A stretch of DNA of 64,000 nucleotides, taken from positions 230,035 to 294,034 of IMG/VR virus record IMGVR_UViG_3300044568_003163; one strand, written 5' to 3'. Under the pieces are notes generated by a model. That model worked only from the letters and a program-made list of their open reading frames with translations, was not told where the DNA came from and did no database searches. The position numbers and the translations under genes were made by a program. How positions within the stretch are numbered: the stretch's first letter is position 1; each line of letters starts with the position of its first letter. Positions 1-64,000 of this stretch are shown here, piece after piece.

Positions 1-590
1 AGAGACAAAGAATCTACGATTCGGTTTGGTGATAATTTAGCTCGATATAAAATTTCGGCTTTGATGTAATTGCCTATACCACCTATCAATCCTTGATTCA
101 TTAGTACTTCTGGCAAAGTTTTATTTTTATATTTCATTAGACGAGTTTTAAATAAATCGTCTGAAATTTCATCGGCTAAATGATTAGGTCCTATCGAAGA
201 TTTTTTCTTTGTAGTTTCTACTTCGCTATCGACAAATTTCATTGTGCCAAAATTACGAGCATCAGTAAAGAAAACTGATCCATTAGCAGTTTTAAATTCG
301 ACATGTCCATGCTTTGAATGTTGGTATCGCCATCCACCTGACATTCCTAGAGTATTCCAAACCCACCATTTCTTGCCAGTCTTTCCGGTAAATTCAAATA
401 CTATGAGTTTACCGCAAAATTCAACTTTATCTACGTTTGCAGGTAAGTCTTCTTGGAATTGGTCTAAGCCAACAGGATTACCATGCTTAGCATATCGACC
501 AGAGTGAACTATTACTTCATTTAATTGTTTTCCTTGAATTGCGCTATTTAATGATAATGCAGTTCTTGCTACTTCTGGTAATTCTGGCAT
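1..590 (-). CDS. mutM: Formamidopyrimidine-DNA glycosylase (Fpg/Nei family), C-terminus runs off the window
   Basis: Not in the ORF track. Manual translation from ATG at 590 gives MPELPEVART (catalytic Pro2/Glu3 motif), then LGMSG, FTDARNFG and the H2TH motif GIGNYIKAEILY. Confidence 0.9.
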   Translation of the reverse strand, partial: MPELPEVARTALSLNSAIQGKQLNEVIVHSGRYAKHGNPVGLDQFQEDLPANVDKVEFCGKLIVFEFTGKTGKKWWVWNTLGMSGGWRYQHSKHGHVEFKTANGSVFFTDARNFGTMKFVDSEVETTKKKSSIGPNHLADEISDDLFKTRLMKYKNKTLPEVLMNQGLIGGIGNYIKAEILYRAKLSPNRIVDSLS

Positions 591-594
591 ATTT

Positions 595-906
595 TTAAAG
601 TTTATCGTATTCTGTTAAATTTAATTCAGTTCCATCAGCGCATTTAGCTACAACAAATTCACCAATTCCGGTAACCATAAATTCTACTGAAAAATGACCA
701 CCTATAGCACCGATATATTTTAGTTTTTTAGTTCTTTGCCAAGCAACAAACTTAGCATTTTGTTCAGGCGACAAATAGAAATTTCTTTCAGTTTCGATTT
801 CATCAATTACTTCTGGCAAACATTTTTCACTACAAGTTTTACCATTGCATAAAGTGCAACTATTTGTTCGACCAGTTTTCTTGAAGAGATTCAGTATTTT
901 TAGCAT
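595..906 (-). CDS. Hypothetical protein with Cys cluster
   Basis: ORF in the co-oriented array; contains CTLCNGKTCSEKC; overlaps the upstream ORF by 47 nt. Confidence 0.55.
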   Translation of the reverse strand: MLKILNLFKKTGRTNSCTLCNGKTCSEKCLPEVIDEIETERNFYLSPEQNAKFVAWQRTKKLKYIGAIGGHFSVEFMVTGIGEFVVAKCADGTELNLTEYDKL

Positions 907-1078
907 TTGAATTTCGTTTTTCGTTTAAGAATCTTTTTTGTTCTAATACTAATTTCTTTTCTTCGATTTTATTAGATTCAGTCATAGCTTCGGCTAGTCT
1001 TTCTAGCGCATCGGCTAATTTAGGAATGTCCATTTCTAAGAACTTTTTTCCTGCTCGGGTTTTTGCAAAGTCTTCCAT
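860..1078 (-). CDS. Small hypothetical coiled-coil protein
   Basis: 72 aa ORF abutting its neighbours; charged helical composition. Confidence 0.55.
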   Translation of the reverse strand: MEDFAKTRAGKKFLEMDIPKLADALERLAEAMTESNKIEEKKLVLEQKRFLNEKRNSNAKNTESLQENWSNK

Positions 1079-1079
1079 A

Positions 1080-1349
1080 TTAATTTGTGTATTTTTTTAT
1101 TTTATTTACGAGACTAGTATATGAGAAATAGATTATATGAAAAGGAATGTAAATAGGCCAAGCAAAAGACCACGAAATATAGGCTTCTGCATTGCTATCA
1201 TAATCATCGTAATCGGAATAGCCTCGAATTCTGTTAGAATCATATTTGTCAAATCCAAATTTCTTACCAAAGGTAATTAAAAATCCAAGCATCGAAACAT
1301 ATCCTAAAATATAGATGCCAACTATAATTGCTAAATTTACGTAATTCAT
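1080..1349 (-). CDS. Small membrane protein
   Basis: Two hydrophobic segments; start moved to ATG 1349, which forms an ATGA overlap with the upstream stop at 1346-1348. Confidence 0.6.
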   Translation of the reverse strand: MNYVNLAIIVGIYILGYVSMLGFLITFGKKFGFDKYDSNRIRGYSDYDDYDSNAEAYISWSFAWPIYIPFHIIYFSYTSLVNKIKKYTN

Positions 1350-1741
1350 TGTTCTATTTTTGTTAATTCCCAGCAAACATCGGTTAAGAACCTATGATTT
1401 TCCGGTAGTTTTAATAATTCGTTTTTATGTAGTATACAATGTTTTTTTGCTTCTTCGAGCAAATTAGAGTTAGTCCATCGATCAATTAAATCGTAATGAT
1501 TGAGATATGCCAATCTAACAAGCTCATTATAATCTTCGTTTCGTAAATAACCTTTGAGTGGCATAATTGGACCAACACAGGTATTCCATTTGAATTTTCT
1601 ACCGTCGTAAGTAATCCAATAGTAATCCATATCATCTTCACCAACTGCTACTAATCTTTGAATTTCCCAACAACCATTAATAACGAATTGACCTTTTAGT
1701 TCTTCAAACTTCCGAATGATGAGTGTTTTATTATCTTCCAT
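1346..1741 (-). CDS. Hypothetical protein
   Basis: ORF track; likely start MEDNK at 1741, immediately after the upstream stop at 1743-1745. Confidence 0.6.
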   Translation of the reverse strand: MEDNKTLIIRKFEELKGQFVINGCWEIQRLVAVGEDDMDYYWITYDGRKFKWNTCVGPIMPLKGYLRNEDYNELVRLAYLNHYDLIDRWTNSNLLEEAKKHCILHKNELLKLPENHRFLTDVCWELTKIEQ

Positions 1742-1742
1742 C

Positions 1743-1979
1743 TTATACTTTAAATAATTTATAAAAAACGCTTCTATCAATACGTTTACTTAGATAAGCT
1801 GCATTTATTGCAGGAAAACCTGTAATCCCTTCAGACTCGATGATGGCATAAACTTCTTTATCCCACTGTGAGATTTCTAAGTCTGTCATTTTGTTCATCC
1901 ATTCCTCATCAAAATCTTCTCGGATGATAGGACGTTTGATTAATTCTGGAATGGTTATTGAGTATGTAATGTTATTCAT
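1743..1979 (-). CDS. Hypothetical protein
   Basis: ORF track; likely start MNNIT at 1979, overlapping the upstream stop at 1972-1974. Confidence 0.55.
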   Translation of the reverse strand: MNNITYSITIPELIKRPIIREDFDEEWMNKMTDLEISQWDKEVYAIIESEGITGFPAINAAYLSKRIDRSVFYKLFKV

Positions 1980-2325
1980 ATCGATAGATTGCAGTTTTGT
2001 CTTTATATGTGAGCGTATAGAAGTTTTTTGGTGTAGTTTCTTTAGCAATCTCTTCTACAATATAAAGATTTTCTAATTCAACATCGGTATTTCTCATAAC
2101 CCATTGAACTTGCTCTTCCCATGTCATTGCTTGTTTTCCTAAAATAACATTGTGCTTCTTACCAAAATATTCCGGTTGTATTTTGCACATATAAGCGAAT
2201 TCACTCTCGGAAAGCATTCGCATTAGGTATGGTCCTCCAAAGGGTGGATTTTCTAAATTCCATTCAATCACATAATCTTTATATGCTTCTTCAAATAAAA
2301 TATCAAGTTCAGTTTTAGTATTCAT
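1972..2325 (-). CDS. Hypothetical protein
   Basis: 117 aa ORF with a short overlap to its neighbour. Confidence 0.6.
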   Translation of the reverse strand: MNTKTELDILFEEAYKDYVIEWNLENPPFGGPYLMRMLSESEFAYMCKIQPEYFGKKHNVILGKQAMTWEEQVQWVMRNTDVELENLYIVEEIAKETTPKNFYTLTYKDKTAIYRYE

Positions 2326-2689
2326 TTACTTCTAAATTAAATTTTTCAAATATTTTTAAGGCTTCTTCAATGGTAACTTTTATCCAAATGAAAACTTCAC
2401 CATAGGCATTTTCACCTATATTACAGCCACCAAATTCCCAATAATCATCTTCTCTGCTCACATAAGAAGCATTTCGAAAGGAAACTACCCAATGAGGTTT
2501 GTTTGCTTCTATAATATTATATGCTTCTTCGTAGGTTAAGTCACTTGGTTGTCTTTGCCAAACCGAAGGATGCTTTGCAGTTCCTTTCTCATCAACCCAA
2601 AAGTCAAAAGATTTACTCAGTGCATAATCAAAAATCTCCTTAGGGTTGCTAGGGAGATTCTTTATATTTGCATGTTTATAGTGTGACAT
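2315..2689 (-). CDS. Hypothetical protein
   Basis: 124 aa ORF starting 1 nt after the RNase H stop. Confidence 0.65.
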   Translation of the reverse strand: MSHYKHANIKNLPSNPKEIFDYALSKSFDFWVDEKGTAKHPSVWQRQPSDLTYEEAYNIIEANKPHWVVSFRNASYVSREDDYWEFGGCNIGENAYGEVFIWIKVTIEEALKIFEKFNLEVNEY

Positions 2690-2690
2690 A

Positions 2691-3959
2691 TTATTTCATT
2701 AGGTCTTCCCAAAATGATGGATTGAATCCATCACCTGCCGGAGTTGAAGTTATTACTACATCCTTATTTACCATTGGATCGGCTTTTGGCATTGCCGAAC
2801 GGAAAATTCCAGATTCATTAAATGATTCGGCTTTTTCTTTTGTGTATGTGGTACCTTCAAGAATTTTATCTTTGCTCATAAGCGAATGTAAAGCCATTGC
2901 AGAAAACGAACTTAATGGAATAGATTCGATGTGTTCGAACATATCGCTAATAACCTTTTCCGGAATGCAACGTTTATGTAGCATCATTAAATCTCGATTC
3001 AATAACCAACGTTCTTTGATTTCGGCTAATGGTTTGTCGATTTTAATTACTCGTTGAGCAATTGAAACGATTTGGTCGATATATTCTTCGTTAAAGAAAT
3101 GTGATTGATTGATGTAAATTTTATCATCTTTAAATTCGGACATAATTGCAGCAGCATGAGTATCAGTTACTTTGAATGTGCGTTCTTTACCAGATTTATC
3201 AGTTTTAATTGTAGTGTGTAATGGTGGAACGTTATCGCCTGAATCGCCTACTAAGATTTTTCTAAAGACAAATTCATTGACATTGACTTCGTCTAATTTC
3301 ATTTTATTTAAGCGTACAATATCCTTAAGGTGAGATTTTGCATTTGATACAATATCCTTAGGTAAGTTAAAGATATCGGTAGGCATTTCTTCGACTTCAA
3401 TCCATTGTTTAAATCCTGGAAAAACATGAAGGTCTTTGTCGAATTTATTGTAATAAACAGTATTTGCACCTGATGAATTGTCCTTATTTACTAATTGAAG
3501 TAAATCATTATCGCCTGAGATAATTAAAGCATTTTGACCATTTTGATTTAAGTAAGAAGACCAAGCAAATATTAAATCATCGGCTTCGGCACCTTTAACT
3601 CGAGAAATAATAACACCTAGTTTTTCAAGTGCTTTAGCAAATTCATCGTGAACTTCATAAATCATAGACCAATTGATTTCATTGGTTTTGATGCGATTTG
3701 CTTTGTATTCGGCAGCTGGATGATAAGATTTACGCCATGAGCTTGAATCGACGGTATATACGATTCGATGAGTAATTCCTTCGAAACGTTTTATTTCGGC
3801 AGCAAAATCGACAGCTAATTTCCATAGCAATAGATTTTTATCTTCTTCAGGTTCGTCAATAAAATTAAAAGGTTTTCCTTGTTTAATTTTTTGACCGATA
3901 TGAAAAGTTTTATGAAGCCAAAAATTGGCATCGAATTCCAAGGTATATTTACCTGTCAT
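2691..3959 (-). CDS. rnh: T4-like RNase H / 5'-3' flap exonuclease
   Basis: FEN-1 family acidic motifs FDAN, VDSSSWRK, EADD, SGDNDLLQL and GDSGDNVP. Start moved to MTGKY (3959) because a promoter motif lies in the track's extra N-terminus. Confidence 0.88.
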   Translation of the reverse strand: MTGKYTLEFDANFWLHKTFHIGQKIKQGKPFNFIDEPEEDKNLLLWKLAVDFAAEIKRFEGITHRIVYTVDSSSWRKSYHPAAEYKANRIKTNEINWSMIYEVHDEFAKALEKLGVIISRVKGAEADDLIFAWSSYLNQNGQNALIISGDNDLLQLVNKDNSSGANTVYYNKFDKDLHVFPGFKQWIEVEEMPTDIFNLPKDIVSNAKSHLKDIVRLNKMKLDEVNVNEFVFRKILVGDSGDNVPPLHTTIKTDKSGKERTFKVTDTHAAAIMSEFKDDKIYINQSHFFNEEYIDQIVSIAQRVIKIDKPLAEIKERWLLNRDLMMLHKRCIPEKVISDMFEHIESIPLSSFSAMALHSLMSKDKILEGTTYTKEKAESFNESGIFRSAMPKADPMVNKDVVITSTPAGDGFNPSFWEDLMK

Positions 3960-3980
3960 AATGATTTTGTTTAATGTGTT

Positions 3981-3992
3981 ATACAAATATAA
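3981..3992 (-). promoter_or_regulatory. Bacteroidota-type sigma70 -7 element (TATATTTG), putative early promoter
   Basis: Minus strand reads TTATATTTGTAT, matching the TAnnTTTG consensus, about 25 nt upstream of rnh. Confidence 0.55.
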
Positions 3993-4033
3993 CAAAATTA
4001 AGTGTTATATAAAAATGTTTTAATGGAAAGTTA

Positions 4034-4519
4034 TTAACAAATAACAACTGCTCTAGTTCGTGTAGAGTTTACTAAACGATAGGTTAAGTCAATATAAATA
4101 GCTCCAGTATCTCCATTTATGTTTACAATATAATCAGTAGGTCTAATTAATTCCCAGAAGATCGAAGTATTTTCTTCGGTTTCAGGATCTATGAACGCGG
4201 AATTAACTCTCCATAATTGAATTTGAACATCCGCTAAGGAAGGAGCCATCCTTCTACCGATTAAAAATCCTGGAGTATATAGAGATATTTCTGCCGCTTC
4301 GATTATAAGTCTTTGATTTCCTGCAGAAATCCATTCCTTAATAAATTTTGATGTTGCTGCAGTGGATCCAGTAGGTCCAGTAATTCCAGGTAATCCATTT
4401 ATACCGGTTGCTCCTTGCGGACCAGTAGGTCCTTCTGATGATGGTAAGTATACCGGATTTCCAAAAAAATCTACTAGGATTCCATTTATTAAATATACTT
4501 GTTGACTACTTGTAGGCAT
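4034..4519 (-). CDS. Putative virion protein with short collagen-like segment
   Basis: G-X-Y run GPTGPQGATGINGLPGITGPTGS; preceded by late-motif variant GATAGATATAA at 4532-4542. Confidence 0.6.
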   Translation of the reverse strand: MPTSSQQVYLINGILVDFFGNPVYLPSSEGPTGPQGATGINGLPGITGPTGSTAATSKFIKEWISAGNQRLIIEAAEISLYTPGFLIGRRMAPSLADVQIQLWRVNSAFIDPETEENTSIFWELIRPTDYIVNINGDTGAIYIDLTYRLVNSTRTRAVVIC

Positions 4520-4542
4520 ATGTTTCTTTTCTTATATCTATC

Positions 4543-5496
4543 TTACGAACGAACTATATGCTGAATTTTATAAACTAATGAAAGCATACAAATTACCGGA
4601 TCGATAACAAATCGAAGTTCATATGAATGTCGATTAACTTCATAACATATTTCACCGGCTTTTCTCATTAATTGAGGACGTTCTAATTGAATGTATTCGA
4701 TGAAATCTGTACCTAAAGATTGAACCACATCATCGACTTTTGATGAGTAATTAGAAACTAAGTATTGATAGTTTTTAACTTCATCATTTGAAGGATTGAA
4801 GATGTGTTCGTAAAGGTCTTTGAAAACTCCGTGGAATTTTTTGACATCTTCGGCAGTAATTTTAGTTTTGCCTTCAGCATGATAACCTTGTAAGATATTG
4901 ATAATTGAACGCAAATCTGGAAACTTACGCTTAACTAATTCAACTAAAGCTTCTTTCTCAATATCCATACCTTCGGTTTTGATGATATCGTAAACTCGCT
5001 TATAGTATTTCTTTTCAATTTCAGCTTCTTCCTCTTCGGAGAAATCAAAATTAAAGCATTCAAAACGAGATTGAATGTTGTCTGGAATTTTATTGATGTA
5101 ATTGCAGGTAGCAATAAAACGAGCAGTTTTTTCAAATTGTTCAATTGTGCCACGTAAAGCTTTCATGTATGCATCAGAGACACCATCGAACTCATCTAAT
5201 ATAACCACTTTTAATTTTCTTTCGCCATCAATAACAGATAACGTAGAACAGAATTCAGATATTTTTGTACGAACAGTATCTACACCGGTTTCAACTGAAC
5301 AGTTGATGTACATAGTTGGATTATCTTTTGAAATAGCTTTTGCAGTCGATGTTTTACCTGTGCCTGGAGAACTATGAAATAAGAAATTCATATACAAACC
5401 ATTTCTAAGTTTGGTTGCAATTCTTTCAGGTAATATCAATTCATCTAATGTGGATGGACGATATCTTTCGGTCCATAGAGCTTTTTTAGGATTCAT
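4543..5496 (-). CDS. gp44: Clamp loader large subunit (gp44/RFC-like AAA+)
   Basis: LWTERYRP N-terminus, Walker A SSPGTGKT, Walker B ILDEFD, ATCNY and QSRF sensor motifs. Confidence 0.93.
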   Translation of the reverse strand: MNPKKALWTERYRPSTLDELILPERIATKLRNGLYMNFLFHSSPGTGKTSTAKAISKDNPTMYINCSVETGVDTVRTKISEFCSTLSVIDGERKLKVVILDEFDGVSDAYMKALRGTIEQFEKTARFIATCNYINKIPDNIQSRFECFNFDFSEEEEAEIEKKYYKRVYDIIKTEGMDIEKEALVELVKRKFPDLRSIINILQGYHAEGKTKITAEDVKKFHGVFKDLYEHIFNPSNDEVKNYQYLVSNYSSKVDDVVQSLGTDFIEYIQLERPQLMRKAGEICYEVNRHSYELRFVIDPVICMLSLVYKIQHIVRS

Positions 5497-5549
5497 ATAA
5501 ATAGTTTAGAGTTATTATATGATAGTAATCCTAAAAGGTATTAACAAAT

Positions 5550-5951
5550 TTATGAGTTCAGCTCTTGTAAAACTTCCTTAAGATTTCTAGCAGTTCGATC
5601 ATTGTATTTTTGTTGAGAGATTCTATCTCTTTTTTCAATTACTCTATTGAAAAGAGCTTTGACTTCGTCCACTTTTTTCTCTGGTAAATCTACATGATAG
5701 GAAAATTTACCATTTTGAAGAATAATGAATTTGTCGAAAATTTGAACATAGTATTTTGAAGTTTCTACCGTGTATTTTTTCTTGTCGAAGATATAACGTA
5801 AAGCAGTATTAGGTTCACAAATCAATTTATTGACGATCCGCAAACAATCAATTTGTTTATCTTCGGTTAATTCATTATTAGAAACCGTTAATAATTTTAC
5901 AATTTTTCTCTTTACTCTTCGTGCTCTTACTTGTAATCTTACCGGTCTCAT
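5550..5951 (-). CDS. Hypothetical basic protein
   Basis: 133 aa ORF whose start overlaps the upstream stop by 1 nt. Confidence 0.6.
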   Translation of the reverse strand: MRPVRLQVRARRVKRKIVKLLTVSNNELTEDKQIDCLRIVNKLICEPNTALRYIFDKKKYTVETSKYYVQIFDKFIILQNGKFSYHVDLPEKKVDEVKALFNRVIEKRDRISQQKYNDRTARNLKEVLQELNS

Positions 5952-6145
5952 TATTTGTTAATTTTTTCAAATGAGCAAAATAATAAGAAAGCACCTATCA
6001 AAGTAGTGCACATTGCAGTTGCAAGTTCATTAAGGGTACCAGCGAACGGTATGTATTTTTGAGCGGTTCCAGTTAATAAGGAATATGTAACCCAAAACGC
6101 GATTAATGAACCTAAGGCCGGAAAGATGTTGATGGTGATTTTCAT
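5951..6145 (-). CDS. Small membrane protein
   Basis: 64 aa with two hydrophobic helices; directly behind a conserved upstream motif. Confidence 0.65.
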   Translation of the reverse strand: MKITINIFPALGSLIAFWVTYSLLTGTAQKYIPFAGTLNELATAMCTTLIGAFLLFCSFEKINK

Positions 6146-6153
6146 AGTTCTTT

Positions 6154-6178
6154 GTTTTAATTAGATATGTAAATATAA
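6154..6178 (-). promoter_or_regulatory. Putative early promoter block, copy 1
   Basis: TTATATTTACATATCTAATTAAAAC; near-identical copies at 6715-6739 and 7267-7291, each 8 nt upstream of an ATG. Confidence 0.65.
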
Positions 6179-6229
6179 TCAATATTGCGGAAACTAAAAA
6201 ACTTTAAATGTTAAAAATCTGTTAAAGTT

Positions 6230-6706
6230 TTATGCAGCCTTTTCATATTGGAACAATGCTTTACCCCATATAGGAGCAATTTTCTGGGCAATTCTCTTAC
6301 CGTAAGCTGAGTACAAAATACCTTGATTCCAAAGAAAGTGCTCATAATCATAACCGTATTGTTCTACCGCTCCTTCAGCGATCCAACGTAAGGCAGTAAT
6401 CTCATCATTAGCACCCATTTGGATAGTATTAGTAATAAGGGTTTGGAAGGCTTTATCAGCTTCAAATTCAGCAGCCAATTCCTCTTCACGATTATCAGCA
6501 CAAACCTGTTCGAAACGATCAAAATCAGCCTCTAACTCCTCAGTGGTTAATGCATGTACATTAATAGTACGAGGACGGAAACCATAAGCATCTTTATGGA
6601 AATCCGAATATAAGAGAAGCATATTCTCTCGATGAGACAACTCATAGTTATGAGCTAATTTAGATTCAAGTTCTTTTTGTTCGTGGATTTGTGATTCTGT
6701 CATCAT
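6230..6706 (-). CDS. Phage hypothetical protein (YSDFHKDAYGFRPR motif)
   Basis: 158 aa ORF; motif recalled from T4-like phage hypotheticals; has its own promoter block. Confidence 0.7.
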   Translation of the reverse strand: MMTESQIHEQKELESKLAHNYELSHRENMLLLYSDFHKDAYGFRPRTINVHALTTEELEADFDRFEQVCADNREEELAAEFEADKAFQTLITNTIQMGANDEITALRWIAEGAVEQYGYDYEHFLWNQGILYSAYGKRIAQKIAPIWGKALFQYEKAA

Positions 6707-6714
6707 AATGTGTA

Positions 6715-6739
6715 GTTTTAATTAGATATGTAAATTTAA
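6715..6739 (-). promoter_or_regulatory. Putative early promoter block, copy 2
   Basis: TTAAATTTACATATCTAATTAAAAC; one mismatch to copy 1. Confidence 0.65.
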
Positions 6740-6788
6740 TCAAATAATTAGAAACAAGGAAATTTATTTCAATAAAGTTATTAACAAT

Positions 6789-6962
6789 TTATAGACACCA
6801 TTTTATGCTTTTAACTTCGGATTCATACGAAAGCCTATATTCAAGTTCTTTCCAAATCTTAGTAAGTGAAGGACATTTGCAATACTTAGTAGCAATAAGT
6901 GTTTCTACGTTGTTTATTGTAATGTAAAAATTCCAATTTTTAGGTTCGTTAAATCCTTTCAT
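6789..6962 (-). CDS. Small hypothetical protein (57 aa) missed by the ORF track
   Basis: Manual translation MKGFNEPKNWNFYITINNVETLIATKYCKCPSLTKIWKELEYRLSYESEVKSIKWCL*; fills the gap and starts 5 nt after the upstream stop. Confidence 0.6.
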   Translation of the reverse strand: MKGFNEPKNWNFYITINNVETLIATKYCKCPSLTKIWKELEYRLSYESEVKSIKWCL

Positions 6963-6967
6963 AATAC

Positions 6968-7258
6968 TTAGTATATGTAGTTAAGAGCAATATTCATAGA
7001 AGTTGAATTGAAATCTGATGGTATTGGTTTGATTACTTCCCAAACTCCATATTTAACGTTTTTGATAAATTCTAATCTTCGTAAATTTGATAGATATTGA
7101 CGAGTACGATATCCAGGATTATTGTTCCATCTCTTCCAATTAGTAACATTTTCGATACCAGTGGTATGTTCGATTAAATCTGATACCTTAAATTGTTGAC
7201 CGTTACGTTCGTTTAAAAATGTTTTAACTGACGTGAATAATGAATTTTGATTTGACAT
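6968..7258 (-). CDS. Hypothetical protein, possible winged-helix DNA-binding domain
   Basis: 96 aa; RTRQYLSNLRRLEFIKNVKYGVWEV resembles a recognition helix plus wing. Confidence 0.55.
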   Translation of the reverse strand: MSNQNSLFTSVKTFLNERNGQQFKVSDLIEHTTGIENVTNWKRWNNNPGYRTRQYLSNLRRLEFIKNVKYGVWEVIKPIPSDFNSTSMNIALNYIY

Positions 7259-7266
7259 AATGTGTA

Positions 7267-7291
7267 GTTTTAATTAGTTATGTAAATATAA
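7267..7291 (-). promoter_or_regulatory. Putative early promoter block, copy 3
   Basis: TTATATTTACATAACTAATTAAAAC; one mismatch to copy 1. Confidence 0.65.
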
Positions 7292-7293
7292 GC

Positions 7294-7323
7294 AAAAAAT
7301 CCGACACTAGGAAATGTCGGATT
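7294..7323 (-). terminator. Rho-independent terminator
   Basis: 9-bp stem AATCCGACA/TGTCGGATT with an 8-nt loop and T-run on the minus strand, 27 nt after the stop of 7351..7578. Confidence 0.75.
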
Positions 7324-7350
7324 AATTATTTTCAAAAAGTTATTAACAAT

Positions 7351-7578
7351 TTATTGTTCGTTAGTAAAGAATTTTGTTACTTGGTCTAAGTTTTCGTTTG
7401 CTACTGAGATGTGGTCTTCTGCCCAATCATGTCCATTCTTTAAGATTTCGTCCATTTTAATAGGATCCATAGCTAAAAGAATTTCAACATTTCTTTTGAT
7501 GGTTTTAAGATTTCCAATTGTCATATAGTTTTCAGCCTTTTCGTTTACAAATTCACTGAATGTAGGTAAGTGTTCCAT
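7351..7578 (-). CDS. Putative internal head protein (CTS-like N-terminus)
   Basis: Starts MEHLPTFSEFVNE. Confidence 0.65.
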   Translation of the reverse strand: MEHLPTFSEFVNEKAENYMTIGNLKTIKRNVEILLAMDPIKMDEILKNGHDWAEDHISVANENLDQVTKFFTNEQ

Positions 7579-7986
7579 TTACTTCAATAATTTTCTAATA
7601 TTTTCAATAACTATTGATCGATGATTGATAACTGCCTGAGCTTCTTTAGGATGTCTTTGCATAAGTTTTATCGTTTCTCTTGCCCAATTTTCTATTTCCT
7701 TTGTTAGCTCAAGAGTTTTAGGCCAGGTTGAATCGTTAACGACATCAAAATCTGGATTACCTTCTAGTGATTCAATTCCAGTTTCTACGCTTTTATCGAT
7801 GTTCGACCAATATCCACCTCCTTTAGAACTTATGATAGTTCCAACTGATACTTTTACTTTTCTAGTTCCTCTGATATTTTTAACTTCAGTGTCTTTATTA
7901 GCAATATATACATTCCAATATTCTCCACCTTTATCTAAAAATGTAGATTCATTTAAGAATTCTTCGTATGTAGGTAGTTTACTCAT
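7579..7986 (-). CDS. Putative internal head protein (CTS-like N-terminus)
   Basis: Starts MSKLPTYEEFLNE. Confidence 0.65.
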   Translation of the reverse strand: MSKLPTYEEFLNESTFLDKGGEYWNVYIANKDTEVKNIRGTRKVKVSVGTIISSKGGGYWSNIDKSVETGIESLEGNPDFDVVNDSTWPKTLELTKEIENWARETIKLMQRHPKEAQAVINHRSIVIENIRKLLK

Positions 7987-9482
7987 TATTTCTTTGTTTT
8001 CTTATTTTCAAATGTTATTCCAGCATGTGCACTTCCTTTAGCTTCACCTGGATGATATTCACCATCAAATGAAGTTACTACGAAAGTTTTATATGGCGAT
8101 ACTGAACAACCAATTCTTTCCATAAATTTACGATTAACTAAAAATTTAGTAGATTTATCTGTTCTATTAACTAATGAAACCTGAACCTCTTTGTAAGTTT
8201 TACCTGCAAATGCAATATCCATTTCAATTATAGGCCTTTCATCTATATCGTTACCAACTTCTGCGTTAGAAATTCCAATTATCTGATGTACGTATTTTTT
8301 GCCGTTCAATTCCCAATTACACTGTTTACCATCTTCGCTAATTTTCATTTTATCATAAGTCATAGAACATGAAAGTGAACCGTTTCCAGTATCAAATTTA
8401 GCAACAACATCACCAATTCCAGGAATTGTAATTACTTCTCTAAATCCAATAACTCTACGAGAACGAATCCAATTTTGTCTATCTGATAGAAAATCGATGA
8501 TGTCTTTAATAACATCTACACCAGTAGCTTTTTTTAATCCTTGTGTACCTGGAGATGAGTTAACTTCCAGTACATAGTTTTTACCTGTTTTCTCATCAAC
8601 GATAATATCAACTCCACACCAATTACAACCTACTGCCTTAGCCGATTCGATTGCAATTCTTTCTTGTTCTGGTGTTAATTTAGTTTTTTCAACAGAACCA
8701 CCTAATGAATAGTTAGTTCTAAAGTCTTTATCGACTTTGTTTCTTCTCATATAACCTAAAAGTACCGAGTCAGTATCTTCTGGTTTAGGCGAATTGAAAC
8801 GTTTAGTTAAAACGTGAATACGTAAGTCATATTCTGATTCGATTTTTTCTTGTATAAGAGTTTCTACAGTTGGATCTACTTTCCATAAAGTTTGTAATAC
8901 TGATTTAAGAGATGCCAATGAATCTATAATAGAAACTCCAATTCCTTGAGAACCAGAAAGCATTTTAAGAATTACAGGAAATTGTCCGCCGATTTGTTCA
9001 ACTGCCGGTTCGATAGAATCTTCTCCATCGACCATTGCCATTTTAGGAACTGGAAGACCAGCATCCATAAGCATTTTCGAAGTAACGTATTTGTTTTCGC
9101 ATGCTAAAACTGAACTTAGTGTGTTTACTACAAAAAAGTTATTGTCTTCTAATTGAGATACAATATCTCGAGTATAAGTATTTCTAACGATTCCTCTACG
9201 AGTTAAAATCGCAGTATCTTCGGAATCAATTTTAAAGGGTTTCTTGGTTTTATCAACGATAGTAAAATAATCTCCATCAGTACTTTTAGTTAACGAACAT
9301 GTGTTAACGTCAATGATACGGAATTCAATTCCACGTTTTTTACATTCTTTCTCAACTGCAGGAACGGTATATGATTCCTCACTGATATTTGAAAGGAGTA
9401 CAACCTTAACAGGATTTTTAGGTGTTGATTTTGTAGCCTCATTAATTACAAATTCGTTAAAGTATGCGAGACGGTTTTTCAT
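7986..9482 (-). CDS. rimK: RimK-family ATP-grasp ligase fused to a RimB-like (retropepsin-type) protease, CTS-like N-terminus
   Basis: ATP-grasp motifs ENKYVTSKML, PVILK...GSQGIGV, LIQEKI, DLRIHV, GVDII and EVNSSPG; C-terminal domain with AKFDTGNG (Asp364). Confidence 0.85.
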   Translation of the reverse strand: MKNRLAYFNEFVINEATKSTPKNPVKVVLLSNISEESYTVPAVEKECKKRGIEFRIIDVNTCSLTKSTDGDYFTIVDKTKKPFKIDSEDTAILTRRGIVRNTYTRDIVSQLEDNNFFVVNTLSSVLACENKYVTSKMLMDAGLPVPKMAMVDGEDSIEPAVEQIGGQFPVILKMLSGSQGIGVSIIDSLASLKSVLQTLWKVDPTVETLIQEKIESEYDLRIHVLTKRFNSPKPEDTDSVLLGYMRRNKVDKDFRTNYSLGGSVEKTKLTPEQERIAIESAKAVGCNWCGVDIIVDEKTGKNYVLEVNSSPGTQGLKKATGVDVIKDIIDFLSDRQNWIRSRRVIGFREVITIPGIGDVVAKFDTGNGSLSCSMTYDKMKISEDGKQCNWELNGKKYVHQIIGISNAEVGNDIDERPIIEMDIAFAGKTYKEVQVSLVNRTDKSTKFLVNRKFMERIGCSVSPYKTFVVTSFDGEYHPGEAKGSAHAGITFENKKTKK

Positions 9483-9966
9483 TTTTGCGTATATATTTTA
9501 TGAATGATTTCTGATTATCTATCATCATTCTCTTACATTTTTCAGTAAAAGCTAATGAAGATTCAATAACTCGTTGGTCTATTTTTTCGTTACCTTTAAG
9601 GTAGTATTTAAAACATTTTTCACAAGTAAAATTACTTGGAATGTATGTATCTATTCGAGATTGAATCTCTTTATTGCAATAAGCACAGTTCCAATCAAAT
9701 ATCTTATACGAATCTTTTACTAATGAATAAGAAGATATGTCTTTTGACCCTGGTTGAACAAATGGCCTATTCAAATGAGATACTCTTATTCTTCCATCTT
9801 CGATCCTAAAGATGGCATTTATAAAAAGGTCATCATCAGCATATTTCTTAACTACTGGATTTTCCTTTAGTATTCGTTGATGCCTAGGTGGAAGTCCTTT
9901 AAGTACGATTCCATATTTAGTAGGAGTTTTACCTAAGTTCTGTCTTTTTATATGATAATTAGCCAT
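9457..9966 (-). CDS. Hypothetical protein with two CxxC motifs (Zn-binding)
   Basis: CAYC and CEKC. Confidence 0.6.
   Translation of the reverse strand: MANYHIKRQNLGKTPTKYGIVLKGLPPRHQRILKENPVVKKYADDDLFINAIFRIEDGRIRVSHLNRPFVQPGSKDISSYSLVKDSYKIFDWNCAYCNKEIQSRIDTYIPSNFTCEKCFKYYLKGNEKIDQRVIESSLAFTEKCKRMMIDNQKSFIKYIRKNEKPSRIL
9489..9497 (-). promoter_or_regulatory. Putative late promoter (AATATATAC) upstream of the RimK fusion
   Basis: Same 9-mer as upstream of the portal gene (18780-18788); 6 nt before the ATG, inside the end of the upstream ORF. Confidence 0.4.
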
Positions 9967-12070
9967 TTATAGGATATTCATTCCATAAATTATTTAATCG
10001 TTCCTCTGCTAATGAAAGTATTGCGGATATTGTCCATAAATCAGTAGAATTACCTTCTTCGGCAGTTTCTTTATATTTATCGATAGCTGCTTTAGCTATA
10101 TCTAAATTAGCTTGAATTTTATCTACTTCAGTTTGTAGGATTTCCTTTTTAGCTTCATCGGTTTCATTCTTAAGCTCTTCTTTCTTTGAATCTAATCCGG
10201 TTTTGATTGCATCGTACTTTTCAGTTGCAGTACGAAGTTTAAATTCTTCGATAGTTTCTGTTTGTTCTTCTTCAGGAGCTTCTTTAGGAGATTCACTAGT
10301 AGCTTTCTCTAATTTTTCTGGATCAGTCTTTTTTGCTGATGCTTCACCTTGCTTTTCTGCTTCGTCTGACTTTTTTTCTAAGTCCTTCATCATTTCTATA
10401 GCCTTGTCTAATTGACCTTTAAGAGCTTTTTTCTTTTTATCACTAGGAATTAAAGTAGCAAGTTGAGTAAGAAATTCAACACGATTTTTAGCACGTTGTT
10501 TCGATATGTACAACCACGAAAAGAAATTAGCTTTACCTAATAGACCTCCAACTAATTCGTTGGTAGCATCTTTTTGATTTTCTACTGCTGAATCAATATC
10601 TTTCAATTGAGAAACATATGAATCGGTAGCAATTTCTACTTGTTCTCTAAAAGCTTCAAGTTTTTCTTCGTCAGTCATATCCGTATCTTCGCTTTTGAAA
10701 TTATCTTTAACGTCATCAACTTCTACTTGTGCCTTTCTTTTAGCAGTAGCCGCATCAGATATTTCCTTTTCTAGAGCTCTAATTTCAGCAGCATCTTCTT
10801 TTGGATCTAAATTAGCCTTTTCTTTTCTAAGTCTATTAAGTTTTTTATCGGCATTAGATAAATTAGACTTAGCTTGCTCTAATTTTTCTTTTGTCTTTTC
10901 GTTAGACTTTTTAATGTTTTTAAGTTCTTCTTCGTCTGAATCTTCTTCCTCTTCGGCATTTATATCGTCAGCAGTATCATCAGTTGCAGTTGCACCAGTA
11001 GGTCCAGTAGTTCCTTCTGGTTCTTTTTCGGTCGATGTAGTTGATCCGGTAGGACCTGTAGTTCCATCAATTGCAGTAGTTCCTTCTGGTTCCCTTTCAG
11101 AAGATGAAGTTGCACCAGTAGGTCCAGTAGTTCCTTCTGGGTTTTTAACTTCTGGCTCTTCTGCTGGAGTTTCTTCTTGCTTTAATTTTTCTATTTCGGC
11201 TTTAAGATTATCATAAGCTTCTTTTGCAGATTGTTTACCTTCAACAGATGAATTATCTAATTCTAATTTAAGTCGATCTAAATCAGCTAATTTAGACGCA
11301 AGTAAAGCTTCTTTTGCTTTTTTCTCTAATTCGGCTTTATCTAATTGGTCTTCTCCATCTTCTTTAAGATTAGAAATTTCCTTTTTGATTTTAGCAAATT
11401 TTTCATAGTTAACATAAGATTCCTGTCTTGCTTTTGCTATTTTCTTAGCGTCATTAGCATCGTCAGCCTTCTTAATGTCTTTCTGTTCAGCAGATAATTT
11501 AGCATTTTCTGCTTGATATTTTTTATGAGTTACTTCTAATTCTCGTCTCTTTTCTGGATCGTCGACAACAGAAGTTATTTTTTTCTTAATTGATTGAATT
11601 TCGTCTTTAACCTTAGCCTTAATTTTACTAATCTTTTCTAATTTATCAGTATCTGAAGCACCTTTAGGTTGTGGAGTAGTTTTAGGTTCAGTTGGTTTAG
11701 GAGTTTCCTTTGCCTTAGGTTCTACCTTAGGCTTAGGTGCATCTTTTTTCTTTGGTTCAACTTTGGCTTTCTTTGCAGGAGTTTTATCCGGTGCTTTAGG
11801 TTTAACTTTTTTAGATACCTTCCTAGCTTGTTTTCTTGCTGCTCTTTTTTGTGCAGCAGTTTGAACTTCAACTAAAGCAATATATTGTGGTAGACTTGAA
11901 AAGTCATATTCTTTTAATGATTCAAATACATCTCCTAATGTGGCATCCTCATCGACAAAAATATCGAAATCTTCACATATCGTTTCAAAAAGAGATTCTA
12001 ACAGATCTAAGTATATTTGATCGTTTACTTCTTCTTCGTATTTTTCTAATAAATAGTTGTTTAATTTCAT
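9959..12070 (-). CDS. Large Lys/Glu-rich low-complexity coiled-coil protein, putative head component
   Basis: 703 aa; K/P-rich linker, EGTTGPTG repeats and acidic tracts; downstream of the capsid gene. Confidence 0.7.
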   Translation of the reverse strand: MKLNNYLLEKYEEEVNDQIYLDLLESLFETICEDFDIFVDEDATLGDVFESLKEYDFSSLPQYIALVEVQTAAQKRAARKQARKVSKKVKPKAPDKTPAKKAKVEPKKKDAPKPKVEPKAKETPKPTEPKTTPQPKGASDTDKLEKISKIKAKVKDEIQSIKKKITSVVDDPEKRRELEVTHKKYQAENAKLSAEQKDIKKADDANDAKKIAKARQESYVNYEKFAKIKKEISNLKEDGEDQLDKAELEKKAKEALLASKLADLDRLKLELDNSSVEGKQSAKEAYDNLKAEIEKLKQEETPAEEPEVKNPEGTTGPTGATSSSEREPEGTTAIDGTTGPTGSTTSTEKEPEGTTGPTGATATDDTADDINAEEEEDSDEEELKNIKKSNEKTKEKLEQAKSNLSNADKKLNRLRKEKANLDPKEDAAEIRALEKEISDAATAKRKAQVEVDDVKDNFKSEDTDMTDEEKLEAFREQVEIATDSYVSQLKDIDSAVENQKDATNELVGGLLGKANFFSWLYISKQRAKNRVEFLTQLATLIPSDKKKKALKGQLDKAIEMMKDLEKKSDEAEKQGEASAKKTDPEKLEKATSESPKEAPEEEQTETIEEFKLRTATEKYDAIKTGLDSKKEELKNETDEAKKEILQTEVDKIQANLDIAKAAIDKYKETAEEGNSTDLWTISAILSLAEERLNNLWNEYPING
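10989..11140 (-). repeat. In-frame direct repeats encoding PEGTTGPTGAT
   Basis: Identical 32-mer GTTGCACCAGTAGGTCCAGTAGTTCCTTCTGG at 10989-11020 and 11109-11140, with degenerate partial copies between. Confidence 0.85.
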
Positions 12071-12071
12071 T

Positions 12072-12641
12072 TTAGTTTTCTGAGTTTAATGATGGAGCTG
12101 ATGGTTTTTCTAATTCAGTCGAAGGAGGAGTCATTGAAGGTATAATACTTCCTAATTCAGGAATTTCTTTATTTTCTAATTCAGCTAATTTAACTTGCAA
12201 TTTAACCACTTTCTTAAAGCCTTTTAGTTTTTCTAGCTCTAATTTACGTTCTTGTTCTAAAGATGATTTAATTTTTCCTTTTTTAAATAAGAATGCAATG
12301 TAAATTCCAGTAAGTGCTGCACCGACGGCTAATCCTTTAACAATACCTTTAGCTGTACTAATTGCAGTTCCTGCAGCAGTATCAAATTCAGCTTCACCTC
12401 CGGCTTCAGCATAAGCTTCGTTTAAATCTTCTAAAAAAGATTCATATAGATAATCGTATGAGGATGAACTTTCGTTTATTACTGATTCACTAATTCCATC
12501 ACCAGAAAATAATAACAAAAATCTAACGATCTCTTCATATTCTTTTTGTGCCGGTGTATAATTATACTGAGTGCATAATTTTCGGTAATCTTTCATCTCG
12601 TTTTGAATTCCGAGAACGTTTGTAGGTAGGATAAAAGTCAT
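12072..12641 (-). CDS. Putative virion protein with one hydrophobic helix
   Basis: Acidic N-half with INE/LNE sites, then GIVKGLAVGAALTGIYIAFLF; late motif at 12672-12680. Confidence 0.65.
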   Translation of the reverse strand: MTFILPTNVLGIQNEMKDYRKLCTQYNYTPAQKEYEEIVRFLLLFSGDGISESVINESSSSYDYLYESFLEDLNEAYAEAGGEAEFDTAAGTAISTAKGIVKGLAVGAALTGIYIAFLFKKGKIKSSLEQERKLELEKLKGFKKVVKLQVKLAELENKEIPELGSIIPSMTPPSTELEKPSAPSLNSEN

Positions 12642-12671
12642 AATATGATGTAGGGTTACTATTCAATTTAA

Positions 12672-12680
12672 TTATATATC
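12672..12680 (-). promoter_or_regulatory. Putative late promoter GATATATAA
   Basis: Recurring intergenic motif just downstream of the capsid terminator. Confidence 0.6.
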
Positions 12681-12695
12681 TCTAAAATTTGTGAC

Positions 12696-12727
12696 AAAAA
12701 AAGAGCTCTTCGTAAGAAGAGCTCTTT
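12696..12727 (-). terminator. Rho-independent terminator after the major capsid gene
   Basis: Perfect 11-bp inverted repeat AAAGAGCTCTT/AAGAGCTCTTT around CTTACG, followed by a T-run. Confidence 0.85.
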
Positions 12728-12748
12728 GAAATATATGAAGTATAAAGA

Positions 12749-14371
12749 TTATACTAAAGAACCAAGAAGGTTAGACATAAATACACCTGAAGTGATATAC
12801 ATAGTTTCTGGTTTGAAACCTGCTTCAACTAAAGCGTATCTTGATTTAACAGCTACTTTAGGAGCCATAGTTCCTTCAGCAATTGTTTGTACTGATTCAG
12901 CCATTAAGTAAGGCATGAATACTAAACCTGGAGAGTTACCATCACCTTTACGTCCAACTAAGAAACGAGTATCGTTCCAAGCCATGTTAGGATCGTTGTA
13001 GATAGCAAGACCTGCAACAGTTCCAATTGGGTAAAGTGAACCACTCATTTGGTTAATAGTATTAGCCATAGGAGCAGGAACGAAACCAGCTATATCTTGT
13101 AGGGCAGAACATACTTGACCGTTTGTAACGATGAAAGTAGCTGGACCTCTACGACCTCTAATTGCAATAAGGTTAGCGATTGCAAGGATCTTAGACATAA
13201 TTTTTCTCTGACGAGTTGAAAGATTCTCAGAAGCTGAGTTTGTAACCTCAGAAGCAAGAATAGTTGCAGCTCTAAGAGTAGTATCTTGGATGTAAGCACC
13301 AAAGTTAGTTTGAGTGTTAGCAGATGTACCAGATACAACAATTGAAGTAGCACCAATGTTCAAGAAGAAGTTGATTCCTTGAGAGTTAACAACATTTTTG
13401 TGGTTAGTTTCTCCAAGAGCAAATAATCTAGAAAGGATGTTTTTGTTGATTGATTGAGTCAATTCATTGATAAGTACTGATTCTACTTGAGATACAGCAT
13501 CTACTCCGAATTGTTTCAAATCTTGAACTTGCTCTCTAGTAACAGCAGCTGCAACTTGGAAAGTTTTAGCTTCAACTGATTTGTTGAAAAGACTTAAGTT
13601 CATTACGTTGTCTGGAGTAGACTCACCTAAAGATCTAGAATATGGATCGTTAATATCATCTCCAGTATAATCGTTGTTAGTTAAAGCTTGACCTGAGAAT
13701 CCAGTGATGTGGTCTTCTAAAGCTTTTACTAATTCTACGTTTAATCCAGAAGTAGCACCAGTTACACCTGAGATACCTGAAGCACCTAAGATAGTAGTAA
13801 AAGTTGAAAGGATAGTAGCACCAGAAAGAGTACCTCTAACGTGGAAGATTGGATAACCATCTAAACGAGAAGATCCTACATAAGCAAGAGTAACTCCATT
13901 AGTTGAAGCAGAAGTTCCACCAACTACAAACGAAGGAACTGTAGCAGAACCATAGTTTACTTTGATTAATAATGGAGAATTTGTAGTAGAAGCAGTTTGA
14001 CCACCAGCATATACGAAGTCTAAGTAAGTTAATACTCCCATTGGACCAGGCATTGGTACAACAGGTACTAAGTCAAGACCAATAGTTTGAGCAGCAACTT
14101 GCATTGCTAATGGAAGAAGTGTGTGAGCTTTATCACCTGAACCAGCTTCTTGACCTGGGAAACCAGCTTGAGTACCTGGATCTCCAGGGAAACGAGTTGC
14201 ACCCATACCGTTTACAGAACCTAATTGAGCTAAGCTATTGTTTTCATACAATTCATGATAATGACAGTATTTAGACATCCACTCTACTCTATTACGCTCT
14301 TGAATTCCTGTAGTAGACTCAATGATTGGAGCCCATTTACCGAATATTTCTTGTTCGTTAATTAAATACAT
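12749..14371 (-). CDS. gp23: Major capsid protein (gp23-like)
   Basis: KWAPI, DLVPVVPMPGPMG, SVEAKT, VLINELTQSINK, GLVFMPY and PKVAVKSRYAL motifs; biased codon usage; strong terminator. Confidence 0.95.
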   Translation of the reverse strand: MYLINEQEIFGKWAPIIESTTGIQERNRVEWMSKYCHYHELYENNSLAQLGSVNGMGATRFPGDPGTQAGFPGQEAGSGDKAHTLLPLAMQVAAQTIGLDLVPVVPMPGPMGVLTYLDFVYAGGQTASTTNSPLLIKVNYGSATVPSFVVGGTSASTNGVTLAYVGSSRLDGYPIFHVRGTLSGATILSTFTTILGASGISGVTGATSGLNVELVKALEDHITGFSGQALTNNDYTGDDINDPYSRSLGESTPDNVMNLSLFNKSVEAKTFQVAAAVTREQVQDLKQFGVDAVSQVESVLINELTQSINKNILSRLFALGETNHKNVVNSQGINFFLNIGATSIVVSGTSANTQTNFGAYIQDTTLRAATILASEVTNSASENLSTRQRKIMSKILAIANLIAIRGRRGPATFIVTNGQVCSALQDIAGFVPAPMANTINQMSGSLYPIGTVAGLAIYNDPNMAWNDTRFLVGRKGDGNSPGLVFMPYLMAESVQTIAEGTMAPKVAVKSRYALVEAGFKPETMYITSGVFMSNLLGSLV

Positions 14372-14446
14372 TTAAAATGTTTTATTTTGTTTTATGTTTT
14401 GATTTACGCTGATGCTTTTTGTGTTTTAGCAGTATTTAGCGTTTAA

Positions 14447-14455
14447 GTATATATC
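14447..14455 (-). promoter_or_regulatory. Putative late promoter GATATATAC for the capsid gene
   Basis: Motif 75 nt upstream of the gp23 ATG. Confidence 0.65.
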
Positions 14456-14481
14456 TAAGTCTCCTTAGATTTTTATCTATT

Positions 14482-15102
14482 TTATAATAAGTTAACCTTT
14501 TCTAAAGATTCTAAGTTAGATTCAATTCCGTCTATTAGATTCGATATTAAAGTTTCGTATTGTTTAACATATTCATCAGTTAATATAGAAGCTCTTTCTG
14601 GATTATTTGCAAACATACTCCAATCAATACCTGAAGGTTTTAATAAAGGAGAATTTTCATCTGCAGCCGGTTTAGAATTTACTGAACCTTTTCTCATTTC
14701 TAACCCAAAATCATTATACCAGAAAGTCATTGCATTTCTTACATCAGTTATGTCTAACCTTGGTTCTTTTGATCGGTTTAAATTAGGAGCAAGAGTTCCG
14801 TAATTTTGATGTTCTTTGACAATTACTTTACGAATTTTAATAAGTTTTGAATATCCCATCATTGGTGAATATTCGATACAAAAAAGAGCTTGACCCTTAG
14901 AATTGTAAAGTTGTACACTTTCATAAGAAGGAGCTGTTTGTATACCATATTTAGAAAATATTCTTTTCAAATCTTTTCCTAGAAAATCTTTTGTGATTTT
15001 CGAAACTTGTTTGGCTATATCTAATTGATTAGGTTCTAACGAAGCTTTTTCATTAAGAATGGATTCATTAATAAATTCAGCAAATGTTAATAAATTCTTC
15101 AT
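14482..15102 (-). CDS. Putative internal head protein (CTS-like N-terminus)
   Basis: Starts MKNLLTFAEFINESILNE; lies between the protease and capsid genes. Confidence 0.7.
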   Translation of the reverse strand: MKNLLTFAEFINESILNEKASLEPNQLDIAKQVSKITKDFLGKDLKRIFSKYGIQTAPSYESVQLYNSKGQALFCIEYSPMMGYSKLIKIRKVIVKEHQNYGTLAPNLNRSKEPRLDITDVRNAMTFWYNDFGLEMRKGSVNSKPAADENSPLLKPSGIDWSMFANNPERASILTDEYVKQYETLISNLIDGIESNLESLEKVNLL

Positions 15103-15128
15103 TTATGTTGTTTTTTTTTACTTAGCAC

Positions 15129-15156
15129 AAAAACTCACTCTTTCAAATGAGTTTTT
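15129..15156 (-). terminator. Putative terminator after the prohead protease gene
   Basis: Stem AAAAACTCA/TGAGTTTTT with a 10-nt loop. Confidence 0.5.
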
Positions 15157-15173
15157 ATAAATTTTAATATTTA

Positions 15174-17087
15174 TTATCTGTTAAATCTTCTTCTTAATTC
15201 AGCTTCTACGGTTTCCATGTAATTAGCCGGAGTTTTATATTCTGCAGTTTCATTAACAATTGCTGGTGCAGCACCTTCATTTAATGGAGCATCAATTTTA
15301 ACTGATCTTAAATCTCTAGTAGCCCAGAAATCATCGATTTTATATTGATTATCTAAAACTTTTACTGAAGCTTGAGCCTTAATTGAATTTCTTTGAGATT
15401 CATTTAAGTTATTCCAAGAGTCTTTGTATTTAGCTGGCATATTAGTTAACCAATTTGTAACTGGTCTAAATGCAATAAATGCAGATTCATATAATCTTTC
15501 AGCATCAACTGAACCATAGAATTTGTTATTTTCAAAAACTGCAATAACTTCGTCTTTTTTCTCAGGAGTTAATGCATCAAATTGATTTCTCTTGTTTTCT
15601 GATAGGAAATTCAAGAAGTGTAATTTGTTAGCATCTACTGATTCATTAACAGTTTTTGCATTTTCTAAAATAGTATTTAATTTGTCGGTTAATGTCTTTT
15701 GGAAAGCATCTTCTTCATTACCTTCAATTTTATCTACGATAGTTCTTTTTGGATTTGAATGTAATACTAAGTTTTCGTCGATTGATTGAGTACCTTCTAA
15801 ACCAGTAACTTTACCTTCATTAATTTCTTTAACGATGTGATTAAGATAACCTGCAAGATTTTGTGTATTTTCTTTTAAGTACTCAGTATATTCAATGATT
15901 GATGATGTACCTTCAACAATATAATCGTTATGAGAAATTACATTATCTAATTGCTCATTCATATGTTGTTGATAAGCCCAACGTGAGTTAGATTCATTAG
16001 CAAGATATTTACTAAATTCAATATTTTGATCTGCCTTTTCTGCAACAACTTTAGTATATTCAATACCTCTATCGCTCATTTCAGCAACTAATTTAGTATA
16101 CTCAATTAAGTGGTCAACCGATTCAGAAAGTTTTTCTGAGTAGTTAATTCCTTGATTAGATTTTTCACCAACTAATTCTGCATAATTTTTAACTCTTTCA
16201 AGATTTTCAATGATATAATCATTATGAGAAATTAAGCCATCAACTGATTCTGCTAGTTTTTCAACATAAGAATTAATTTGATTAACTCTTTTTGCAGTTT
16301 CTTCGGTGTAACGTATCAATCCTTCATTAACAGATGAAGAATCTTTAGCTGATGATTCGGTTAAAGACTTTTTAAGATTTTCTACTTCGTTTTTAACATG
16401 TTTAGTATATTCGTTAAAATCTTCAACGGTAATGTATTTTTTAGGATCCATTTTGTCGTTTTTTGTTTCGTTTATTGGGTTTGGGGTTGGTTCTTCTTGT
16501 TGATAGATTAAAACAGGCATATCAGATTCGCTCAAATCAGACTCTATTTCATAGATCTGTGTTAATGAATCGTTGTCTAATCCAAAAGATTCGTTTACTC
16601 TTTTCAATTCGGCATTAGCAAATCCAGGATCTGCAACTAAATCGTAAGTAAACATTTTTTTAATTTTAACATGGCCATTAGATTCAACAACACCGGCAGC
16701 TCTAGAAGAAATATGAAGAGGTACACCAGCATCTACTAATGCCATTGCTTGTTTTCCAGCATCAGTATTAAGTAATCTGATTCTACCAGTAACTTTTTTG
16801 CTAGCTTTATCGTATTGAATGTCTTCAATAATATGTGAAGCATTCTTTAACGATATATCAAAAGATTTAGGGTGGTCAAGTTCTCCAAGAAGTTTATTAC
16901 CTTTAAGTTTTTCTTGTAAGTCTTGTATGTGTGGCATTAACTCAGCTTCATCGTAAATACGATTATTCTTGTTTCTAATGCCTATTTCGGTGAAAACACC
17001 TTCCAACACATATTTATCTCCATCCTTAGAAGATGTAAGATTTCCTTCCGATCTTTCTAATACAAGTAGATATTTATTATTGCTCAT
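15174..17087 (-). CDS. gp21: Prohead protease (gp21-like) fused to a scaffold-like repeat domain
   Basis: N-terminal RNKNNRIY, GELDHP (His), ISSRAAG (Ser) and TYDLVADPGF; long helical C-terminal extension. Confidence 0.9.
   Translation of the reverse strand: MSNNKYLLVLERSEGNLTSSKDGDKYVLEGVFTEIGIRNKNNRIYDEAELMPHIQDLQEKLKGNKLLGELDHPKSFDISLKNASHIIEDIQYDKASKKVTGRIRLLNTDAGKQAMALVDAGVPLHISSRAAGVVESNGHVKIKKMFTYDLVADPGFANAELKRVNESFGLDNDSLTQIYEIESDLSESDMPVLIYQQEEPTPNPINETKNDKMDPKKYITVEDFNEYTKHVKNEVENLKKSLTESSAKDSSSVNEGLIRYTEETAKRVNQINSYVEKLAESVDGLISHNDYIIENLERVKNYAELVGEKSNQGINYSEKLSESVDHLIEYTKLVAEMSDRGIEYTKVVAEKADQNIEFSKYLANESNSRWAYQQHMNEQLDNVISHNDYIVEGTSSIIEYTEYLKENTQNLAGYLNHIVKEINEGKVTGLEGTQSIDENLVLHSNPKRTIVDKIEGNEEDAFQKTLTDKLNTILENAKTVNESVDANKLHFLNFLSENKRNQFDALTPEKKDEVIAVFENNKFYGSVDAERLYESAFIAFRPVTNWLTNMPAKYKDSWNNLNESQRNSIKAQASVKVLDNQYKIDDFWATRDLRSVKIDAPLNEGAAPAIVNETAEYKTPANYMETVEAELRRRFNR
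15810..16313 (-). repeat. Twelve tandem 14-aa repeats in the scaffold domain
   Basis: Units such as SYVEKLAESVDGLI, NYSEKLSESVDHLI, EYTKLVAEMSDRGI and EYTKVVAEKADQNI; SHNDYI occurs twice. Confidence 0.85.
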
Positions 17088-17105
17088 TATGGCTTCTATT
17101 TTTAG

Positions 17106-17114
17106 TTATATATC
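17106..17114 (-). promoter_or_regulatory. Putative late promoter GATATATAA
   Basis: 18 nt upstream of the protease start. Confidence 0.65.
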
Positions 17115-17143
17115 AATGACGTTTGGAAACAATTGAAATTCAA

Positions 17144-18757
17144 TTACATTCCTGTTGCTTCGGCATCCTTTTTGGCTGCTTCTCTTCTTTCTACATCTTC
17201 GATGTCTTTTAGTTTCTTGTTAAGACGTAAATCGTCATTAGATAAACCTAAGAATCTTTGTATTAAGAATTCAGAAGCAAAGTATTTTACTTCGTTCATG
17301 TTTGCATCAGTATCAACAAGACCATCTTTCATCGAAGTTACGAAGTCTAATCTTTTCTGTAAGATTTCAATTTCTTTCATCTCTTCAAAGATGTTCATTG
17401 TGTTATATTTTACACCGATTTGGGCTTTAAACGCATCGTCTTCTTTTATTTCAGGAAAGTCTAAACACATTTGAATCCAAAGTGGTTTTGTAAGTATTTC
17501 TTGGAAAACTGAACGTAAACGAGTAACAAAACGTCCAAATTTAATCTCGTCTCTAGTCATACCCTCGGCATTCATTTCCCATGAAGGTGGGGATTCCATA
17601 TCAAAACGGGAAAGTGGAATTTTAGATACTTTAATTAATTTCTCTCTGAAGTATTTAAGAGCATCAGTATCTGAAAGGTCTGGACCATCGTTTCCAATAG
17701 TCTCTATTGTAGGTTCACCAGCATCACCTGATGGCAACCAATATTCTTTGTTAAATGGCATCATTGCTTTACCATTAACTTTTAATTCACCAGATTCAGT
17801 ATCAAAATCTATTTGCTCTCGGTAGTTTTGCATTAAAACTCCAAGAGATTGTTTTGCTCTAGTTTTTGATTTACCACCAACCGGAATTACAAATTTAGTT
17901 TTAAACGAAGCATTAACAGTAGCCCAAATAACTCTTGAGTGTTCCATAATTCTAAGTAAGTTAAAAGAACGAATAAGTCTTTCAACATAAGAAACTCGAT
18001 TTACAGTATTAACGTTAGCATAAGAGATGTAAATAACTTGAGAATCATAAACAACTCTTTCCTTATTTGGCATACCTTTAAATTGTTTCCAAATTTTCTT
18101 ACCTTCTTTATCGATTCCAGGTTCAAGATTTATTGGATCTAATTCTTTAAATCCTATAATTCTTGATTGTTCTTTGTCGTAAATTATCTCAAATGCAAGA
18201 TAACCATCAACTAACCATTTTCTAAAGTAAGACCAAGCGGCAATATCATTATTGAATCCAAAGTATTGATAGATTCTTTTAAAATTAGTATCTAAAGCGA
18301 TTTTAACTGCTTCTAATGTTGTAGGTTCTAATGTATCATCATCAAAAGATAATGGCATACAAAAGTAATTTTTATCATCATAAACTACACATTCATCACA
18401 AAGAGTATCAAGAATATCTTCTATCTCATCTTGGATAGCGAATTTTCTAAGGTCTTCTCTTTTCTTAGGATATGATTTATCAAAGATGGAAATTGATTTA
18501 CGAAGATTGATATCGGTCATCGATAGATTAGCGAAAAGTGCATAATCATCGTATTCTCCTCCAGCAACATTTCTCGGATCAAGTCTCCAACCATATTGGT
18601 CTTCGTTGATACCGATAGCTTTGGAATTCTTCAGCACCATATCATCATACATCATTCCAAAGGAAGATAATGATTTAAGTGCTTTGCTGACGATATTTCT
18701 CGAAGCCGGTGTTGGTTTACCGTTTGAGGTTTCGTCTCTATTTACAAATCCTGGCAT
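17144..18757 (-). CDS. gp20: Portal vertex protein (gp20-like)
   Basis: FRKWLVDG, LRIMEHSRVIW, EYWLP and ETI motifs; order portal-protease-capsid as in T4. Confidence 0.93.
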   Translation of the reverse strand: MPGFVNRDETSNGKPTPASRNIVSKALKSLSSFGMMYDDMVLKNSKAIGINEDQYGWRLDPRNVAGGEYDDYALFANLSMTDINLRKSISIFDKSYPKKREDLRKFAIQDEIEDILDTLCDECVVYDDKNYFCMPLSFDDDTLEPTTLEAVKIALDTNFKRIYQYFGFNNDIAAWSYFRKWLVDGYLAFEIIYDKEQSRIIGFKELDPINLEPGIDKEGKKIWKQFKGMPNKERVVYDSQVIYISYANVNTVNRVSYVERLIRSFNLLRIMEHSRVIWATVNASFKTKFVIPVGGKSKTRAKQSLGVLMQNYREQIDFDTESGELKVNGKAMMPFNKEYWLPSGDAGEPTIETIGNDGPDLSDTDALKYFREKLIKVSKIPLSRFDMESPPSWEMNAEGMTRDEIKFGRFVTRLRSVFQEILTKPLWIQMCLDFPEIKEDDAFKAQIGVKYNTMNIFEEMKEIEILQKRLDFVTSMKDGLVDTDANMNEVKYFASEFLIQRFLGLSNDDLRLNKKLKDIEDVERREAAKKDAEATGM

Positions 18758-18779
18758 AAGTTTATTATTATGGGTTTAA

Positions 18780-18788
18780 GTATATATT
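18780..18788 (-). promoter_or_regulatory. Putative late promoter AATATATAC
   Basis: 22 nt upstream of the portal ATG. Confidence 0.5.
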
Positions 18789-18801
18789 CGTGTTGAAATG
18801 A

Positions 18802-19545
18802 TTACTTTATAAATTTGAATTTATTACTACTTTTTGATTTTTCTCTAGTAATTTTAACTTCGGATACGTTAGATTTTTGATATATGATATATTTCTTATA
18901 GTCTTCGTAAATACTATTTAAACTTGTCCCAGCAGCATTTATCCTAAGTTCTGGAAAAATTCTAGGCTGATCTAATTTTATTGCTTTATCCCAATCTTCG
19001 TAACAAACGCAAACTTTTGGTGAGAGTACTCTAGATGGTATATATTGTCTTAAGGCAAAAGATAACCCAAACTGATCTAAAGCTACTTTTAATTGATATA
19101 AATCTAACATAACTGGACCTTGTTCTTTAGCATTAAAAGATTTACCCTTTATGTTTTTTTCGTAACTAGATTTGTATAAATGCCTAATCTTTTCTACAAT
19201 ATATTTTCTAGCAGCTGGAGGATACCAACTAATGTTAAGGCCTACCATTAGTTTTCCTTTATTTGCTTGAACCATACCTAAACATAAAACAATAGGATGT
19301 TTATCCCAATAATCTAATGTAGTTTTTCCTTTAGCATCGTATTTAAAAATATAAATCTTACCAGGTTGAAAATTAGGGTCTCGGTCTACTTGTACTCGAG
19401 TACTCTTTTTATTATTAGATTCATCAAGAAACCATTGATATGCTGCCTTAGAATCTAAAACCGTCTTTGGTTCTTCTGAACCCATTTTAGATTGAAGGTT
19501 CAGTAACTTAATAATGTCTTGTAAAAAATCTAAAACTAAGCTCAT
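18802..19545 (-). CDS. gp2: DNA end protector protein (gp2-like)
   Basis: PGKIYIFKYDAK, YWDKHP and GLNISWYPP resemble gp2 motifs; adjacent to gp4 as in T4. Confidence 0.75.
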   Translation of the reverse strand: MSLVLDFLQDIIKLLNLQSKMGSEEPKTVLDSKAAYQWFLDESNNKKSTRVQVDRDPNFQPGKIYIFKYDAKGKTTLDYWDKHPIVLCLGMVQANKGKLMVGLNISWYPPAARKYIVEKIRHLYKSSYEKNIKGKSFNAKEQGPVMLDLYQLKVALDQFGLSFALRQYIPSRVLSPKVCVCYEDWDKAIKLDQPRIFPELRINAAGTSLNSIYEDYKKYIIYQKSNVSEVKITREKSKSSNKFKFIK

Positions 19546-20018
19546 GATTTACCGGCAAAAAAATCTTCCGTAACATACATAAATTTCCAACCTCTAGCTT
19601 TAGAATAGGCTTCAGCGGCATTCTTTTTACTTAGATTAGTAATCCAAGTTTCGTAACTCCATTTATAGGAATTTAATGCCTTAGCGGTTTTTCTAATAGG
19701 TAAAGTTGGCTTTAGTAATTGAGATTTTGGTTTAATTTCTACGATGATAATTTCACCACTAGAAAGCCTCAATATGTAGTCAGGGAAGTATTTATGATAT
19801 TTGTTGTCCAATGGAAGGAAATAAGGTATCGAAAAAGATTCCGAAGACCAACTAAGTATCTCCGGATTTCTTTCACAATATAGACAAAATTTCTTTTCCC
19901 AAGAAGATCGGTATATGATAGGACCACTTCCTGAATATTTCTTGCATTCATTAATAGGAAAATATCCTTGAATAAACCCTGATTTTTTAGAAGGTTTATT
20001 ACCTTTTATTGAATGCAT
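19542..20018 (-). CDS. gp4: Head completion nuclease (gp4-like, TnsA-type PD-(D/E)xK)
   Basis: YRSSWEKKF, WSSE, YFPDY, VEIKP and K...A...Y...GWKF. Confidence 0.88.
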   Translation of the reverse strand: MHSIKGNKPSKKSGFIQGYFPINECKKYSGSGPIIYRSSWEKKFCLYCERNPEILSWSSESFSIPYFLPLDNKYHKYFPDYILRLSSGEIIIVEIKPKSQLLKPTLPIRKTAKALNSYKWSYETWITNLSKKNAAEAYSKARGWKFMYVTEDFFAGKS

Positions 20019-20026
20019 ATTTTAAT

Positions 20027-20770
20027 TTAGAATTTAGATTTAGCAGTAAACCAATAGATTTCAAAGCCTCCGTATTTCTCTCCCATACATAATACATTCA
20101 TTGTCGAATCAAAAGTTATATAATCATCTGCTTCTGCCTTTGGGAAATCCTTGATTTCCGCACCTCTAAATTTAGATTTCAACGCTTTATATGTGTCATA
20201 TAAATCATCGTCAAAATTTTCATCGAGACCAAATACATCTTTTGGTTCGGCTCCTAAATGTTTACATATTTCTCTTACTAATTCCTGTAACGGTTTGTCA
20301 TCACCTTTCTCATCAATATAAGTTTGAGCATCGAATTCTCCACTTAATTCAGCGATGGCTTTAGCAACACTTAGTTTACCTTCGTTAATCGTAGAAGAAC
20401 TAGAAGTTCTTACTAATCTACGAGAGTTTTTTTTAGAGGTAGAAACACCTTCTAAAACTTGTACAAAACCACCTTTAGCAATAACATCAGCAATTTCAAC
20501 ATCGGTCATCTGAACGTCATTAGCTTTGTCTTCACCATTAAATAAGTGAACTCCATCGGTTACACCTGCATAGTACATGTCAGTGTTAACGTTTCCATCT
20601 ACTGTGATAACATATTCTTTACCAGGTAACAATTCAGAAACTGAAGTTAAAGCTGGACCAGTTGGATCTTGTCCTGTAGTATTTTGTGGGTTGAATCCAT
20701 CAGCATCAGTAGCCTCCTGAATCTTGTAATGTTCGTTTACGAACTCGTCAAATGATAATAATTTTTTCAT
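20027..20770 (-). CDS. Putative internal head protein (CTS-like), two-domain
   Basis: Starts MKKLLSFDEFVNE; ends FTAKSKF like the neighbouring gene. Confidence 0.7.
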   Translation of the reverse strand: MKKLLSFDEFVNEHYKIQEATDADGFNPQNTTGQDPTGPALTSVSELLPGKEYVITVDGNVNTDMYYAGVTDGVHLFNGEDKANDVQMTDVEIADVIAKGGFVQVLEGVSTSKKNSRRLVRTSSSSTINEGKLSVAKAIAELSGEFDAQTYIDEKGDDKPLQELVREICKHLGAEPKDVFGLDENFDDDLYDTYKALKSKFRGAEIKDFPKAEADDYITFDSTMNVLCMGEKYGGFEIYWFTAKSKF

Positions 20771-20795
20771 TTTTAATTTATTGTTGTTTTTATTT

Positions 20796-21203
20796 TTATT
20801 TGATAAATTTAGATTTAGCAGTAAAGAAATAACTAATCATTCCATTATCTTCTGCTCTAACTACATTAGATTTTGTAAAATGATTTAAGTCTTCTCCCAT
20901 ACTGAAATCATTACTTGCAATAGATTTTGTTTCCGGAGTCATTCCGTTATATTCACTATCGATTTCATCAAAAAGCTGAACAAGATCGTCTTCCATTTCT
21001 TCTGAGCTTACCATAAAAATTTCAGTTGGTTTTGCTTTAAGAGCTTTAATTATTAAGTCGTATCCGTGATATTCACCTTCTATCTCTGTTATGTTCGGTA
21101 AATCTCTTGATTTTATAGCATCTTTGAAGAATGTTTCTTCATTTAGTGAGTTTAATTTGCTTGATTCATTTATAAATTCAGCAAAAGATAGTAAATTTTT
21201 CAT
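20796..21203 (-). CDS. Putative internal head protein (CTS-like), paralogue of the 20027..20770 C-domain
   Basis: Starts MKNLLSFAEFINE; ends FTAKSKFIK; late-motif variant at 21220-21229. Confidence 0.7.
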   Translation of the reverse strand: MKNLLSFAEFINESSKLNSLNEETFFKDAIKSRDLPNITEIEGEYHGYDLIIKALKAKPTEIFMVSSEEMEDDLVQLFDEIDSEYNGMTPETKSIASNDFSMGEDLNHFTKSNVVRAEDNGMISYFFTAKSKFIK

Positions 21204-21224
21204 TTGTTGTTTTTGTTTTTATAT

Positions 21225-21749
21225 TTATCCAATGTATGTTGGGTAACTTCCTCCAGATGCAGAATCCGTAGTGTTTCGATACCCTTTAACTTTTGGATTA
21301 GAATCTGCAGCAGATACAGGATTTAATGTACCAGTACCAACCATTTCCGCTTCTTCAACTTCTTCTCCTTCTTTTTTCTTAGGAGGATTTTCTTCTAATT
21401 CCTTTTTTAATTCCTTTTGAGCAACTACAGCTTCTGGATTTTGAATCTTTTCAGCTTTATCTCTGATTTTATTCATTTCTTCTTGACTTAATTCATCCTT
21501 AAGAATAAAAGTAGAAGGCTTTTCATTAGTAAATATTTTACTTCGGAAATAATCAAATACAAAAACTAATTTGTCTTGATCGTATACATTAAAAGTTTTA
21601 GAAAATGCGTCTTGTTCAAATCTATATTTTTCTAGATTTTCTATTTTCCATGCAGACCACCATTCTGGAGTCATAGCATATACTCGATTTAGATTAGATA
21701 GGCTAACGGATTCATTAACAAAATCTGCAAATTTTAAAAGACGATTCAT
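21225..21749 (-). CDS. Putative internal head protein (CTS-like)
   Basis: Start moved to MNRLLKFADFVNE (21749), which removes the overlap with gp55. Confidence 0.65.
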   Translation of the reverse strand: MNRLLKFADFVNESVSLSNLNRVYAMTPEWWSAWKIENLEKYRFEQDAFSKTFNVYDQDKLVFVFDYFRSKIFTNEKPSTFILKDELSQEEMNKIRDKAEKIQNPEAVVAQKELKKELEENPPKKKEGEEVEEAEMVGTGTLNPVSAADSNPKVKGYRNTTDSASGGSYPTYIG

Positions 21750-21762
21750 TTTGTTTATTATT

Positions 21763-22122
21763 TTAAACGGAATAAATACCTTCAGAATCACCATTACCTC
21801 CACTTAGAGAAATAGTTCCTTTGTATTTTCCTGGATGTAATTTATTCCATCCTTTTGCATATCCATTTTTTGCTATTTGAGTAAAATATGAAAATGCGTT
21901 TTTTGTTTTTTCTGGCTTAAATGATTTCCAGTATTTAAACAAATCCAAAAGGGCAAAAGCTATACAATCTTCTCTGTCCATCGGATCTTCATACGTTAAT
22001 CGTGTATTAGCTCGATAGGCAATTAAGATCAGCATTTCTTCTGCCTTCTTGGTTAATTTTTCTTGTTTTAAGGAAATGCATATTTCCTCGTAGAGTTCTT
22101 TTGGTTTTACGTAAATTGACAT
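21763..22122 (-). CDS. gp55: Late-transcription sigma factor (gp55-like), minimal
   Basis: YVKPKELY, DREDCI and FKPEKTKNAFSYFTQI (sigma region 2 core). Confidence 0.85.
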   Translation of the reverse strand: MSIYVKPKELYEEICISLKQEKLTKKAEEMLILIAYRANTRLTYEDPMDREDCIAFALLDLFKYWKSFKPEKTKNAFSYFTQIAKNGYAKGWNKLHPGKYKGTISLSGGNGDSEGIYSV

Positions 22123-22134
22123 TGATTTGAGGTT

Positions 22135-22356
22135 TTAAAATTTAACGTCTAAAAACTTTCTTTCAATTAACTCCTTTTTACCTGTCGGAAGAACGATTTC
22201 AACTTTATCAGAATTTCCACTTTTAGTGTATTGTAAAGCATTAACTTTAACCACATCTCCTTTTTTATAATTTTTAAAAGGAGATGTAATCGAAGCGTTT
22301 ACGTATTCATCTGATTTTGATTCATTCAACCATTCATCAAATGTAGATAGTTTCAT
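22135..22356 (-). CDS. Small putative internal head protein (CTS-like)
   Basis: Start moved to MKLSTFDEWLNE (22356). Confidence 0.6.
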   Translation of the reverse strand: MKLSTFDEWLNESKSDEYVNASITSPFKNYKKGDVVKVNALQYTKSGNSDKVEIVLPTGKKELIERKFLDVKF

Positions 22357-22370
22357 ATTAGAATATGTTT

Positions 22371-24035
22371 TTAGCAGCAAGTGATTTGTCCGCTTTTAAT
22401 TAAGTCGGTCACCTCTATCTCAGTCATATGCAAAGGTTGTGCATTAGTTTCAAGATCTTTCTGATTGAATATATAAGCTCCACCAGTTTCACCTACAAAT
22501 ATGTAACCTGCAACACCTTTAACGGTATATTCTTTACCTGCGGTTAAATCAGTAATTGATTGTACTGGAATATTTCCAGGAACTGCAGTTTCTCCAGCTT
22601 TAGGTAAGAAAGGAGTTTCAACACCTTCAACAACTTCTCCTTTTAATTTAGCAAGAATTACGTTTTGTTCTTTGATTTGTGATTCTAATAAAGATTTTGC
22701 TTGATCGATAAACTCAGATTTCCCTAAAGTTCTTTCTGCAGCATCAATATCCGCAAGTTTTTCGATGATAAATTTGATTCTACCTTCAACTTTTCCAAGT
22801 TCAGCATTTTTTCTAGAGATTTCAGCCTTTTCGTTTTCAACTAAATGAGATAATGATTCAGTTATATCGTAGTTCATAAAATCTTTTACCATTTCAACTG
22901 CTTCATTAGCAGAAGAAGCTTCAACAAGAGAATTTTCTTTCATTCCTTTGTTTATCTTTTGTACAAATACTCTATCTTCAACATTGAAGATAGAAACTGA
23001 AAGACCTTCAAAAACTGAAGATGATACTTTATAACCAAAGTCAAGTTCTTTAACTTTAGCACCTTCATTTACTGCTCTTTGAATAAGAGCAAGTTTATCT
23101 TGCTCATTAAATCTAACAAATCCAGAAGTAACTAATTGAGTAGCAAGTGAAGTAGATTCAACAAGTTTACCATTAAGAGTAACTTTAGGTTGTTCACCAA
23201 ATGTAATATCTAATACTGAGTTAGGATTAGGGTACATTCTCATTTGATTATCTCCAAATTTAGCAGATTCAGTAATCTTAACTAAAGAATTAAAATCGTT
23301 ATTACCAGCAAAAGCAGATTCAGAAATTGTATTTCCTTTAATTTCTAAGAATTTACCAGAAGAGTAAAAAGCAAAAGTATTTTCATCAATAGTTTCGATT
23401 GGTGAATATATTTTTTGAACTTTAAAATTAGGGTTTTGTCCATTTACTGCACCTTTTTGTGCTGAACAATACTCATAAAGTCTTTTAACAATAGGAATCC
23501 AAACTTCAGTTTCTAAACCTTCAACTACAGCAAATGTAGGATTTTCAGCATTAGAAGCTTCTCTAAGAGAATTAATTGCTTTTGTGTAATAAGCTTTGTT
23601 TCTATCTAATTCTAAGTCTCTAATTATAGACTCAATAAGAATATAAGTTTGATTAGCTTTGATAAATTCTTGACCTTCAGTGATGAAAGTTTTGATTTGT
23701 GGCATCCAAGAATAAGCATTTAATTCTTTGATCGCTGACTCAAGAATAGCAATTCTACCTAAAAGGTAAGAATCTGCGATTTGAGTTTTAGCTTCCGATA
23801 AAGTTGAAGCAGTAGCAATATGTTTAGCTCTGTTTTGTTCAACACCTTTACCGATTAATTCAGCATAAGCATCTTTAGCAGAAACCGAACCTTCAGCAAT
23901 TTCTAATGAAGCTATGTTACCGTAGTGTCTTTCAACAATCAATTTCGATGTATTGTTTCTGTCGATACTTTCAAGTAATTCAGAGAATTTAGCTTTAAGA
24001 GATGCAGAATCAAAGGTAGTTTTTAATTTTGACAT
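22371..24035 (-). CDS. Hypothetical putative virion protein
   Basis: Likely start MSKLKTT (24035); C-terminal module resembles the N-domain of 20027..20770. Confidence 0.7.
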   Translation of the reverse strand: MSKLKTTFDSASLKAKFSELLESIDRNNTSKLIVERHYGNIASLEIAEGSVSAKDAYAELIGKGVEQNRAKHIATASTLSEAKTQIADSYLLGRIAILESAIKELNAYSWMPQIKTFITEGQEFIKANQTYILIESIIRDLELDRNKAYYTKAINSLREASNAENPTFAVVEGLETEVWIPIVKRLYEYCSAQKGAVNGQNPNFKVQKIYSPIETIDENTFAFYSSGKFLEIKGNTISESAFAGNNDFNSLVKITESAKFGDNQMRMYPNPNSVLDITFGEQPKVTLNGKLVESTSLATQLVTSGFVRFNEQDKLALIQRAVNEGAKVKELDFGYKVSSSVFEGLSVSIFNVEDRVFVQKINKGMKENSLVEASSANEAVEMVKDFMNYDITESLSHLVENEKAEISRKNAELGKVEGRIKFIIEKLADIDAAERTLGKSEFIDQAKSLLESQIKEQNVILAKLKGEVVEGVETPFLPKAGETAVPGNIPVQSITDLTAGKEYTVKGVAGYIFVGETGGAYIFNQKDLETNAQPLHMTEIEVTDLIKSGQITCC

Positions 24036-24063
24036 GTTTTTATATTGGTTTTTTTGTATTTTA

Positions 24064-24741
24064 TTATTTATACACAGCACATGTAATAGATTTACCATAT
24101 AGTGGTATTAATGCTTCCATGTGTGCAGATTCAATGTAATCAACCATAGTACCAGTAAATAATGGTCTACCGGTTTGATCGTGACTGAAATGTCCTTGAG
24201 TTCCTATTTGCCATAATGGATTAGAACCTGAAGTAATTACTGCTCTGTATTTTTCGTCTCCATTAGTTTTCCAAATTTCAATAGTAGAAGCACCATTAGT
24301 TTTTACGTTGAAGTACTTATTTTCACCTGAAGTAAGATTTAAACTACCACAAGGTAAAATAGCACAACCACCACCTCGATAACCACTACTAAATTGTCTA
24401 GTAGTTTTGAATTGTTCAGAAGAAGGTCTTTTTGAGCCAGGTAAAACGTTGATGGAATTCATCGATTTATCAACATCCATTCCTAATGAACCAGCTCGAT
24501 CAAAGAATACCTTTGTTACTGGATGATCTGATCCGAGAATTTGATCTGCGGCAACACCTCTATCGAATGCTTTATTTTTGTCTGTAATTAACTTACACAT
24601 TGTGTTAGCTAACATTAACATTTTAGATTCATCTCCTTTAGATTTTGTAACAATATCATTAATTCGTTGTAGGTCTTTTTGAGTAGCTTCAAGAACTAAA
24701 GACTCTAAAATAAAATCTTCGTATGTTTGTAAATTTTTCAT
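24064..24741 (-). CDS. Putative internal head protein (CTS-like)
   Basis: Starts MKNLQTYEDFILESLVLE. Confidence 0.7.
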   Translation of the reverse strand: MKNLQTYEDFILESLVLEATQKDLQRINDIVTKSKGDESKMLMLANTMCKLITDKNKAFDRGVAADQILGSDHPVTKVFFDRAGSLGMDVDKSMNSINVLPGSKRPSSEQFKTTRQFSSGYRGGGCAILPCGSLNLTSGENKYFNVKTNGASTIEIWKTNGDEKYRAVITSGSNPLWQIGTQGHFSHDQTGRPLFTGTMVDYIESAHMEALIPLYGKSITCAVYK

Positions 24742-24742
24742 G

Positions 24743-25732
24743 TTATTTAGCAGCTCCTACACCTTTAAGGTTAGGATATCTTTTTAAAACTGATGCAACT
24801 ACTTGTTTTTTCAAGTCTGCATATTGTGGCCATGTAGCCCAAACTAATGCAGTTTTTGCATGTTTCTCGTCGTGTATTGGCCATGCTTTACGATCAGGAA
24901 ATACAAAATCTGTAGGTTTCAATTTATCCTTTTCGGTTTGAGATAACTTCTCAAGAACTTTATGATAGTCTAAAACAGATTCTAAAACCTCATCTTCAAG
25001 ACCAGTCATATCAAATCCCATAGATTCAGAAAGAATCTTTTTGATTTTTTCCATTTTCTGAGCATCTTTTAGAGCATCTTTTAGAGCATCAATTTTTGCA
25101 GTATCTTCAGAACTTTCTCCTTCAGGTTTTTCTTCACCTTCTTTAGATTTTTCTTCATCATCTTTAAGTTTATCTAAAGCTTGTTTAACTCCGTCATCAG
25201 TTTTTGCTTTTGATGGGTCAATTCCTTTAGCTAAATCTTTTGTGTCAGCTTTAAGGATATCGTCCTCTTCTTCATAGAGACCACCTTTAGATTCTTGTAT
25301 GAAATCGATATCTTCAACATCAAATTCGTAATCTGAACCATCTTCGGTATATCCGGTAAATTGAGTTCCCTTTTCACCTTTTAATTCTTTTGGATCGACA
25401 CTATACCAATCGTTCTTAATGAAAACGGTTACTGGCTTTCCATTAGTTTGAGTATATAGGTCATGAGCAGTTTTTCCTTTGAATCTACTTCTAGATGCTT
25501 CACTTAATGCATCAGTGTCTATTGATTCGTTTAAGAATACCTTTTTAAGTACATTTATTTTTCTCTCTTCATCGACTCCAATTGTAGTCAAGAAAAGATA
25601 TATTTGTTCTGGATTTTTTCCTTCAGATGCTAGTTTCTGAACAATTGGAAATAAAGAACCAGCTCCGTAATACGAATATTGACCGAATAGATTCTCATTT
25701 ACGAATTCTTCGTATGATTTAATTTTTGACAT
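24743..25732 (-). CDS. Putative internal head protein (CTS-like), modular
   Basis: Starts MSKIKSYEEFVNE; acidic linkers; C-terminal FVFPDRKAWPIHDEKHA module; late motif at 25752-25760. Confidence 0.7.
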   Translation of the reverse strand: MSKIKSYEEFVNENLFGQYSYYGAGSLFPIVQKLASEGKNPEQIYLFLTTIGVDEERKINVLKKVFLNESIDTDALSEASRSRFKGKTAHDLYTQTNGKPVTVFIKNDWYSVDPKELKGEKGTQFTGYTEDGSDYEFDVEDIDFIQESKGGLYEEEDDILKADTKDLAKGIDPSKAKTDDGVKQALDKLKDDEEKSKEGEEKPEGESSEDTAKIDALKDALKDAQKMEKIKKILSESMGFDMTGLEDEVLESVLDYHKVLEKLSQTEKDKLKPTDFVFPDRKAWPIHDEKHAKTALVWATWPQYADLKKQVVASVLKRYPNLKGVGAAK

Positions 25733-25751
25733 TGATAGACTAAATTTTTAT

Positions 25752-25760
25752 TTATATATC
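25752..25760 (-). promoter_or_regulatory. Putative late promoter GATATATAA
   Basis: 19 nt upstream of 24743..25732. Confidence 0.65.
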
Positions 25761-25772
25761 TTAGTTAATATG

Positions 25773-26969
25773 TTAGTTAGGTGTTGTGGATGGATTATCT
25801 CCAGTTGGCCATGGATTATCTCCAGGGAAAGGTCGATTATATGGTGTTGCTGGTGCAACATAAAGACCCCAGTATGTAGGATTAAGTGATGGCGGTATAG
25901 CTGCAATTGTTGGATCTGTTACGTCGGCAATGCAATTATAAGAAACTCCATTATAAACTACTAAATCTCCTACAATCACAGAAGCATAAACTCCGGTTCC
26001 TCCAATTGTTCCAGGAGTAGGTAATCCACTCGGAGTAGGAGTTCCTATCGGTATACTTGTAGTAGAAGAATATGTAGCACCTGGAGACCAAGGTCCTTTC
26101 CAGTTATATCCGGATTGTCCAATATAGCTATTAGAAAGTGGATCAGAATTTATACCACTCATTTCACCTATAGTTGTACTATCACCAGCTACTGCATTGC
26201 CTCCTATTCTCGGTCCTGGATCGTTAGTAGTCATTGAAGTTGAACCTTGAATATCTCCTGAAAGTAAGATATTAGATTGAATATTACCCATATTGTTTCC
26301 GGCAAATAATGTAGTTCCATCTTTGAATACTGGTATATGAGATTTAATTTCTAAATCAAAAGTTAGTTTAAATTCTTTCTTTTCAGTAAAAGAAAATTCA
26401 ACAGATCTTTCTGATGTTATTTCATCCGGAAATAACATCAGACATGGAATTCGAGTATATCCAATATCTACATTATAGGCTTTTGCTTTAAAGAAAGTTC
26501 TAATAATAGCTTCTGAACATTTTAACTGATCTAAAATTGAGTCTAAATAAATTTCGACACTCAGATTCATTAATATAGGAACCATAAAGGCTTCAGAATT
26601 ATATTGGTTTAAAGTTCCATCGTCTTCTTGGACGATATGGTCCATTCTAACATATTTATTAGTTATAGATTGAGTTTCAATAGAAAACGAGCTAAAATCT
26701 ACAATACCTCTAGGAATTTGATTGTAAAATGTTTCTGCCTGTAAAAATTCAGGATCGAAATCAATATTATTAAGGAAATTATCATTTAAGTATCTTTCAG
26801 CACCAGTTGTACTAAAATAGAAAGGAACCTTAATAGGCATTTTTTGCTCTATTGAGGTCCCTATTTGGTTATTCCACCCTATATGATCTGATAAGGTAGC
26901 TAAACTTCCTACTAAAATGTTACGTAAAGCAACATTGTCTTTATTAAAATGTAAATCGTATGCTGACAC
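25773..26969 (-). CDS. gp15: Tail completion / sheath stabiliser (gp15-like) with C-terminal extension
   Basis: IKVPFYFS, QIPRG and VPILMNLSVEIY...DQLKCSEAI pattern; GTG start; P/G/T-rich tail. Confidence 0.65.
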   Translation of the reverse strand: MSAYDLHFNKDNVALRNILVGSLATLSDHIGWNNQIGTSIEQKMPIKVPFYFSTTGAERYLNDNFLNNIDFDPEFLQAETFYNQIPRGIVDFSSFSIETQSITNKYVRMDHIVQEDDGTLNQYNSEAFMVPILMNLSVEIYLDSILDQLKCSEAIIRTFFKAKAYNVDIGYTRIPCLMLFPDEITSERSVEFSFTEKKEFKLTFDLEIKSHIPVFKDGTTLFAGNNMGNIQSNILLSGDIQGSTSMTTNDPGPRIGGNAVAGDSTTIGEMSGINSDPLSNSYIGQSGYNWKGPWSPGATYSSTTSIPIGTPTPSGLPTPGTIGGTGVYASVIVGDLVVYNGVSYNCIADVTDPTIAAIPPSLNPTYWGLYVAPATPYNRPFPGDNPWPTGDNPSTTPN

Positions 26970-26986
26970 TAATTGTACTTATTTTA

Positions 26987-26995
26987 GTATATATC
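26987..26995 (-). promoter_or_regulatory. Putative late promoter GATATATAC
   Basis: 17 nt upstream of the gp15-like gene, between it and gp46. Confidence 0.65.
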
Positions 26996-27003
26996 CACTT
27001 TTC

Positions 27004-28674
27004 TTATGTGATGTTTTCGATTATCAATTTAGAGAATCCACCTTCTTTGATTGCTTCTACTTTTTTATCAAAAAGTTCCATCGGTAATTCAGTGTGATTG
27101 ATTACCCATGTATTTAAGTTGTTTTCTTTTGATACTTCATTTAGGATTTTAACAATCTCGTAAACACCGGCAGAATCAACTGAAGAAAAAATCTCATCCA
27201 AGAAAAGAATATTTAATGAAGGATATCTAATCTTAAGAATTTTAAGTAAGGCAATAATGATAATAAAATCAGCTTTCTTTCTTTCACCAGTAGACATACT
27301 TCGAGGATTAATTTCTTCACCTAATGCATTTATTACACAATCAAATTTGTCGTTAAATTTAACCGAATACGGCAAGTGCATTTGTTTGCTCATATTAGAG
27401 ATGTTTTGATTTAATGAAGGTAGAATTGTTTTCATTGCTAAATTCTTAACACCATCTTCGCCAAGAACAGCTTCAACCGTTTCTAGGAAATTATCTTCCA
27501 TAGATTTAGCTGAGTGTGATTTTCTTTTGTCTTCTCTTTTCGTAACGTTTTCAACAACTAATTGTTGAAGATATTCTGAATCTAGCTCTTTACTTTCAGT
27601 TACCGCCTTTTCTACTTCTCGTTTATATTGATTAACGAGCATAGTTATTCTAGTCATACTCGCATCCATTTCTTTTACTTTCTCTTTTACCGAATCGATT
27701 TTAGTTTTACTTTCAGTAAGATCAGCTTTTAGGATATCAAATTCTGTTTTCTTAGTAGATTTACTTTCGGATAACAATTCTTGTGTATGGATATGATCGG
27801 CAGTATCAAAAGAAGATCCACAGGTAGGACATTGAGAGTTTTCATACAGGTTTATTTTTTCGTCAATCGATTTTAGCTCATATCCTAAAGCTCCAAATTC
27901 GGTTTTCTTTTCATCAAATACTTTCGATATGTTCTTTTCAGCTGCTTTTAATTTAGTAAGATTGTCTTCAATTTTCTTTTTAGATTCAATCAATTCAACG
28001 ATTTTATCTCTAAATTCTTGAGCTAATTTAGTTTTGTCTTCTTTCTTAGTTTCTTCTAGATTTTTTATTTTTTCGTTGATAGACTCGATTCCTTCTTCAA
28101 TAACACCTAATTCATCTTGTAGAGTTTTTACTTGTTCTCGGATTTCTTTACGTTCATTTCTTACAGAATCTTTCATTTGGTTAATTAAAGTGAAACCAAA
28201 AAGCCTATCTATAATGTTTCTCTTGTCCCCAGGAGACATCGTAAGGAACGATCTAAAATCGTTAATGGACAATACAATAATATTTTTAAAGACCTGATAT
28301 GGTATGTCAAACATTTCAAGTTCTAAATAATCTTGTACATTTGAATTACCTGCAGTTTCGTATGGTAGACCGTCGATAAGTACTTCAAATAAACCTGGAG
28401 AAACTCCTCTACTTATTTCTACTTTTTTATTTTTACAACGAAGAACTATTTTACACCAAAGGTTTTTGTTAATCCGATTCGGTAAATCGGATTTGTTTTT
28501 CTTTTCGATTCTACCGTAAAGAGCAAAAGTAATTACTTCAGCGATTGTTGATTTTCCATGGCCATTACCACCTAAAAGGAGATATAAATCTCCTCTAGTT
28601 TCGGCAAATTCAATATGTTGTAATTGATTACCGTATGAATTAAAATTCTTAAATGATATTGATTCGATTCTCAT
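27004..28674 (-). CDS. gp46: Recombination endonuclease ATPase subunit (gp46/Rad50/SbcC)
   Basis: Walker A GGNGHGKST, CPTC zinc hook, signature MSTGE and Walker B LFLDE. Confidence 0.95.
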   Translation of the reverse strand: MRIESISFKNFNSYGNQLQHIEFAETRGDLYLLLGGNGHGKSTIAEVITFALYGRIEKKNKSDLPNRINKNLWCKIVLRCKNKKVEISRGVSPGLFEVLIDGLPYETAGNSNVQDYLELEMFDIPYQVFKNIIVLSINDFRSFLTMSPGDKRNIIDRLFGFTLINQMKDSVRNERKEIREQVKTLQDELGVIEEGIESINEKIKNLEETKKEDKTKLAQEFRDKIVELIESKKKIEDNLTKLKAAEKNISKVFDEKKTEFGALGYELKSIDEKINLYENSQCPTCGSSFDTADHIHTQELLSESKSTKKTEFDILKADLTESKTKIDSVKEKVKEMDASMTRITMLVNQYKREVEKAVTESKELDSEYLQQLVVENVTKREDKRKSHSAKSMEDNFLETVEAVLGEDGVKNLAMKTILPSLNQNISNMSKQMHLPYSVKFNDKFDCVINALGEEINPRSMSTGERKKADFIIIIALLKILKIRYPSLNILFLDEIFSSVDSAGVYEIVKILNEVSKENNLNTWVINHTELPMELFDKKVEAIKEGGFSKLIIENIT

Positions 28675-29765
28675 TAGTCTCGTGTTTCTTTTATTACGTT
28701 TGTATATAGGGAATTGATTTTTGCCAAAACTCGCTCTTTTGTAGTATCATCTAACGTAGATATATTTTTCACATATCTTTCACATAAACCATAGATATTA
28801 TATGATTGTTCAACGTCATCGGATAAATCTAAGTCTGATGTCAAATCATCCTCGAATGGTATTACTTCTAGTTTTTTAGTTATCAAACTTAAAATATCAA
28901 TGATAGGATTTATTTGATATTTGATTAAGAAACTCGAAGGAACATACAAATCTACTCTATTGTTTCTACATATATCTTCTAATTCTTTAGTAGTTTTATC
29001 TAAGAATTTATTCAAATATACTCTAACGAACTTAGGAGAGTATTCATTTTCATAAAAAGTTTCTTCTGCCTTTTCGAAATCTAAGATATAAAATCCCTTT
29101 TTGTTTCCAGCATCAGAGCGAGTCATTTGATATGGATTACCTACCATTGTGACGTTTCTTCTGGATTGACCCCAATGAATATGTCCTGAATATACTCGTT
29201 TAAAGTCGTTCAATTCAGAAATATTTAAGCCTTCTTCGACATCTCGATTATTATCAAATTTTAAATTTCGAATATTTGTATGACAGAATAAATATTGCAA
29301 TTCATGAACATTATGAGATTTGATACACTCTCGTTCTTCTTCGTCATTAGTTCTCCATGGCATAAAAAGTGCTTTAACTTCACCAATTTCTGCAATTACA
29401 GGTTCTTTGATAATGTTGATTCGTGGAATGTATTTTAGAGAATCTAATGAAGAAACATCATTTGTTGTTTTTCTCATCACATCATGATTACCAGCAATAA
29501 CATACACACCATCAGCAAATATTCTTGAAAATTCTTCAAATAATCTAATGCCTTCATGAAGTACTAACAAGTTAACTGATTGTCGATTATCAAAAACATC
29601 ACCACAATGAATAAGAATATCTCCTGGTCGATATTCCTTTTCTACTCTAGGTAAAAAATCAGAATAGAACCAATCTCGCATTACTTCTAACCACTCAACC
29701 GAATTCGAACGAGCTCCTAAATGAGTATCGGATATAATAAATGCTCTTTTAGCTTTAATCTCCAT
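28674..29765 (-). CDS. gp47: Recombination endonuclease nuclease subunit (gp47/Mre11/SbcD)
   Basis: Metallophosphoesterase motifs ISDTHLG, GDVFD, GNHD and SGHIH. Confidence 0.95.
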   Translation of the reverse strand: MEIKAKRAFIISDTHLGARSNSVEWLEVMRDWFYSDFLPRVEKEYRPGDILIHCGDVFDNRQSVNLLVLHEGIRLFEEFSRIFADGVYVIAGNHDVMRKTTNDVSSLDSLKYIPRINIIKEPVIAEIGEVKALFMPWRTNDEEERECIKSHNVHELQYLFCHTNIRNLKFDNNRDVEEGLNISELNDFKRVYSGHIHWGQSRRNVTMVGNPYQMTRSDAGNKKGFYILDFEKAEETFYENEYSPKFVRVYLNKFLDKTTKELEDICRNNRVDLYVPSSFLIKYQINPIIDILSLITKKLEVIPFEDDLTSDLDLSDDVEQSYNIYGLCERYVKNISTLDDTTKERVLAKINSLYTNVIKETRD

Positions 29766-29768
29766 ATT

Positions 29769-30239
29769 CTAAAATAATGTGTTTCTATCTTTTAAATAAC
29801 CTCTACCTCTTAGTTCAGTTATTAATTCGGTTTTAAATGAATTTGATAATGAATCGTAAAATTTCTCAGAATTTATATCAAACATTGAAGATACAATCGA
29901 GAATATTTCAATTCGAGGTTCATTTGGTAATTTAGTAGTAACATAAAGATAAATTTCGTTTATGTCGCTTTTGTGCATTTTCCTGTAATTTCCTAATTCA
30001 TCAGGTATTTGAAACTTTGAAAACTTAGTTTCTTCTGATAAAACTTCTTCTACCTTTTCGAGAATCATTTTCTCGTCGATAGTGTATTCGTAAGTTTTAG
30101 GTTGATATGCTGGATCTACCGCAAAATTGATTTCTGAAGTATCAATCTCTATTTCATCGTATGAATTATCAAATATCTTGTCTTTTTTATGACCGTCATT
30201 TTCAAATTCATCCGGAATTACTTCTTCTGGATTTATCAT
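29769..30239 (-). CDS. Hypothetical acidic protein
   Basis: 156 aa, tightly packed between helicase and gp47. Confidence 0.65.
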   Translation of the reverse strand: MINPEEVIPDEFENDGHKKDKIFDNSYDEIEIDTSEINFAVDPAYQPKTYEYTIDEKMILEKVEEVLSEETKFSKFQIPDELGNYRKMHKSDINEIYLYVTTKLPNEPRIEIFSIVSSMFDINSEKFYDSLSNSFKTELITELRGRGYLKDRNTLF

Positions 30240-30240
30240 A

Positions 30241-31539
30241 TTAAATTGATGTGTTTATGATGTCAGTAGTTTCTAGAAGTCTCATATATGAGTAATCTAT
30301 ATTGTACCTGCATCGACTGTTTTTACCTGATCCATTTCTCACTTTCAATAGCTTCAACCAATACTCATTACTAATGTGCATTGACGAATCTTGAATGATA
30401 CCATAAATGATATCGGCAGTATGAGAAAGGCCTGCTGATTCTGCAATATTTCCTAGAGAGATTTCAGTTGAATCGTAACCACCTCTATTGATTTGCGTTG
30501 CTGATATAACTATCCAATCATTTCTTACAGCCATTGCTCTTAAATCTTCAGCAATTTGTTTGATTTTCATGTAGGTATTTTCAGTATTTGGATTTCTGTA
30601 ATTTGCAAGAATATTGATGTAGTCAATAATAATTGCTTTTAATTTTATTCCATTGACTGTTTCTAATTCTTTTAAGTATGTTTCTATATCCGGCACTGTT
30701 GCTTGTGAAGTTGGATATTCTTTAACGAAAAGATTTCCAGGTGGAATTACACCATTCGTTAAATTTGATAATCGACCTTTAATGAAGTTAGGTTGTTTTG
30801 ATAGCTTTTCGTATTCGGAAACTTTAACACTCAGTAAATTTGAACCAATACGGTGAATAAAATCAATATCTGCCATTTCGGCAGTAATTACTGCAACATC
30901 ATAACCTGCTTTAACATAATTTACTGCATCATTAGCTAACCATATAGATTTACCGATGTTTTGTTCACCTGCATAAATTACAAGGGATTTTGTACGATAA
31001 CCACCGGTGTATTGGTCAATCCAATTATGACATGTAGTAATTTTCGAATTTGCTTCGGGTATGTGAGAAGCGGCTTCAAAGAAATTCTTACCTAAGTCTT
31101 GATTAAATGTGATGTTGTTTCTCTCATTAATCAGAGTTTTAACCTTTTGAATTATTTCCTTAACATTGTTTGGATTAACTTTAACTGTTTTTACATATTC
31201 TAAAGTATCAATCAATGATTTATCTAAAGACTTCCATAAAATCCAAGATTGACAAGTTTCTTCAACCCATTCTTGATCGTATGAAGCTATAGGTTCATCA
31301 AATATTAAATTGATAATAGATTCAGTAACGTTGTCTTTAAATTTATCTTGTTTTGCTACAATTTGCAATTGTTCTTGCGAAGGAACTTGATTAAATCTAT
31401 CATAAAATTGTTTAGTGATTGTATGTAATGTACCTATTTGGTCATTTTCATAAAATGCTTCACTAATGTTTCTTAGATATTTAGGGTTCTGTAGTGTGTA
31501 AAGATAAAAGACCTTTTCGAATTCGGTTGCACCAATCAT
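30241..31539 (-). CDS. gp41: Replicative DnaB-like helicase (gp41)
   Basis: AGEQNIGKS, IIIDYI, SATQINR and AESAGL. Confidence 0.93.
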   Translation of the reverse strand: MIGATEFEKVFYLYTLQNPKYLRNISEAFYENDQIGTLHTITKQFYDRFNQVPSQEQLQIVAKQDKFKDNVTESIINLIFDEPIASYDQEWVEETCQSWILWKSLDKSLIDTLEYVKTVKVNPNNVKEIIQKVKTLINERNNITFNQDLGKNFFEAASHIPEANSKITTCHNWIDQYTGGYRTKSLVIYAGEQNIGKSIWLANDAVNYVKAGYDVAVITAEMADIDFIHRIGSNLLSVKVSEYEKLSKQPNFIKGRLSNLTNGVIPPGNLFVKEYPTSQATVPDIETYLKELETVNGIKLKAIIIDYINILANYRNPNTENTYMKIKQIAEDLRAMAVRNDWIVISATQINRGGYDSTEISLGNIAESAGLSHTADIIYGIIQDSSMHISNEYWLKLLKVRNGSGKNSRCRYNIDYSYMRLLETTDIINTSI

Positions 31540-31557
31540 AGTTTTTATATAATATGC

Positions 31558-31893
31558 CTAAATAGGCATTTTGGTTTTAAGTATTTCATAATATGAAGTA
31601 AAACGAGTTTCTTTCAAAACTTGAATTACACCTTCAGTGATTAAAGTTTCTATAAGTTTTTTAGATAGAGCTTCATCACCATTAAGTTTTTCTGTAAGAA
31701 TTGAACCAGTGAAAACTGGATTTGTAGTTTGAGTTTCATCGATTCTACGATATTCCATAAAATCCTTACCACCTTCATTGAAATACCAATTAAGTATTAG
31801 GTATTCGAAATCTTCTTGAGATGGGTATTGAGGGTCATCGCGAAATGACCCCATCAAATACTTTATTTTTATCGAATCTTTATTCATCGTCAC
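31558..31893 (-). CDS. Hypothetical protein
   Basis: 111 aa between uvsX and helicase. Confidence 0.6.
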   Translation of the reverse strand: MTMNKDSIKIKYLMGSFRDDPQYPSQEDFEYLILNWYFNEGGKDFMEYRRIDETQTTNPVFTGSILTEKLNGDEALSKKLIETLITEGVIQVLKETRFTSYYEILKTKMPI

Positions 31894-33064
31894 TTCCTAT
31901 AAGGAATTCTTCGAATTCTTCAATTTCATTAGCATCAATACCATAACTAAATTTAGGTTTGATTTTCTTTTCGTTGATTTCAGTAAGAACTTCTGTCGTA
32001 AATACGGTTTCAGTAAATAATTCGTAAGGACTTACACCTTTACCTAAGTGCTTAACAATAAAATTACGAGCAGTATCTCTAGCTACGAAATAATGAGTTA
32101 CACCTTCGATTTCGAAAGGTTTAGCGGATGGACGATCCTTTTCGGTAAGTTTATCATAATCTTTTTGAGTGATGATGTTACCTTTTTGAATTCCGCAAGT
32201 TTCCCATGAGATGTACTCTTCCATTCCAATGAATCGATTCATACCTTTATCCCAACGAATATGGAATTTGATTGGAATTGGTTTACCGAAACGATTCTTA
32301 AGAGTCTTAACCGATACGATGATTCCTGTCTGTACAGTACCTTCTTTGATTTGCGCTTTAGAAAGAGCTAAAATTACTGAAGCTGAATAAACTAATCCAC
32401 CACCTCCTGAAAGGTTAATCGTTGGAAACATACCAGTAGATGCATATGTGTGGTTTGTGAATAAGAAAGGTATTCCAAGACCAGTTAAATCCGATGTAAT
32501 GATACGGAATAATGAACGAACCATTTTAGCACGAGTCATATCCGCTGCACTATTTCCTGATTGTGCATCGTCAATTTCTTTTGTAGTTGCAAGCATACCT
32601 AATGAATCTAGGCAAATTGCGATTTTAGGAGTTTTGTGACCTTTCTCTTTAGCTTCCATCATCTTCTTACATAAAGTTGTAATTGATGTACGGAATCTAG
32701 CTAAATCAGACATTGGTTGATGATCGAATCTTTCTGGATCTACACCAAAATTCTTAATATTATCGATATCTACTGCACCTTCAGTATCGTAATAAATCAC
32801 GTAATAACCTTTCATTTGCATTTCTCTTACCATGTTAAGCATCAAGAAGGTTTTACCTGTTCCTGATTCACCTGCTAAACAGATAGTTCGATTGTTTGGG
32901 ATTCCACCGAAAAGATCGCCTGAAAATACCGCATTTAAGTGATAGTTTCCTGTGTCGATCCATTCATAAATTTTTGAGAAGTCATTTTTACTGATGACAT
33001 CTCCAAATGGATTAATTTTCTTTAATTCCTTTTGTAGTTCTAAGATTGAATACTCTTTACTCAT
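31880..33064 (-). CDS. uvsX: RecA-like recombinase (UvsX)
   Basis: Walker A AGESGTGKT, YDTEGA, LDSLGML, TNHTY and SGGGG. Confidence 0.93.
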   Translation of the reverse strand: MSKEYSILELQKELKKINPFGDVISKNDFSKIYEWIDTGNYHLNAVFSGDLFGGIPNNRTICLAGESGTGKTFLMLNMVREMQMKGYYVIYYDTEGAVDIDNIKNFGVDPERFDHQPMSDLARFRTSITTLCKKMMEAKEKGHKTPKIAICLDSLGMLATTKEIDDAQSGNSAADMTRAKMVRSLFRIITSDLTGLGIPFLFTNHTYASTGMFPTINLSGGGGLVYSASVILALSKAQIKEGTVQTGIIVSVKTLKNRFGKPIPIKFHIRWDKGMNRFIGMEEYISWETCGIQKGNIITQKDYDKLTEKDRPSAKPFEIEGVTHYFVARDTARNFIVKHLGKGVSPYELFTETVFTTEVLTEINEKKIKPKFSYGIDANEIEEFEEFLIGSDDE

Positions 33065-33092
33065 GTTTTTACTTACTTTTTATTTTAGTTTT

Positions 33093-34286
33093 CTAGAATA
33101 ATCCACCAATCGTATATGCTAATGAAGGATGCAAAGGAGGCAATCCAGCAGGAACAATGATTCGATTAAGAGGATCTAGAATAGTTTTTTGGAATTGATG
33201 TTCGAGGTCCATCTTAGGTGCAAATTCAATAGGATAATTTCCAGAAGTATAGGCAAATACATCGCAGAATTGATCTGATGAATGATACCATTTTACTTTG
33301 TCACCAGCTTGTATTAGTTGATATTTACCTTTTAATTTAGCATCCTGATTAAGCAAATAGTTATGATAACCGCCTGCTCTGACGTGAATTGGACAACCTG
33401 ATTTCATTTCAAAGGACGTTTGGTCGTTGATAATGAATTTATTGTAATCAGAGATTCCTCGAGACATTGATATTTTTTCAATGTTTGAAAGTTTAAACTC
33501 TTTCTTAATTTCTTTGATAATTTTTACTAATTCAGCATTATCTTTTGGTGTGATTTTTTTCTTTGTGAAAATAAATCTTACGGCATCGGTGAGTTTTTGT
33601 CTACAAAATACCGGAGTTGATGATTGAATAATCTCTAGACCAGTAGTTTTCACATAGGATAGATTATCATAATCTTTACCATCTTTCCAGATGATGTTTT
33701 GGATGTATTTCTTTTTAGCAACCCATATTGCATTTTCTGCAATTGTTTCTAGTTCGAAATCTAAGTAATTTTCAGTATTACGTTGTTTTGCATAATCGTC
33801 TAATACCTTTTTGATATATGCAGCAAGTCGATTTGCGTTAATATTTAATACGAAATCCTTAACTGTACCTTGCCAATCGACGGAATCCATAACTTCTTCG
33901 AAAATAAGATAACCGGAATCGGTATCGGTGTATTTCCATACCTGACCTTTGATTGGTTTTACTTGAACGCCTTCGGGAACACCTAACTTTTCTAATAAAG
34001 CTCGGTCTTTATGAAAGAATTCTTTAAAGTACTTGTCAACCATTACTTCAGTAAAACGAATAGCATCTTGTCCTTGTAATGTTACAGTTTCAGCAATTGC
34101 AATATTATAGAAATGAAAGTACTCGTTAGCGAATGCACCATAAATTGAATTAATGATTAGCTTTATTGCCTGTTCAGAAGATGCACATCGTAAGGATTCA
34201 TTTTTAAATTCATTTAGTTCTTCAGGACTTAAAGTCGAGAAATCTAAATTTTGTATATCTTCTAAGGTAAGTTTTTCTATATTCAT
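33093..34286 (-). CDS. gp43: Family B DNA polymerase, C-terminal subunit (gp43B-like)
   Basis: Motif B KLIINSIYG, motif C YTDTDS and KKKY; lacks exonuclease and motif A. Confidence 0.93.
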   Translation of the reverse strand: MNIEKLTLEDIQNLDFSTLSPEELNEFKNESLRCASSEQAIKLIINSIYGAFANEYFHFYNIAIAETVTLQGQDAIRFTEVMVDKYFKEFFHKDRALLEKLGVPEGVQVKPIKGQVWKYTDTDSGYLIFEEVMDSVDWQGTVKDFVLNINANRLAAYIKKVLDDYAKQRNTENYLDFELETIAENAIWVAKKKYIQNIIWKDGKDYDNLSYVKTTGLEIIQSSTPVFCRQKLTDAVRFIFTKKKITPKDNAELVKIIKEIKKEFKLSNIEKISMSRGISDYNKFIINDQTSFEMKSGCPIHVRAGGYHNYLLNQDAKLKGKYQLIQAGDKVKWYHSSDQFCDVFAYTSGNYPIEFAPKMDLEHQFQKTILDPLNRIIVPAGLPPLHPSLAYTIGGLF

Positions 34287-34304
34287 ATTTAAGTTATATG
34301 CAAT

Positions 34305-35003
34305 TTATTGTCTTTGGAATTTCCAAATAGATGCAAGATGTTTATTGAAGACTCTTATTACACGCTCTTCACCGTGACCAAATAATTTAGTAAATCTATC
34401 TCCAATTCGCATATTCCATTCAATGCCATATTCTTTGTCTCGGTCTAAGTGCAATTCAACATAAAATATTCTAACGCCATCAAATACTGAATCTTCGACG
34501 TTATTAAGAATATCAATTTCAGCACCTTCAATATCCATTTTGATGATAGTAGGTTTTATTCTTTTAACTTCTTCGGTAAAAGAAATAGTAGGAACAGTTA
34601 CTTCAATTTGAGTTTTTACTCTTCGTTTATACATTGAAGCAGTAACATGGCAACATTTAGCCGCATCGTTCAAGTACATTGTCAATGTTCCGTTATTCGT
34701 AGATATAGCAGAATTAGAAATTTCACAATTAGCATAACCGTTTACTTCTACATTCATCTTTAAAATATCAAATGTATCTGGTATTGGTTCATAGCTATAA
34801 ATTTTACCTACCTTATTTGCAAATCTTAATGGTATATCACCCATATTAGCACCAACATCCATCATTACATCTTCCTGAGTTAAATTAGGAAGTTTGTATT
34901 GATTTTCTAAGTAAGCATATAAGTCAGATGAGTTTTCTCGATAATAAATTCGAGTACCATCTTTTACCTCTTTTAGCATTAAGTTTCTTTCGTACTTACT
35001 CAT
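34305..35003 (-). CDS. FkbM-family SAM-dependent methyltransferase
   Basis: MDVGANMG, YSYEPIP and IKMDIEGAE. Confidence 0.88.
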   Translation of the reverse strand: MSKYERNLMLKEVKDGTRIYYRENSSDLYAYLENQYKLPNLTQEDVMMDVGANMGDIPLRFANKVGKIYSYEPIPDTFDILKMNVEVNGYANCEISNSAISTNNGTLTMYLNDAAKCCHVTASMYKRRVKTQIEVTVPTISFTEEVKRIKPTIIKMDIEGAEIDILNNVEDSVFDGVRIFYVELHLDRDKEYGIEWNMRIGDRFTKLFGHGEERVIRVFNKHLASIWKFQRQ

Positions 35004-35007
35004 GGCA

Positions 35008-35754
35008 TTAATCTAATATAGCTAAATTTAAAGCAATTTTAGAATTTGATTCAGTAGAAATAAGCAAGATTTTGTTTTCACATACAACTGCATCGTATGT
35101 TTCTTTGTCGACTCTTGCTAAGAAAGATTTGAAAATTGCTGAAGGTGCATTTACGGTTTTGACATGGTCGTCGATAATGATATCGAAAGATTCTGATTTT
35201 ACATGAACACCTTGTTCATCTGAATAAATTGTAAACAATTCGCTTTTATCTAAGGTTTGTAGTGATAAAAGTTTATTGAAATCTTCGGATGCAAGTTTGA
35301 ATTTGAATTTTTCTGAAGATGTATCAAAGGCTCTTTTGATTTGGTCTTCGGACATTGCAGTGAAACCTAAAGAAATATCTTGACAATATACTTCAATTTT
35401 AAGTTGGTTATCTCTAAAGATAATTTTTTCGGCATATACAATACCATCATCTTCATCTTTAAATGCGCTAATTTCGGCAGTTAAATTATGTGGATCGAAA
35501 TATCCAAGACAATTTAATAATTTTTGGCCAGAGTGAAACGACAATTTAATCGTTTCGGTTAGCGGTGTATCGAAGGTAAATACATCTTTTGCTGGTAGGT
35601 GAATTGATTTTACAACATCTTTAGTTGGTGTAAATACACTTGACCATACATGGTCTGGATCTACGTTTAAGTAAATCGACGTATCCATCAATAACATCTT
35701 CTTACATAGAGACATTAAATTAGGAACAGATACTTTAGTAATTTTTATTTTCAT
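35008..35754 (-). CDS. gp45: Probable sliding clamp (gp45-like)
   Basis: 248 aa, clamp-like alternating beta/alpha pattern, replication-cluster context; no diagnostic motif. Confidence 0.55.
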   Translation of the reverse strand: MKIKITKVSVPNLMSLCKKMLLMDTSIYLNVDPDHVWSSVFTPTKDVVKSIHLPAKDVFTFDTPLTETIKLSFHSGQKLLNCLGYFDPHNLTAEISAFKDEDDGIVYAEKIIFRDNQLKIEVYCQDISLGFTAMSEDQIKRAFDTSSEKFKFKLASEDFNKLLSLQTLDKSELFTIYSDEQGVHVKSESFDIIIDDHVKTVNAPSAIFKSFLARVDKETYDAVVCENKILLISTESNSKIALNLAILD

Positions 35755-35803
35755 TCTTTAAATGTTAAGGTTATTTGTTATATGCCATTTTTAGATATTT
35801 GGT

Positions 35804-36049
35804 TTATTCTTCGTAATGCGCAAGAGATTTCATAAAACTTCCAGGAGCAAGTTGAGCAAATTTCATATACGAATCCCAATGCCCTTGAATTTGAAATGTG
35901 TAATAACCGTTAGGGTCATCAAATTCATTTAGAATTTCTACTTTGAATTTCCAATCACAATGAGCATCGTCGTTTAGATAATCAACATACTCTTCGAATT
36001 TTTCTCGATCTTCAGGCAGAATGCCTACGTAATACTCTACTTTTGCCAT
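35804..36049 (-). CDS. Hypothetical protein
   Basis: Likely start MAKVEYY (36049), just after the upstream stop at 36051-36053. Confidence 0.6.
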   Translation of the reverse strand: MAKVEYYVGILPEDREKFEEYVDYLNDDAHCDWKFKVEILNEFDDPNGYYTFQIQGHWDSYMKFAQLAPGSFMKSLAHYEE

Positions 36050-36050
36050 A

Positions 36051-36416
36051 TTATTTAGTTTCTTCGTTTTCTTCATAATCATCATACCAAGCGAAATTAT
36101 CTTCTTCTTGATCGTAATCGTATTCAACACAAGGCCAAGGTCTGCCTTTCTCGTCAAGTTTTACCCAAACTTTATCTTCGAGTGTAATAGGACCTAAATA
36201 TGCATCTCCTTCTTGTACAACCCATTTCCAATCTACTCCTTCAATTCCTTCTGGATTTTCACCATATTCACCTTTTACATATTCCCAATTACATGAACAC
36301 CCCATACTATCTACTGAAGATATGCAATCATCACATAAAAACGGATTAGCACCGCTCGAATATCCAGGTGCATAACACCATTTAGCTGGTTTGCCGCAAT
36401 CACAATGTTTTGCCAT
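36051..36416 (-). CDS. Cys-rich hypothetical protein
   Basis: CDC, C, CDDC, CSC and C; acidic tail. Confidence 0.65.
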   Translation of the reverse strand: MAKHCDCGKPAKWCYAPGYSSGANPFLCDDCISSVDSMGCSCNWEYVKGEYGENPEGIEGVDWKWVVQEGDAYLGPITLEDKVWVKLDEKGRPWPCVEYDYDQEEDNFAWYDDYEENEETK

Positions 36417-36448
36417 ACTATTTTATTTTTAAGTTATATGAAGACAAC

Positions 36449-36481
36449 AAAAGCGAAAATCAACTAAATGACTTTCGCTTT
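36449..36481 (-). terminator. Putative terminator after nrdA
   Basis: Stem AAAGCGAAA/TTTCGCTTT with an internal TCA/TGA pair and a T-rich 3' end. Confidence 0.6.
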
Positions 36482-36506
36482 AAATTTGTTAACAATTTTA
36501 ATTTTA

Positions 36507-38132
36507 TTAGCTGTGACATGAAGCACAATCTAAAATATCTCTAGCAAAAGATTGAGCAGAACTTTGACTAAATTGATAGTATAAAGTTTTAACTCCTTCT
36601 TCGTGGGCATAAAGATACAATGCATTAATATCCTTAGCCGAAACTGATGGATGTATCATTAAATTTAATGATTGTGATTGGTCAATGAATTTCTGTCTTT
36701 GAGCCGCTTGTAGTACTATTTCTTTTGGAGAGATTTCAACAAAAGATTTAAAAACTTCTTTAGTAGGAAAGTCTAAATGTTGAACACTTCCGTCTCTTTT
36801 TAATATTCCTTCCCAAACATCTGGAGTATTTAAACTGTATTTGTCTAGCTCTTGAATTAAGAAAGGATTTTTATAAATTGTTTTTGATTTGGCTAAATCT
36901 TTAATAAAATAATTAGATTTGATTGGCTCAATTCCCATACTTACCTGTCCTAAAATAAATGAACTGCTTTTGGTTGGAGCAATTGCAACTAAAGTAGTGT
37001 TAGCATAACCCGGTCTAATTGAACGGTAACCTTTCTCATCATGTAACCATTTTGAAGCTGCTTCACTCTTTTCTTTTAGTGTTGAGAAGATTTCATGATT
37101 TAATTGTTTTGCTTGAAGAGAATCAAATGTAATTAATTTAGCCTGAAATAGTGAATGGTAACCCAATACTCCAAGACCCAATGCTCTGTGGTCATTTGCA
37201 AATCTCCATGCTCTTTTCATTCCAGGCATATTATAAGACTTATTAACGAATTCGTCCATAACTGCGTTTAAGAACATTGTATAAACTTCAATTGCATCAG
37301 TTTCTTTAATTTCTTCCCAATGTAATAAATTGATAGAACCTAAACAACAAACAAATGAATTAAAACTGTCGGTTGGTAATTGAATTTCACTACATAGATT
37401 ACTTGCAGTGATTTCTAAGCCTAACTCTTTATATGGTGAATTAGAGTTTGAGTTGTCTTTAAACATAATGTAAGGAAAACCAAATTCATTACGTCTTTGA
37501 ATTATTTTAGCCCAAATTTTACGTTTGTCTGCGTCTCCAGCTTTCATTTCAGCAATCCAAGCGTCAGTAACGGTAACTCCATATTGTAGGTTTTGAATTG
37601 GATTTCCTTCAGTTCCAATATCTAAAAATTCTAAAATGTCATTATGCTCGACCGGTAACCAAACTGCACATGCGCCTCTTCTAGCCTCTGATTGTTTACA
37701 TACATCAACTGTTGTATCGTATAATCTGGCATAATGTACAGGACCATCGGCAAATCCGCCCGTCGAAATTTTAGTACCTCGTGCTCGGATGTTTCCTAAA
37801 AATGCAGAAGTTCCTCCTCCGTATTTTGACATCATTCCAACTTCTCTACTTCCATTTAAAATACTATCTAAAGTATCAGATACGTTACTCCCATAACAAC
37901 TAACTGGAAGTCCTTTGTCTTTTCCAAAATTAATCCAAACTGGAGTTGATAAACTATAGAATCCTCTACTCATATAGTCCTCAAACTTTTTTGCAAAACC
38001 TTCGATTTTTAAGTATTTTTCTGCGGTGTTTGCTACATCTTTAATTCTCTGCTCTGGAGATTCCGTAATATAACCTCTAGATAAAAATGTTCTACTGTCT
38101 TCATTAAGCCAGTAATTCTTTTCATATTCCAT
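36507..38132 (-). CDS. nrdA: Ribonucleotide reductase class I alpha subunit (no ATP cone)
   Basis: LPVSC, GGGTS, ASNLCSEI, IAPTKSSS, TLYY and C-terminal CASC. Confidence 0.95.
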   Translation of the reverse strand: MEYEKNYWLNEDSRTFLSRGYITESPEQRIKDVANTAEKYLKIEGFAKKFEDYMSRGFYSLSTPVWINFGKDKGLPVSCYGSNVSDTLDSILNGSREVGMMSKYGGGTSAFLGNIRARGTKISTGGFADGPVHYARLYDTTVDVCKQSEARRGACAVWLPVEHNDILEFLDIGTEGNPIQNLQYGVTVTDAWIAEMKAGDADKRKIWAKIIQRRNEFGFPYIMFKDNSNSNSPYKELGLEITASNLCSEIQLPTDSFNSFVCCLGSINLLHWEEIKETDAIEVYTMFLNAVMDEFVNKSYNMPGMKRAWRFANDHRALGLGVLGYHSLFQAKLITFDSLQAKQLNHEIFSTLKEKSEAASKWLHDEKGYRSIRPGYANTTLVAIAPTKSSSFILGQVSMGIEPIKSNYFIKDLAKSKTIYKNPFLIQELDKYSLNTPDVWEGILKRDGSVQHLDFPTKEVFKSFVEISPKEIVLQAAQRQKFIDQSQSLNLMIHPSVSAKDINALYLYAHEEGVKTLYYQFSQSSAQSFARDILDCASCHS

Positions 38133-38155
38133 TCTGTATTTGTTGTTTTTTAATT

Positions 38156-39133
38156 TTAAAATAAGTCGTCTTCAGTAATTGCCTTAGACTTTTTGTTGTA
38201 GTCAATTGATTTTTTGTAGAAGAAATCACCTTCTTTAGTTGAAAGAATCTCAACATCAAACCACAAAGTCTTTTCAATTTCTGTAAAATCAACCTCAAAT
38301 ACAGGTTTCATTCCTATTCGTTGTAAAGAGTTATTGAAACGATTTTGAATGAATTGCTTGATAGTTTCTTTCGATAGGAAATCGAGTTCACCCTTTTCGA
38401 AAATCCAATCAAGAATTTTAACCTCTGCTATGTATGCTTTTTTACAGGCAGAATCTATAAGATTTTCAAATTCTTCATCAAACCATTCTGGGTTTTCTGC
38501 CTTAATAATATTGATTAATTCCGATCCAAAGTTTCCGTGGATCTCCTCTTCTTTACTTGTTGCCTCTACCACATTTGAAATACCTTTAAATAGGTTTTTC
38601 TCCTTGTTAAAAGACATCATAATAAAGAATTGGCTAAATAGACTAACATGTTCTATAAACAATGAAAATAGTAATACGGATTTTGTATACATTTTATTGT
38701 CCTTACTTCTTGTACCGTCCAAATACTTACTTAAGTATGCAATTCTATCTTTAATTGCCGGAATCTCTATTACATGTTGGAATTCATCTTCTAATCCTAA
38801 GATTCTTAATAATTGTGCGTAAGCATCTTTATGTCTTACTTCACTTTCGGCAAAAGTCATACCGACATCTCCGATTTCGGTGATTGGCATTCTTTTATAA
38901 AGGTCCGCCCAAAAGGTTTTAACGTTAACCTCGATTTGTGCAATTGCAAGCATCGATCTTTTAATTACTTCACGTTCTGAATCGGTTACTTTAGTCATAA
39001 AGTCATCGATATCAGTTGTAAAGTTAAATTCTGTGTGAATCCAATATGAATGTCGGATTGCGTCTTTGTACGCTAATAATGAAGGGTATTCGTATGGTAA
39101 AATATTTACCCTTTTTTCAAAGATGTTGCTCAT
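38156..39133 (-). CDS. nrdB: Ribonucleotide reductase class I beta subunit (class Id-like)
   Basis: AQIEVNVKTFW, ESEVRHKDAY, IEHVSLFSQF and KEEEIH metal-ligand motifs. Confidence 0.93.
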   Translation of the reverse strand: MSNIFEKRVNILPYEYPSLLAYKDAIRHSYWIHTEFNFTTDIDDFMTKVTDSEREVIKRSMLAIAQIEVNVKTFWADLYKRMPITEIGDVGMTFAESEVRHKDAYAQLLRILGLEDEFQHVIEIPAIKDRIAYLSKYLDGTRSKDNKMYTKSVLLFSLFIEHVSLFSQFFIMMSFNKEKNLFKGISNVVEATSKEEEIHGNFGSELINIIKAENPEWFDEEFENLIDSACKKAYIAEVKILDWIFEKGELDFLSKETIKQFIQNRFNNSLQRIGMKPVFEVDFTEIEKTLWFDVEILSTKEGDFFYKKSIDYNKKSKAITEDDLF

Positions 39134-39134
39134 T

Positions 39135-40520
39135 TTAATTTTTTAATTTTGACATTTTTCTTTCAATCTCTAAATGTATGTTCTTTTTTCTCTTTCTCTC
39201 TGAATATAACGTAGTAAGAATTTCCTTAAGTACGGAAACTTCTTGATTGTCATATATTGCGCCTGTAGTAGAAACTATAAAGTTCGGATCTGCTTTATGT
39301 TTTTCTAGTTTGTCTGTATCTTGGGTTTTTGTTATAAATGATTCCGGAGAAACATTAAATTGTCTCATAATTGAAGGGTATAGGGAAGCGTAATCAAAAC
39401 ATGTTACAGCTCTAAACATACCTGCTTCAGGTTCTTTAACATAAGCACCTTCATACGAACCTTTTGGTGTATCTACTTTCTTATCGGCAATTACCATGTT
39501 TCTTTTAAAATAACCTTTCCATAAAAGAGCTTCAGTTAAATTTACTGCAGAAGAAGCTTTATAAATAGACAAATCACATAAACAAGAGACAGACAATACT
39601 GAGTTAAGTGTCTTTAATTTTTTGTGAATTAAGCACACTAACGCAGCATCTATGGCATTGTAGAGAATATATTTATCATAATCGTTTTCATACAGCTCTT
39701 GTAAAGTTCCACTATAATGTAATTTAGTTACACCTAATACCGAATTAGCAACCCAATCAAGTTTATTGCTTTCTTTGATCGCTACGGTTCTATCCCATCT
39801 ACGATATACGTCTAGATAATCAATAATTCCGATGTGTAATGGTATTAGATCGTTTCCTTGTAGTTTTCCAGAGGGTGAAGCCTTGGATACGTCGATGTTT
39901 AATCTTTTGCATCGATTAGAAATATATTTCCAGTCAAATCCCATAAAGTTCCAACCGATAGCTAATGAGAAATTAGGTAAAAATTTGTTGATGAAAGTAT
40001 ACATCATATTGTACTCATCTTCAAAGTACATATATTTAAAATTCCAATCGCCGAATTCTTTAAGATATTCTCGATGCTTGTCGAAGATTTCTTTCTCTTG
40101 TTCTTTTGATATTTTTTTCCAACCTAGAACTAATGTGGAATTTGCTTCTGTTGCAATCGCAATAGTAGTTATTCTTTCTCTAGCTATTTCTGGTTTAGGG
40201 AATCCATCAATAACCTCGGTTTCGATATCTATTGATTGTACTTTAGGAAAGTTTAATGCGGAAAGTTCTTCTCTTTCATCTGGTGGTAGAGTATTAATGA
40301 ACTCGTAAACCGACCATTTATTAAGTCTTTTTTCGGCAATCTTTTTAACGGGTTTGCCATCCCAATTCTGAAAATCTGGATTTCTTCGAGGATCTGTTAT
40401 TGAACAAACAGTCCAATTCAATATATGAGGAATTTCGAATTTTTTAATTTTAACTCGACCTTCTTTGTCATAGTAGGAGATGACTAATTCGCTTTCGTTA
40501 TTTTCTACGTCTAATATCAT
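39135..40520 (-). CDS. gp43: Family B DNA polymerase, N-terminal subunit (3'-5' exonuclease plus motif A; gp43A-like)
   Basis: Exo I SIDIET, Exo II GWNFMGFD, Exo III YNAID and motif A FDYASLYPSI; ends in the first fingers helix. Confidence 0.93.
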   Translation of the reverse strand: MILDVENNESELVISYYDKEGRVKIKKFEIPHILNWTVCSITDPRRNPDFQNWDGKPVKKIAEKRLNKWSVYEFINTLPPDEREELSALNFPKVQSIDIETEVIDGFPKPEIARERITTIAIATEANSTLVLGWKKISKEQEKEIFDKHREYLKEFGDWNFKYMYFEDEYNMMYTFINKFLPNFSLAIGWNFMGFDWKYISNRCKRLNIDVSKASPSGKLQGNDLIPLHIGIIDYLDVYRRWDRTVAIKESNKLDWVANSVLGVTKLHYSGTLQELYENDYDKYILYNAIDAALVCLIHKKLKTLNSVLSVSCLCDLSIYKASSAVNLTEALLWKGYFKRNMVIADKKVDTPKGSYEGAYVKEPEAGMFRAVTCFDYASLYPSIMRQFNVSPESFITKTQDTDKLEKHKADPNFIVSTTGAIYDNQEVSVLKEILTTLYSERKRKKNIHLEIERKMSKLKN

Positions 40521-40523
40521 TAA

Positions 40524-40745
40524 TTAAATTTTAGGAATGAATTCTTTATTTATATGACCGCATTTCGAACATTGGAATGTTGGAATTGGAACAAATGAAT
40601 CTTTTGGTGCTCCAGTAACTAACTTAGAAACTTTACGAATAAAAACTACTTCAGTAAAGGTTTCACTGGCACAATTTTCAACTTCACATATAACGGCAAT
40701 AGAATTTTTCTTAATGTCTATGCCTGGTGCTATTAAATTTTCCAT
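40524..40745 (-). CDS. Small Zn-ribbon protein
   Basis: CEVENC and CSKC. Confidence 0.7.
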   Translation of the reverse strand: MENLIAPGIDIKKNSIAVICEVENCASETFTEVVFIRKVSKLVTGAPKDSFVPIPTFQCSKCGHINKEFIPKI

Positions 40746-40747
40746 AA

Positions 40748-41191
40748 CTAATTAATTCCAGTTGAACCAAAACCACCTTCACCTCTTTCGGTAGCCTTAC
40801 CATTCCATAAAGTATTTTCGTCTTCTACAACTTCTACTGGTGCATATACAATAGGCATCAATAAACATTGTGCAATTTTTTCTCCAGGACTTAATGCAGT
40901 TGAATCATTACCGACATTCATTAAGTGGATATGAATTTCACCTTGGTAATCCTCGTCTATAACACAAGCACCTACGTCGAGATGCTTTTTAGTGGCTACA
41001 CCAGATTTGTTCATCATAAGAAATACATGATTTTCTGGTACATTAATTTTTAATCCTGCTGGAATTAAGATAGAATCACCTGGACGCAAAAATTGCGGAG
41101 TGAAATCGTTTGGTATAAATAGGTCGATGCCGGCAGATTGAGGAGTGCCTCTTGACGGATCTTTGACGTCTCTAACTTTTAAGAACTTCAT
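40748..41191 (-). CDS. dut: Trimeric dUTPase
   Basis: SAGIDL, NKSG, VIDEDYQGEI, IAQ and RGEGGFGSTG. Confidence 0.95.
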   Translation of the reverse strand: MKFLKVRDVKDPSRGTPQSAGIDLFIPNDFTPQFLRPGDSILIPAGLKINVPENHVFLMMNKSGVATKKHLDVGACVIDEDYQGEIHIHLMNVGNDSTALSPGEKIAQCLLMPIVYAPVEVVEDENTLWNGKATERGEGGFGSTGIN

Positions 41192-41235
41192 AATGACATT
41201 GTTTTATCATTATATGTAAGACGAATCACGAAGAT

Positions 41236-41457
41236 TCAGTCTTTGTTAGATCGAGACGTAAAGTAATATGCTCCAAAAAATAAGAGTGATAGGGCATAAA
41301 AGATAGCGTCCGTAAGCCAAAATGAGCCTGTCCACTTCATTATCAGAGCGAATAGGGCATCGAATCCAAGAGGGTTGAAGAAGGTTGCCAATATAAGAAA
41401 TATTGTCGCAACATGTTTTCTTGTTGGTTTTTTTGTTTTTTTGCTTGGGATAATCAC
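41236..41457 (-). CDS. Small membrane protein
   Basis: Frame of track ORF 41236..41592 with probable GTG start at 41457; FFNPLGFDALF...FYALSLLFFGAYYF hydrophobic helices. Confidence 0.55.
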   Translation of the reverse strand: MIIPSKKTKKPTRKHVATIFLILATFFNPLGFDALFALIMKWTGSFWLTDAIFYALSLLFFGAYYFTSRSNKD

Positions 41458-41494
41458 TGTCCATTTTATGGTTTTGTTATTTGAGCCGCAAACC

Positions 41495-42208
41495 TTAAAA
41501 GGCAGCTCGTACGGTTGTTTGTCCTTTAATAAAATCTTTGAAATTCTTAAAGGCTTTTTTCTTTTTAGAAGAAGGATTTGGATTATCTCCACTTCCTATT
41601 TTATCTCCTTGAGGTAATGCAATAGGACCCATACCATTAACTGAACTTAATGTAGCTATAGGTGAATTTTCATCTAGCTCAACGTATTCTTTTAATATAG
41701 AATTTTTTGCTTTTTTTCTAAATTCTAAGCTTTTTTCGTTATCGGTTTCCAATTGTTTTTTATTAGTTTTATAAATTTTTAAATTTGAAAGTGCATCTTT
41801 TAATTGTTTATCTGTTGCAAATTCAATAAAAGGACTTTTTATTACGGTATTCCATTTAGCATTAGCCGCATTATCATAGGCAATCCTCAAGTAACAATGA
41901 TTCCTCCAAGTAGTTTCTTTTCGATATTGTACATCCAATTCATCAGCAAGCTTTTTAATCTTATCAGCTAACTCATTTTTTTCTTGATTTGTAGAATTTT
42001 CATTAATCTCATTTGATTCTTTCGTAACAGGTAAATCATCATGTTTAGTTTTAGCAAAGTCTCTTAAATCTTTAAGAGACATTCCATCTGCTAAATCTTG
42101 TATTTGTTTTCTGTACTCTGCATCAATGTCTTTAGCTTGAATATCTCCTTTTTTAAGAGCATAAGCCTGACCCATTAATCTTTGTTGTGATTGAGATAAT
42201 GCCGGCAT
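41495..42208 (-). CDS. DUF3008-like N-terminal domain protein, putative virion cargo
   Basis: MPALSQSQQRLMGQAYALKKG...MSLKDLRDFAKTKHDDLP matches my recollection of DUF3008. Confidence 0.65.
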   Translation of the reverse strand: MPALSQSQQRLMGQAYALKKGDIQAKDIDAEYRKQIQDLADGMSLKDLRDFAKTKHDDLPVTKESNEINENSTNQEKNELADKIKKLADELDVQYRKETTWRNHCYLRIAYDNAANAKWNTVIKSPFIEFATDKQLKDALSNLKIYKTNKKQLETDNEKSLEFRKKAKNSILKEYVELDENSPIATLSSVNGMGPIALPQGDKIGSGDNPNPSSKKKKAFKNFKDFIKGQTTVRAAF

Positions 42209-42214
42209 AATTAA

Positions 42215-42784
42215 TTACGATTCTTGAGCTATCATTGCATCAATAACGTCTGAGCAAATATATCCTTTTGCTTTAGCGAATTGTTTTGCTAATGCTAAAA
42301 CTTTCTTTTCTCCGGCAGAAGTTACTTCATTTTCCTTACCCATTTCATTATTATCATTCCATTCTTCAACGGAAGCTTCTACTTCTTGTTGTATTTGGAT
42401 GGCAGTTGGATTTTGTATTTTTGCAGATTTTTCGTGATAATCTTCCCAATAGTTTGCATCGAAACCTTCATTAACTGGTTTGTTGATTGTAGTTTTTAAA
42501 GTATCTAATTGTACTTTCAATTTTGGATCTAATCCTCTTTCGATACCCCAATTAAATGAAGCTTTAATTAGCATATGTAAAGGAATATCAGCATTTTTCT
42601 TACCGTAAGGAGAAGTTTTTAGCCAATTTAAGTAATGTTCTGCTAAGTCTACTGACATTTTGATGCCTTCTGCTCTAGAAGTATTACCTGCTATTATTTC
42701 TTCAAGTAGTGTTGCAGCTTTAACTCTAGCTTCGTTTAGCATCGATTCATTTACGAATTCTTCGTAGGTTGGGATGTGTTTCAT
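42215..42784 (-). CDS. Putative internal head protein (CTS-like)
   Basis: Starts MKHIPTYEEFVNESMLNE; internal PVNE site. Confidence 0.7.
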   Translation of the reverse strand: MKHIPTYEEFVNESMLNEARVKAATLLEEIIAGNTSRAEGIKMSVDLAEHYLNWLKTSPYGKKNADIPLHMLIKASFNWGIERGLDPKLKVQLDTLKTTINKPVNEGFDANYWEDYHEKSAKIQNPTAIQIQQEVEASVEEWNDNNEMGKENEVTSAGEKKVLALAKQFAKAKGYICSDVIDAMIAQES

Positions 42785-42785
42785 A

Positions 42786-43448
42786 TTATTTGCAGTTGTA
42801 TATTGTTTTTTTGTATTGTCTAGCCATTTGATTGAAATGAGATTCTCTACCGTTATAAAAAGTAAGAGAATAACTTCCTGGTTTTAATTTTTTCTTTAAT
42901 GTATCGTAACCTAAAGTAGCGTAACAAACTACAATATTAGCTTGAGTTGTTATAGCTGCAAAAATACCAAATGTAGTTGCAGAGATGCCAGCAATTTTAA
43001 GGTTTTTATCGTCTGGATTTAATCCAAATGCTCCTGAAGCTCTAGCAAATCCATCTACGGAAACTTCACCAGAAACAAATCCCTTTTCTTTATGTAATTT
43101 AGTAAGACGCTTGATTTCGTCAAAAATTTCTTCTGCTTCTGTATCACTTATTGTAATGTCTTTAAGGGCCTCATTTAAAAAATTTTCATTTTCTAGAATT
43201 CCTTCTACTACTTGTGGCATACCATTATAGAATGCAGCATAAGTATTTCCCTTTTCGAAATATTTAGATAATTTATAAGATCCGTTTTTAGCACCTACCA
43301 CATAAACAGTTTCACCTCTTTCACTTTTCTTTGAAGCCTCTCGTTTTATGTTATCTAGGTCATTTGCTCGAACATTACCTGAACCAGCTAAAGGACCGAA
43401 TTCATTTAAGTTCTCATTAAGATATTCATCGAATGTCGTTAATTTCAT
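42786..43448 (-). CDS. Putative internal head protein (CTS-like)
   Basis: Starts MKLTTFDEYLNENLNE; internal FLNE site. Confidence 0.7.
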   Translation of the reverse strand: MKLTTFDEYLNENLNEFGPLAGSGNVRANDLDNIKREASKKSERGETVYVVGAKNGSYKLSKYFEKGNTYAAFYNGMPQVVEGILENENFLNEALKDITISDTEAEEIFDEIKRLTKLHKEKGFVSGEVSVDGFARASGAFGLNPDDKNLKIAGISATTFGIFAAITTQANIVVCYATLGYDTLKKKLKPGSYSLTFYNGRESHFNQMARQYKKTIYNCK

Positions 43449-43458
43449 TGTTATATTT

Positions 43459-43710
43459 TTATTTTGCGTAAGCTTTTTGGGTTTTACGTAATTTAGTTTG
43501 AATGTTGATAACGTTAATTTTAGCGTTTATTAATTCAAGTTGAACCTTAAACAGACCAATCTTTTCAGGATGTTCCTTTATAGATTTTTGTATCTTTGCG
43601 GCTGACATTTTTAATGCAGCAATAGAATCCGAAGTTTTTTGTTCAGGTGTTCTTCGATCTTCAGAAGCTTCGTTAAGATATTCATCGAATGATGGTATGT
43701 AATTAAGCAT
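43459..43710 (-). CDS. Putative internal head protein (CTS-like)
   Basis: Starts MLNYIPSFDEYLNE. Confidence 0.65.
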   Translation of the reverse strand: MLNYIPSFDEYLNEASEDRRTPEQKTSDSIAALKMSAAKIQKSIKEHPEKIGLFKVQLELINAKINVINIQTKLRKTQKAYAK

Positions 43711-43714
43711 TGTA

Positions 43715-44047
43715 TTAAATTGTTTTTCCTATTATTATTTTGCAATCTTGATCGAAATTTCGTTTCTCATCGTCAGGATATGAATTTGAAATAATTATCT
43801 TTCCATTTTCTCTTACTATGATATTATACGAGATTCCTTCTCCATAAGATATAAAACGATAAGTTTCTTCTCGATCTTCGTCTTTAGTCATGAATGCATT
43901 GATGTTCTTAGCATCTTTATTCTTTTTAGCAAATTTTTCTTTTGCCTCATCATCAGGACTCCAAGTCTTTTTGGCTAATTGAAGTCTTTCGATAGAATAC
44001 CTAACCTCGGCTTCATTAACAAAGTCACTGAATTTTTTAAGTTTCAT
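43715..44047 (-). CDS. Putative internal head protein (CTS-like)
   Basis: Starts MKLKKFSDFVNE. Confidence 0.65.
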   Translation of the reverse strand: MKLKKFSDFVNEAEVRYSIERLQLAKKTWSPDDEAKEKFAKKNKDAKNINAFMTKDEDREETYRFISYGEGISYNIIVRENGKIIISNSYPDDEKRNFDQDCKIIIGKTI

Positions 44048-45102
44048 TATAGCCCTAAGTCTCTTTTGGCCATCATGATAGCAACTTTATAATATTGAGC
44101 AGTTCCTTCGTCGGATGTAGAAGTAAGAGCTTTTGTAAGTTCTTTAATATTATCATTTCCATCAAATTTGAATTTAGTTAATGCATTTGCAGGAACTCTA
44201 AAGAAATCTGAAAGTCTAGAAATACATTCTTTTTTAATTTGTTCTTCCGGATATACAATTCTTGATTCAGAAATAACATCTTCATTTTCAGATTTATTCT
44301 GTAAAGCAATAAGATCGTTTATTTGTTTTCTTTTACCGTTAGTCAATTCAACTACTTTATGAGAGATTCCGTAATATTTCTTGTCTCCTGGAGAAAGTGA
44401 TTTATTCATACGAGATTTCATTGCAACTAATGCATCTTTGTCATCGCCAGTTTCTATAACGTTACCCATATCTCTACCTACAAAAATAGGAAATGAATTT
44501 CGAGTTCCAATAGATCCACCGGTTCTAACTAATGCAAATTGTTTAGATAAATCAACAGCACCTTCAAAAATAGGCTCAGTTTTTGATTCATTAATTGTAT
44601 TGAACTTAAAAAGTCCGATTGATTCTTTAACCATTTCGTTGGTAGTTTTTTTATTTTGTAAAATGTGTTGTAATACTCGTTTTCCGTAAATTGAAAGGGT
44701 TAATAAAGGCTTTCCTGCATTTTTAAATGATTGGAAATATTTTTCATTTCGATCAAACCATTGCTTTTGGTTGATAGTCTTTCCTCTATTCTTCGACAAA
44801 TCTAAAAAGAAATGGTCTAAGTCTTCTTTAGTTACGAACTGTGCACCTACAAATTCAATTACTTTGTCTCGTATAGGTGCTGAACTGTTTGCAAGTTTAG
44901 ATGCATATTGCCCGTATTTTCTTTTAATTTGTACTCTTTCTCCTATGTAATCTCCATAGTTTTCACTTATTGCAACAATGTCATTTATTCGAGTAAATTC
45001 ATCACCAGAATTAATAGTCACAACCGTACCTTCTTCTAAAAGTACTTTGATAGATTCTCTACAAATAAGAATTTCATTTAGAAAGTCTCTGGTAAAATTC
45101 AT
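44047..45102 (-). CDS. Hypothetical modular protein, putative virion cargo
   Basis: Starts MNFTRDFLNE; several internal hydrophobic-x-E sites; AATATATAA motif at 45118-45126. Confidence 0.65.
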   Translation of the reverse strand: MNFTRDFLNEILICRESIKVLLEEGTVVTINSGDEFTRINDIVAISENYGDYIGERVQIKRKYGQYASKLANSSAPIRDKVIEFVGAQFVTKEDLDHFFLDLSKNRGKTINQKQWFDRNEKYFQSFKNAGKPLLTLSIYGKRVLQHILQNKKTTNEMVKESIGLFKFNTINESKTEPIFEGAVDLSKQFALVRTGGSIGTRNSFPIFVGRDMGNVIETGDDKDALVAMKSRMNKSLSPGDKKYYGISHKVVELTNGKRKQINDLIALQNKSENEDVISESRIVYPEEQIKKECISRLSDFFRVPANALTKFKFDGNDNIKELTKALTSTSDEGTAQYYKVAIMMAKRDLGL

Positions 45103-45125
45103 AAGGTTGTTGTTTTTTTATATAT

Positions 45126-46358
45126 TTAATCTTTGATCGTTCTCATCTTCTCTTCTTTCAAAGCTAAATAATCTTCAAATGTCATCATACCTTCGTTAGT
45201 AGTAGACTTTGGCATATCTATTTTCGTTTTGATTCTATCACTTAACGTTTTCAAATCATCGACCAACAATTGAGTCATTGTTCCAGTAGGTTTTCTTTTA
45301 GGTTTTGAAAACGATGAAACAATTATCTTAAATAGATTTTTATTAATAGTAGTTTTTGCTATAGATTCTCGAGTTTCTAAATTAGGAATGAAACCGGAGT
45401 TTAAATCAAATTTAGGTATTGTAGTAAATGAAAGTGCATCTAATTCAACGCCTTCAAATTTATACTCATTCTTTTTGATATAATCATTGTAAATTAGACA
45501 CATTAGCTTAACGAATTTTTCGTCAGGCATACCATCTTCTAATTTATATTTATTGATTCCGTTTATTTTAACAAATTCAACTATATCAGATAGGATTATT
45601 CCGTACATATCCTGAGGTTCTCTTTCCTCGTCGTTAGTACGAATTATTTGTTGAATTACAGGGTCAACGGCCTTTGCATACATTATATCTGAAGTAGAAT
45701 TTCCGATGAATTTAAAGATTATAGAATCTACCGGTTTCTCAATATCATCGTTTAAAGCAGTTTTCTTCAATGAAGGATTAACAATCGAAATAAAGTATTT
45801 AGTAAAAGATGTAGTTTGAAATTTAGCAAGTAAATTTTCTTCAGATGTTCTTAGGTAATCCGTTAATAGAGTTTTCTGTACATCGTCTAATTTACCATAC
45901 CAAAGCACTGGAGGTTTATCAACCATCAACAAATCAGCAATTCCATTTTGTACTACGATATCATCAATAACTTTAGTTTTATTTCCATCCATCTTAATAA
46001 TGTCAGTAAGTACTAAACCGTTAAGAGGTATTTTATCATATTTGATGTTAATAGGTTCAGTCGAATGAAAATATCTAAAGCCGTATCGATATCCTACTGG
46101 TATCTTTGAGAGTATTTCTGGAGAAAGATTTTGGATGTAATTTATAGGCTCTTCAAATATTTGATTAAGAGTTCTCTCGATAGCAGTTATCTTTCCATCT
46201 TTACGATAGAAGTCGATAGTACCATCGATATTTTTTTCGAAAGCGAACCTAGTTGCATTAAGCTTTTCGCTCACTATTACAAAGTTATCGAAAAGTTTAT
46301 GTACAAACTGAAGTCCTTCTTTACGAAATACCTCTCTTAATGTTTGAATCTCTGCCAT
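45126..46358 (-). CDS. Divergent ligase-fold nucleotidyltransferase (Rnl2-like), possibly degenerate
   Basis: Motif I-like SEKLNAT, motif IV-like DSIIFK and motif V-like YAK. Confidence 0.45.
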   Translation of the reverse strand: MAEIQTLREVFRKEGLQFVHKLFDNFVIVSEKLNATRFAFEKNIDGTIDFYRKDGKITAIERTLNQIFEEPINYIQNLSPEILSKIPVGYRYGFRYFHSTEPINIKYDKIPLNGLVLTDIIKMDGNKTKVIDDIVVQNGIADLLMVDKPPVLWYGKLDDVQKTLLTDYLRTSEENLLAKFQTTSFTKYFISIVNPSLKKTALNDDIEKPVDSIIFKFIGNSTSDIMYAKAVDPVIQQIIRTNDEEREPQDMYGIILSDIVEFVKINGINKYKLEDGMPDEKFVKLMCLIYNDYIKKNEYKFEGVELDALSFTTIPKFDLNSGFIPNLETRESIAKTTINKNLFKIIVSSFSKPKRKPTGTMTQLLVDDLKTLSDRIKTKIDMPKSTTNEGMMTFEDYLALKEEKMRTIKD

Positions 46359-46592
46359 TTATAGTATTTCTGAAGGTTCGGATTTAGTTTTAGGTTTTTG
46401 TCTATACGTCTTCATATCTTCTAAGAATTCTTCTAACTGCATATCATCAAGATGTGCAGCATCAGTAACTCCGTAAGATTGAAGTTTTTCTAAATAGACT
46501 TTTTTATATTCTGAAGCTTTTTTCTCTAAGTCTTTTTGGATTTTTTCTTCCTTTAGTGATTTAGAAAAGGCTTTAAATTTAAGTAATGCCAT
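46359..46592 (-). CDS. Small putative late protein
   Basis: 77 aa behind late motif 46613-46621; weak CTS-like start. Confidence 0.6.
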   Translation of the reverse strand: MALLKFKAFSKSLKEEKIQKDLEKKASEYKKVYLEKLQSYGVTDAAHLDDMQLEEFLEDMKTYRQKPKTKSEPSEIL

Positions 46593-46608
46593 TAGAGTTA
46601 GATACTTT

Positions 46609-48126
46609 TTAGTTATATATCTTTCCTACATCTACGGTCTTCACTTGAAAAGGGAACTTCTGATCGTCATAGATTTCTTGTCTAGCTAAACCGTGTTTGT
46701 ATAGGTAGTTGTTGTATCGACCAACTCTAAAATCATCAATAAAATCAATGATAAGAAGTTTCTTTTTGTCTTCGTGTTTTCTAAGTCCTCTACCAATAGA
46801 TTGACGAATGATAACTTCTGACTTGAAAGATTCCGTAAGATATATGGTATGGATATTTGTAACGTTAATACCAGTTGAGAATGTACCATAAGATGCAATC
46901 ATAATTTTACCTTCACCTTCTTCAAGACCTTCTTTGTGACTTGAACGAATGTCTTTATCGGTTCCACCATCAATATAGAATACTCGTCTTACGGTTTTTT
47001 GTCTTAGCATATCGTAGATTTTATTACCGTATTCAATTCTAAAGAAAAGCACAAGTGAATTTTTATGATTCTTTAAAATCATATCAGTGATAAATTGCAG
47101 TCTAGCATTTGATTGAATCGCATAATCTTGTTCAAGTTTAAGCAATTTCTTTCTATCTTCTTCGGATCTAGCATGTAAAATTTTAAAGCCTTCTTTTACT
47201 TCTTGAGGTGCATAATCCATTTCAATTGCATATACTTCACATGGAGTAATATGTCCCTTTTCAATTAAGAAATCTGCGCTAATAGAAGAAATAATAGGTC
47301 CGGTGTAAGCCATAATAGTCAATCTATCTAAAGTTCCTTCTTTAGGGATTGTACCAGAAAGACCAAATCTTCTATCTGCATTTTCACATTTTTCTAAAAT
47401 AGTTTTGATTGATTGTGATTTCGCCTTATGAGTTTCATCAACAATAACCGTATCAAATGAATCAAAATATTCTTTGTCTTTTTTAACTAAGGATTGGTAA
47501 GTACCTACAACGATATTAGCACCATCTCTAATAACAGAGCCTGCAAATATTTGTTGTATTTGTAGTTTCATGTTAACTGAATCTGTATTGTACTCATAAA
47601 AGTCTTCAGACGATTGAACCACTAAATCTACCGTAGGTACAATCATTAACACTTTATGGCTTTTTCTAGTTTCTAAAAGAAAAGAAATTACCATAAAAAT
47701 AATCAATGTCTTACCTGCTGATGTTGCTAATTCGGCTAAACAACTTTTATATTTAATGATTTGAAATGCAGTTTCTATTTGATAATCTCTAGGCTTTCTA
47801 GCAGAATTAGCAAATTTAAGATTTACCCATTCGGTAAAGTCCTGTTTGTTTATATCTGCATCAAATTTACGTTCAATTCCGTTGATACCTACTTCAAAAT
47901 TGTATTGCTTACCAACATTCACAACTTCGTTCCAAAGGCCTGAAGGCAAATATCTACCACCTTTGAAGTAGCTTATTTTACCATCCCACCATCCTTTTTT
48001 AACACGAGGATCCCATTTGGCATTAGCCGCTTCTCTAGTAAATGAAAGCTTTATTTGCTCCATTTCTATTTCTGAGGCTGACGTCAGAGTAAGTAGTTTG
48101 TCGTTATGTGTTAAATCCCATTGCAT
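46609..48126 (-). CDS. uvsW: SF2 DNA helicase (UvsW)
   Basis: PRDYQ, ATSAGKT, IVDETH, GLSGT, FSTGINV and QSIGRGLR. Confidence 0.95.
   Translation of the reverse strand: MQWDLTHNDKLLTLTSASEIEMEQIKLSFTREAANAKWDPRVKKGWWDGKISYFKGGRYLPSGLWNEVVNVGKQYNFEVGINGIERKFDADINKQDFTEWVNLKFANSARKPRDYQIETAFQIIKYKSCLAELATSAGKTLIIFMVISFLLETRKSHKVLMIVPTVDLVVQSSEDFYEYNTDSVNMKLQIQQIFAGSVIRDGANIVVGTYQSLVKKDKEYFDSFDTVIVDETHKAKSQSIKTILEKCENADRRFGLSGTIPKEGTLDRLTIMAYTGPIISSISADFLIEKGHITPCEVYAIEMDYAPQEVKEGFKILHARSEEDRKKLLKLEQDYAIQSNARLQFITDMILKNHKNSLVLFFRIEYGNKIYDMLRQKTVRRVFYIDGGTDKDIRSSHKEGLEEGEGKIMIASYGTFSTGINVTNIHTIYLTESFKSEVIIRQSIGRGLRKHEDKKKLLIIDFIDDFRVGRYNNYLYKHGLARQEIYDDQKFPFQVKTVDVGKIYN
46613..46621 (-). promoter_or_regulatory. 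Putative late promoter GATATATAA
   Basis: Overlaps the uvsW stop region, 20 nt upstream of 46592; heads the 41.5-46.6 kb cargo cluster. Confidence 0.6.
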
Positions 48127-48143
48127 AGGTTAAATTTTATTTT

Positions 48144-48590
48144 CTATGAGTTTCTATGATTCATTTCAGCTATTGAAACTACATTTTTTATAGAATATCC
48201 CATTCGATCTAACGTTTCAATACATTGTGTATAGAAAGTTAATTGATTCTCTAAAAGGTTAGTTTGTCTAATCCTTAAAGACATATCAGAATTTATAAAG
48301 TCGTTTATTTCTTTATAGTCTAATTTTATATTATGTGCTGTCTTATAGTACTCGTATCGGAGCTTCCTAAAGTTTGCATCATTTGATTTCTTGTTATATA
48401 TCGCAGATCGATATTTGGCTAATTTCTCAACCATCATATGCCTAAACGACAACATTAAGACCTGAGCTTCTGCAACTCGGTCTATTTTGTATATCATCTT
48501 AATGATTTCACTAATCTTTCTAGCGTATTCTCCTCTTTCAGTTTCTAATGCCGTTTCGAGATCAGATACCTTTTGTTCTTCGTCTGTCAT
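48144..48590 (-). CDS. uvsY: Probable recombination mediator (UvsY-like)
   Basis: 148 aa all-helical protein adjacent to uvsW as in T4-like phages. Confidence 0.55.
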   Translation of the reverse strand: MTDEEQKVSDLETALETERGEYARKISEIIKMIYKIDRVAEAQVLMLSFRHMMVEKLAKYRSAIYNKKSNDANFRKLRYEYYKTAHNIKLDYKEINDFINSDMSLRIRQTNLLENQLTFYTQCIETLDRMGYSIKNVVSIAEMNHRNS

Positions 48591-48865
48591 TAGAATAAGT
48601 CGTTAGAATTTTTTGATTTCTTTTTACGAAAGTTTATTACCTCCTTAGTCTTAGGTTTTTCTTTCTTTTTATATTTTATGCTGCCAATGTCAATTTGTTT
48701 TCCCTTGAATTCTACTTCTAGTTGATTAAAATCAACTATTAGTTTAAAGTTACCTTTACTGTCGGCAACTCGTTTATCGAATTTATCAAGTTCTTCTTCC
48801 ACTTTACACTGATCTAATATCCAACGGGTTTGCCGTAAAATATTCGTTGTATTTTCTTGCTGCAT
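48590..48865 (-). CDS. Hypothetical protein
   Basis: 91 aa; overlaps the primase end by 62 nt, so the start is uncertain. Confidence 0.5.
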   Translation of the reverse strand: MQQENTTNILRQTRWILDQCKVEEELDKFDKRVADSKGNFKLIVDFNQLEVEFKGKQIDIGSIKYKKKEKPKTKEVINFRKKKSKNSNDLF

Positions 48866-49886
48866 CGTTTTTCTGTAACCAGCTGTACTTTATTAAGTCG
48901 TTAAAATCTTTAACTTCTTTCATGTCGGCTAATCTAGGTTGAACTTTGAAGTCTCTTACTAGCTTATTCCACATAAAAACAGTTTTTCTTCTTTTTAGTT
49001 TTTCTTCCATTTTGCGACGACCTACATAGTCGTTGTCAAATAAATATCTAACTGTTGGAATTTCGTCGAACATATCGGTTGGTTTATCTAATCCGGAGAT
49101 AGACACAGAATTAGGACATAAAAGTGAATCGATAGGTCCTTCAAAAATCGTAACAGGTTTCATAAAATCTACAAGGGCAATATTGAAATAAATGCTAAGC
49201 GTATTCATTCGAATTGCTTCGTCATTTGGCATTTTTAATTCTCGGTCTAAAATCAATAAGTTGATTTTCTCTATATTGTAACTGACGTATTTCTCACGCT
49301 TTGGTTTGAAATTACGAATCTGCCAACCGAAAGTATGTTGTTTATCTGGTGTAAGATTGAAAATATAAAGTTGTTCTTCTTTTGGATCGTATAAAAAATA
49401 CTCTAGCTTATTATGCAGAAATCTACCTTTTAGATACCTTTCGATTTTGAAATTTTCTTTAGGCGATACTAAATTAAGTTTTTTCTTAATCACATCTAAC
49501 GGTATGGAATATTCCTTAAGATTTTCAAAAACACTAAGTTCCATGTAATCTTTTGTAGGTGTGATTACTTGGTTTTCTCGAATATAATCGAGATAGAACA
49601 TTAAGTCGTCTTTATTGGTAACTGATTGGTCAAAGTCTCTAAGAAATTCTACGACATTAGCATGTCGCTTTTGACAGCCACCATTATAACAATGAAATGA
49701 TAGAGACTTCCAATAGATATTTCCACGCTTTTTGTGTATATCTGAACCATCACCACAATAAGGACATGCAAAATTAATTCGATCTCTATTTATTTTAATA
49801 GAAGATTTAGGACCCGAGAAATTACTAAGAAGTATTTTCTGAACTTTTGCCGTTATTTCGTCTTGTTTTTGTTTTGTTAATTCCAT
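48804..49886 (-). CDS. gp61: DNA primase (gp61-like)
   Basis: Zn finger CPYCGD...HCYNGGC; TOPRIM FEGPIDS and LFDND; KDFND. Confidence 0.92.
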   Translation of the reverse strand: MELTKQKQDEITAKVQKILLSNFSGPKSSIKINRDRINFACPYCGDGSDIHKKRGNIYWKSLSFHCYNGGCQKRHANVVEFLRDFDQSVTNKDDLMFYLDYIRENQVITPTKDYMELSVFENLKEYSIPLDVIKKKLNLVSPKENFKIERYLKGRFLHNKLEYFLYDPKEEQLYIFNLTPDKQHTFGWQIRNFKPKREKYVSYNIEKINLLILDRELKMPNDEAIRMNTLSIYFNIALVDFMKPVTIFEGPIDSLLCPNSVSISGLDKPTDMFDEIPTVRYLFDNDYVGRRKMEEKLKRRKTVFMWNKLVRDFKVQPRLADMKEVKDFNDLIKYSWLQKNDAARKYNEYFTANPLDIRSV

Positions 49887-49897
49887 GAGTAGAGAGT

Positions 49898-49928
49898 AAA
49901 AAAGGCACTCATCGAAATGAATGCCTTT
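49898..49928 (-). terminator. Rho-independent terminator after the SSB gene
   Basis: AAAGGCATTCAT-TTCG-ATGAGTGCCTTT followed by a T-run; UUCG loop. Confidence 0.85.
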
Positions 49929-49948
49929 GAGTTATTAAAAAAGAAATC

Positions 49949-50881
49949 TTAGTTAATATCAAACTCTTTTAACCAATCTTCGATGTCGCCATCATTACCA
50001 GATACCGCATCAGAAGATACTTCAGCAAGGTTTTGAGTTTTAACAGGTGCAGATTGTGCAGGTGCAGATTGTTGTGAAGGAGCTGATGGTGAACTTACTG
50101 CAGCATATGCAGCACCTGGATTACCAGTTAATTCGCCTAAGAATTTATTAACTCTGTCTCTTTGTTCGTCTGACCATGGTTTAAAGTCAAATTCTTCAAG
50201 TGGTTGTAATCCTTCATAAAGAGAAAGAATTAAGTTACGAGATTCAGCATTATTTTCCATTTTAACTCCTTTAACAGAGATTGGAGAATTAGCTGTTGCG
50301 AATTTACATTCGTCATAATTCCAATAACCACCTTTAAGTGTAACTTTGATTGAGAAATCTTTACCATCGAAGAAATCGAAGATATTTGTTGGTGTTGTAC
50401 CCATTTCGATCTCAGTAGCATCCGGTTGGATTTGAGCGTCGATTAGCTTTTTAACAGCTTTTGGATATCTGAAAATTTGAATTGTTCCTTCTAATTCAGG
50501 ACGTTGTGGGTCTTTCACGATCTCAACATAAGAATAGTAGTACTCTTTACGCTTGATGTGTTCTGCTTGTTTTTTGTCAAATGCTGATTCAGATTTGAAC
50601 AATTTCCAGAATGTGTCTTGAATTACTGATTTTTCATTAACTGAAGAAGGACAGTCAACGTAGAATCCTTCACCTTCGTGCAATTCTAACCAATAGGAGA
50701 ATTTCTTAACGATAGATTTTTTAGGGTTCTTGATGTTTGGTACGAATCGTACGATTGCTCTGTAGATAGAGTCTTTAGATAGCTTAGGGTCAGTTTTAAA
50801 CTCTGAGCTCTTTGATGCGGTTTTTGCTTCTTCTTGGTATGCGTCGATGCCAATGTTGAAGATGTCGAAATTGTTTTCCAT
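49949..50881 (-). CDS. gp32: Single-stranded DNA-binding protein (gp32-like)
   Basis: AIVRFVP, IVKDPQRPELEG..QIF, NIFDFFDGKDF, YWNYDEC and acidic C-tail DIEDWLKEFDIN. Confidence 0.9.
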   Translation of the reverse strand: MENNFDIFNIGIDAYQEEAKTASKSSEFKTDPKLSKDSIYRAIVRFVPNIKNPKKSIVKKFSYWLELHEGEGFYVDCPSSVNEKSVIQDTFWKLFKSESAFDKKQAEHIKRKEYYYSYVEIVKDPQRPELEGTIQIFRYPKAVKKLIDAQIQPDATEIEMGTTPTNIFDFFDGKDFSIKVTLKGGYWNYDECKFATANSPISVKGVKMENNAESRNLILSLYEGLQPLEEFDFKPWSDEQRDRVNKFLGELTGNPGAAYAAVSSPSAPSQQSAPAQSAPVKTQNLAEVSSDAVSGNDGDIEDWLKEFDIN

Positions 50882-51030
50882 TTTACTTACGTTTTATTTA
50901 CTTTGTTTATTTAATATGACCTACTTATTAGATAGATTCAATCTACTTTCTTAACTTACTTCCGGACTAAAATTAATCAGTCGATTTTTACTTACTAGTT
51001 GTTAGGGTCTTTACTTACTTGTTATATGAG

Positions 51031-51039
51031 TTATATATC
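51031..51039 (-). promoter_or_regulatory. Putative late promoter directly followed by a CATATAA motif (51022-51028)
   Basis: Reads GATATATAACTCATATAAC, about 150 nt upstream of gp32. Confidence 0.55.
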
Positions 51040-51051
51040 CTCTTGGATTCA

Positions 51052-51402
51052 TTAAACATCACCAAAATGTGATATTTTTTCATTCAGCTCTTCTGTTGTA
51101 TGACCGCATCTAGCATTTTTCTTTTTGTTTTCTCGCGCTTTTAGCATTTGTAAATTGCATGGATGTGCTAAGAAAAAAGGATCCATTTTATCTTTGAATC
51201 CTTGTGATATTGAATAGATGTGGTCTAAATGATTAGCTTTCCAGCTTCTCTTTAAATTTTTAGGATTAATGATATTTTTAAAAAGATCGTAATTTCTTTC
51301 CGTTAAAGCTCGGACAAATATAAAATAATCTTCTTTGTTGTCTAATAGCTCTTGATAATTATTTCGATATGTTTCAAAATTTATTAAATTAGGATTTAGC
51401 AT
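51052..51402 (-). CDS. Small HNH-like endonuclease domain protein
   Basis: HLDHIYS...NLQML...ENKKK pattern. Confidence 0.65.
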   Translation of the reverse strand: MLNPNLINFETYRNNYQELLDNKEDYFIFVRALTERNYDLFKNIINPKNLKRSWKANHLDHIYSISQGFKDKMDPFFLAHPCNLQMLKARENKKKNARCGHTTEELNEKISHFGDV

Positions 51403-51715
51403 CTTTTATTTTTTCATATTTATAATCTTCTCGTCTAATCATTTTCCAAAATCGAGTACCATAAGTTTTCATCTTTTCTCTGGAAAATAAATTTTGAACT
51501 CCACTAGTTAATGAATCAAGCTTAGTCTTTTCATCACCAAAAATTCTAAATACTCTAGGTGGTACATCAAAATAACGATAGACTGAACCATCCCAAAATT
51601 CAATTTCTAACTTTCTAGTTTCAGAATCATATTTGATGTTTTCTAAATGCGAAGAATCAACCGGCTTATTATACGCCGCTTCATTCAAGAAATCTTCGTA
51701 TTTCAAAAAGTTCAT
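51389..51715 (-). CDS. KTSC-domain protein with CTS-like N-terminus
   Basis: MNFLKYEDFLNE, then VDSSHLENIKYDSETRKLEIEFWDGSVYRYFDVP. Confidence 0.8.
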   Translation of the reverse strand: MNFLKYEDFLNEAAYNKPVDSSHLENIKYDSETRKLEIEFWDGSVYRYFDVPPRVFRIFGDEKTKLDSLTSGVQNLFSREKMKTYGTRFWKMIRREDYKYEKIKDAKS

Positions 51716-52042
51716 TTATGTAGTTCTATTTTTCTCGATCCAAGCTTTATAAACTTTGATTGCATCTCGCATACCTTCAGTTTGGTGTTCATGTTTAGCT
51801 GCTCTATTCATCATTGTAGTAGCTATCGACATAGCCCATTGGTGTTCGCCTTTCTTTTCTAATCCATCTAATTGCTTACAACTAGATTCGGCCTTTTCTT
51901 TATCGGCATATCCAGTTCCCTTTAAGGCTCTTCTACCACCTTTGCTATATAAACCAATATCCGGTGGATTTTTGTTTTCTTCGTCTAATTCAAAAGTTTC
52001 GAATATTTCAACGAATTCTGCGTAATTTAAGAATGTTTTCAT
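51716..52042 (-). CDS. Putative internal head protein (CTS-like)
   Basis: Start moved to MKTFLNYAEFVE (52042), 3 nt after late motif 52046-52054. Confidence 0.65.
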   Translation of the reverse strand: MKTFLNYAEFVEIFETFELDEENKNPPDIGLYSKGGRRALKGTGYADKEKAESSCKQLDGLEKKGEHQWAMSIATTMMNRAAKHEHQTEGMRDAIKVYKAWIEKNRTT

Positions 52043-52045
52043 ATA

Positions 52046-52054
52046 GTATATATC
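52046..52054 (-). promoter_or_regulatory. Putative late promoter GATATATAC
   Basis: Reads GATATATACTATATG. Confidence 0.6.
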
Positions 52055-52175
52055 TTGAAAATAAGTTGATTTTATGAAACAGCACAAGACCTCGAGTCAT
52101 ATAATGATTACTTGTATTCAAGGAAATTGAAGAAGTTTATTCCGAGGTGGCCAAGGGAAACCCAAGGTTTGCTTA

Positions 52176-52781
52176 CTACAATGAAACCCAAGACAGAGCA
52201 ATAGCATCAGTAATATCATCAATAGGTTTTGGTAGAGTAAATTCCTCTGCTCGATCAAGTCCTAATTCTACAAGTCTTAATTTGAAAGGAGTGTCTTTTA
52301 CTTCCAAGAACTTACGTAACATATCACATTTTGAAGCGTTTCCATTTCCAGTGTATATTTTCTTTAGAGACTTTGGTGGCACTACATCAATACAATGTCC
52401 ATAAATTTGAATCAATTTAACTTTTAGGAAAGTATTGAATGATACTAAATCAATAAAGGAATTTCCCTTAGAACCAAAAGAAAAACCTTCAATTCTAATT
52501 TGTGGAGTTTCTGAGATATAAGGATTTATTGCTTCTATTATTTGATCTGATAGATTATCGGCATTTTGAAGTTTTATTCGTTGATCAGCTAACGCATCTT
52601 TAGTGTTACCTCCTTTTTCATAAGAAATAACACTAATCATATCAGATAAAGCTTTATGCATTTTAGATCCAGCAAGCTCAGAACGATAATTAGGAACAAA
52701 AGAAAAGATAGTAAGTTCACCATCTTTGTTTATTGCTACGGCAGTGGAGTTTATAGAGAAGTCAATTCCTATTGTAGTCAT
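52176..52781 (-). CDS. ruvC: RuvC-like Holliday junction resolvase
   Basis: IGIDFS, IEGFSFG, PPKSLKK...GNGNASK and DDITDA. Confidence 0.8.
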   Translation of the reverse strand: MTTIGIDFSINSTAVAINKDGELTIFSFVPNYRSELAGSKMHKALSDMISVISYEKGGNTKDALADQRIKLQNADNLSDQIIEAINPYISETPQIRIEGFSFGSKGNSFIDLVSFNTFLKVKLIQIYGHCIDVVPPKSLKKIYTGNGNASKCDMLRKFLEVKDTPFKLRLVELGLDRAEEFTLPKPIDDITDAIALSWVSL

Positions 52782-52782
52782 A

Positions 52783-53145
52783 TTATATTTTTTTGCCTAA
52801 AGCAGCACCTAAAGCAGCACCTACTAAACGACTAGTTAACATATCAAAAACTACACCTTTCTCTATTCCTAGAACATTAGCAATAATTTTTCCGATCGAT
52901 GAACCTAAAGCAAATCCTGTAAGTCCTCCTAGGATAGATCCTAAAAATCCTTCATTTGTAAGTTCTTCATTAAGGTCTTTAATAGTTTTAGTGTCCATAT
53001 ATTCTTCGCAAAAAGCTTTGATTGCGGCATCTACCTTAGCTTCTTCTTCTGTCGTAAGTTCGGATTTTAAATTTTCATTAAGTTCTAATAATTCAGCTTC
53101 GGTAAATCTACCTTCCGATAAAAGATGTTCTTTAAATGTTTTCAT
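52783..53145 (-). CDS. CTS-like protein with C-terminal glycine-zipper hydrophobic peptide
   Basis: MKTFKEHLLSE, acidic pro-region, then GFLGSILGGLTGFALGSSIG...GAALGAALG. Confidence 0.7.
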   Translation of the reverse strand: MKTFKEHLLSEGRFTEAELLELNENLKSELTTEEEAKVDAAIKAFCEEYMDTKTIKDLNEELTNEGFLGSILGGLTGFALGSSIGKIIANVLGIEKGVVFDMLTSRLVGAALGAALGKKI

Positions 53146-53445
53146 TTAGTTTTTAAATTCTTTTAAAAGTGAATCTGCTAAATATCTAGCGTTTATTCTA
53201 AAAATTAATCCAGCTGCTACGTGATTTTTTTCCCATTCCATGCAATCTCTAAAAAAATCCATGTTATTAAAGTACTTTTCAATAAAAGATGCCATTTCTT
53301 CTTTAGGATAATTATCAACAGTTTTTCCATCTGGGATGAATTGAATATAAGATCCGGCATGGTCTTGATTACCTATCATAGTAAAGGTAAATCCACTAGA
53401 AGAAAATCTATTAGCTTCTAGTATAAGTTCGTTAAATGTTTTCAT
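53146..53445 (-). CDS. Putative internal head protein (CTS-like)
   Basis: Starts MKTFNELILE; upstream reads GATACATATACTATATG. Confidence 0.65.
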   Translation of the reverse strand: MKTFNELILEANRFSSSGFTFTMIGNQDHAGSYIQFIPDGKTVDNYPKEEMASFIEKYFNNMDFFRDCMEWEKNHVAAGLIFRINARYLADSLLKEFKN

Positions 53446-53460
53446 ATAGTATATGTATCT

Positions 53461-54027
53461 TTATTGTAATTGGAAGTCTATTCTCATATCGTTGAAAGCA
53501 AACGTAGCTTCAAAAGTTCTAAATTCTGGAGTTACTTCAGAATACGACATTGTAAATTCGTTCAATCCGGTAAATAAACAATCCGTAAATATTGAAGAGT
53601 ACATTGCATTACCTTCCGCATCAAATATTCTAATAGGAACATCAACAGTATATGGTTTTGAAGTAGAGAACGAATAGTAATAAAAGAAAGTTTCTAACAT
53701 AATCCAATAATTGACATTTCCGTCAAATAATTGAAAAGTGATGGTAAAATTACGATCGATTAAAGTCTCTTGTGATAATGCCTGTCTAAATTTACGAGTA
53801 GTACCTTTTGCTGCATCTTGATATCCGGGTTTAACTTGCTCGATAGGAGAATAATTAAAATTAGGTATCGTAATTGATTGTATCGAGTAATTTACTAAGT
53901 CGGAAACATTCCTAACCGGAGTTGGCATTCGATGTATATATGGCAAATACCTTTGCTTAATTTCTTCCGGTATAAAAGTCTTTGGTAGTTCGACTTTAAA
54001 TAAGTCGTTTCTATTTTGTAAAATCAT
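53461..54027 (-). CDS. Tail tube-fold protein (gp3 tail-tube terminator-like)
   Basis: YSIQSITIP, ITFQL..NYWIM and FTDC...L..F...Y...F.ATF pattern of the gp3/gp19 fold. Confidence 0.55.
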   Translation of the reverse strand: MILQNRNDLFKVELPKTFIPEEIKQRYLPYIHRMPTPVRNVSDLVNYSIQSITIPNFNYSPIEQVKPGYQDAAKGTTRKFRQALSQETLIDRNFTITFQLFDGNVNYWIMLETFFYYYSFSTSKPYTVDVPIRIFDAEGNAMYSSIFTDCLFTGLNEFTMSYSEVTPEFRTFEATFAFNDMRIDFQLQ

Positions 54028-54033
54028 ATGTTA

Positions 54034-57000
54034 TTAAAATCTATCGTTATTATCATCTCCGAGTAAATCTCCAGGTACATCATCGAAATTTAGTGATAGA
54101 GCTACTTTGTTGTGTACTAAAATACCATTTGCATAGTATGTGTGATTGTCTTCTATTTCTAAGTTGTATACTTTAGTAGGTTTCTTAGAGACTATTTCCG
54201 TAATTCCTTCAATTGTTATATGTTCATCGAATTCATTTAACGCGATATCGCCTTCGATTAATTGAGCCACTTCTAAATCATGTAATTCCATAGATGAAGT
54301 AGGGTCGAATGAACACCAACCTTTATCAATAATCCAGAATGGATGCTCAGGTGTACATTGTATTGAAGTTCCATCAGCAAAATCTAATAAGATAAATTTA
54401 GAAGCAGATGGTTGTATAAGAGATTTTACAATTCCTATTTCAGTTTCTTCGTAATCTTCGTTATATGTTAAAATTTCCATTCCAACTTTAACTTCTTCGA
54501 TTAACATTTTAATTCCATCCGGTAAAGTAATGTAAGTTCCTTCAACGAAACATCCACCTCCACCTCCACCTGAACCACTAGCCTGTCCAGTATTTTGCAC
54601 TGGAGCGGTAGGAATTGGAGCTGGATTAATTGGCGCTGGTTGAGGATTAACTACTGGTCTAACTGGCGGAGCCGTTACGTTAGGTGCATTTTGAGAGACA
54701 CCACCTCCACCACCTTGTTGTGTATATGTTGTTGCCGGAGTAACATTTATATTAGCAAGATTTGCATTTAATTCTAATTCAACAAAAGAAGGAGTTGGTA
54801 CAGGAGTAGGAGCTTGTACTACTACCGGTTCACTACTAACAGGAGCAACATAAGTAGTAGCTGCTTGACTAGTAACCGGAGTTGGTAATGGAGCTGGTGC
54901 TGATATCGTTATTTGTTGAGTGTTAATTATTTGACTTTGTGTTGCTAATTGACTTTGTAATGTAGATAATAAACCTTGTTCCATTAACATTTTAGATTGA
55001 CATAAAGATAAAGCTGCATTCAATTCCTTTACTTGATTGTTTAAAGACGATATCGTTGATTGAGATGAATCTAATTGTTGGTTTAAATTTGATATTTGTT
55101 GATTTAAAATCGATATGGTTGCTAATTCTGCTGCATTAGTTGATGTTAATTTAGTTATTTGAGCTGCATCTGATGCATCATTAGCCGAAAGCTGAGCATT
55201 AAGCTTTGAATAATCATTTATTTGCTGAGTTAATAGTTGATTTTGTTCTAATGATTTAGTTAAATTATCTGCTTGAATTTTTATTTGATTGTTCAAACTA
55301 GTATTTTGCGAAACGAATAGATTGATAGATGATTCTAACGAAGCAATTTTATTAGCTTCATTCATATTCAACCACTCATCATTATTATAGAATCTACCGT
55401 TATATAAAAAGGTCTTATCTCCTTTGATATTCAATAAGAATATTCTAAATTGACGATTAGAAAATCCAAGTATAGTATTTGCTTGTGTTTCTGTTAATCT
55501 AAATACAATTTCACCTTTACTTTTCGAAGTAAACGTGCTAGGATATTCTTTTATTTCGACATTCTCACCGGTATTAGACGTAAAAGTAAGTATCAATTCA
55601 CCTATACCGGATAGATTAAGAGCCGTATTTTGTCCTTTTCGTGAGTCTTTTTGAAATATTACAAACTTTAAGAAAGTTACTGAATTTGTAATTAAAATTC
55701 TAGCTAATCCATTACTATAAATAGTAGAATTGTTATTACTAACTAATGCTTGTCGAGAAACCTTAATTAAATTACTTCTTTCTGAGAGTGTATCAACATC
55801 CGGATTTATTGAACTATAAGATACAGAAATTTGAGTATTATCTAAAAACGATGTGATGTACTTAAAGTTATCTAAAACTGGCTCAACAATTCTATTAAGT
55901 TGAATGTCTTTAATAACGTTCTTATTGTAAATTACAGATTGAATTGGATTTTCTCCTAGATTAAGTTGTAGTAATTTTCTGCCGTACTTAGCAACTGAAT
56001 ATGATGTTAACGAAGAAGCTTTCCATACTTGAGAATTATCGTTACGGTTATACATACGAACTACGTAATCAATTTTAAAGGCTATTGCCGATGAATTCTT
56101 AATTATCGGTCTAAAAGTATTAACTAAATCATAATTAGTTGTCTGTGACATTTGGATATCATCGGTTTTAACCCAATAATACGATTGACTAGATGAATCA
56201 TATATGTATTCAGATATTACTAAATCATGAAGTAGCATATAATTATATCCATTAGAATTTAAGTCATTAATGAATTGCTCGATAATAGCTCCATTGTATG
56301 TACCATAAAACTCGATATAATCTCCGTTACTTGATTCCTGAATAGTAGCTGCAACCGTACTAAATTGGTCTTGTGTTGCTAAATCAAATTGAGTAGTTTC
56401 TTGTAGATAAATGTAATCTTGTCCGTCAATTTCTCTTCGTTCATTAATCCAAGCAAAAGTTGCTTGAATAGTTTGGTCACGCTTTATTCCTATGATAGTT
56501 CCATTATTAGGCTCTTGAGTAATTCTCTCTACCACAGTGTCGCCGGTTAGATTGCCTATCCAGTAATCAATAATAAGGTTATGTAATGAAAGTACTCTAA
56601 ATTCTAAATAAGAATCATAAATACGTCCTCCGAAAAAGAATGAATTTGGATTTAATGTTTCGTATGTATCGTTTCGATTAAATACGAAATTTGCAAGATT
56701 AAAAAGTTTTCCGTTTTTCTTTGCAGCTTTAAGATTAAATATAAGTCCTTGATATTGCTCATAATTAAATCCTTGAACTAAGTGAAGTCTAACTGTATCA
56801 TATACAGGAGCTTGTGGTGTAGTAAATACAATAGGTAAATTCGCAGTAGATGTTAAATTATCATCGTAGTCGTTGTAAAAAATAGCTTTATCAATATCTA
56901 ATAAAGCTGATCTGTACGGATCAACATACGCATAAGATCGGTTTCTGACGTTACCAGTACCTAAAGGCAATCCGAGCTGTATTAATTCATTTGCGTCTGA

Positions 57001-57171
57001 ATTAAGTATTATATCTTGTCCATCATGAGCATTTCTCATCTTCCAAATAGGATTGGTAGTTGTGCTTAGACGATAAGGATTTCCTAACGTGTTAATTTCT
57101 GATTGGTCAGCATAAATGTACTCTAAAAGGACAGATGATGATATACCGATAAATTTTGAAGATGTTGCCAT
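54034..57171 (-). CDS. Large putative structural protein with coiled coil, P/T/Q linker and C-terminal Hint domain
   Basis: 1045 aa; GGGGGG-CFVEGT...TPEHPF...VYNLEI...ILVHN-K. Confidence 0.8.
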   Translation of the reverse strand: MATSSKFIGISSSVLLEYIYADQSEINTLGNPYRLSTTTNPIWKMRNAHDGQDIILNSDANELIQLGLPLGTGNVRNRSYAYVDPYRSALLDIDKAIFYNDYDDNLTSTANLPIVFTTPQAPVYDTVRLHLVQGFNYEQYQGLIFNLKAAKKNGKLFNLANFVFNRNDTYETLNPNSFFFGGRIYDSYLEFRVLSLHNLIIDYWIGNLTGDTVVERITQEPNNGTIIGIKRDQTIQATFAWINERREIDGQDYIYLQETTQFDLATQDQFSTVAATIQESSNGDYIEFYGTYNGAIIEQFINDLNSNGYNYMLLHDLVISEYIYDSSSQSYYWVKTDDIQMSQTTNYDLVNTFRPIIKNSSAIAFKIDYVVRMYNRNDNSQVWKASSLTSYSVAKYGRKLLQLNLGENPIQSVIYNKNVIKDIQLNRIVEPVLDNFKYITSFLDNTQISVSYSSINPDVDTLSERSNLIKVSRQALVSNNNSTIYSNGLARILITNSVTFLKFVIFQKDSRKGQNTALNLSGIGELILTFTSNTGENVEIKEYPSTFTSKSKGEIVFRLTETQANTILGFSNRQFRIFLLNIKGDKTFLYNGRFYNNDEWLNMNEANKIASLESSINLFVSQNTSLNNQIKIQADNLTKSLEQNQLLTQQINDYSKLNAQLSANDASDAAQITKLTSTNAAELATISILNQQISNLNQQLDSSQSTISSLNNQVKELNAALSLCQSKMLMEQGLLSTLQSQLATQSQIINTQQITISAPAPLPTPVTSQAATTYVAPVSSEPVVVQAPTPVPTPSFVELELNANLANINVTPATTYTQQGGGGGVSQNAPNVTAPPVRPVVNPQPAPINPAPIPTAPVQNTGQASGSGGGGGGCFVEGTYITLPDGIKMLIEEVKVGMEILTYNEDYEETEIGIVKSLIQPSASKFILLDFADGTSIQCTPEHPFWIIDKGWCSFDPTSSMELHDLEVAQLIEGDIALNEFDEHITIEGITEIVSKKPTKVYNLEIEDNHTYYANGILVHNKVALSLNFDDVPGDLLGDDNNDRF
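54109..54552 (-). other. Hint (intein/Hedgehog-like) autoprocessing domain, 148 aa
   Basis: Block A Cys1, block B TxxH, block F VYNL and terminal His-Asn; +1 residue is Lys; no endonuclease insert. Confidence 0.9.
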
Positions 57172-57957
57172 TTAAAATATTTTGAATATGCTCTTTATGA
57201 TTTTACTAACGTTGAGGGTAGCTCCAACGCCAATAGTTATTTGAGGTCCTTGTGTTTGATTGATTGGATTAATACCCCAACCAGCATTGATGGTAGGACC
57301 CCATATGATTGTAGGTTCTGACTTTTTAAGGAATCGATCTTTGTCTAAGATAGCTCCATCTATTTTATCAAATTTTACTCCAGGATAATCAGTAGTTACG
57401 TATATTTGATATGATTTATCTAACTCAGTTAATCCAGTAGTTAGTTTAATTTTCATTTCATCTTTAGTTATCGTAGTTCCTTTATCGTTGATTGTAAATG
57501 TATTATTTATAGTATCTATCGTGAACTTGGAATTACCTTCTAAAGTTTTTGAATTATCTTTGTCAAAATCTTTATGATATGCCCAATTTAGTTCTTTAGT
57601 TCCGTCAGGATATTCTTTAATTGTATTGCTTACAACTATAGGCTCTTGACTTTTTATCGATGCAACAGTAGAAGCAATATAAAGTACATTGCCTTCTAAT
57701 TTTTTTAGGTCTTTCGCTAATCCGGCATTGAGGTCTTTTAGATTACGTCGATCGGCGATAAGTACATTTTTTAAACTTACTTCATTGCCATATTTAGTTT
57801 TAATCGTTCTTACTGAATCGGTTAAAGCTAATTGGTTTTGACGATCTACTATTGCTTGCTGTTTTAGATTTGCATTATCAGAACATTGCTTAGCCATAAG
57901 CAATGCAAAAATAATTAATGCTCCTATTAAAATTTGATTTAAGCTAGGTAATTTCAT
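57172..57957 (-). CDS. Membrane-anchored coiled-coil protein (possible spanin-like lysis accessory)
   Basis: N-terminal TM helix ending KQC, coiled coil, beta-rich C-terminus. Confidence 0.45.
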   Translation of the reverse strand: MKLPSLNQILIGALIIFALLMAKQCSDNANLKQQAIVDRQNQLALTDSVRTIKTKYGNEVSLKNVLIADRRNLKDLNAGLAKDLKKLEGNVLYIASTVASIKSQEPIVVSNTIKEYPDGTKELNWAYHKDFDKDNSKTLEGNSKFTIDTINNTFTINDKGTTITKDEMKIKLTTGLTELDKSYQIYVTTDYPGVKFDKIDGAILDKDRFLKKSEPTIIWGPTINAGWGINPINQTQGPQITIGVGATLNVSKIIKSIFKIF

Positions 57958-60900
57958 TATATTGAATTTCTTTTTATTATCGCTGAACCTTCGATCGAAT
58001 ACGTTAATTTATTTGCGTAAAGGACGCCAGGAGTAGTAGATAAGCTTATTGCAGTTCCACCAGTAGTTATTACTACATCTTTTAATATAGTAGAAGTATT
58101 TGCAGTCATAACATCGGTAGATATAACTTTACATCTAGCTTCTAAAGAATTATCAGTTCCACCAACTGCGTTCATAGTTATAGTAACCACAAAATTATTT
58201 GCATATGATATAAATCCACTTTCAGTTTGGGTGATTGTTTTTACTAGAGAACCTGCAGAAAGTATTTGCATTGTTCCTTCTCCAGTAGGATTGTAAAATG
58301 AATATGCGATTCTTTGACTAGAATTTTCTAAGTTAGTACCCATAGTGAAATCTGGAGTTAAATTCTGACCGTCATTATCATCGCTATATATATCTCCTAA
58401 TTCGCCAGAACCTGAATATGCTCTAAGTTTTCGAGAAACTAAATTTTCTCTAGCAATTTCGTACCAACAACCTCTACCGTAATCGTTTGCTCCAGAACCG
58501 TCATCTCCGTGCCATTGGAGGGTTATTGACCTCCAAGGAGTAATTTTAAATGCACCAATTCCTTGCATATCACCAGCTTCAGCTTGACTATTTTGTACGA
58601 AACTACTAGCTATAACTCCATGTGCACCATTACTATTAGTAATATCCGGATCATAGCCTCCATATGAAATAGAAGTCCACGATTGGTTTTGTATAATATT
58701 GTATTGATTGATTGCATTATTTATTGCCGCATCTATTGCGGGAGTTGTCGTTGACAATGTTGCTGGAGTGATTCCGAGAGGTGCTTGTTTAGCATTACCT
58801 GGCATAGGCCAAGGTCTTTGGTTTGTGAATCCATTTTCTGTTCCATTTACTCCAGCTCCTGGTAAAGGCCATGATACACCACCGCCAGCTGCTAATCCAT
58901 TAAATTTCTCGGCAGCCATAGCAATATTATCTTTACTAATTATACTACTTTGAACTTGTGGTGACGGTGTTGTATTATATGCAGTATATCTTTTAATAGC
59001 GTTAGGTACTAAAACTGAATAATTTCTAGGATCTACGTCAAGAATCATAATTCTAAGTATTTGGCCTTCGTAATATCCATCTTCGATCGTAAATTGTTGA
59101 GAATTCGTAAGTGGATTTATTGGTACAGATCCACCAGGAACTTGTCCACTTAAAAAAGTAGGAGTCGAAGATAATTGTAGACCGGTAATGAAACTAGATG
59201 AGAATATTGGGCAATTAGTTTTAGGCTTCGTTAAGTCTAAAAATACAGTAGAACTTGTAGCAGGTATTTCGTGATATACTATTCGATGATAAGCATTAGC
59301 AACATTGGTAGATTGACCATTATAAGTTGCGATGATATTTACTGCATACCAAGGAAGTGTATTAATATCATAATATTTTGGTAATAAGGCAAAAGTATTA
59401 TTAATAGTAAATCCTCCTACATTAGATCTACCTCCTGGTAAATTTTTACTAGGACCATCTCCCATAGAACTCCATTTAGCAACAACTATAGGGCTTACAG
59501 TATTACTTATAGTAGTTGCACCAATAGGAACGGATCTATCTGCAAATAATGCACCTACTGAGGTTTCTCCAGGCATTCTACCCATACCAGTCTTGGCATC
59601 TGGTAATGCAAAATCCGGATACATTGAACTTGCCATTCCTTTAGCTAAAAATTGTTTAGCCATTATAGTTTTTTCTGTAACAAATCCTATTTGCAATCTA
59701 TAACTATAATCATCTGGGGTGTACGAAAAATTCCTAAAAGTAGAGTTAATTGATGGTCCATCCCAACGAATTGTATCTAAACCTTGAGTTTTGGTTTCGC
59801 CTTGAACGATAAGTCCACCAATTAACATTCCATTAATTGGAACGTTATTAAAAAATTTATGATATCCGGAATTAGTAGATCCTATAGTAATCGATCCATT
59901 AATTGCAAGTTTAGATTTAGCATACGAAATTTGATTTATATTGATCGATCCTAATACATTATAAGCGGTTGAACCTGGAACAAATCCAATACCAACATTA
60001 CCGGTCGTATCTTCTTTTCCTGGCTGAATGTATATATGAGGATTTTCATATCCTTGAACTTGAGCATACGATAGCGTTATATTAAAATCCGGTAATGCTT
60101 TCCCACCACCATCATCTAACCCTCCACTCACTGATCCGTAGAAAGAAGTAGTAGCCGAAGAATCTCTTCTAACGTAAGTTTTTAATACTGGATTAGTTAA
60201 TGAAATAGGTGCAGGATTATATACTGGAATCTGGATTCCTCCTTTCCCACCACCAGGCGTAGTATAAGTTGTAAATTGTTGATCGTCTTTCCATGTAGTA
60301 TTACCAAATGCAATACCTCCATTACGTGAAGATGCAGTTTCTCGAGAATCAAAACCGGCATACCAATTAGTAATATAATCACCTGGTTTAGCAGAATCTC
60401 CGTCCCACATAAATTTTCGAGTAGCAACATCAGGAATCGCTGATATATGTATAGGAAATTGAGGTTTATTTATTGTACGAGTATTATTAGATAGACCTAA
60501 TCTACCACCATTATATGCAGTAACTCCAGTAGTAGAAACAGTTGAGTTATTAATATCGTAGCTACCAGCATTAATCATTAATGAATCTAGCACTACTCCA
60601 ACATTTCCACTAACATTAACTGAGTTTTCTGTAGTTCTAACCGGAGTAATAGATCCAGCTAAAGTAAGAAACTTAGCATTTTTTAAATTTTGATTACCTA
60701 TTTGTACAGAATCTTGAAAGAATTTAATAGCTGAATCAACTGTATTAAATCTTGTTATTTTTCTAACAATACCTAAACCTTGAAAATTATTTGTTGCTAT
60801 AGGTATTCCTTGAGAAGCGTTATAAGTAGGTCCTATAATAACTGAACCTGAACGATGTTCTGGATATCCATCAGTATAACTAGTTCCTGCTCCTTGTTGA

Positions 60901-61991
60901 TTTTGTAATGCTATATATCCATATGTATTAGCAGCTCCAGAGCTACCTGGTAATGTTTCTATCGATGGAATAGAATTTATTATAATTTCTTTTAAATTAT
61001 CAGACGAGCCTTCAGTTCCGTTATTAAAGGAAAAATCTCTTTCAATATTAACAAATTTCGTTCTATCATAATTACTAATCTTAACGTCAGCTGCCATAAT
61101 TTCAATCGTAGCAGGTTTAACTATATAAGGAGCAGTTCCAGATGTAGCACCACCAGCTTGAATTTTTATATTTGATTGATACGAATGAACTTTCCATTTA
61201 GTTGTAAAAGTTCCACCTGACTGATCCTGTTCAGTAGCAAACGCTGCATGAACAAAATTATACGCACTATTTGTTCCTCCAGCCGAAGTACTCCCAGAAT
61301 TACCGTAAATATCAGAAGAAGTTCCGCCTTCAGGTAAAGGTCCACCAAAAGAAACCCCGTTTTGACCGTTTGGATTAACATTATTTTGAATTATTGTAAA
61401 TTTCGGTACACTTGCAGTATCTCGTGTACCAGAAATATTAGTACCAAAATTCTTAAGATTAAAATAAGCCCAATTAGCATCTCCTAAGAAAATCGAATTT
61501 TTGAAGGTTTCGTTAGGAATTAAGAAATCTATTTCATTATTTGTAAAACCTACATTAGGAGTAGGTGAATATCCTTGACCATCTATTGGATTACCACCAG
61601 TAGCTGGTAAATAATATTTCCATTCGAGTGAACCACCAGCAGTTCCTGGTATACCTTGAGGACCTGTAAGATTTATACCTGAAGCAGTCCATCCAGTTGC
61701 TCCTCCTATGTTATAAAACTCATATACATTACCGCTACTATCAAGAAAATGGTCTTGTATTCTTAACGAAGTGCCATCATGGTCAGCAGTTTGGCCGAAT
61801 GCGGAAGGACCAACAAACCAATGGTCTCCTCTAAATCCTTGAGGACCTACTGGTCCAATTTCACCTTGAATTCCTTGAATTCCAGGAGGTCCACCACCAG
61901 CTAATATTAGCTGATCGAAGTTAAAATTTACTTTTTCTATTACACCAGACATTGAGTCTGATGATATAATTTCTTTAATTGTAATTGGCAT
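57957..61991 (-). CDS. Tail fibre / baseplate-associated protein
   Basis: 1344 aa; N-terminal DSMSGVIEKVNFNFDQL fibre-type anchor, collagen-like GIQGIQGEIGPVGPQG run, G/T/N-rich body. Confidence 0.7.
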   Translation of the reverse strand: MPITIKEIISSDSMSGVIEKVNFNFDQLILAGGGPPGIQGIQGEIGPVGPQGFRGDHWFVGPSAFGQTADHDGTSLRIQDHFLDSSGNVYEFYNIGGATGWTASGINLTGPQGIPGTAGGSLEWKYYLPATGGNPIDGQGYSPTPNVGFTNNEIDFLIPNETFKNSIFLGDANWAYFNLKNFGTNISGTRDTASVPKFTIIQNNVNPNGQNGVSFGGPLPEGGTSSDIYGNSGSTSAGGTNSAYNFVHAAFATEQDQSGGTFTTKWKVHSYQSNIKIQAGGATSGTAPYIVKPATIEIMAADVKISNYDRTKFVNIERDFSFNNGTEGSSDNLKEIIINSIPSIETLPGSSGAANTYGYIALQNQQGAGTSYTDGYPEHRSGSVIIGPTYNASQGIPIATNNFQGLGIVRKITRFNTVDSAIKFFQDSVQIGNQNLKNAKFLTLAGSITPVRTTENSVNVSGNVGVVLDSLMINAGSYDINNSTVSTTGVTAYNGGRLGLSNNTRTINKPQFPIHISAIPDVATRKFMWDGDSAKPGDYITNWYAGFDSRETASSRNGGIAFGNTTWKDDQQFTTYTTPGGGKGGIQIPVYNPAPISLTNPVLKTYVRRDSSATTSFYGSVSGGLDDGGGKALPDFNITLSYAQVQGYENPHIYIQPGKEDTTGNVGIGFVPGSTAYNVLGSININQISYAKSKLAINGSITIGSTNSGYHKFFNNVPINGMLIGGLIVQGETKTQGLDTIRWDGPSINSTFRNFSYTPDDYSYRLQIGFVTEKTIMAKQFLAKGMASSMYPDFALPDAKTGMGRMPGETSVGALFADRSVPIGATTISNTVSPIVVAKWSSMGDGPSKNLPGGRSNVGGFTINNTFALLPKYYDINTLPWYAVNIIATYNGQSTNVANAYHRIVYHEIPATSSTVFLDLTKPKTNCPIFSSSFITGLQLSSTPTFLSGQVPGGSVPINPLTNSQQFTIEDGYYEGQILRIMILDVDPRNYSVLVPNAIKRYTAYNTTPSPQVQSSIISKDNIAMAAEKFNGLAAGGGVSWPLPGAGVNGTENGFTNQRPWPMPGNAKQAPLGITPATLSTTTPAIDAAINNAINQYNIIQNQSWTSISYGGYDPDITNSNGAHGVIASSFVQNSQAEAGDMQGIGAFKITPWRSITLQWHGDDGSGANDYGRGCWYEIARENLVSRKLRAYSGSGELGDIYSDDNDGQNLTPDFTMGTNLENSSQRIAYSFYNPTGEGTMQILSAGSLVKTITQTESGFISYANNFVVTITMNAVGGTDNSLEARCKVISTDVMTANTSTILKDVVITTGGTAISLSTTPGVLYANKLTYSIEGSAIIKRNSI

Positions 61992-62003
61992 TCGGAGAAT
62001 GTT

Positions 62004-64000
62004 TTATTTTTTCTCAAGCACTATAGAAAATGCTATAGAATAGTTCTTGTCTGTTGGTATATTATATATCAACTGGAAATCCAAGTCTTCAGGAGATTGG
62101 AATATTGTTTGGAAGTTTTTAGTCTTTTGATATCCGTTAGCAATTTTTTGTTCGTCGGTTAATAGATATGCGATATTAGGTAGAGAACTACCTTTCTTCC
62201 AGAATTTCTCCCATAAAATTATTTCTTTGATTACATAACGTTCTAGTATGTTTTCTGATATGTAAGTTTTTATGTCATCATCTTGATTAGGATTACCGAA
62301 AGAATATGCAGGATTCATATATGCATAGAAATCTTGACCAAAACCGTCTATGATTAATTGGTCTTGTAAAGCTAACGAAGTAAATATTTTCACATTTAAA
62401 GTTTTACTTCTTTCAAATGTTGTTTCTTCTTCAACAATATTTTGAGGAATTCTAGTAATTTTAGACAACTGACCTATAACAGATCGTTTAATTACTCCGC
62501 TAGGAAAAGTTTCTAAATTTATAGTATTTGGTATTGCAATAACTTTAGATCCAAAGAAAGATTTAATTTCTTTAGGTTCTCTAGTACCTATTACTCCAGA
62601 TTGAATATTAGACTTTATAAATTTATTGTAAAAATTAGTATCCCAATTGCTTTTAAACAAAAACATATCTTTATTATAAATAGCGGTTTCGTCTATTAAA
62701 GGATATACTGAAGAATTTTTCGTCAATGTAGAACGCAAAATAACATTCGGACTTTCCGTATTTACTTTATTGAAATGTAAGTTTTTAAGCATAAATAGAT
62801 TATCATCGGCAAATGTAGGTTGAGACGTCATCAACTGTATATTATTATACGTTAAAGAATTTCCATTCAACGCAGTCATTCCTTTGATGTCATCAGTATC
62901 AATAAATGAAACTACGTCTTTCCACTTAGGATTATAAGGACCACGATATCTAGATAATTGTTGTAATTCAACTCTAGGTTTCGCAGTAAGTTCATAACCT
63001 ATTATTTTAGAAGAACTTACTAAGTCAGTTGGTTTTTGTTTTATTACATCATATTTTAAATACGTAGACTTAACCGGATAATCAGGTCTAGTAAGTTCCA
63101 CCAAATATTCGTTTTCTGAAATTTCTCCAATTTCGCTCACATTTAAGTACCTAACATTAGGATTTCCACTATTTATTTGATCTGATATCGACGCAAAAGA
63201 AATAGATTCCATAATAGGAATGTATGCATTATATCCACCTCCTTTATATTTAGGAACTTGTGTTATTATTGCAGGATACGAATTATAAGGTATTGTAGTA
63301 GTAAACCAAGCCGAAGGGCATTTACCTAAGACGTAATTATAATATCCAGCAGGATTCAAAGGAAGGAGTTCTAGATCGTTTAAATTAGGATTTCCTTGAG
63401 CTATCGGGGCAAGTATTGATGGACCTATTATGCCCACGTCATATAACAATATATCTTTACATCTAAATGTGTTAGCCGTAGGTCGAGTAATATCGTTGAA
63501 TGTGATTACTCTATTTCCTAATGTTAAGGTAATATTATTATAGCCACCATTTTCATTGAGATTTAATTCTGATGAGTAATTTGGACTGGTTCCATTTTGA
63601 TCGGTTCTACCATATACCGTCCATTGAAAACTGCTATCACCAGGAATATTACCTATCGTATCCCATTTGTATATTTGACCTGATAGATTTATATCTTTGT
63701 AGTCTAAATATCCAGCAGTAGCACCATCTGGAGCTGTATACTCTAATTTATGATTTAATGTATATAAAGAAGATCGATCAATAAAATTATAAGCAGTTCC
63801 TCCTTGCATATATTCTAATAAGACTGGATCTTTAAGATCTGATCTTACTACTAAAGTAAGAGCTTTAAATTTGTCATTTTTAATAAATGTCAATTCTGTA
63901 CCATAATCACTATACGTTAATACACATGAAAATTTATATCCATTGTATAGAGGATTAGGTAAGAATTTTAAAGATTCTGTATTATAATTGATATTAGAAT
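62004..64000 (-). CDS. Large putative baseplate/structural protein, N-terminus beyond the window
   Basis: The frame stays open past the track's TTG at 63893 to the window edge (manual translation ...SNINYNTESLKFLPNPLYNGYKFSCVLTYSDYGTEL). Confidence 0.65.
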   Translation of the reverse strand, partial: SNINYNTESLKFLPNPLYNGYKFSCVLTYSDYGTELTFIKNDKFKALTLVVRSDLKDPVLLEYMQGGTAYNFIDRSSLYTLNHKLEYTAPDGATAGYLDYKDINLSGQIYKWDTIGNIPGDSSFQWTVYGRTDQNGTSPNYSSELNLNENGGYNNITLTLGNRVITFNDITRPTANTFRCKDILLYDVGIIGPSILAPIAQGNPNLNDLELLPLNPAGYYNYVLGKCPSAWFTTTIPYNSYPAIITQVPKYKGGGYNAYIPIMESISFASISDQINSGNPNVRYLNVSEIGEISENEYLVELTRPDYPVKSTYLKYDVIKQKPTDLVSSSKIIGYELTAKPRVELQQLSRYRGPYNPKWKDVVSFIDTDDIKGMTALNGNSLTYNNIQLMTSQPTFADDNLFMLKNLHFNKVNTESPNVILRSTLTKNSSVYPLIDETAIYNKDMFLFKSNWDTNFYNKFIKSNIQSGVIGTREPKEIKSFFGSKVIAIPNTINLETFPSGVIKRSVIGQLSKITRIPQNIVEEETTFERSKTLNVKIFTSLALQDQLIIDGFGQDFYAYMNPAYSFGNPNQDDDIKTYISENILERYVIKEIILWEKFWKKGSSLPNIAYLLTDEQKIANGYQKTKNFQTIFQSPEDLDFQLIYNIPTDKNYSIAFSIVLEKK

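What the first reader, a model, noticed from the sequence alone, without database searches (positions are those of the whole stretch)
20027..45102. Cargo proteins look like polyproteins: modules separated by internal hydrophobic-x-E sites
Seen: tagged proteins repeat the same site between apparent domains. Examples: 42215..42784 (FVNE, MLNE, PVNE), 42786..43448 (YLNE, NLNE, FLNE), 20027..20770 (FVNE, KIQE, TINE), 24743..25732 (FVNE, FLNE, ALSE, FIQE) and 44047..45102 (FLNE, TINE, VISE). Inference: the head protease may cut each into several small mature effectors, so the injected repertoire is larger than the gene count.
Basis: inference. Interest (0 to 1): 0.6.

Follow-up and report, generated by a model that had tools for sequence, protein, structure and literature searches.

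The report
Capsid-tagged phage cargo polyproteins
A 294-kb uncultured phage with a T4-like head gives about 55 genes a T4-style capsid-targeting tag and strings many of them together as beads separated by head-protease cut sites, and related phages carry the same beads as separate genes or in other orders, so it probably packages and delivers more proteins than it has cargo genes.

Summary
They are more than chance, but only in a narrower form than "hydrophobic-x-E".

- **Motif statistics.** Loose [ILVFMYW]-x-E is equally common in tagged and untagged proteins (24.4 vs 25.7 per 1000 residues, p=0.47). [ILVFMYW]-N-E is about twice as frequent (29 observed vs 11 in shuffles; p=0.002). The extended linker E-[ST]-x-phi-N-E occurs 9 times in tagged proteins and never in 66,339 untagged residues (p=4e-9).
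- **Positive control.** The S77 (T4 gp21-like) protease-scaffold fusion carries 10 phi-N-E sites in its tail.
- **Comparative evidence.** The pieces between sites occur in related metagenomic phages as stand-alone genes with their own N-terminal tag, starting at the same residue, or fused in other combinations and orders. Where the upstream context differs, 39 of 43 junctions keep phi-x-E, against 12% at control positions. This covers all five window proteins, including ALSE, FIQE, TINE, PVNE, FLNE and VISE.
- **Structure.** In an AlphaFold model of a 470-aa six-module example, every junction lies in a low-confidence dip.

Best reading: a T4-type capsid-targeting and protease system, greatly expanded, with shuffled polyprotein cargo. 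Cleavage and injection are inferred, not shown. I rate it a new variant of a known kind.

The parts
42215..42784 (-). Tagged cargo gene, 189 aa: tag (FVNE, Glu13), second site MLNE (Glu18), module A 19-106, junction PVNE (Glu106, nt 42467-42478), module B 107-189.
   Evidence: Module B is a stand-alone tagged gene in L025 and L026, starting at the same Gly. It also sits at the C-end of 920-1030-aa multi-module proteins in L021, L024, L027 and L028. Module A lies mid-protein in those same proteins.
42786..43448 (-). Tagged cargo gene, 220 aa: tag YLNE (Glu12), NLNE (Glu16), module 17-93, junction FLNE (Glu93, nt 43170-43181), module 94-220.
   Evidence: Module 94-220 is a stand-alone tagged gene in P0012, whose mature end begins ALKD exactly as after FLNE here. 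P0010 has the same tag joined to module 2 without module 1. Module 17-93 is fused to other modules in L006.
20027..20770 (-). Tagged cargo gene, 247 aa: tag FVNE (Glu13), KIQE (Glu19), module 1 to about Glu107 (QVLE, nt 20450-20461), a basic 23-aa linker, junction TINE (Glu130, nt 20381-20392), module 2 131-247.
   Evidence: The syntenic orthologs in L032, L033, L038, L042 and L043 are 107-118 aa and hold module 1 only. L045 and L048 continue after V-N-E with other modules. Module 2 is a stand-alone tagged gene in P0002 and P0003.
24743..25732 (-). Tagged cargo gene, 329 aa: tag FVNE (Glu13), helical module to FLNE (Glu69, nt 25526-25537), ALSE (Glu78, nt 25499-25510), inserted beta module 79-147 ending FIQE (nt 25292-25303), acidic disordered stretch, conserved C-terminal module.
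   Evidence: Alignment A1: residues 79-147 are absent from five orthologs, and the gap is bounded by ALSE and FIQE. The same module occurs in L021 and L028 followed by a short S-x(0-1)-phi-N-E linker. AlphaFold: FLNE lies in a loop, FIQE at the end of the beta module, and pLDDT is below 50 from residue 149.
44047..45102 (-). Cargo gene with an atypical short tag (FLNE, Glu10), 351 aa. Junctions: YIGE (Glu55, nt 44938-44949), TINE (Glu172, nt 44587-44598), VISE (Glu279, nt 44266-44277).
   Evidence: The module from Arg56 to TINE is flanked in L020 by V-N-E and by I-N-E plus a pentapeptide. The module after TINE follows the tag directly in P0015. The last module is a stand-alone tagged gene in P0020. 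The order is permuted in P0016.
20796..21203 (-). Tagged gene, 135 aa, with a second site SLNE (Glu22).
21225..21749 (-). Tagged gene, 174 aa counted from the internal Met that precedes the tag.
22135..22356 (-). Tagged gene, 73 aa counted from the internal Met.
24064..24741 (-). Tagged gene, 225 aa. Its tag ends FILE and is followed by SLVLE, a double site with Leu rather than Asn at P2.
   Evidence: The double site is conserved in L032, L033, L038, L042 and L043.
43459..43710 (-). Tagged gene, 83 aa.
43715..44047 (-). Tagged gene, 110 aa.
7351..7578 (-).
7579..7986 (-). Tagged gene, 135 aa, stand-alone here.
   Evidence: In L015 the same protein (94% identity) is an internal module that follows A-M-N-E.
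7986..9482 (-). Tagged 498-aa RimK-like ATP-grasp enzyme with no internal phi-N-E site.
   Evidence: Pfam PF08443, E=1.9e-34.
14482..15102 (-). Tagged 206-aa protein between the protease and the major capsid protein, with a double site (INE then SILNE). Probably a prohead core protein.
15174..17087 (-). Prohead protease (S77, T4 gp21-like) fused to a roughly 470-aa coiled-coil scaffold-like tail. All 10 phi-N-E sites lie at residues 166-613.
   Evidence: PHROG 207, E=2e-40. Pfam PF03420, E=1.5e-12. His72 and Ser127 align with T4 gp21 His85 and Ser140. Site list.
12749..14371 (-). Major capsid protein (T4 gp23-like). It begins with a 6-residue stretch ending INE.
17144..18757 (-). Portal protein (gp20-like), with GINE ending at Glu52.
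12072..12641 (-). Untagged 189-aa protein next to the capsid gene, carrying the extended linker motif (ESVINE, Glu57) and DLNE (Glu75).
51389..51715 (-). Tagged gene, 108 aa.

Best explanation
The window comes from a 294-kb, 33% G+C uncultured phage with a T4-type head module: portal, an S77 serine protease fused to a scaffold-like tail, major capsid protein, and gp2- and gp4-like proteins.

At least 55 of its genes start with a 12-14-residue tag, consensus M-K-N-[IL]-P-T-[FY]-[ED]-[ED]-F-[LVI]-N-E. This is a close analogue of the T4 internal-protein capsid-targeting sequence MKTYQEFIAE.

Proposed mechanism, by analogy with T4:
1. The tag docks the protein into the prohead core.
2. The head protease cuts after the Glu of phi-x-E, here preferably [LIV]-N-E.
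3. Many cargo genes are polyproteins. One tag carries two to six unrelated modules of about 60-150 aa.
4. The modules are joined by short exposed linkers that are themselves optimal sites, often a tandem pair (phi-x-E, then S-x-phi-N-E) that would release a pentapeptide.
5. Cleavage inside the prohead would release each module as a separate small protein with the same N-terminus it has when encoded as its own tagged gene.
6. The pieces stay with the DNA and would be ejected into the host.

Shown here: the tag, the protease family with conserved His and Ser, motif enrichment, module shuffling with conserved junctions, and linker flexibility in the models.

Inferred: packaging, cleavage, retention, ejection and effector roles.
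For: (1) T4-like head genes and the S77 protease. The catalytic His and Ser align with T4 gp21.

(2) 55 tagged genes. T4 IPII and IPIII begin MKTYQEFIAE. Synonymous variation within the tags shows selection on the peptide, not the DNA.

(3) Enrichment of phi-N-E and of E-[ST]-x-phi-N-E in tagged proteins.

(4) Ten phi-N-E sites in the protease's scaffold-like tail, 15.7 per 1000 residues over the whole protein against 1.7 background. This parallels T4, where core proteins are cut into several fragments at L/I-x-E (PMC9026906).

(5) Modules recur as stand-alone tagged genes with the same first residue, or in other fusions and orders. Where the upstream context differs, 39 of 43 junctions keep phi-x-E within 2 residues, against 103 of 870 control positions.

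(6) In linkers the targeting half of the tag (F-x-x-F) is lost while phi-N-E is kept. That fits one tag per polyprotein and one cut site per joint.

(7) AlphaFold model of the 470-aa protein: pTM 0.29, and all junction Glu residues (94, 160, 165, 243, 334, 418) fall in pLDDT<50 dips that cover 15% of the chain.

(8) Large single-domain tagged enzymes have no internal sites.

(9) Negative control: tagged proteins of the 462-kb relative LR756500.1 show no internal enrichment, so enrichment is not a by-product of carrying a tag.
Against: - There are no proteomic data, so cleavage at internal sites is not observed.
- The loose phi-x-E motif is not enriched, so individual weak sites (KIQE, and ALSE, which lies in a predicted helix) could be uncut.
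- Model confidence is modest (mean pLDDT 58 and 67) and the alignments are shallow.
- Junction linkers may travel with modules by common descent, which inflates the 39-of-43 figure somewhat.
- The ORF set and the tag calls come from my own regex and greedy caller.
- Almost none of the modules has a recognisable function, so the label 'effector' is an analogy.
Confidence: 0.75

Rival explanations
1. The proteins are ordinary multi-domain cargo proteins that lose only the N-terminal tag. The internal phi-N-E linkers are evolutionary scars of fusions between neighbouring tagged genes, or recombination joints, and are not cut.
For: Genome 171723-172910 (395 aa) is a fusion of two adjacent tagged genes of L007 and still holds the second tag nearly whole. 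Fusion therefore does generate internal tag remnants.
Against: - Most linkers have lost the F-x-x-F half of the tag but keep E-S-x-phi-N-E.
- The motif is kept across many different upstream contexts.
- An exposed, flexible, optimal site inside a prohead with an active protease of low specificity would be hard to protect.
- The tags vary at synonymous positions, so DNA-level homology for recombination is weak.
Confidence: 0.12
2. The tagged proteins are cut at these sites, but they are prohead core or scaffold components that are degraded and expelled during maturation (like T4 gp22, gp67 and gp68), not delivered effectors.
For: T4 core proteins are cut into several fragments (PMC9026906). The tagged 206-aa gene sits between the protease and the capsid gene. 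The scaffold tail has the densest sites.
Against: - The predicted pieces are 77-147 aa (interquartile range) and fold as compact units, so they are larger than peptides that leave a capsid.
- They are extremely diverse, non-paralogous and shuffled between relatives. That matches the pattern described for T-even internal proteins under host-defence pressure (PMC3012670).
- Some are enzymes (RimK-like, cytidylyltransferase-like).
Confidence: 0.12
3. The internal sites are chance occurrences of a short, common tripeptide in Asn/Glu-rich proteins of an AT-rich genome.
For: Hydrophobic-x-E is as frequent in untagged proteins, and phi-N-E also shows an observed/expected ratio of about 1.3 in untagged proteins.
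Against: - Composition-preserving shuffles give 11 sites against 29 observed.
- The extended motif occurs 9 times against 0.
- Sites coincide with module boundaries and with low-confidence dips in the model.
Confidence: 0.03

Closest known systems
T4 internal proteins IPI, IPII, IPIII and Alt with their capsid-targeting sequence, processed by prohead protease gp21
   Same: - A short N-terminal tag of similar sequence. T4 has MKTYQEFIAE; here the core is [FY]-[ED]-[ED]-F-[LVI]-N-E.
- Predicted cleavage after Glu in phi-x-E by an S77 protease with conserved His and Ser.
- A T4-like head gene set.
- Cargo that is diverse and fast-evolving (PMC3012670, PMC9026906).
   Different: - At least 55 tagged genes rather than a handful.
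- A strong Asn preference at P2.
- A frequent tandem second site 5 residues downstream.
- Many cargo genes are multi-module, with internal sites and shuffled modules. That is not described for T4 internal proteins in the papers I read.
T4 prohead core proteins gp22, gp67 and gp68
   Same: They are cut at several L/I-x-E sites by the head protease (PMC9026906). The protease tail here has 10 sites.
   Different: These are scaffold proteins whose fragments are mostly small peptides. The tail here has no significant similarity to gp22 (E=0.3). The cargo modules are folded, unrelated to each other and mobile.
Ejection and inner-body proteins of phiKZ, 201phi2-1 and SPN3US, processed by gp175 or gp245
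   Same: Giant phages with a T4-like protease that cuts after Glu. They package many proteins that are ejected, and some precursors are cut at several sites (PMC10052503; PMC9026906).
   Different: - Their motif is A/S-x-E with a small residue at P3. Here P3 is L/I/V.
- Their multiple cuts fall within long N-terminal propeptides (111-254 aa) that are discarded, leaving one mature product.
- They have no short shared tag.
- In SPN3US about 80% of head proteins are uncut.
Polyvalent proteins of phages and conjugative elements (Iyer et al. 2017, PMC5512222)
   Same: Several unrelated conflict-type domains in one polypeptide, thought to be packaged and delivered with the DNA, with domains shuffled between elements.
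   Different: Polyvalent proteins are defined by known enzymatic domains and, where processed, by an embedded metallopeptidase. Here there is no embedded peptidase and almost no Pfam domain. Release would be by the head protease at linker sites, and loading by a T4-type tag.

Membership tests
T4-type capsid-targeting / gp21 processing system | Prohead serine protease of family S77 with a catalytic His and Ser | tested here: met
   Pfam PF03420, E=1.5e-12. PHROG 207, E=2e-40. GELDHP and ISSR align with T4 gp21 GELNHP (His85) and VSSR (Ser140). That these T4 residues are catalytic is recalled from the literature and was not re-checked here.
T4-type capsid-targeting / gp21 processing system | Cargo carries a short N-terminal propeptide resembling the IPIII capsid-targeting sequence and ending in phi-x-Glu | tested here: met
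   55 genes (logo). The T4 IPII and IPIII N-termini were read from AF158101.
T4-type capsid-targeting / gp21 processing system | T4-like head module (gp20 portal, gp23 capsid, gp2, gp4) | tested here: met
   PHROG hits. The capsid protein matches T4-like cyanophage and huge-phage capsid genes.
T4-type capsid-targeting / gp21 processing system | The tag is necessary and sufficient for encapsidation, and is removed by the protease | not testable with these tools
   This needs virion proteomics or a packaging assay.
Polyprotein processed by a viral protease | Independent functional units joined by linkers that match the protease's site | tested here: met
   Modules occur as stand-alone tagged genes or in permuted orders. 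39 of 43 junctions keep phi-x-E. Junctions lie in low-pLDDT dips.
Polyprotein processed by a viral protease | Demonstrated cleavage at the internal sites | not testable with these tools
   No proteomic data could be reached.
Polyvalent proteins (Iyer et al. 2017) | Recognised conflict-related enzymatic domains, often with an embedded MPTase-type peptidase | tested here: not met
   Pfam scans of 20 tagged proteins gave only RimK-like and cytidylyltransferase-like hits and no peptidase.
phiKZ-like inner-body / ejection proteins | Cleavage motif with a small residue (S/A/G) at P3 and long N-terminal propeptides | tested here: not met
   P3 is L/V/I in 55 of 55 tags and in 33 of 38 internal sites. 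Propeptides are 10-17 aa. The motif of the known systems is taken from PMC10052503 and PMC9026906.

The most novel reading that the evidence does not exclude
This phage clade runs a plug-and-play cargo system. Any small protein module can be loaded into the capsid either by its own tag or by being spliced, through a protease-site linker, behind another module. One tag would then load several different proteins in fixed one-to-one amounts, the head protease would separate them, and modules would be exchanged freely between phages. The delivered repertoire would be at least 77 products from 55 genes in this genome, and it would be a fast-evolving arsenal of unknown, probably anti-defence or host-takeover, proteins.
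Probability: 0.5. Interest if true: 0.8.

Novelty: new variant of a known kind. Interest (0 to 1): 0.72.

Why it matters
T4 packages a few tagged internal proteins, at least one of which disarms a host restriction enzyme. This uncultured huge phage appears to have scaled that device up more than ten-fold and added a polyprotein layer.

If confirmed, four things follow:
- A simple sequence rule (tag plus phi-N-E linkers) would list the delivered proteome of a whole clade of environmental huge phages directly from metagenomes.
- It would yield dozens of small, independently folding modules of unknown function as candidates for anti-defence or takeover factors.
- It would show a route of gene evolution: fusion, fission and permutation at protease-site linkers.
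- It would suggest a natural design for co-packaging several proteins with one tag in phage-based delivery vehicles.

Searches of the paper library found no report linking capsid-targeting sequences to huge phages.

Tried and rejected
- **Megablast of 24 kb against GenBank phages:** no match. The genome has only protein-level relatives there.
- **Pfam and PHROG scans of cargo proteins:** almost nothing.
- **Foldseek of both models against the PDB:** no hit with E<=0.001. Weak Sm/SH3-like rows for the beta module of 24743-25732 were not trusted.
- **BLAST HSP end-points as breakpoints:** only 28 of 63 lay within 8 residues of a site, and no control was run. HSP ends are fuzzy because the linkers themselves align. 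This test was replaced by the projected module-start test.
- **Alignment A3:** it misplaced three fragments, so A2 was used for the fold.
- **Paralogy or internal repeats as the source of enrichment:** rejected, with only two weak pairs among 55 proteins.
- **DNA-level conservation of the tag as a recombination site:** not supported, because the tags differ at synonymous positions.
- **Polyprotein architecture as a general property of tagged cargo:** rejected. LR756500.1 has 17 strict tags but no internal enrichment. Lak-A2 has no tag of this form.
- **bS21 gene (PMC9723584):** I did not search for it. I only noted that the gaps between the head genes in the window are too short to hold one.
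- **Not used:** Complex prediction, the read tools and the large representative search. The claim does not rest on binding, expression or absence of relatives.

Full report
**What the window is**

The window is bases 230,035-294,034 of a single 294,034-bp contig with 32.8% G+C. Almost all genes are on the minus strand. The genome search lists it as a virus record, 91% complete by CheckV's estimate.

It holds a T4-type head module:
- major capsid protein, 12749-14371;
- a 637-aa protein, 15174-17087, whose first ~140-290 residues match T4 gp21-type (S77) prohead proteases;
- portal, 17144-18757;
- gp2-like DNA end protector, 18802-19545;
- gp4-like head completion protein, 19542-20018.

The protease's GELDHP and ISSR align with the His85 and Ser140 stretches of T4 gp21. 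The nearest capsid gene in GenBank phages belongs to a 462-kb uncultured phage, LR756500.1, at 56% identity. Lak megaphages come next at 36%. Upstream regions are A-rich and lack a Shine-Dalgarno sequence. A published group of freshwater huge phages predicted to infect Bacteroidetes has a similar head-gene region (PMC9723584). That paper does not mention tags or cleavage.

**The tag**

Fifty-five minus-strand ORFs genome-wide begin with a 10-17-residue tag. The window holds 16 of these, plus a few variants. The logo runs from P8 to P1:
- P8: T
- P7: F or Y
- P6: E or D
- P5: E or D
- P4: F
- P3: L, V or I
- P2: N (48 of 55)
- P1: E (55 of 55)
- P1': S or A in most

T4 IPII and IPIII begin MKTYQEFIAE (read from AF158101). 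In T4 these ten residues are the capsid-targeting sequence. Residues 4 and 7 govern targeting and residues 8 and 10 govern processing, and gp21 cuts after Glu in L/I-x-E (PMC9026906).

The tags differ at synonymous codon positions, so selection acts on the peptide. The mature parts of the tagged proteins are unrelated to each other: only two weak BLAST pairs appear among the 55.

**Checking the observation**

The loose definition does not stand out. [ILVFMYW]-x-E occurs 24.35 times per 1000 residues in tagged proteins beyond tag+15 and 25.7 in untagged non-head proteins (p=0.47). The narrower motif does:
- [ILVFMYW]-N-E: 29 observed against 11.1 +/- 3.2 in within-protein shuffles; 3.31 against 1.67 per 1000, odds ratio 1.98, p=0.002.
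- Extended context: the internal sites share E at P6 and S at P5, with G or A at P1'.
- E-[ST]-x-phi-N-E: 9 times in 8,749 tagged residues and 0 times in 66,339 untagged residues (p=4e-9).

Counting the whole proteins, there are only two untagged hits. One is the 189-aa gene next to the capsid gene.

Because P8 is often hydrophobic, many linkers read as two tandem sites five residues apart. The same arrangement directly follows about ten N-terminal tags. Eight predicted pentapeptides result.

**Positive and negative controls**

The protease is fused to a coiled-coil tail of about 470 aa. All ten of its phi-N-E sites lie in that tail, at residues 166-613. That is 15.7 per 1000 for the whole protein, the highest density of any untagged ORF with three or more sites. 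This matches T4, where core proteins are cut into several fragments. The tail has no significant similarity to T4 gp22.

The 462-kb relative LR756500.1 carries 17 strict tags of the form MKYIKEYEEF-phi-x-E. Lak-A2 has none. The tagged proteins of LR756500.1 show no internal enrichment of any of these motifs. So internal sites are not a side effect of carrying a tag.

**Comparative evidence**

This is the strongest line. Related contigs from IMG/VR and proteins from the large protein collection show that the pieces between sites behave as independent units.

- *42215-42784.* The piece after PVNE106 is a stand-alone tagged gene in L025 and L026, starting at the same Gly. It also ends four 920-1030-aa multi-module proteins (L021, L024, L027, L028), where the junction reads ES-V-V-T-E in three of them (L021, L024, L028) and ES-A-T-N-E in L027. 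The piece before PVNE106 sits mid-protein in three of them (L021, L024, L028).
- *42786-43448.* The piece after FLNE93 is a stand-alone tagged gene in P0012. P0010 has the same tag joined to it without the first piece. L006 joins the first piece to other modules.
- *20027-20770.* Syntenic orthologs are 107-118 aa and stop after the first piece. The second piece is a stand-alone tagged gene in P0002 and P0003.
- *24743-25732.* Residues 79-147 are an insertion absent from five orthologs, bounded by ALSE78 and FIQE147. The same module occurs in L021 and L028 followed by a short S-x(0-1)-phi-N-E linker.
- *44047-45102.* The pieces bounded by YIGE55, TINE172 and VISE279 occur after a tag (P0015), alone with a tag (P0020), next to other modules (L020), and in reversed order joined to the C-module of 42215-42784 (P0016).

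Outside the window, a 470-aa protein (L001:3016-4428, minus strand) has six modules. At least three of them are stand-alone tagged genes elsewhere (L015; L013 and L017; L026). Conversely, the window's stand-alone gene 7579-7986 is an internal module in L015 at 94% identity.

Quantitatively, I took modules that follow an internal site here and looked at relatives with a different upstream context. Of 43 distinct junctions, 39 have phi-x-E within two residues of the projected module start, and 32 have phi-[NT]-E. At random positions inside modules the figure is 103 of 870, or 12%. Two of the four exceptions have T at P3 before N-E. In the other two the homology, and a V-F-E or M-F-E site, begins about five residues further into the module.

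**Structure**

The AlphaFold model of the 470-aa protein (19-row alignment, mean pLDDT 66.9, pTM 0.29) has six internal stretches with pLDDT below 50: 39-60, 87-94, 160-165, 238-244, 325-336 and 411-420. These cover about 15% of the chain. All junction Glu residues (94, 160, 165, 243, 334 and FIAE418) fall inside them. For five independent junctions that has a chance of roughly 1 in 10,000. The low pTM fits beads on a string.

The model of 24743-25732 (pLDDT 57.8) has three relevant features:
- FLNE69 lies in a loop.
- FIQE147 lies at the end of a small beta module, just before a disordered acidic stretch.
- ALSE78 lies inside a predicted helix, so that site is less certain.

**Interpretation**

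The simplest account is a T4-type load-and-cut system, greatly expanded, in which many cargo genes are polyproteins. The tag loads the whole chain. The protease then separates the modules at linkers that keep the cleavage half of the tag and have lost the targeting half.

Three further points fit this:
- Splitting at phi-N-E alone turns 55 genes into 77 pieces of 30 aa or more, median 103 aa. That is in the size range of T4 IPI, IPII and IPIII, whose precursors are 95, 100 and 193 aa.
- Large single-domain tagged enzymes carry no internal site. Examples are the RimK-like protein at 7986-9482 and a 307-aa protein outside the window.

Packaging, cutting, retention and ejection are not shown. The word 'effector' rests on the T4 precedent of internal proteins as anti-restriction factors (PMC3012670).

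**Comparison with known systems and novelty**

The system meets the sequence-level criteria of the T4 capsid-targeting and gp21 system. It differs from the phiKZ and SPN3US systems in its P3 residue and in having short tags rather than long discarded propeptides. It differs from polyvalent proteins in lacking recognisable domains and an embedded peptidase.

Searches of the paper library found nothing that links capsid-targeting sequences with huge phages, or that describes shuffled polyprotein cargo. I rate it a new variant of a known kind.

**Limits**

- Gene calls and tag calls are my own. At least two tagged genes were missed.
- The untagged set may contain other virion proteins.
- Linkers may be inherited together with modules.
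- Both models have modest confidence.

No alternative genetic code was used or needed.

Noticed in passing
window 7986-9482 (-): A tagged 498-aa protein is a RimK-like ATP-grasp enzyme (PF08443, E=1.9e-34) with a weak C-terminal match to the Zn_protease family that often accompanies RimK. A glutamate-ligase-like enzyme apparently targeted to the capsid.
   Followed up: partly
window 15174-17087 (-): The protease and a scaffold-like coiled-coil tail are one 637-aa polypeptide. The first phi-N-E site (RVNE166) lies just after the protease domain and may be the self-release site.
   Followed up: partly
window 12749-14371 (-), 17144-18757 (-), 12072-12641 (-): The capsid protein starts with six residues ending INE. 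The portal has GINE at 49-52. The small gene beside the capsid gene has ESVINE and DLNE. These may be further protease substrates.
   Followed up: no
window 9959-12070 (-): A 703-aa Lys/Glu/Pro-rich low-complexity protein with T-G-P-T-G-type repeats lies next to the head genes. It has no family match and ends in WNE plus five residues.
   Followed up: no
LR756500.1 (loci L055-L074): The 462-kb relative has 17 strict N-terminal tags (MKYIKEYEEF...). At least four of its eight longest tagged proteins also end in a shared C-terminal motif (D-F-G-F-F-D or similar). Its cargo includes an LRR protein and an HExxH/vWA-like protein.
   Followed up: partly
G000:C1:171723-172910 (outside the window; L001:5723-6910): A 395-aa tagged protein is a fusion of two adjacent tagged genes of a relative (L007). 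The second tag is still nearly intact inside it, which looks like a recent fusion.
   Followed up: partly
L021, L024, L027, L028 (IMG/VR relatives): Giant cargo proteins of 920-1030 aa with about ten modules and a variant N-terminal tag (…SFKSFTE). They include tandem copies of a short 'GNAFG…FEF[DN]GK[TK]YKV' repeat.
   Followed up: no
window 52783-53145 (-) and 53146-53445 (-): Two small genes start MKTFKE… and MKTFNE…, which resembles the T4 IPI N-terminus MKTFKEF. They may represent a second tag type.
   Followed up: no
upstream of all tagged genes (genome-wide): A-rich leaders without a Shine-Dalgarno sequence, as expected for a Bacteroidota host.
   Followed up: no

Follow-up and report, generated by a model that had tools for sequence, protein, structure and literature searches.

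A type A BIL-like Hint cassette at the C-terminus of a jumbo-phage tail fibre protein

The last 172 residues of a jumbo-phage tail fibre protein appear to form a self-contained autoprocessing cassette, in which Gly-Gly is followed by a 148-aa Hint domain and a lysine. Sequence and modelled fold place the Hint among the type A bacterial intein-like (BIL) domains. Comparison of homologues indicates that the cassette moves as a discrete unit and has been inserted into different virion genes on several occasions, in every case behind glycine residues close to the C-terminus. It probably removes itself from the fibre by thioester cleavage and persists in the manner of a mini-intein.

The stretch of DNA analysed (the window, 64,000 nt) comes from a 294 kb freshwater phage, and its ORF listing contains the protein as a single frame of 1045 residues (Table 1). 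An identical ORF, letter for letter, is present in an independent IMG/VR contig (L004), and contigs from lake-water metagenomes of 2016, 2023 and 2024 span the region contiguously; the Hint-bearing ORF is therefore not an assembly artefact. Further relatives of the ORF occur in uncultured phages of 460–735 kb and in Flavobacterium phage MaF61.

Table 1. Features of the Hint-bearing ORF and its neighbours, in window positions
Residues	Feature	Position	Strand	Basis
Whole ORF	Conserved jumbo-phage tail/baseplate-associated fibre protein with C-terminal Hint cassette	54034..57171	-	ORF call; 118 homologues listed in metagenomic phage contigs
1-596	Conserved all-beta region: predicted chain of beta-sandwich domains; ~445-600 weakly BppU N-domain-like	55384..57171	-	AF2 model
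597-751	L/S/N/Q-rich coiled coil, predicted parallel homo-oligomer (folded as trimer)	54919..55383	-	AF2 helix; three-copy fold; composition
752-873	Disordered Pro/Ala/Val/Thr-rich tether	54553..54918	-	pLDDT about 30 (AF2)
806-824	Conserved C-terminal motif of the family and first Gly5 run	54700-54756	-	Motif coordinates
868-873	Gly6 run directly before Cys1	54553-54570	-	Motif coordinates
874-1021	148-aa Hint, type A BIL-like, without endonuclease domain	54109..54552	-	Pfam, alignment, profile, fold
1022	Lys, +1 residue, part of transferred cassette	54106..54108	-	Invariant in phage copies examined
1023-1045	Acidic disordered hypervariable tail	54037..54105	-	Homologue alignment and AF2
	Downstream gene, 188 aa, tail-tube-family protein	53461..54027	-	phrog_45 tail tube, 1.4e-6
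	Upstream genes: 261-aa protein with hydrophobic N-terminus and 1344-aa fibre-like protein with collagen-like N-terminal stretch	57172..61991	-	ORF list, synteny

The carrier protein belongs to the tail or baseplate and is conserved among jumbo phages. Its N-terminal 596 residues were modelled by AF2 with a pLDDT of 76. The N-domain of TP901-1 ORF48 (3uh8) matches this region in VIA with a Z of 8.5, the BppU_N-like leads from VIA and Atlas being marginal or weak, and its relatives in BFVD are uncharacterised phage proteins, including those of Tenacibaculum phages PTm1 and pT24. A profile of the region gave no match to PDB sequences, the Pfam and PHROGs scans returned no family for it, and Foldseek found just generic macroglobulin/FN3 arrays with TM below 0.2. 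The coiled coil and the P/T/Q linker that the original prediction, made from the letters of the window, had placed upstream of the Hint are both real, since AF2 models residues 597–751 as one long helix and residues 749–871 (18% Pro) as disordered. Folded in three copies, the coiled coil scores 0.67 against 0.01 for the best control, with contacts at 3–4 heptad spacing from residue 598 to 757, and the roughly 155-residue segment is predicted to form a trimer. The tether motif and an oligo-Gly run are also present in Hint-less homologues, and SNPs within the tether in population data are mostly nonsynonymous.

In the Atlas the downstream gene falls in clusters that bear the name tail tube (score 0.98; PF23849/PF06841), and its pairing with the carrier gene is syntenic in related phages. 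This position just upstream of a tube-family gene suggested a tail sheath, a candidate that was rejected: neither Foldseek nor VIA gave a sheath fold, a search with PF04984 was empty, and the sheath of this genome is located elsewhere, as a 1115-aa ORF (G000 219167-219460; PF17482, 33.5 bits).

A hexaglycine hinge, Cys1, TPEH, a terminal His-Asn, lysine at +1 and an acidic tail of 24 residues had all been described in the original prediction, and each was confirmed in the ORF. The Hint runs from Cys874, which is followed by Phe, through TPEH at 940–943 and blocks F/G to His1020-Asn1021, and the C-terminal piece of 24 aa from Lys1022 contains six Asp/Glu against two Lys/Arg. In Pfam, the domain matches Intein_splicing (PF14890; 6.9e-10, 39.4 bits) and PT-HINT (PF07591; 32.5 bits), both above the cut-off; a further match, to AXH (1.4e-11), was read not as an Ataxin-type domain but as a related half-fold that the AXH profile also picks up. 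AF2 models residues 873–1022 confidently, with a pLDDT of 82–91, and the tail after them as disordered. A profile search of the PDB ranks BIL2 of Tetrahymena first (1e-21), followed by the BIL of Clostridium thermocellum (5.7e-19), with inteins at 1e-9 or weaker. The modelled fold agrees with that of BIL2 at a TM of 0.87–0.90 (rmsd 1.7 Å, 28–29% identity) and with that of the C. thermocellum BIL (2LWY) at a TM of 0.88, Hedgehog (1at0) being a far weaker match (8e-7). Across 11 aligned Hints, with identities down to 43%, the Gly at -1, Cys1, the block B Thr and His and the His-Asn-Lys are invariant; the catalytic positions do not vary even between Hints with identities of just 43–50%.

The domain therefore has the features of a type A BIL: a Hint fold with blocks A/B/F/G and no homing-endonuclease insert, a Cys1 nucleophile, a C-terminal His-Asn without Cys, Ser or Thr at +1, greater similarity to BILs than to either inteins or Hog domains, and a site in a variable region, here the hypervariable C-terminal tail past the conserved motif. 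A search of this genome found no second Hint or intein. Known type A BILs (Amitai et al. 2003; Dassa et al. 2004; 2LWY) are likewise mini-Hints without an endonuclease that carry Cys1, Thr-x-x-His and His-Asn, lack the +1 nucleophile and are placed in variable regions of non-conserved proteins. They sit, however, on bacterial secreted or surface proteins, whereas the Hint described here sits on phage virion genes. It occupies the very C-terminal end, where the flank after it is tiny and dispensable, its +1 residue is invariably Lys, Gly-Gly fills positions -2/-1, and it is demonstrably transferred as a discrete unit.

The best solved match is BIL2 of Tetrahymena thermophila BUBL1 (6Y75, 6TMM), in which Gly-Gly also directly precedes Cys1-Phe. 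The N-extein of BIL2 is a ubiquitin-like domain, whereas that of the phage protein is a disordered fibre tether; moreover, Lys takes the +1 place that Ala, Ser or Met has in BUBL proteins, and the phage Hint is not followed by a second domain to which the acyl group could pass. In BUBL proteins the BIL is flanked by ubiquitin-like domains with Arg-Gly-Gly ends. A Pfam scan found no ubiquitin family in the carrier, which is hence not a BUBL protein and has just the Gly-Gly/Cys junction in common with that group. Class 1 mini-inteins (DnaB, gp41-1, RecA) share with the phage Hint the fold, blocks A/B/F/G, sharp in-frame insertion, patchiness, horizontal transfer and selection for activity, but they have a +1 nucleophile and occupy a conserved active site. 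The phage Hint has neither, and lies in a variable tail instead. Every phage copy examined has Lys at +1 in place of the canonical Cys, Ser or Thr, and the inteins in terminase, helicase and ligase-like genes of the same collection end in His-Asn-Cys.

Pretoxin HINT (PF07591) and Hedgehog Hog domains free an attached part by autoproteolysis, as the phage Hint would, and Hedgehog also has a Gly/Cys-Phe junction. Membership of either group was considered and rejected. No domain follows the Hint as it would in a polymorphic toxin, for which an immunity gene would also be expected nearby, the next gene encoding the tail-tube-family protein, and a Hog assignment disagrees with the presence of His-Asn and with the 24 disordered residues that follow, in which there is no sterol-recognition region. 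The latter observation also speaks against sterol attachment and against the lipid attachment that had been proposed earlier.

The distribution of the Hint is patchy. It is present in 17 of the 118 homologues listed, all in one subclade, and absent from the other 101; among full-length homologues it occurs in 14 of 114, which all fall in a single clade of 29, and its pattern requires at least three gains or losses. In the window's own subclade it is retained by all eight members. The Hint tree is incongruent with that of the host genes. In a distant relative, L002, the orthologue of the carrier is 26% identical to that of the window and the Hint is 83% identical, yet the two Hints are on different genes: in L002 it is borne by the positional counterpart of the window's 1344-aa fibre-like gene. 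At the DNA level, the two share 81% identity within the cassette but 31% and 23% in the sequences on either side, and the similarity begins at GGT GGA TGT (Gly-Gly-Cys1) and ends at CAC AAC AAA (His-Asn-Lys). The dS between these Hints is about 1.1, which shows this transfer to be old.

The insertion site is in a variable tail, whereas an intein is expected at a conserved functional site, with extein continuity in intein-less alleles. In homologues P0013-16 and P0108, however, the Hint falls precisely on a GGGG/tail junction that is shared by Hint-less relatives, and the tail after it keeps their SGFSG motif; within the window's clade, Hint-less relatives have nothing that corresponds to the tail. 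Neither the cassette nor its surroundings yielded a homing endonuclease; the small ORFs next to it have no Pfam family. The dN/dS of the Hint is 0.085, and all seven SNPs found inside it in DNA runs are synonymous (7/7). A Hint-less allele of the window's phage was not seen in the contigs of public runs, which hide rare variants and are uninformative either way. The original prediction would have been undermined by a sporadic, decaying insertion; judged from these comparisons the insertion is sporadic and mobile, but it is not decaying. A sporadic, horizontally moving Hint weakens the case for a chemistry dedicated to virion assembly.

Self-removal would proceed, if the chemistry of the family applies, by attack of Cys874 on the carbonyl of Gly873 in an N-S acyl shift that yields a thioester, cyclisation of Asn1021 with a cut before Lys1022, and resolution of the thioester mainly by hydrolysis. 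The mature product would be an 873-residue fibre with an oligoglycine end, from which the Hint and short tail are discarded; partial re-ligation of the Lys-tail via its freed alpha-amine could take place but is not required. The cassette would have to keep cutting itself off, as an essential virion protein would otherwise be spoiled. Cleavage rather than canonical splicing was what the original prediction had anticipated, and this expectation is supported by the missing +1 nucleophile, the type A BIL assignment and reviews that describe cleavage; release of the N-terminal part, roughly 873 residues long, is likewise still the outcome to which the sequence best points. As 101 of the 118 homologues listed lack the Hint, a need of the fibre for Hint chemistry is not evident, although retention throughout the window's subclade also fits a benefit to the host.

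It is most improbable that the Hint stays unprocessed, either as a globular distal domain with a binding or structural role or as a transient C-terminal folding aid akin to the S74 chaperones of phage fibres and spikes. The Hint does lie at the far C-terminus of a coiled-coil fibre predicted to be trimeric, and one review places S74 self-cleaving domains at this position on the fibres of other jumbo phages. The analogy is only functional, that of a self-removing C-terminal module of a trimeric fibre: S74 uses a Ser-Lys dyad in an unrelated fold and with unrelated chemistry, compared with the Cys thioester and Asn cyclisation of a Hint, and a Pfam scan found no S74 match in the carrier. Moreover, the autoprocessing residues are all invariant under strong purifying selection, about 120 disordered residues between coiled coil and Hint are a poor geometry for nucleating trimerisation, and close relatives fold without a Hint.

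Selection for true type A BIL splicing, in which the alpha-amine of Lys1022 attacks the thioester and the fibre comes to end in oligo-Gly-Lys-tail, is quite unlikely. Such splicing would restore a continuous C-terminus like that of Hint-less relatives and make the element functionally an intein. Ligation by the alpha-amine freed upon Asn cyclisation is, as reviews present it, the mechanism proposed for type A BILs, and it agrees with the invariant His-Asn and with the extein continuity in P0013-16 and P0108. However, the same review literature describes cleavage products as dominant in the BILs studied, and the window-clade tail has no match in Hint-less relatives. The tails after Lys are also hypervariable: in homologues they span 7–57 residues and are unalike beyond the first ~6, and in the wider subfamily HNK is the very end of 24 of 144 proteins, and tails of 2–50 aa are present in a further 37. 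Hypervariable, disordered tails and proteins that end at HNK would favour cleavage over ligation.

Self-cleavage by plain hydrolysis does not account for everything at the C-terminal junction. His-Asn-Lys had been regarded as exceptional in the original prediction, but it is, from the sequences collected, the norm of a Hint subfamily in which the +1 residue is Lys at 214 of 311 domain ends (69%) and Arg at 26 (8%). His-Asn with Lys or Arg is kept even where the Lys is the last residue, which points to a role of the C-terminal reaction or of the side chain at +1, and hydrolysis gives no account of this.

An isopeptide transfer as reported for BIL2, with the Gly873 thioester resolved by a lysine epsilon-amine, is a possible though improbable answer. 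In cis the acceptor would be Lys1022 itself, and cyclisation of Asn1021 would then leave a branched product, an 'isopeptide splice'; in trans, a lysine of some other virion protein or of a host-surface protein would take its place, so that the distal end of the fibre became covalently cross-linked. BIL2 is the nearest solved homologue by both sequence and fold, and its authors report a K(epsilon-NH2)-C-terminus isopeptide bond by which a Gly-Gly-ending N-extein is conjugated to other proteins without ATP. The phage N-extein also ends in Gly-Gly, and the +1 Lys, invariant in the phage copies and prevalent in the subfamily, moves with the cassette and is kept where nothing follows it. On the other hand, Arg is a poor nucleophile, and its presence at +1 makes positive charge a better fit than nucleophilicity; the +1 residue of BUBL is Ala, Ser or Met and the nucleophilic Lys is placed by the authors in the next ubiquitin-like domain, so that the parallel is loose; and most of the listed homologues, 101 of 118, work without any Hint. 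The covalent cross-linking suggested in the original prediction may draw partial support, by analogy, from a relative that reportedly forms Lys isopeptide bonds.

The wider proposal, that the Gly-Gly/Hint/Lys cassette is a protein-ligating device passing an oligoglycine thioester to a lysine amine, its own at +1 or that of another virion or host-surface protein, is distinctly unlikely. If true, phages would possess an isopeptide cross-linking step like that of BIL2, independent of ATP and located at the distal end of a tail fibre, and Lys would be the +1 nucleophile of the whole widespread His-Asn-Lys class, including tandem Hint arrays. With a nearest characterised relative that reportedly makes isopeptide bonds, the cassette may represent a +1-Lys ligation chemistry that is new, or else no more than self-cleavage.

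To our knowledge, phage inteins and their kin are known almost only from inside replication and packaging enzymes. A literature search found no paper on Hint or BIL domains in phage structural proteins, the primary BIL papers being known through reviews. A BIL-type Hint on virion fibre genes that moves as a sharply bounded Gly-Gly/Hint/Lys unit without an endonuclease provides a tractable case for the spread and persistence of such elements, and small Hints that self-cleave or ligate and have a Gly-Gly junction are useful parts for protein engineering. The Hint also defines a large and unnamed His-Asn-Lys subfamily, with 404 cluster representatives at E <= 1e-30, many of them in tandem arrays. 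Its entries are all named 'hypothetical protein' and are metagenomic, together with one from a Nanoarchaeota MAG and one from a foraminifer.

The 1045-residue ORF was accurately described in the original prediction: its features were re-located (see table), Pfam and the AF2 structure model agree, and the region is contiguous in lake-water and freshwater metagenome contigs from 2016–2024, with an identical ORF on a second IMG/VR contig. The Hint domain is real. Both Intein_splicing and PT-HINT exceed their Pfam cut-offs over residues 881–1021, and the AF2 model of residues 584–1045 contains a single helix (597–751), a disordered, Pro-rich stretch (749–871), a confident Hint (873–1022) and a disordered tail. 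Three copies of residues 584–770 are predicted to form a parallel coiled coil with contacts at 3–4 heptad spacing from 598 to 757, scoring 0.67 against 0.01 for the best control, on a scale whose mark was calibrated on two copies rather than three (21/30 true pairs, 0/23 single chains). Lake-water metatranscriptome contigs cover part of the Hint and tail (window 54051–54320), one with an Ala969Asp variant; DNA carry-over is possible.

Features of the Hint-bearing ORF (residue numbers refer to the 1045-aa protein)
Feature	Position	Strand	Remark
Carrier ORF, 1045 aa	54034..57171	(-)	ORF prediction
Oligo-Gly run	Gly868-873		directly before Cys874-Phe
Hint block B, TPEH	residues 940-943		
Hint block F/G	residues 1001-1021		last two residues His-Asn
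+1 residue	Lys1022		followed by 23 more residues, mostly acidic

Judging from context, the carrier is probably a trimeric fibre or connector of the tail or baseplate. A tail-tube-family protein is encoded directly downstream, and relatives keep the order fibre-like gene, small protein, 1045-aa-type gene and tube-like gene; in Flavobacterium phage MaF61 the homologues adjoin baseplate genes, and others occur in uncultured phages of 460–735 kb. The N-terminal 596 residues are modelled as a chain of beta-sandwich domains, of which residues ~445–600 bear a weak likeness to the baseplate BppU N-domain, both leads being marginal (Z 8.5; one Atlas lead). A tail sheath was considered and rejected, as fold searches returned no sheath match for residues 1–596 and the sheath of this genome lies ~65 kb away.

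A PDB search profile built from 11 phage Hint copies matches the BIL2 domain of Tetrahymena BUBL1 (1e-21) and a Clostridium thermocellum BIL (2LWY, 5.7e-19) best, with inteins appearing only from 1e-9. The fold search likewise returns BIL2 (TM 0.87–0.90, rmsd 1.7 Å), with Hedgehog far weaker. Among copies whose Hints are only 43–50% identical, Gly(-1), Cys1, Phe2, Thr and His of block B, all residues running from Asn-His-Thr-Tyr through His-Asn, and the +1 Lys are invariant. Because of these matches and the invariant catalytic residues, the domain has every sequence feature of a type A bacterial intein-like domain (BIL). Whereas canonical inteins require a +1 nucleophile, the residue here is Lys, so that the non-canonical class first proposed for it is right; unlike Hog, pretoxin-HINT and BUBL proteins, moreover, it has no defining downstream domain. 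The suggested lipid attachment finds no support, since in place of the domain that defines Hog proteins there is only a short disordered tail. The Ataxin-1/HBP1 module AXH (PF08517) also scores above cut-off (45 bits) over the first two thirds of the Hint (window 54166–54549, residues 875–978), and in reverse the Hint profile matches the AXH structures of Ataxin-1 and HBP1 at ~1e-9, which suggests either shared ancestry of AXH and the N-terminal half of Hint or an overlap of the Pfam model with Hint sequences.

At E <= 1e-3 the profile matches 37,541 cluster representatives, of which 404 remain at E <= 1e-30. In the best 149 of these matches (311 domain ends, 144 proteins) the -1 residue is Gly (95) or Ser (65), and the +1 residue is Lys at 214/311 ends and Arg at 26/311; the Lys singled out earlier is thus present but ordinary for its class. 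His-Asn-Lys is the exact protein end in 24 of the 144 and is followed by 2–50 residues in 37 more. The same set includes BUBL-type proteins with Arg-Gly-Gly/Cys junctions and ubiquitin-like flanks. Most of its proteins carry two to seven tandem Hints, often with only Lys-Gly-Gly between them. Such arrays, seen in many metagenomic proteins (P0121, P0123, P0131, P0165 and others, P0123 from a Nanoarchaeota MAG), have Lys-Gly-Gly or Lys-Gly spacers and no real exteins, and look like repeated copies of a mobile Gly-Gly/Hint/Lys unit, because the spacer matches that unit.

Comparison with L002, a contig from a distant relative, indicates that this cassette moves between genes. Its orthologue of the carrier, 774 aa long and 26% identical, lacks the Hint; two genes upstream, a fibre-like gene carries one at its end that is 83% identical to the window copy. 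DNA identity is 81% from GGT GGA TGT (Gly-Gly-Cys1) to CAC AAC AAA (His-Asn-Lys), against 31% and 23% on the two sides. A tree of the Hints is at odds with the host genes: fibre-gene Hints nest inside the clade of the window copy (support 99), the copy on homologue P0010 clusters with those from unrelated phage ORFs (support 94), and another fibre-type Hint groups elsewhere. Several unrelated, unannotated IMG/VR ORFs end in related His-Asn-Lys Hints; the inteins there, in genes for terminase and helicase and in ligase-like genes, have His-Asn-Cys. The element of the window is a BIL-type cassette carried by virion genes of phages, and the unit that moves is well delimited.

Of the sporadic, decaying insertion against which the original prediction was set, the first half holds, with Hints in 17 of the 118 family members found, and the second does not. 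Comparing the cassettes of the window and L002 gives a dN/dS of 0.085 (dS about 1.1), and in natural variants of the window phage all seven SNPs that DNA runs show inside the Hint are synonymous, those in the linker being mostly nonsynonymous; the Hint is not decaying. A tree built on the first 600 residues puts all 14 full-length carriers into a single clade of 29 members, the other 15 being Hint-less, and requires at least three gains or losses, two of them forced by well-supported branches. In homologues P0013–16 and P0108 the Hint is placed precisely between GGGG and a tail with the Ser-Gly-Phe-Ser-Gly motif of Hint-less relatives, as expected of an insertion into a pre-existing site. A run of at least four Gly occurs within the last 70 residues of 26 of the 101 Hint-less homologues, in 21 of them 3–4 residues from the end. 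These 21 (range P0029–P0111) span several subclades, with ends such as x-Gln-Ser or Arg-Pro-Ser, and the conserved oligoglycine so near the C-terminus may serve for processing or docking, or may simply be the cassette target.

In type A BILs a thioester forms at the N-terminal end and the Asn at the C-terminal end cyclises. The products are mainly cleaved ones, with ligation possible once the freed alpha-amine attacks the thioester; such splicing is an unlikely but live candidate for the selected outcome here. The most economical reading, and probably the correct one, is a mobile element that would cut itself off so as to be tolerated by its carrier, leaving an 873-residue fibre with an oligoglycine end, because the tails are short, disordered, hypervariable or absent and most homologues have no Hint. 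However, self-removal leaves the strict keeping of His-Asn-Lys/Arg unexplained. Transfer through an isopeptide bond to a lysine, either at +1 or in trans, is rather unlikely but stays a live alternative because the closest relative that has been characterised, BIL2, reportedly makes isopeptide bonds to Lys and attaches its N-extein, which ends in Gly-Gly, to other proteins; Arg at 8% of +1 positions nevertheless favours a role for charge over a nucleophile. By analogy, the covalent cross-linking proposed earlier is possible, if unproven.

The source IMG/VR phage record is 294,034 bp at 32% G+C, and the window, its final 64 kb, contains T4-like replication genes. The C-terminal domain of its tail sheath (PF17482, 33.5 bits) is at G000:C1:219167-219460 of the whole record, ~10.6 kb before the window starts, in an unusually long ORF (1115 aa); because it is far from this ORF, the tube-family gene at window 53461–54027 may be a tube paralogue, for example a baseplate tube initiator. 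Upstream of the carrier, a 1344-aa protein (window 57957–61991, minus strand) with no Pfam or PHROG family has a conserved head of ~30 residues followed by collagen-like Gly-X-Y repeats, and shares only its N-terminus (40% over 55 aa) with P0120, the Hint-bearing fibre-like protein of L002. The family B DNA polymerase is apparently split into two minus-strand ORFs ~4.8 kb apart (window 39135–40520 and 33093–34286), which match phrog_262 positions 113–494 and 495–838 respectively, with the ribonucleotide reductase large subunit among the genes in between.
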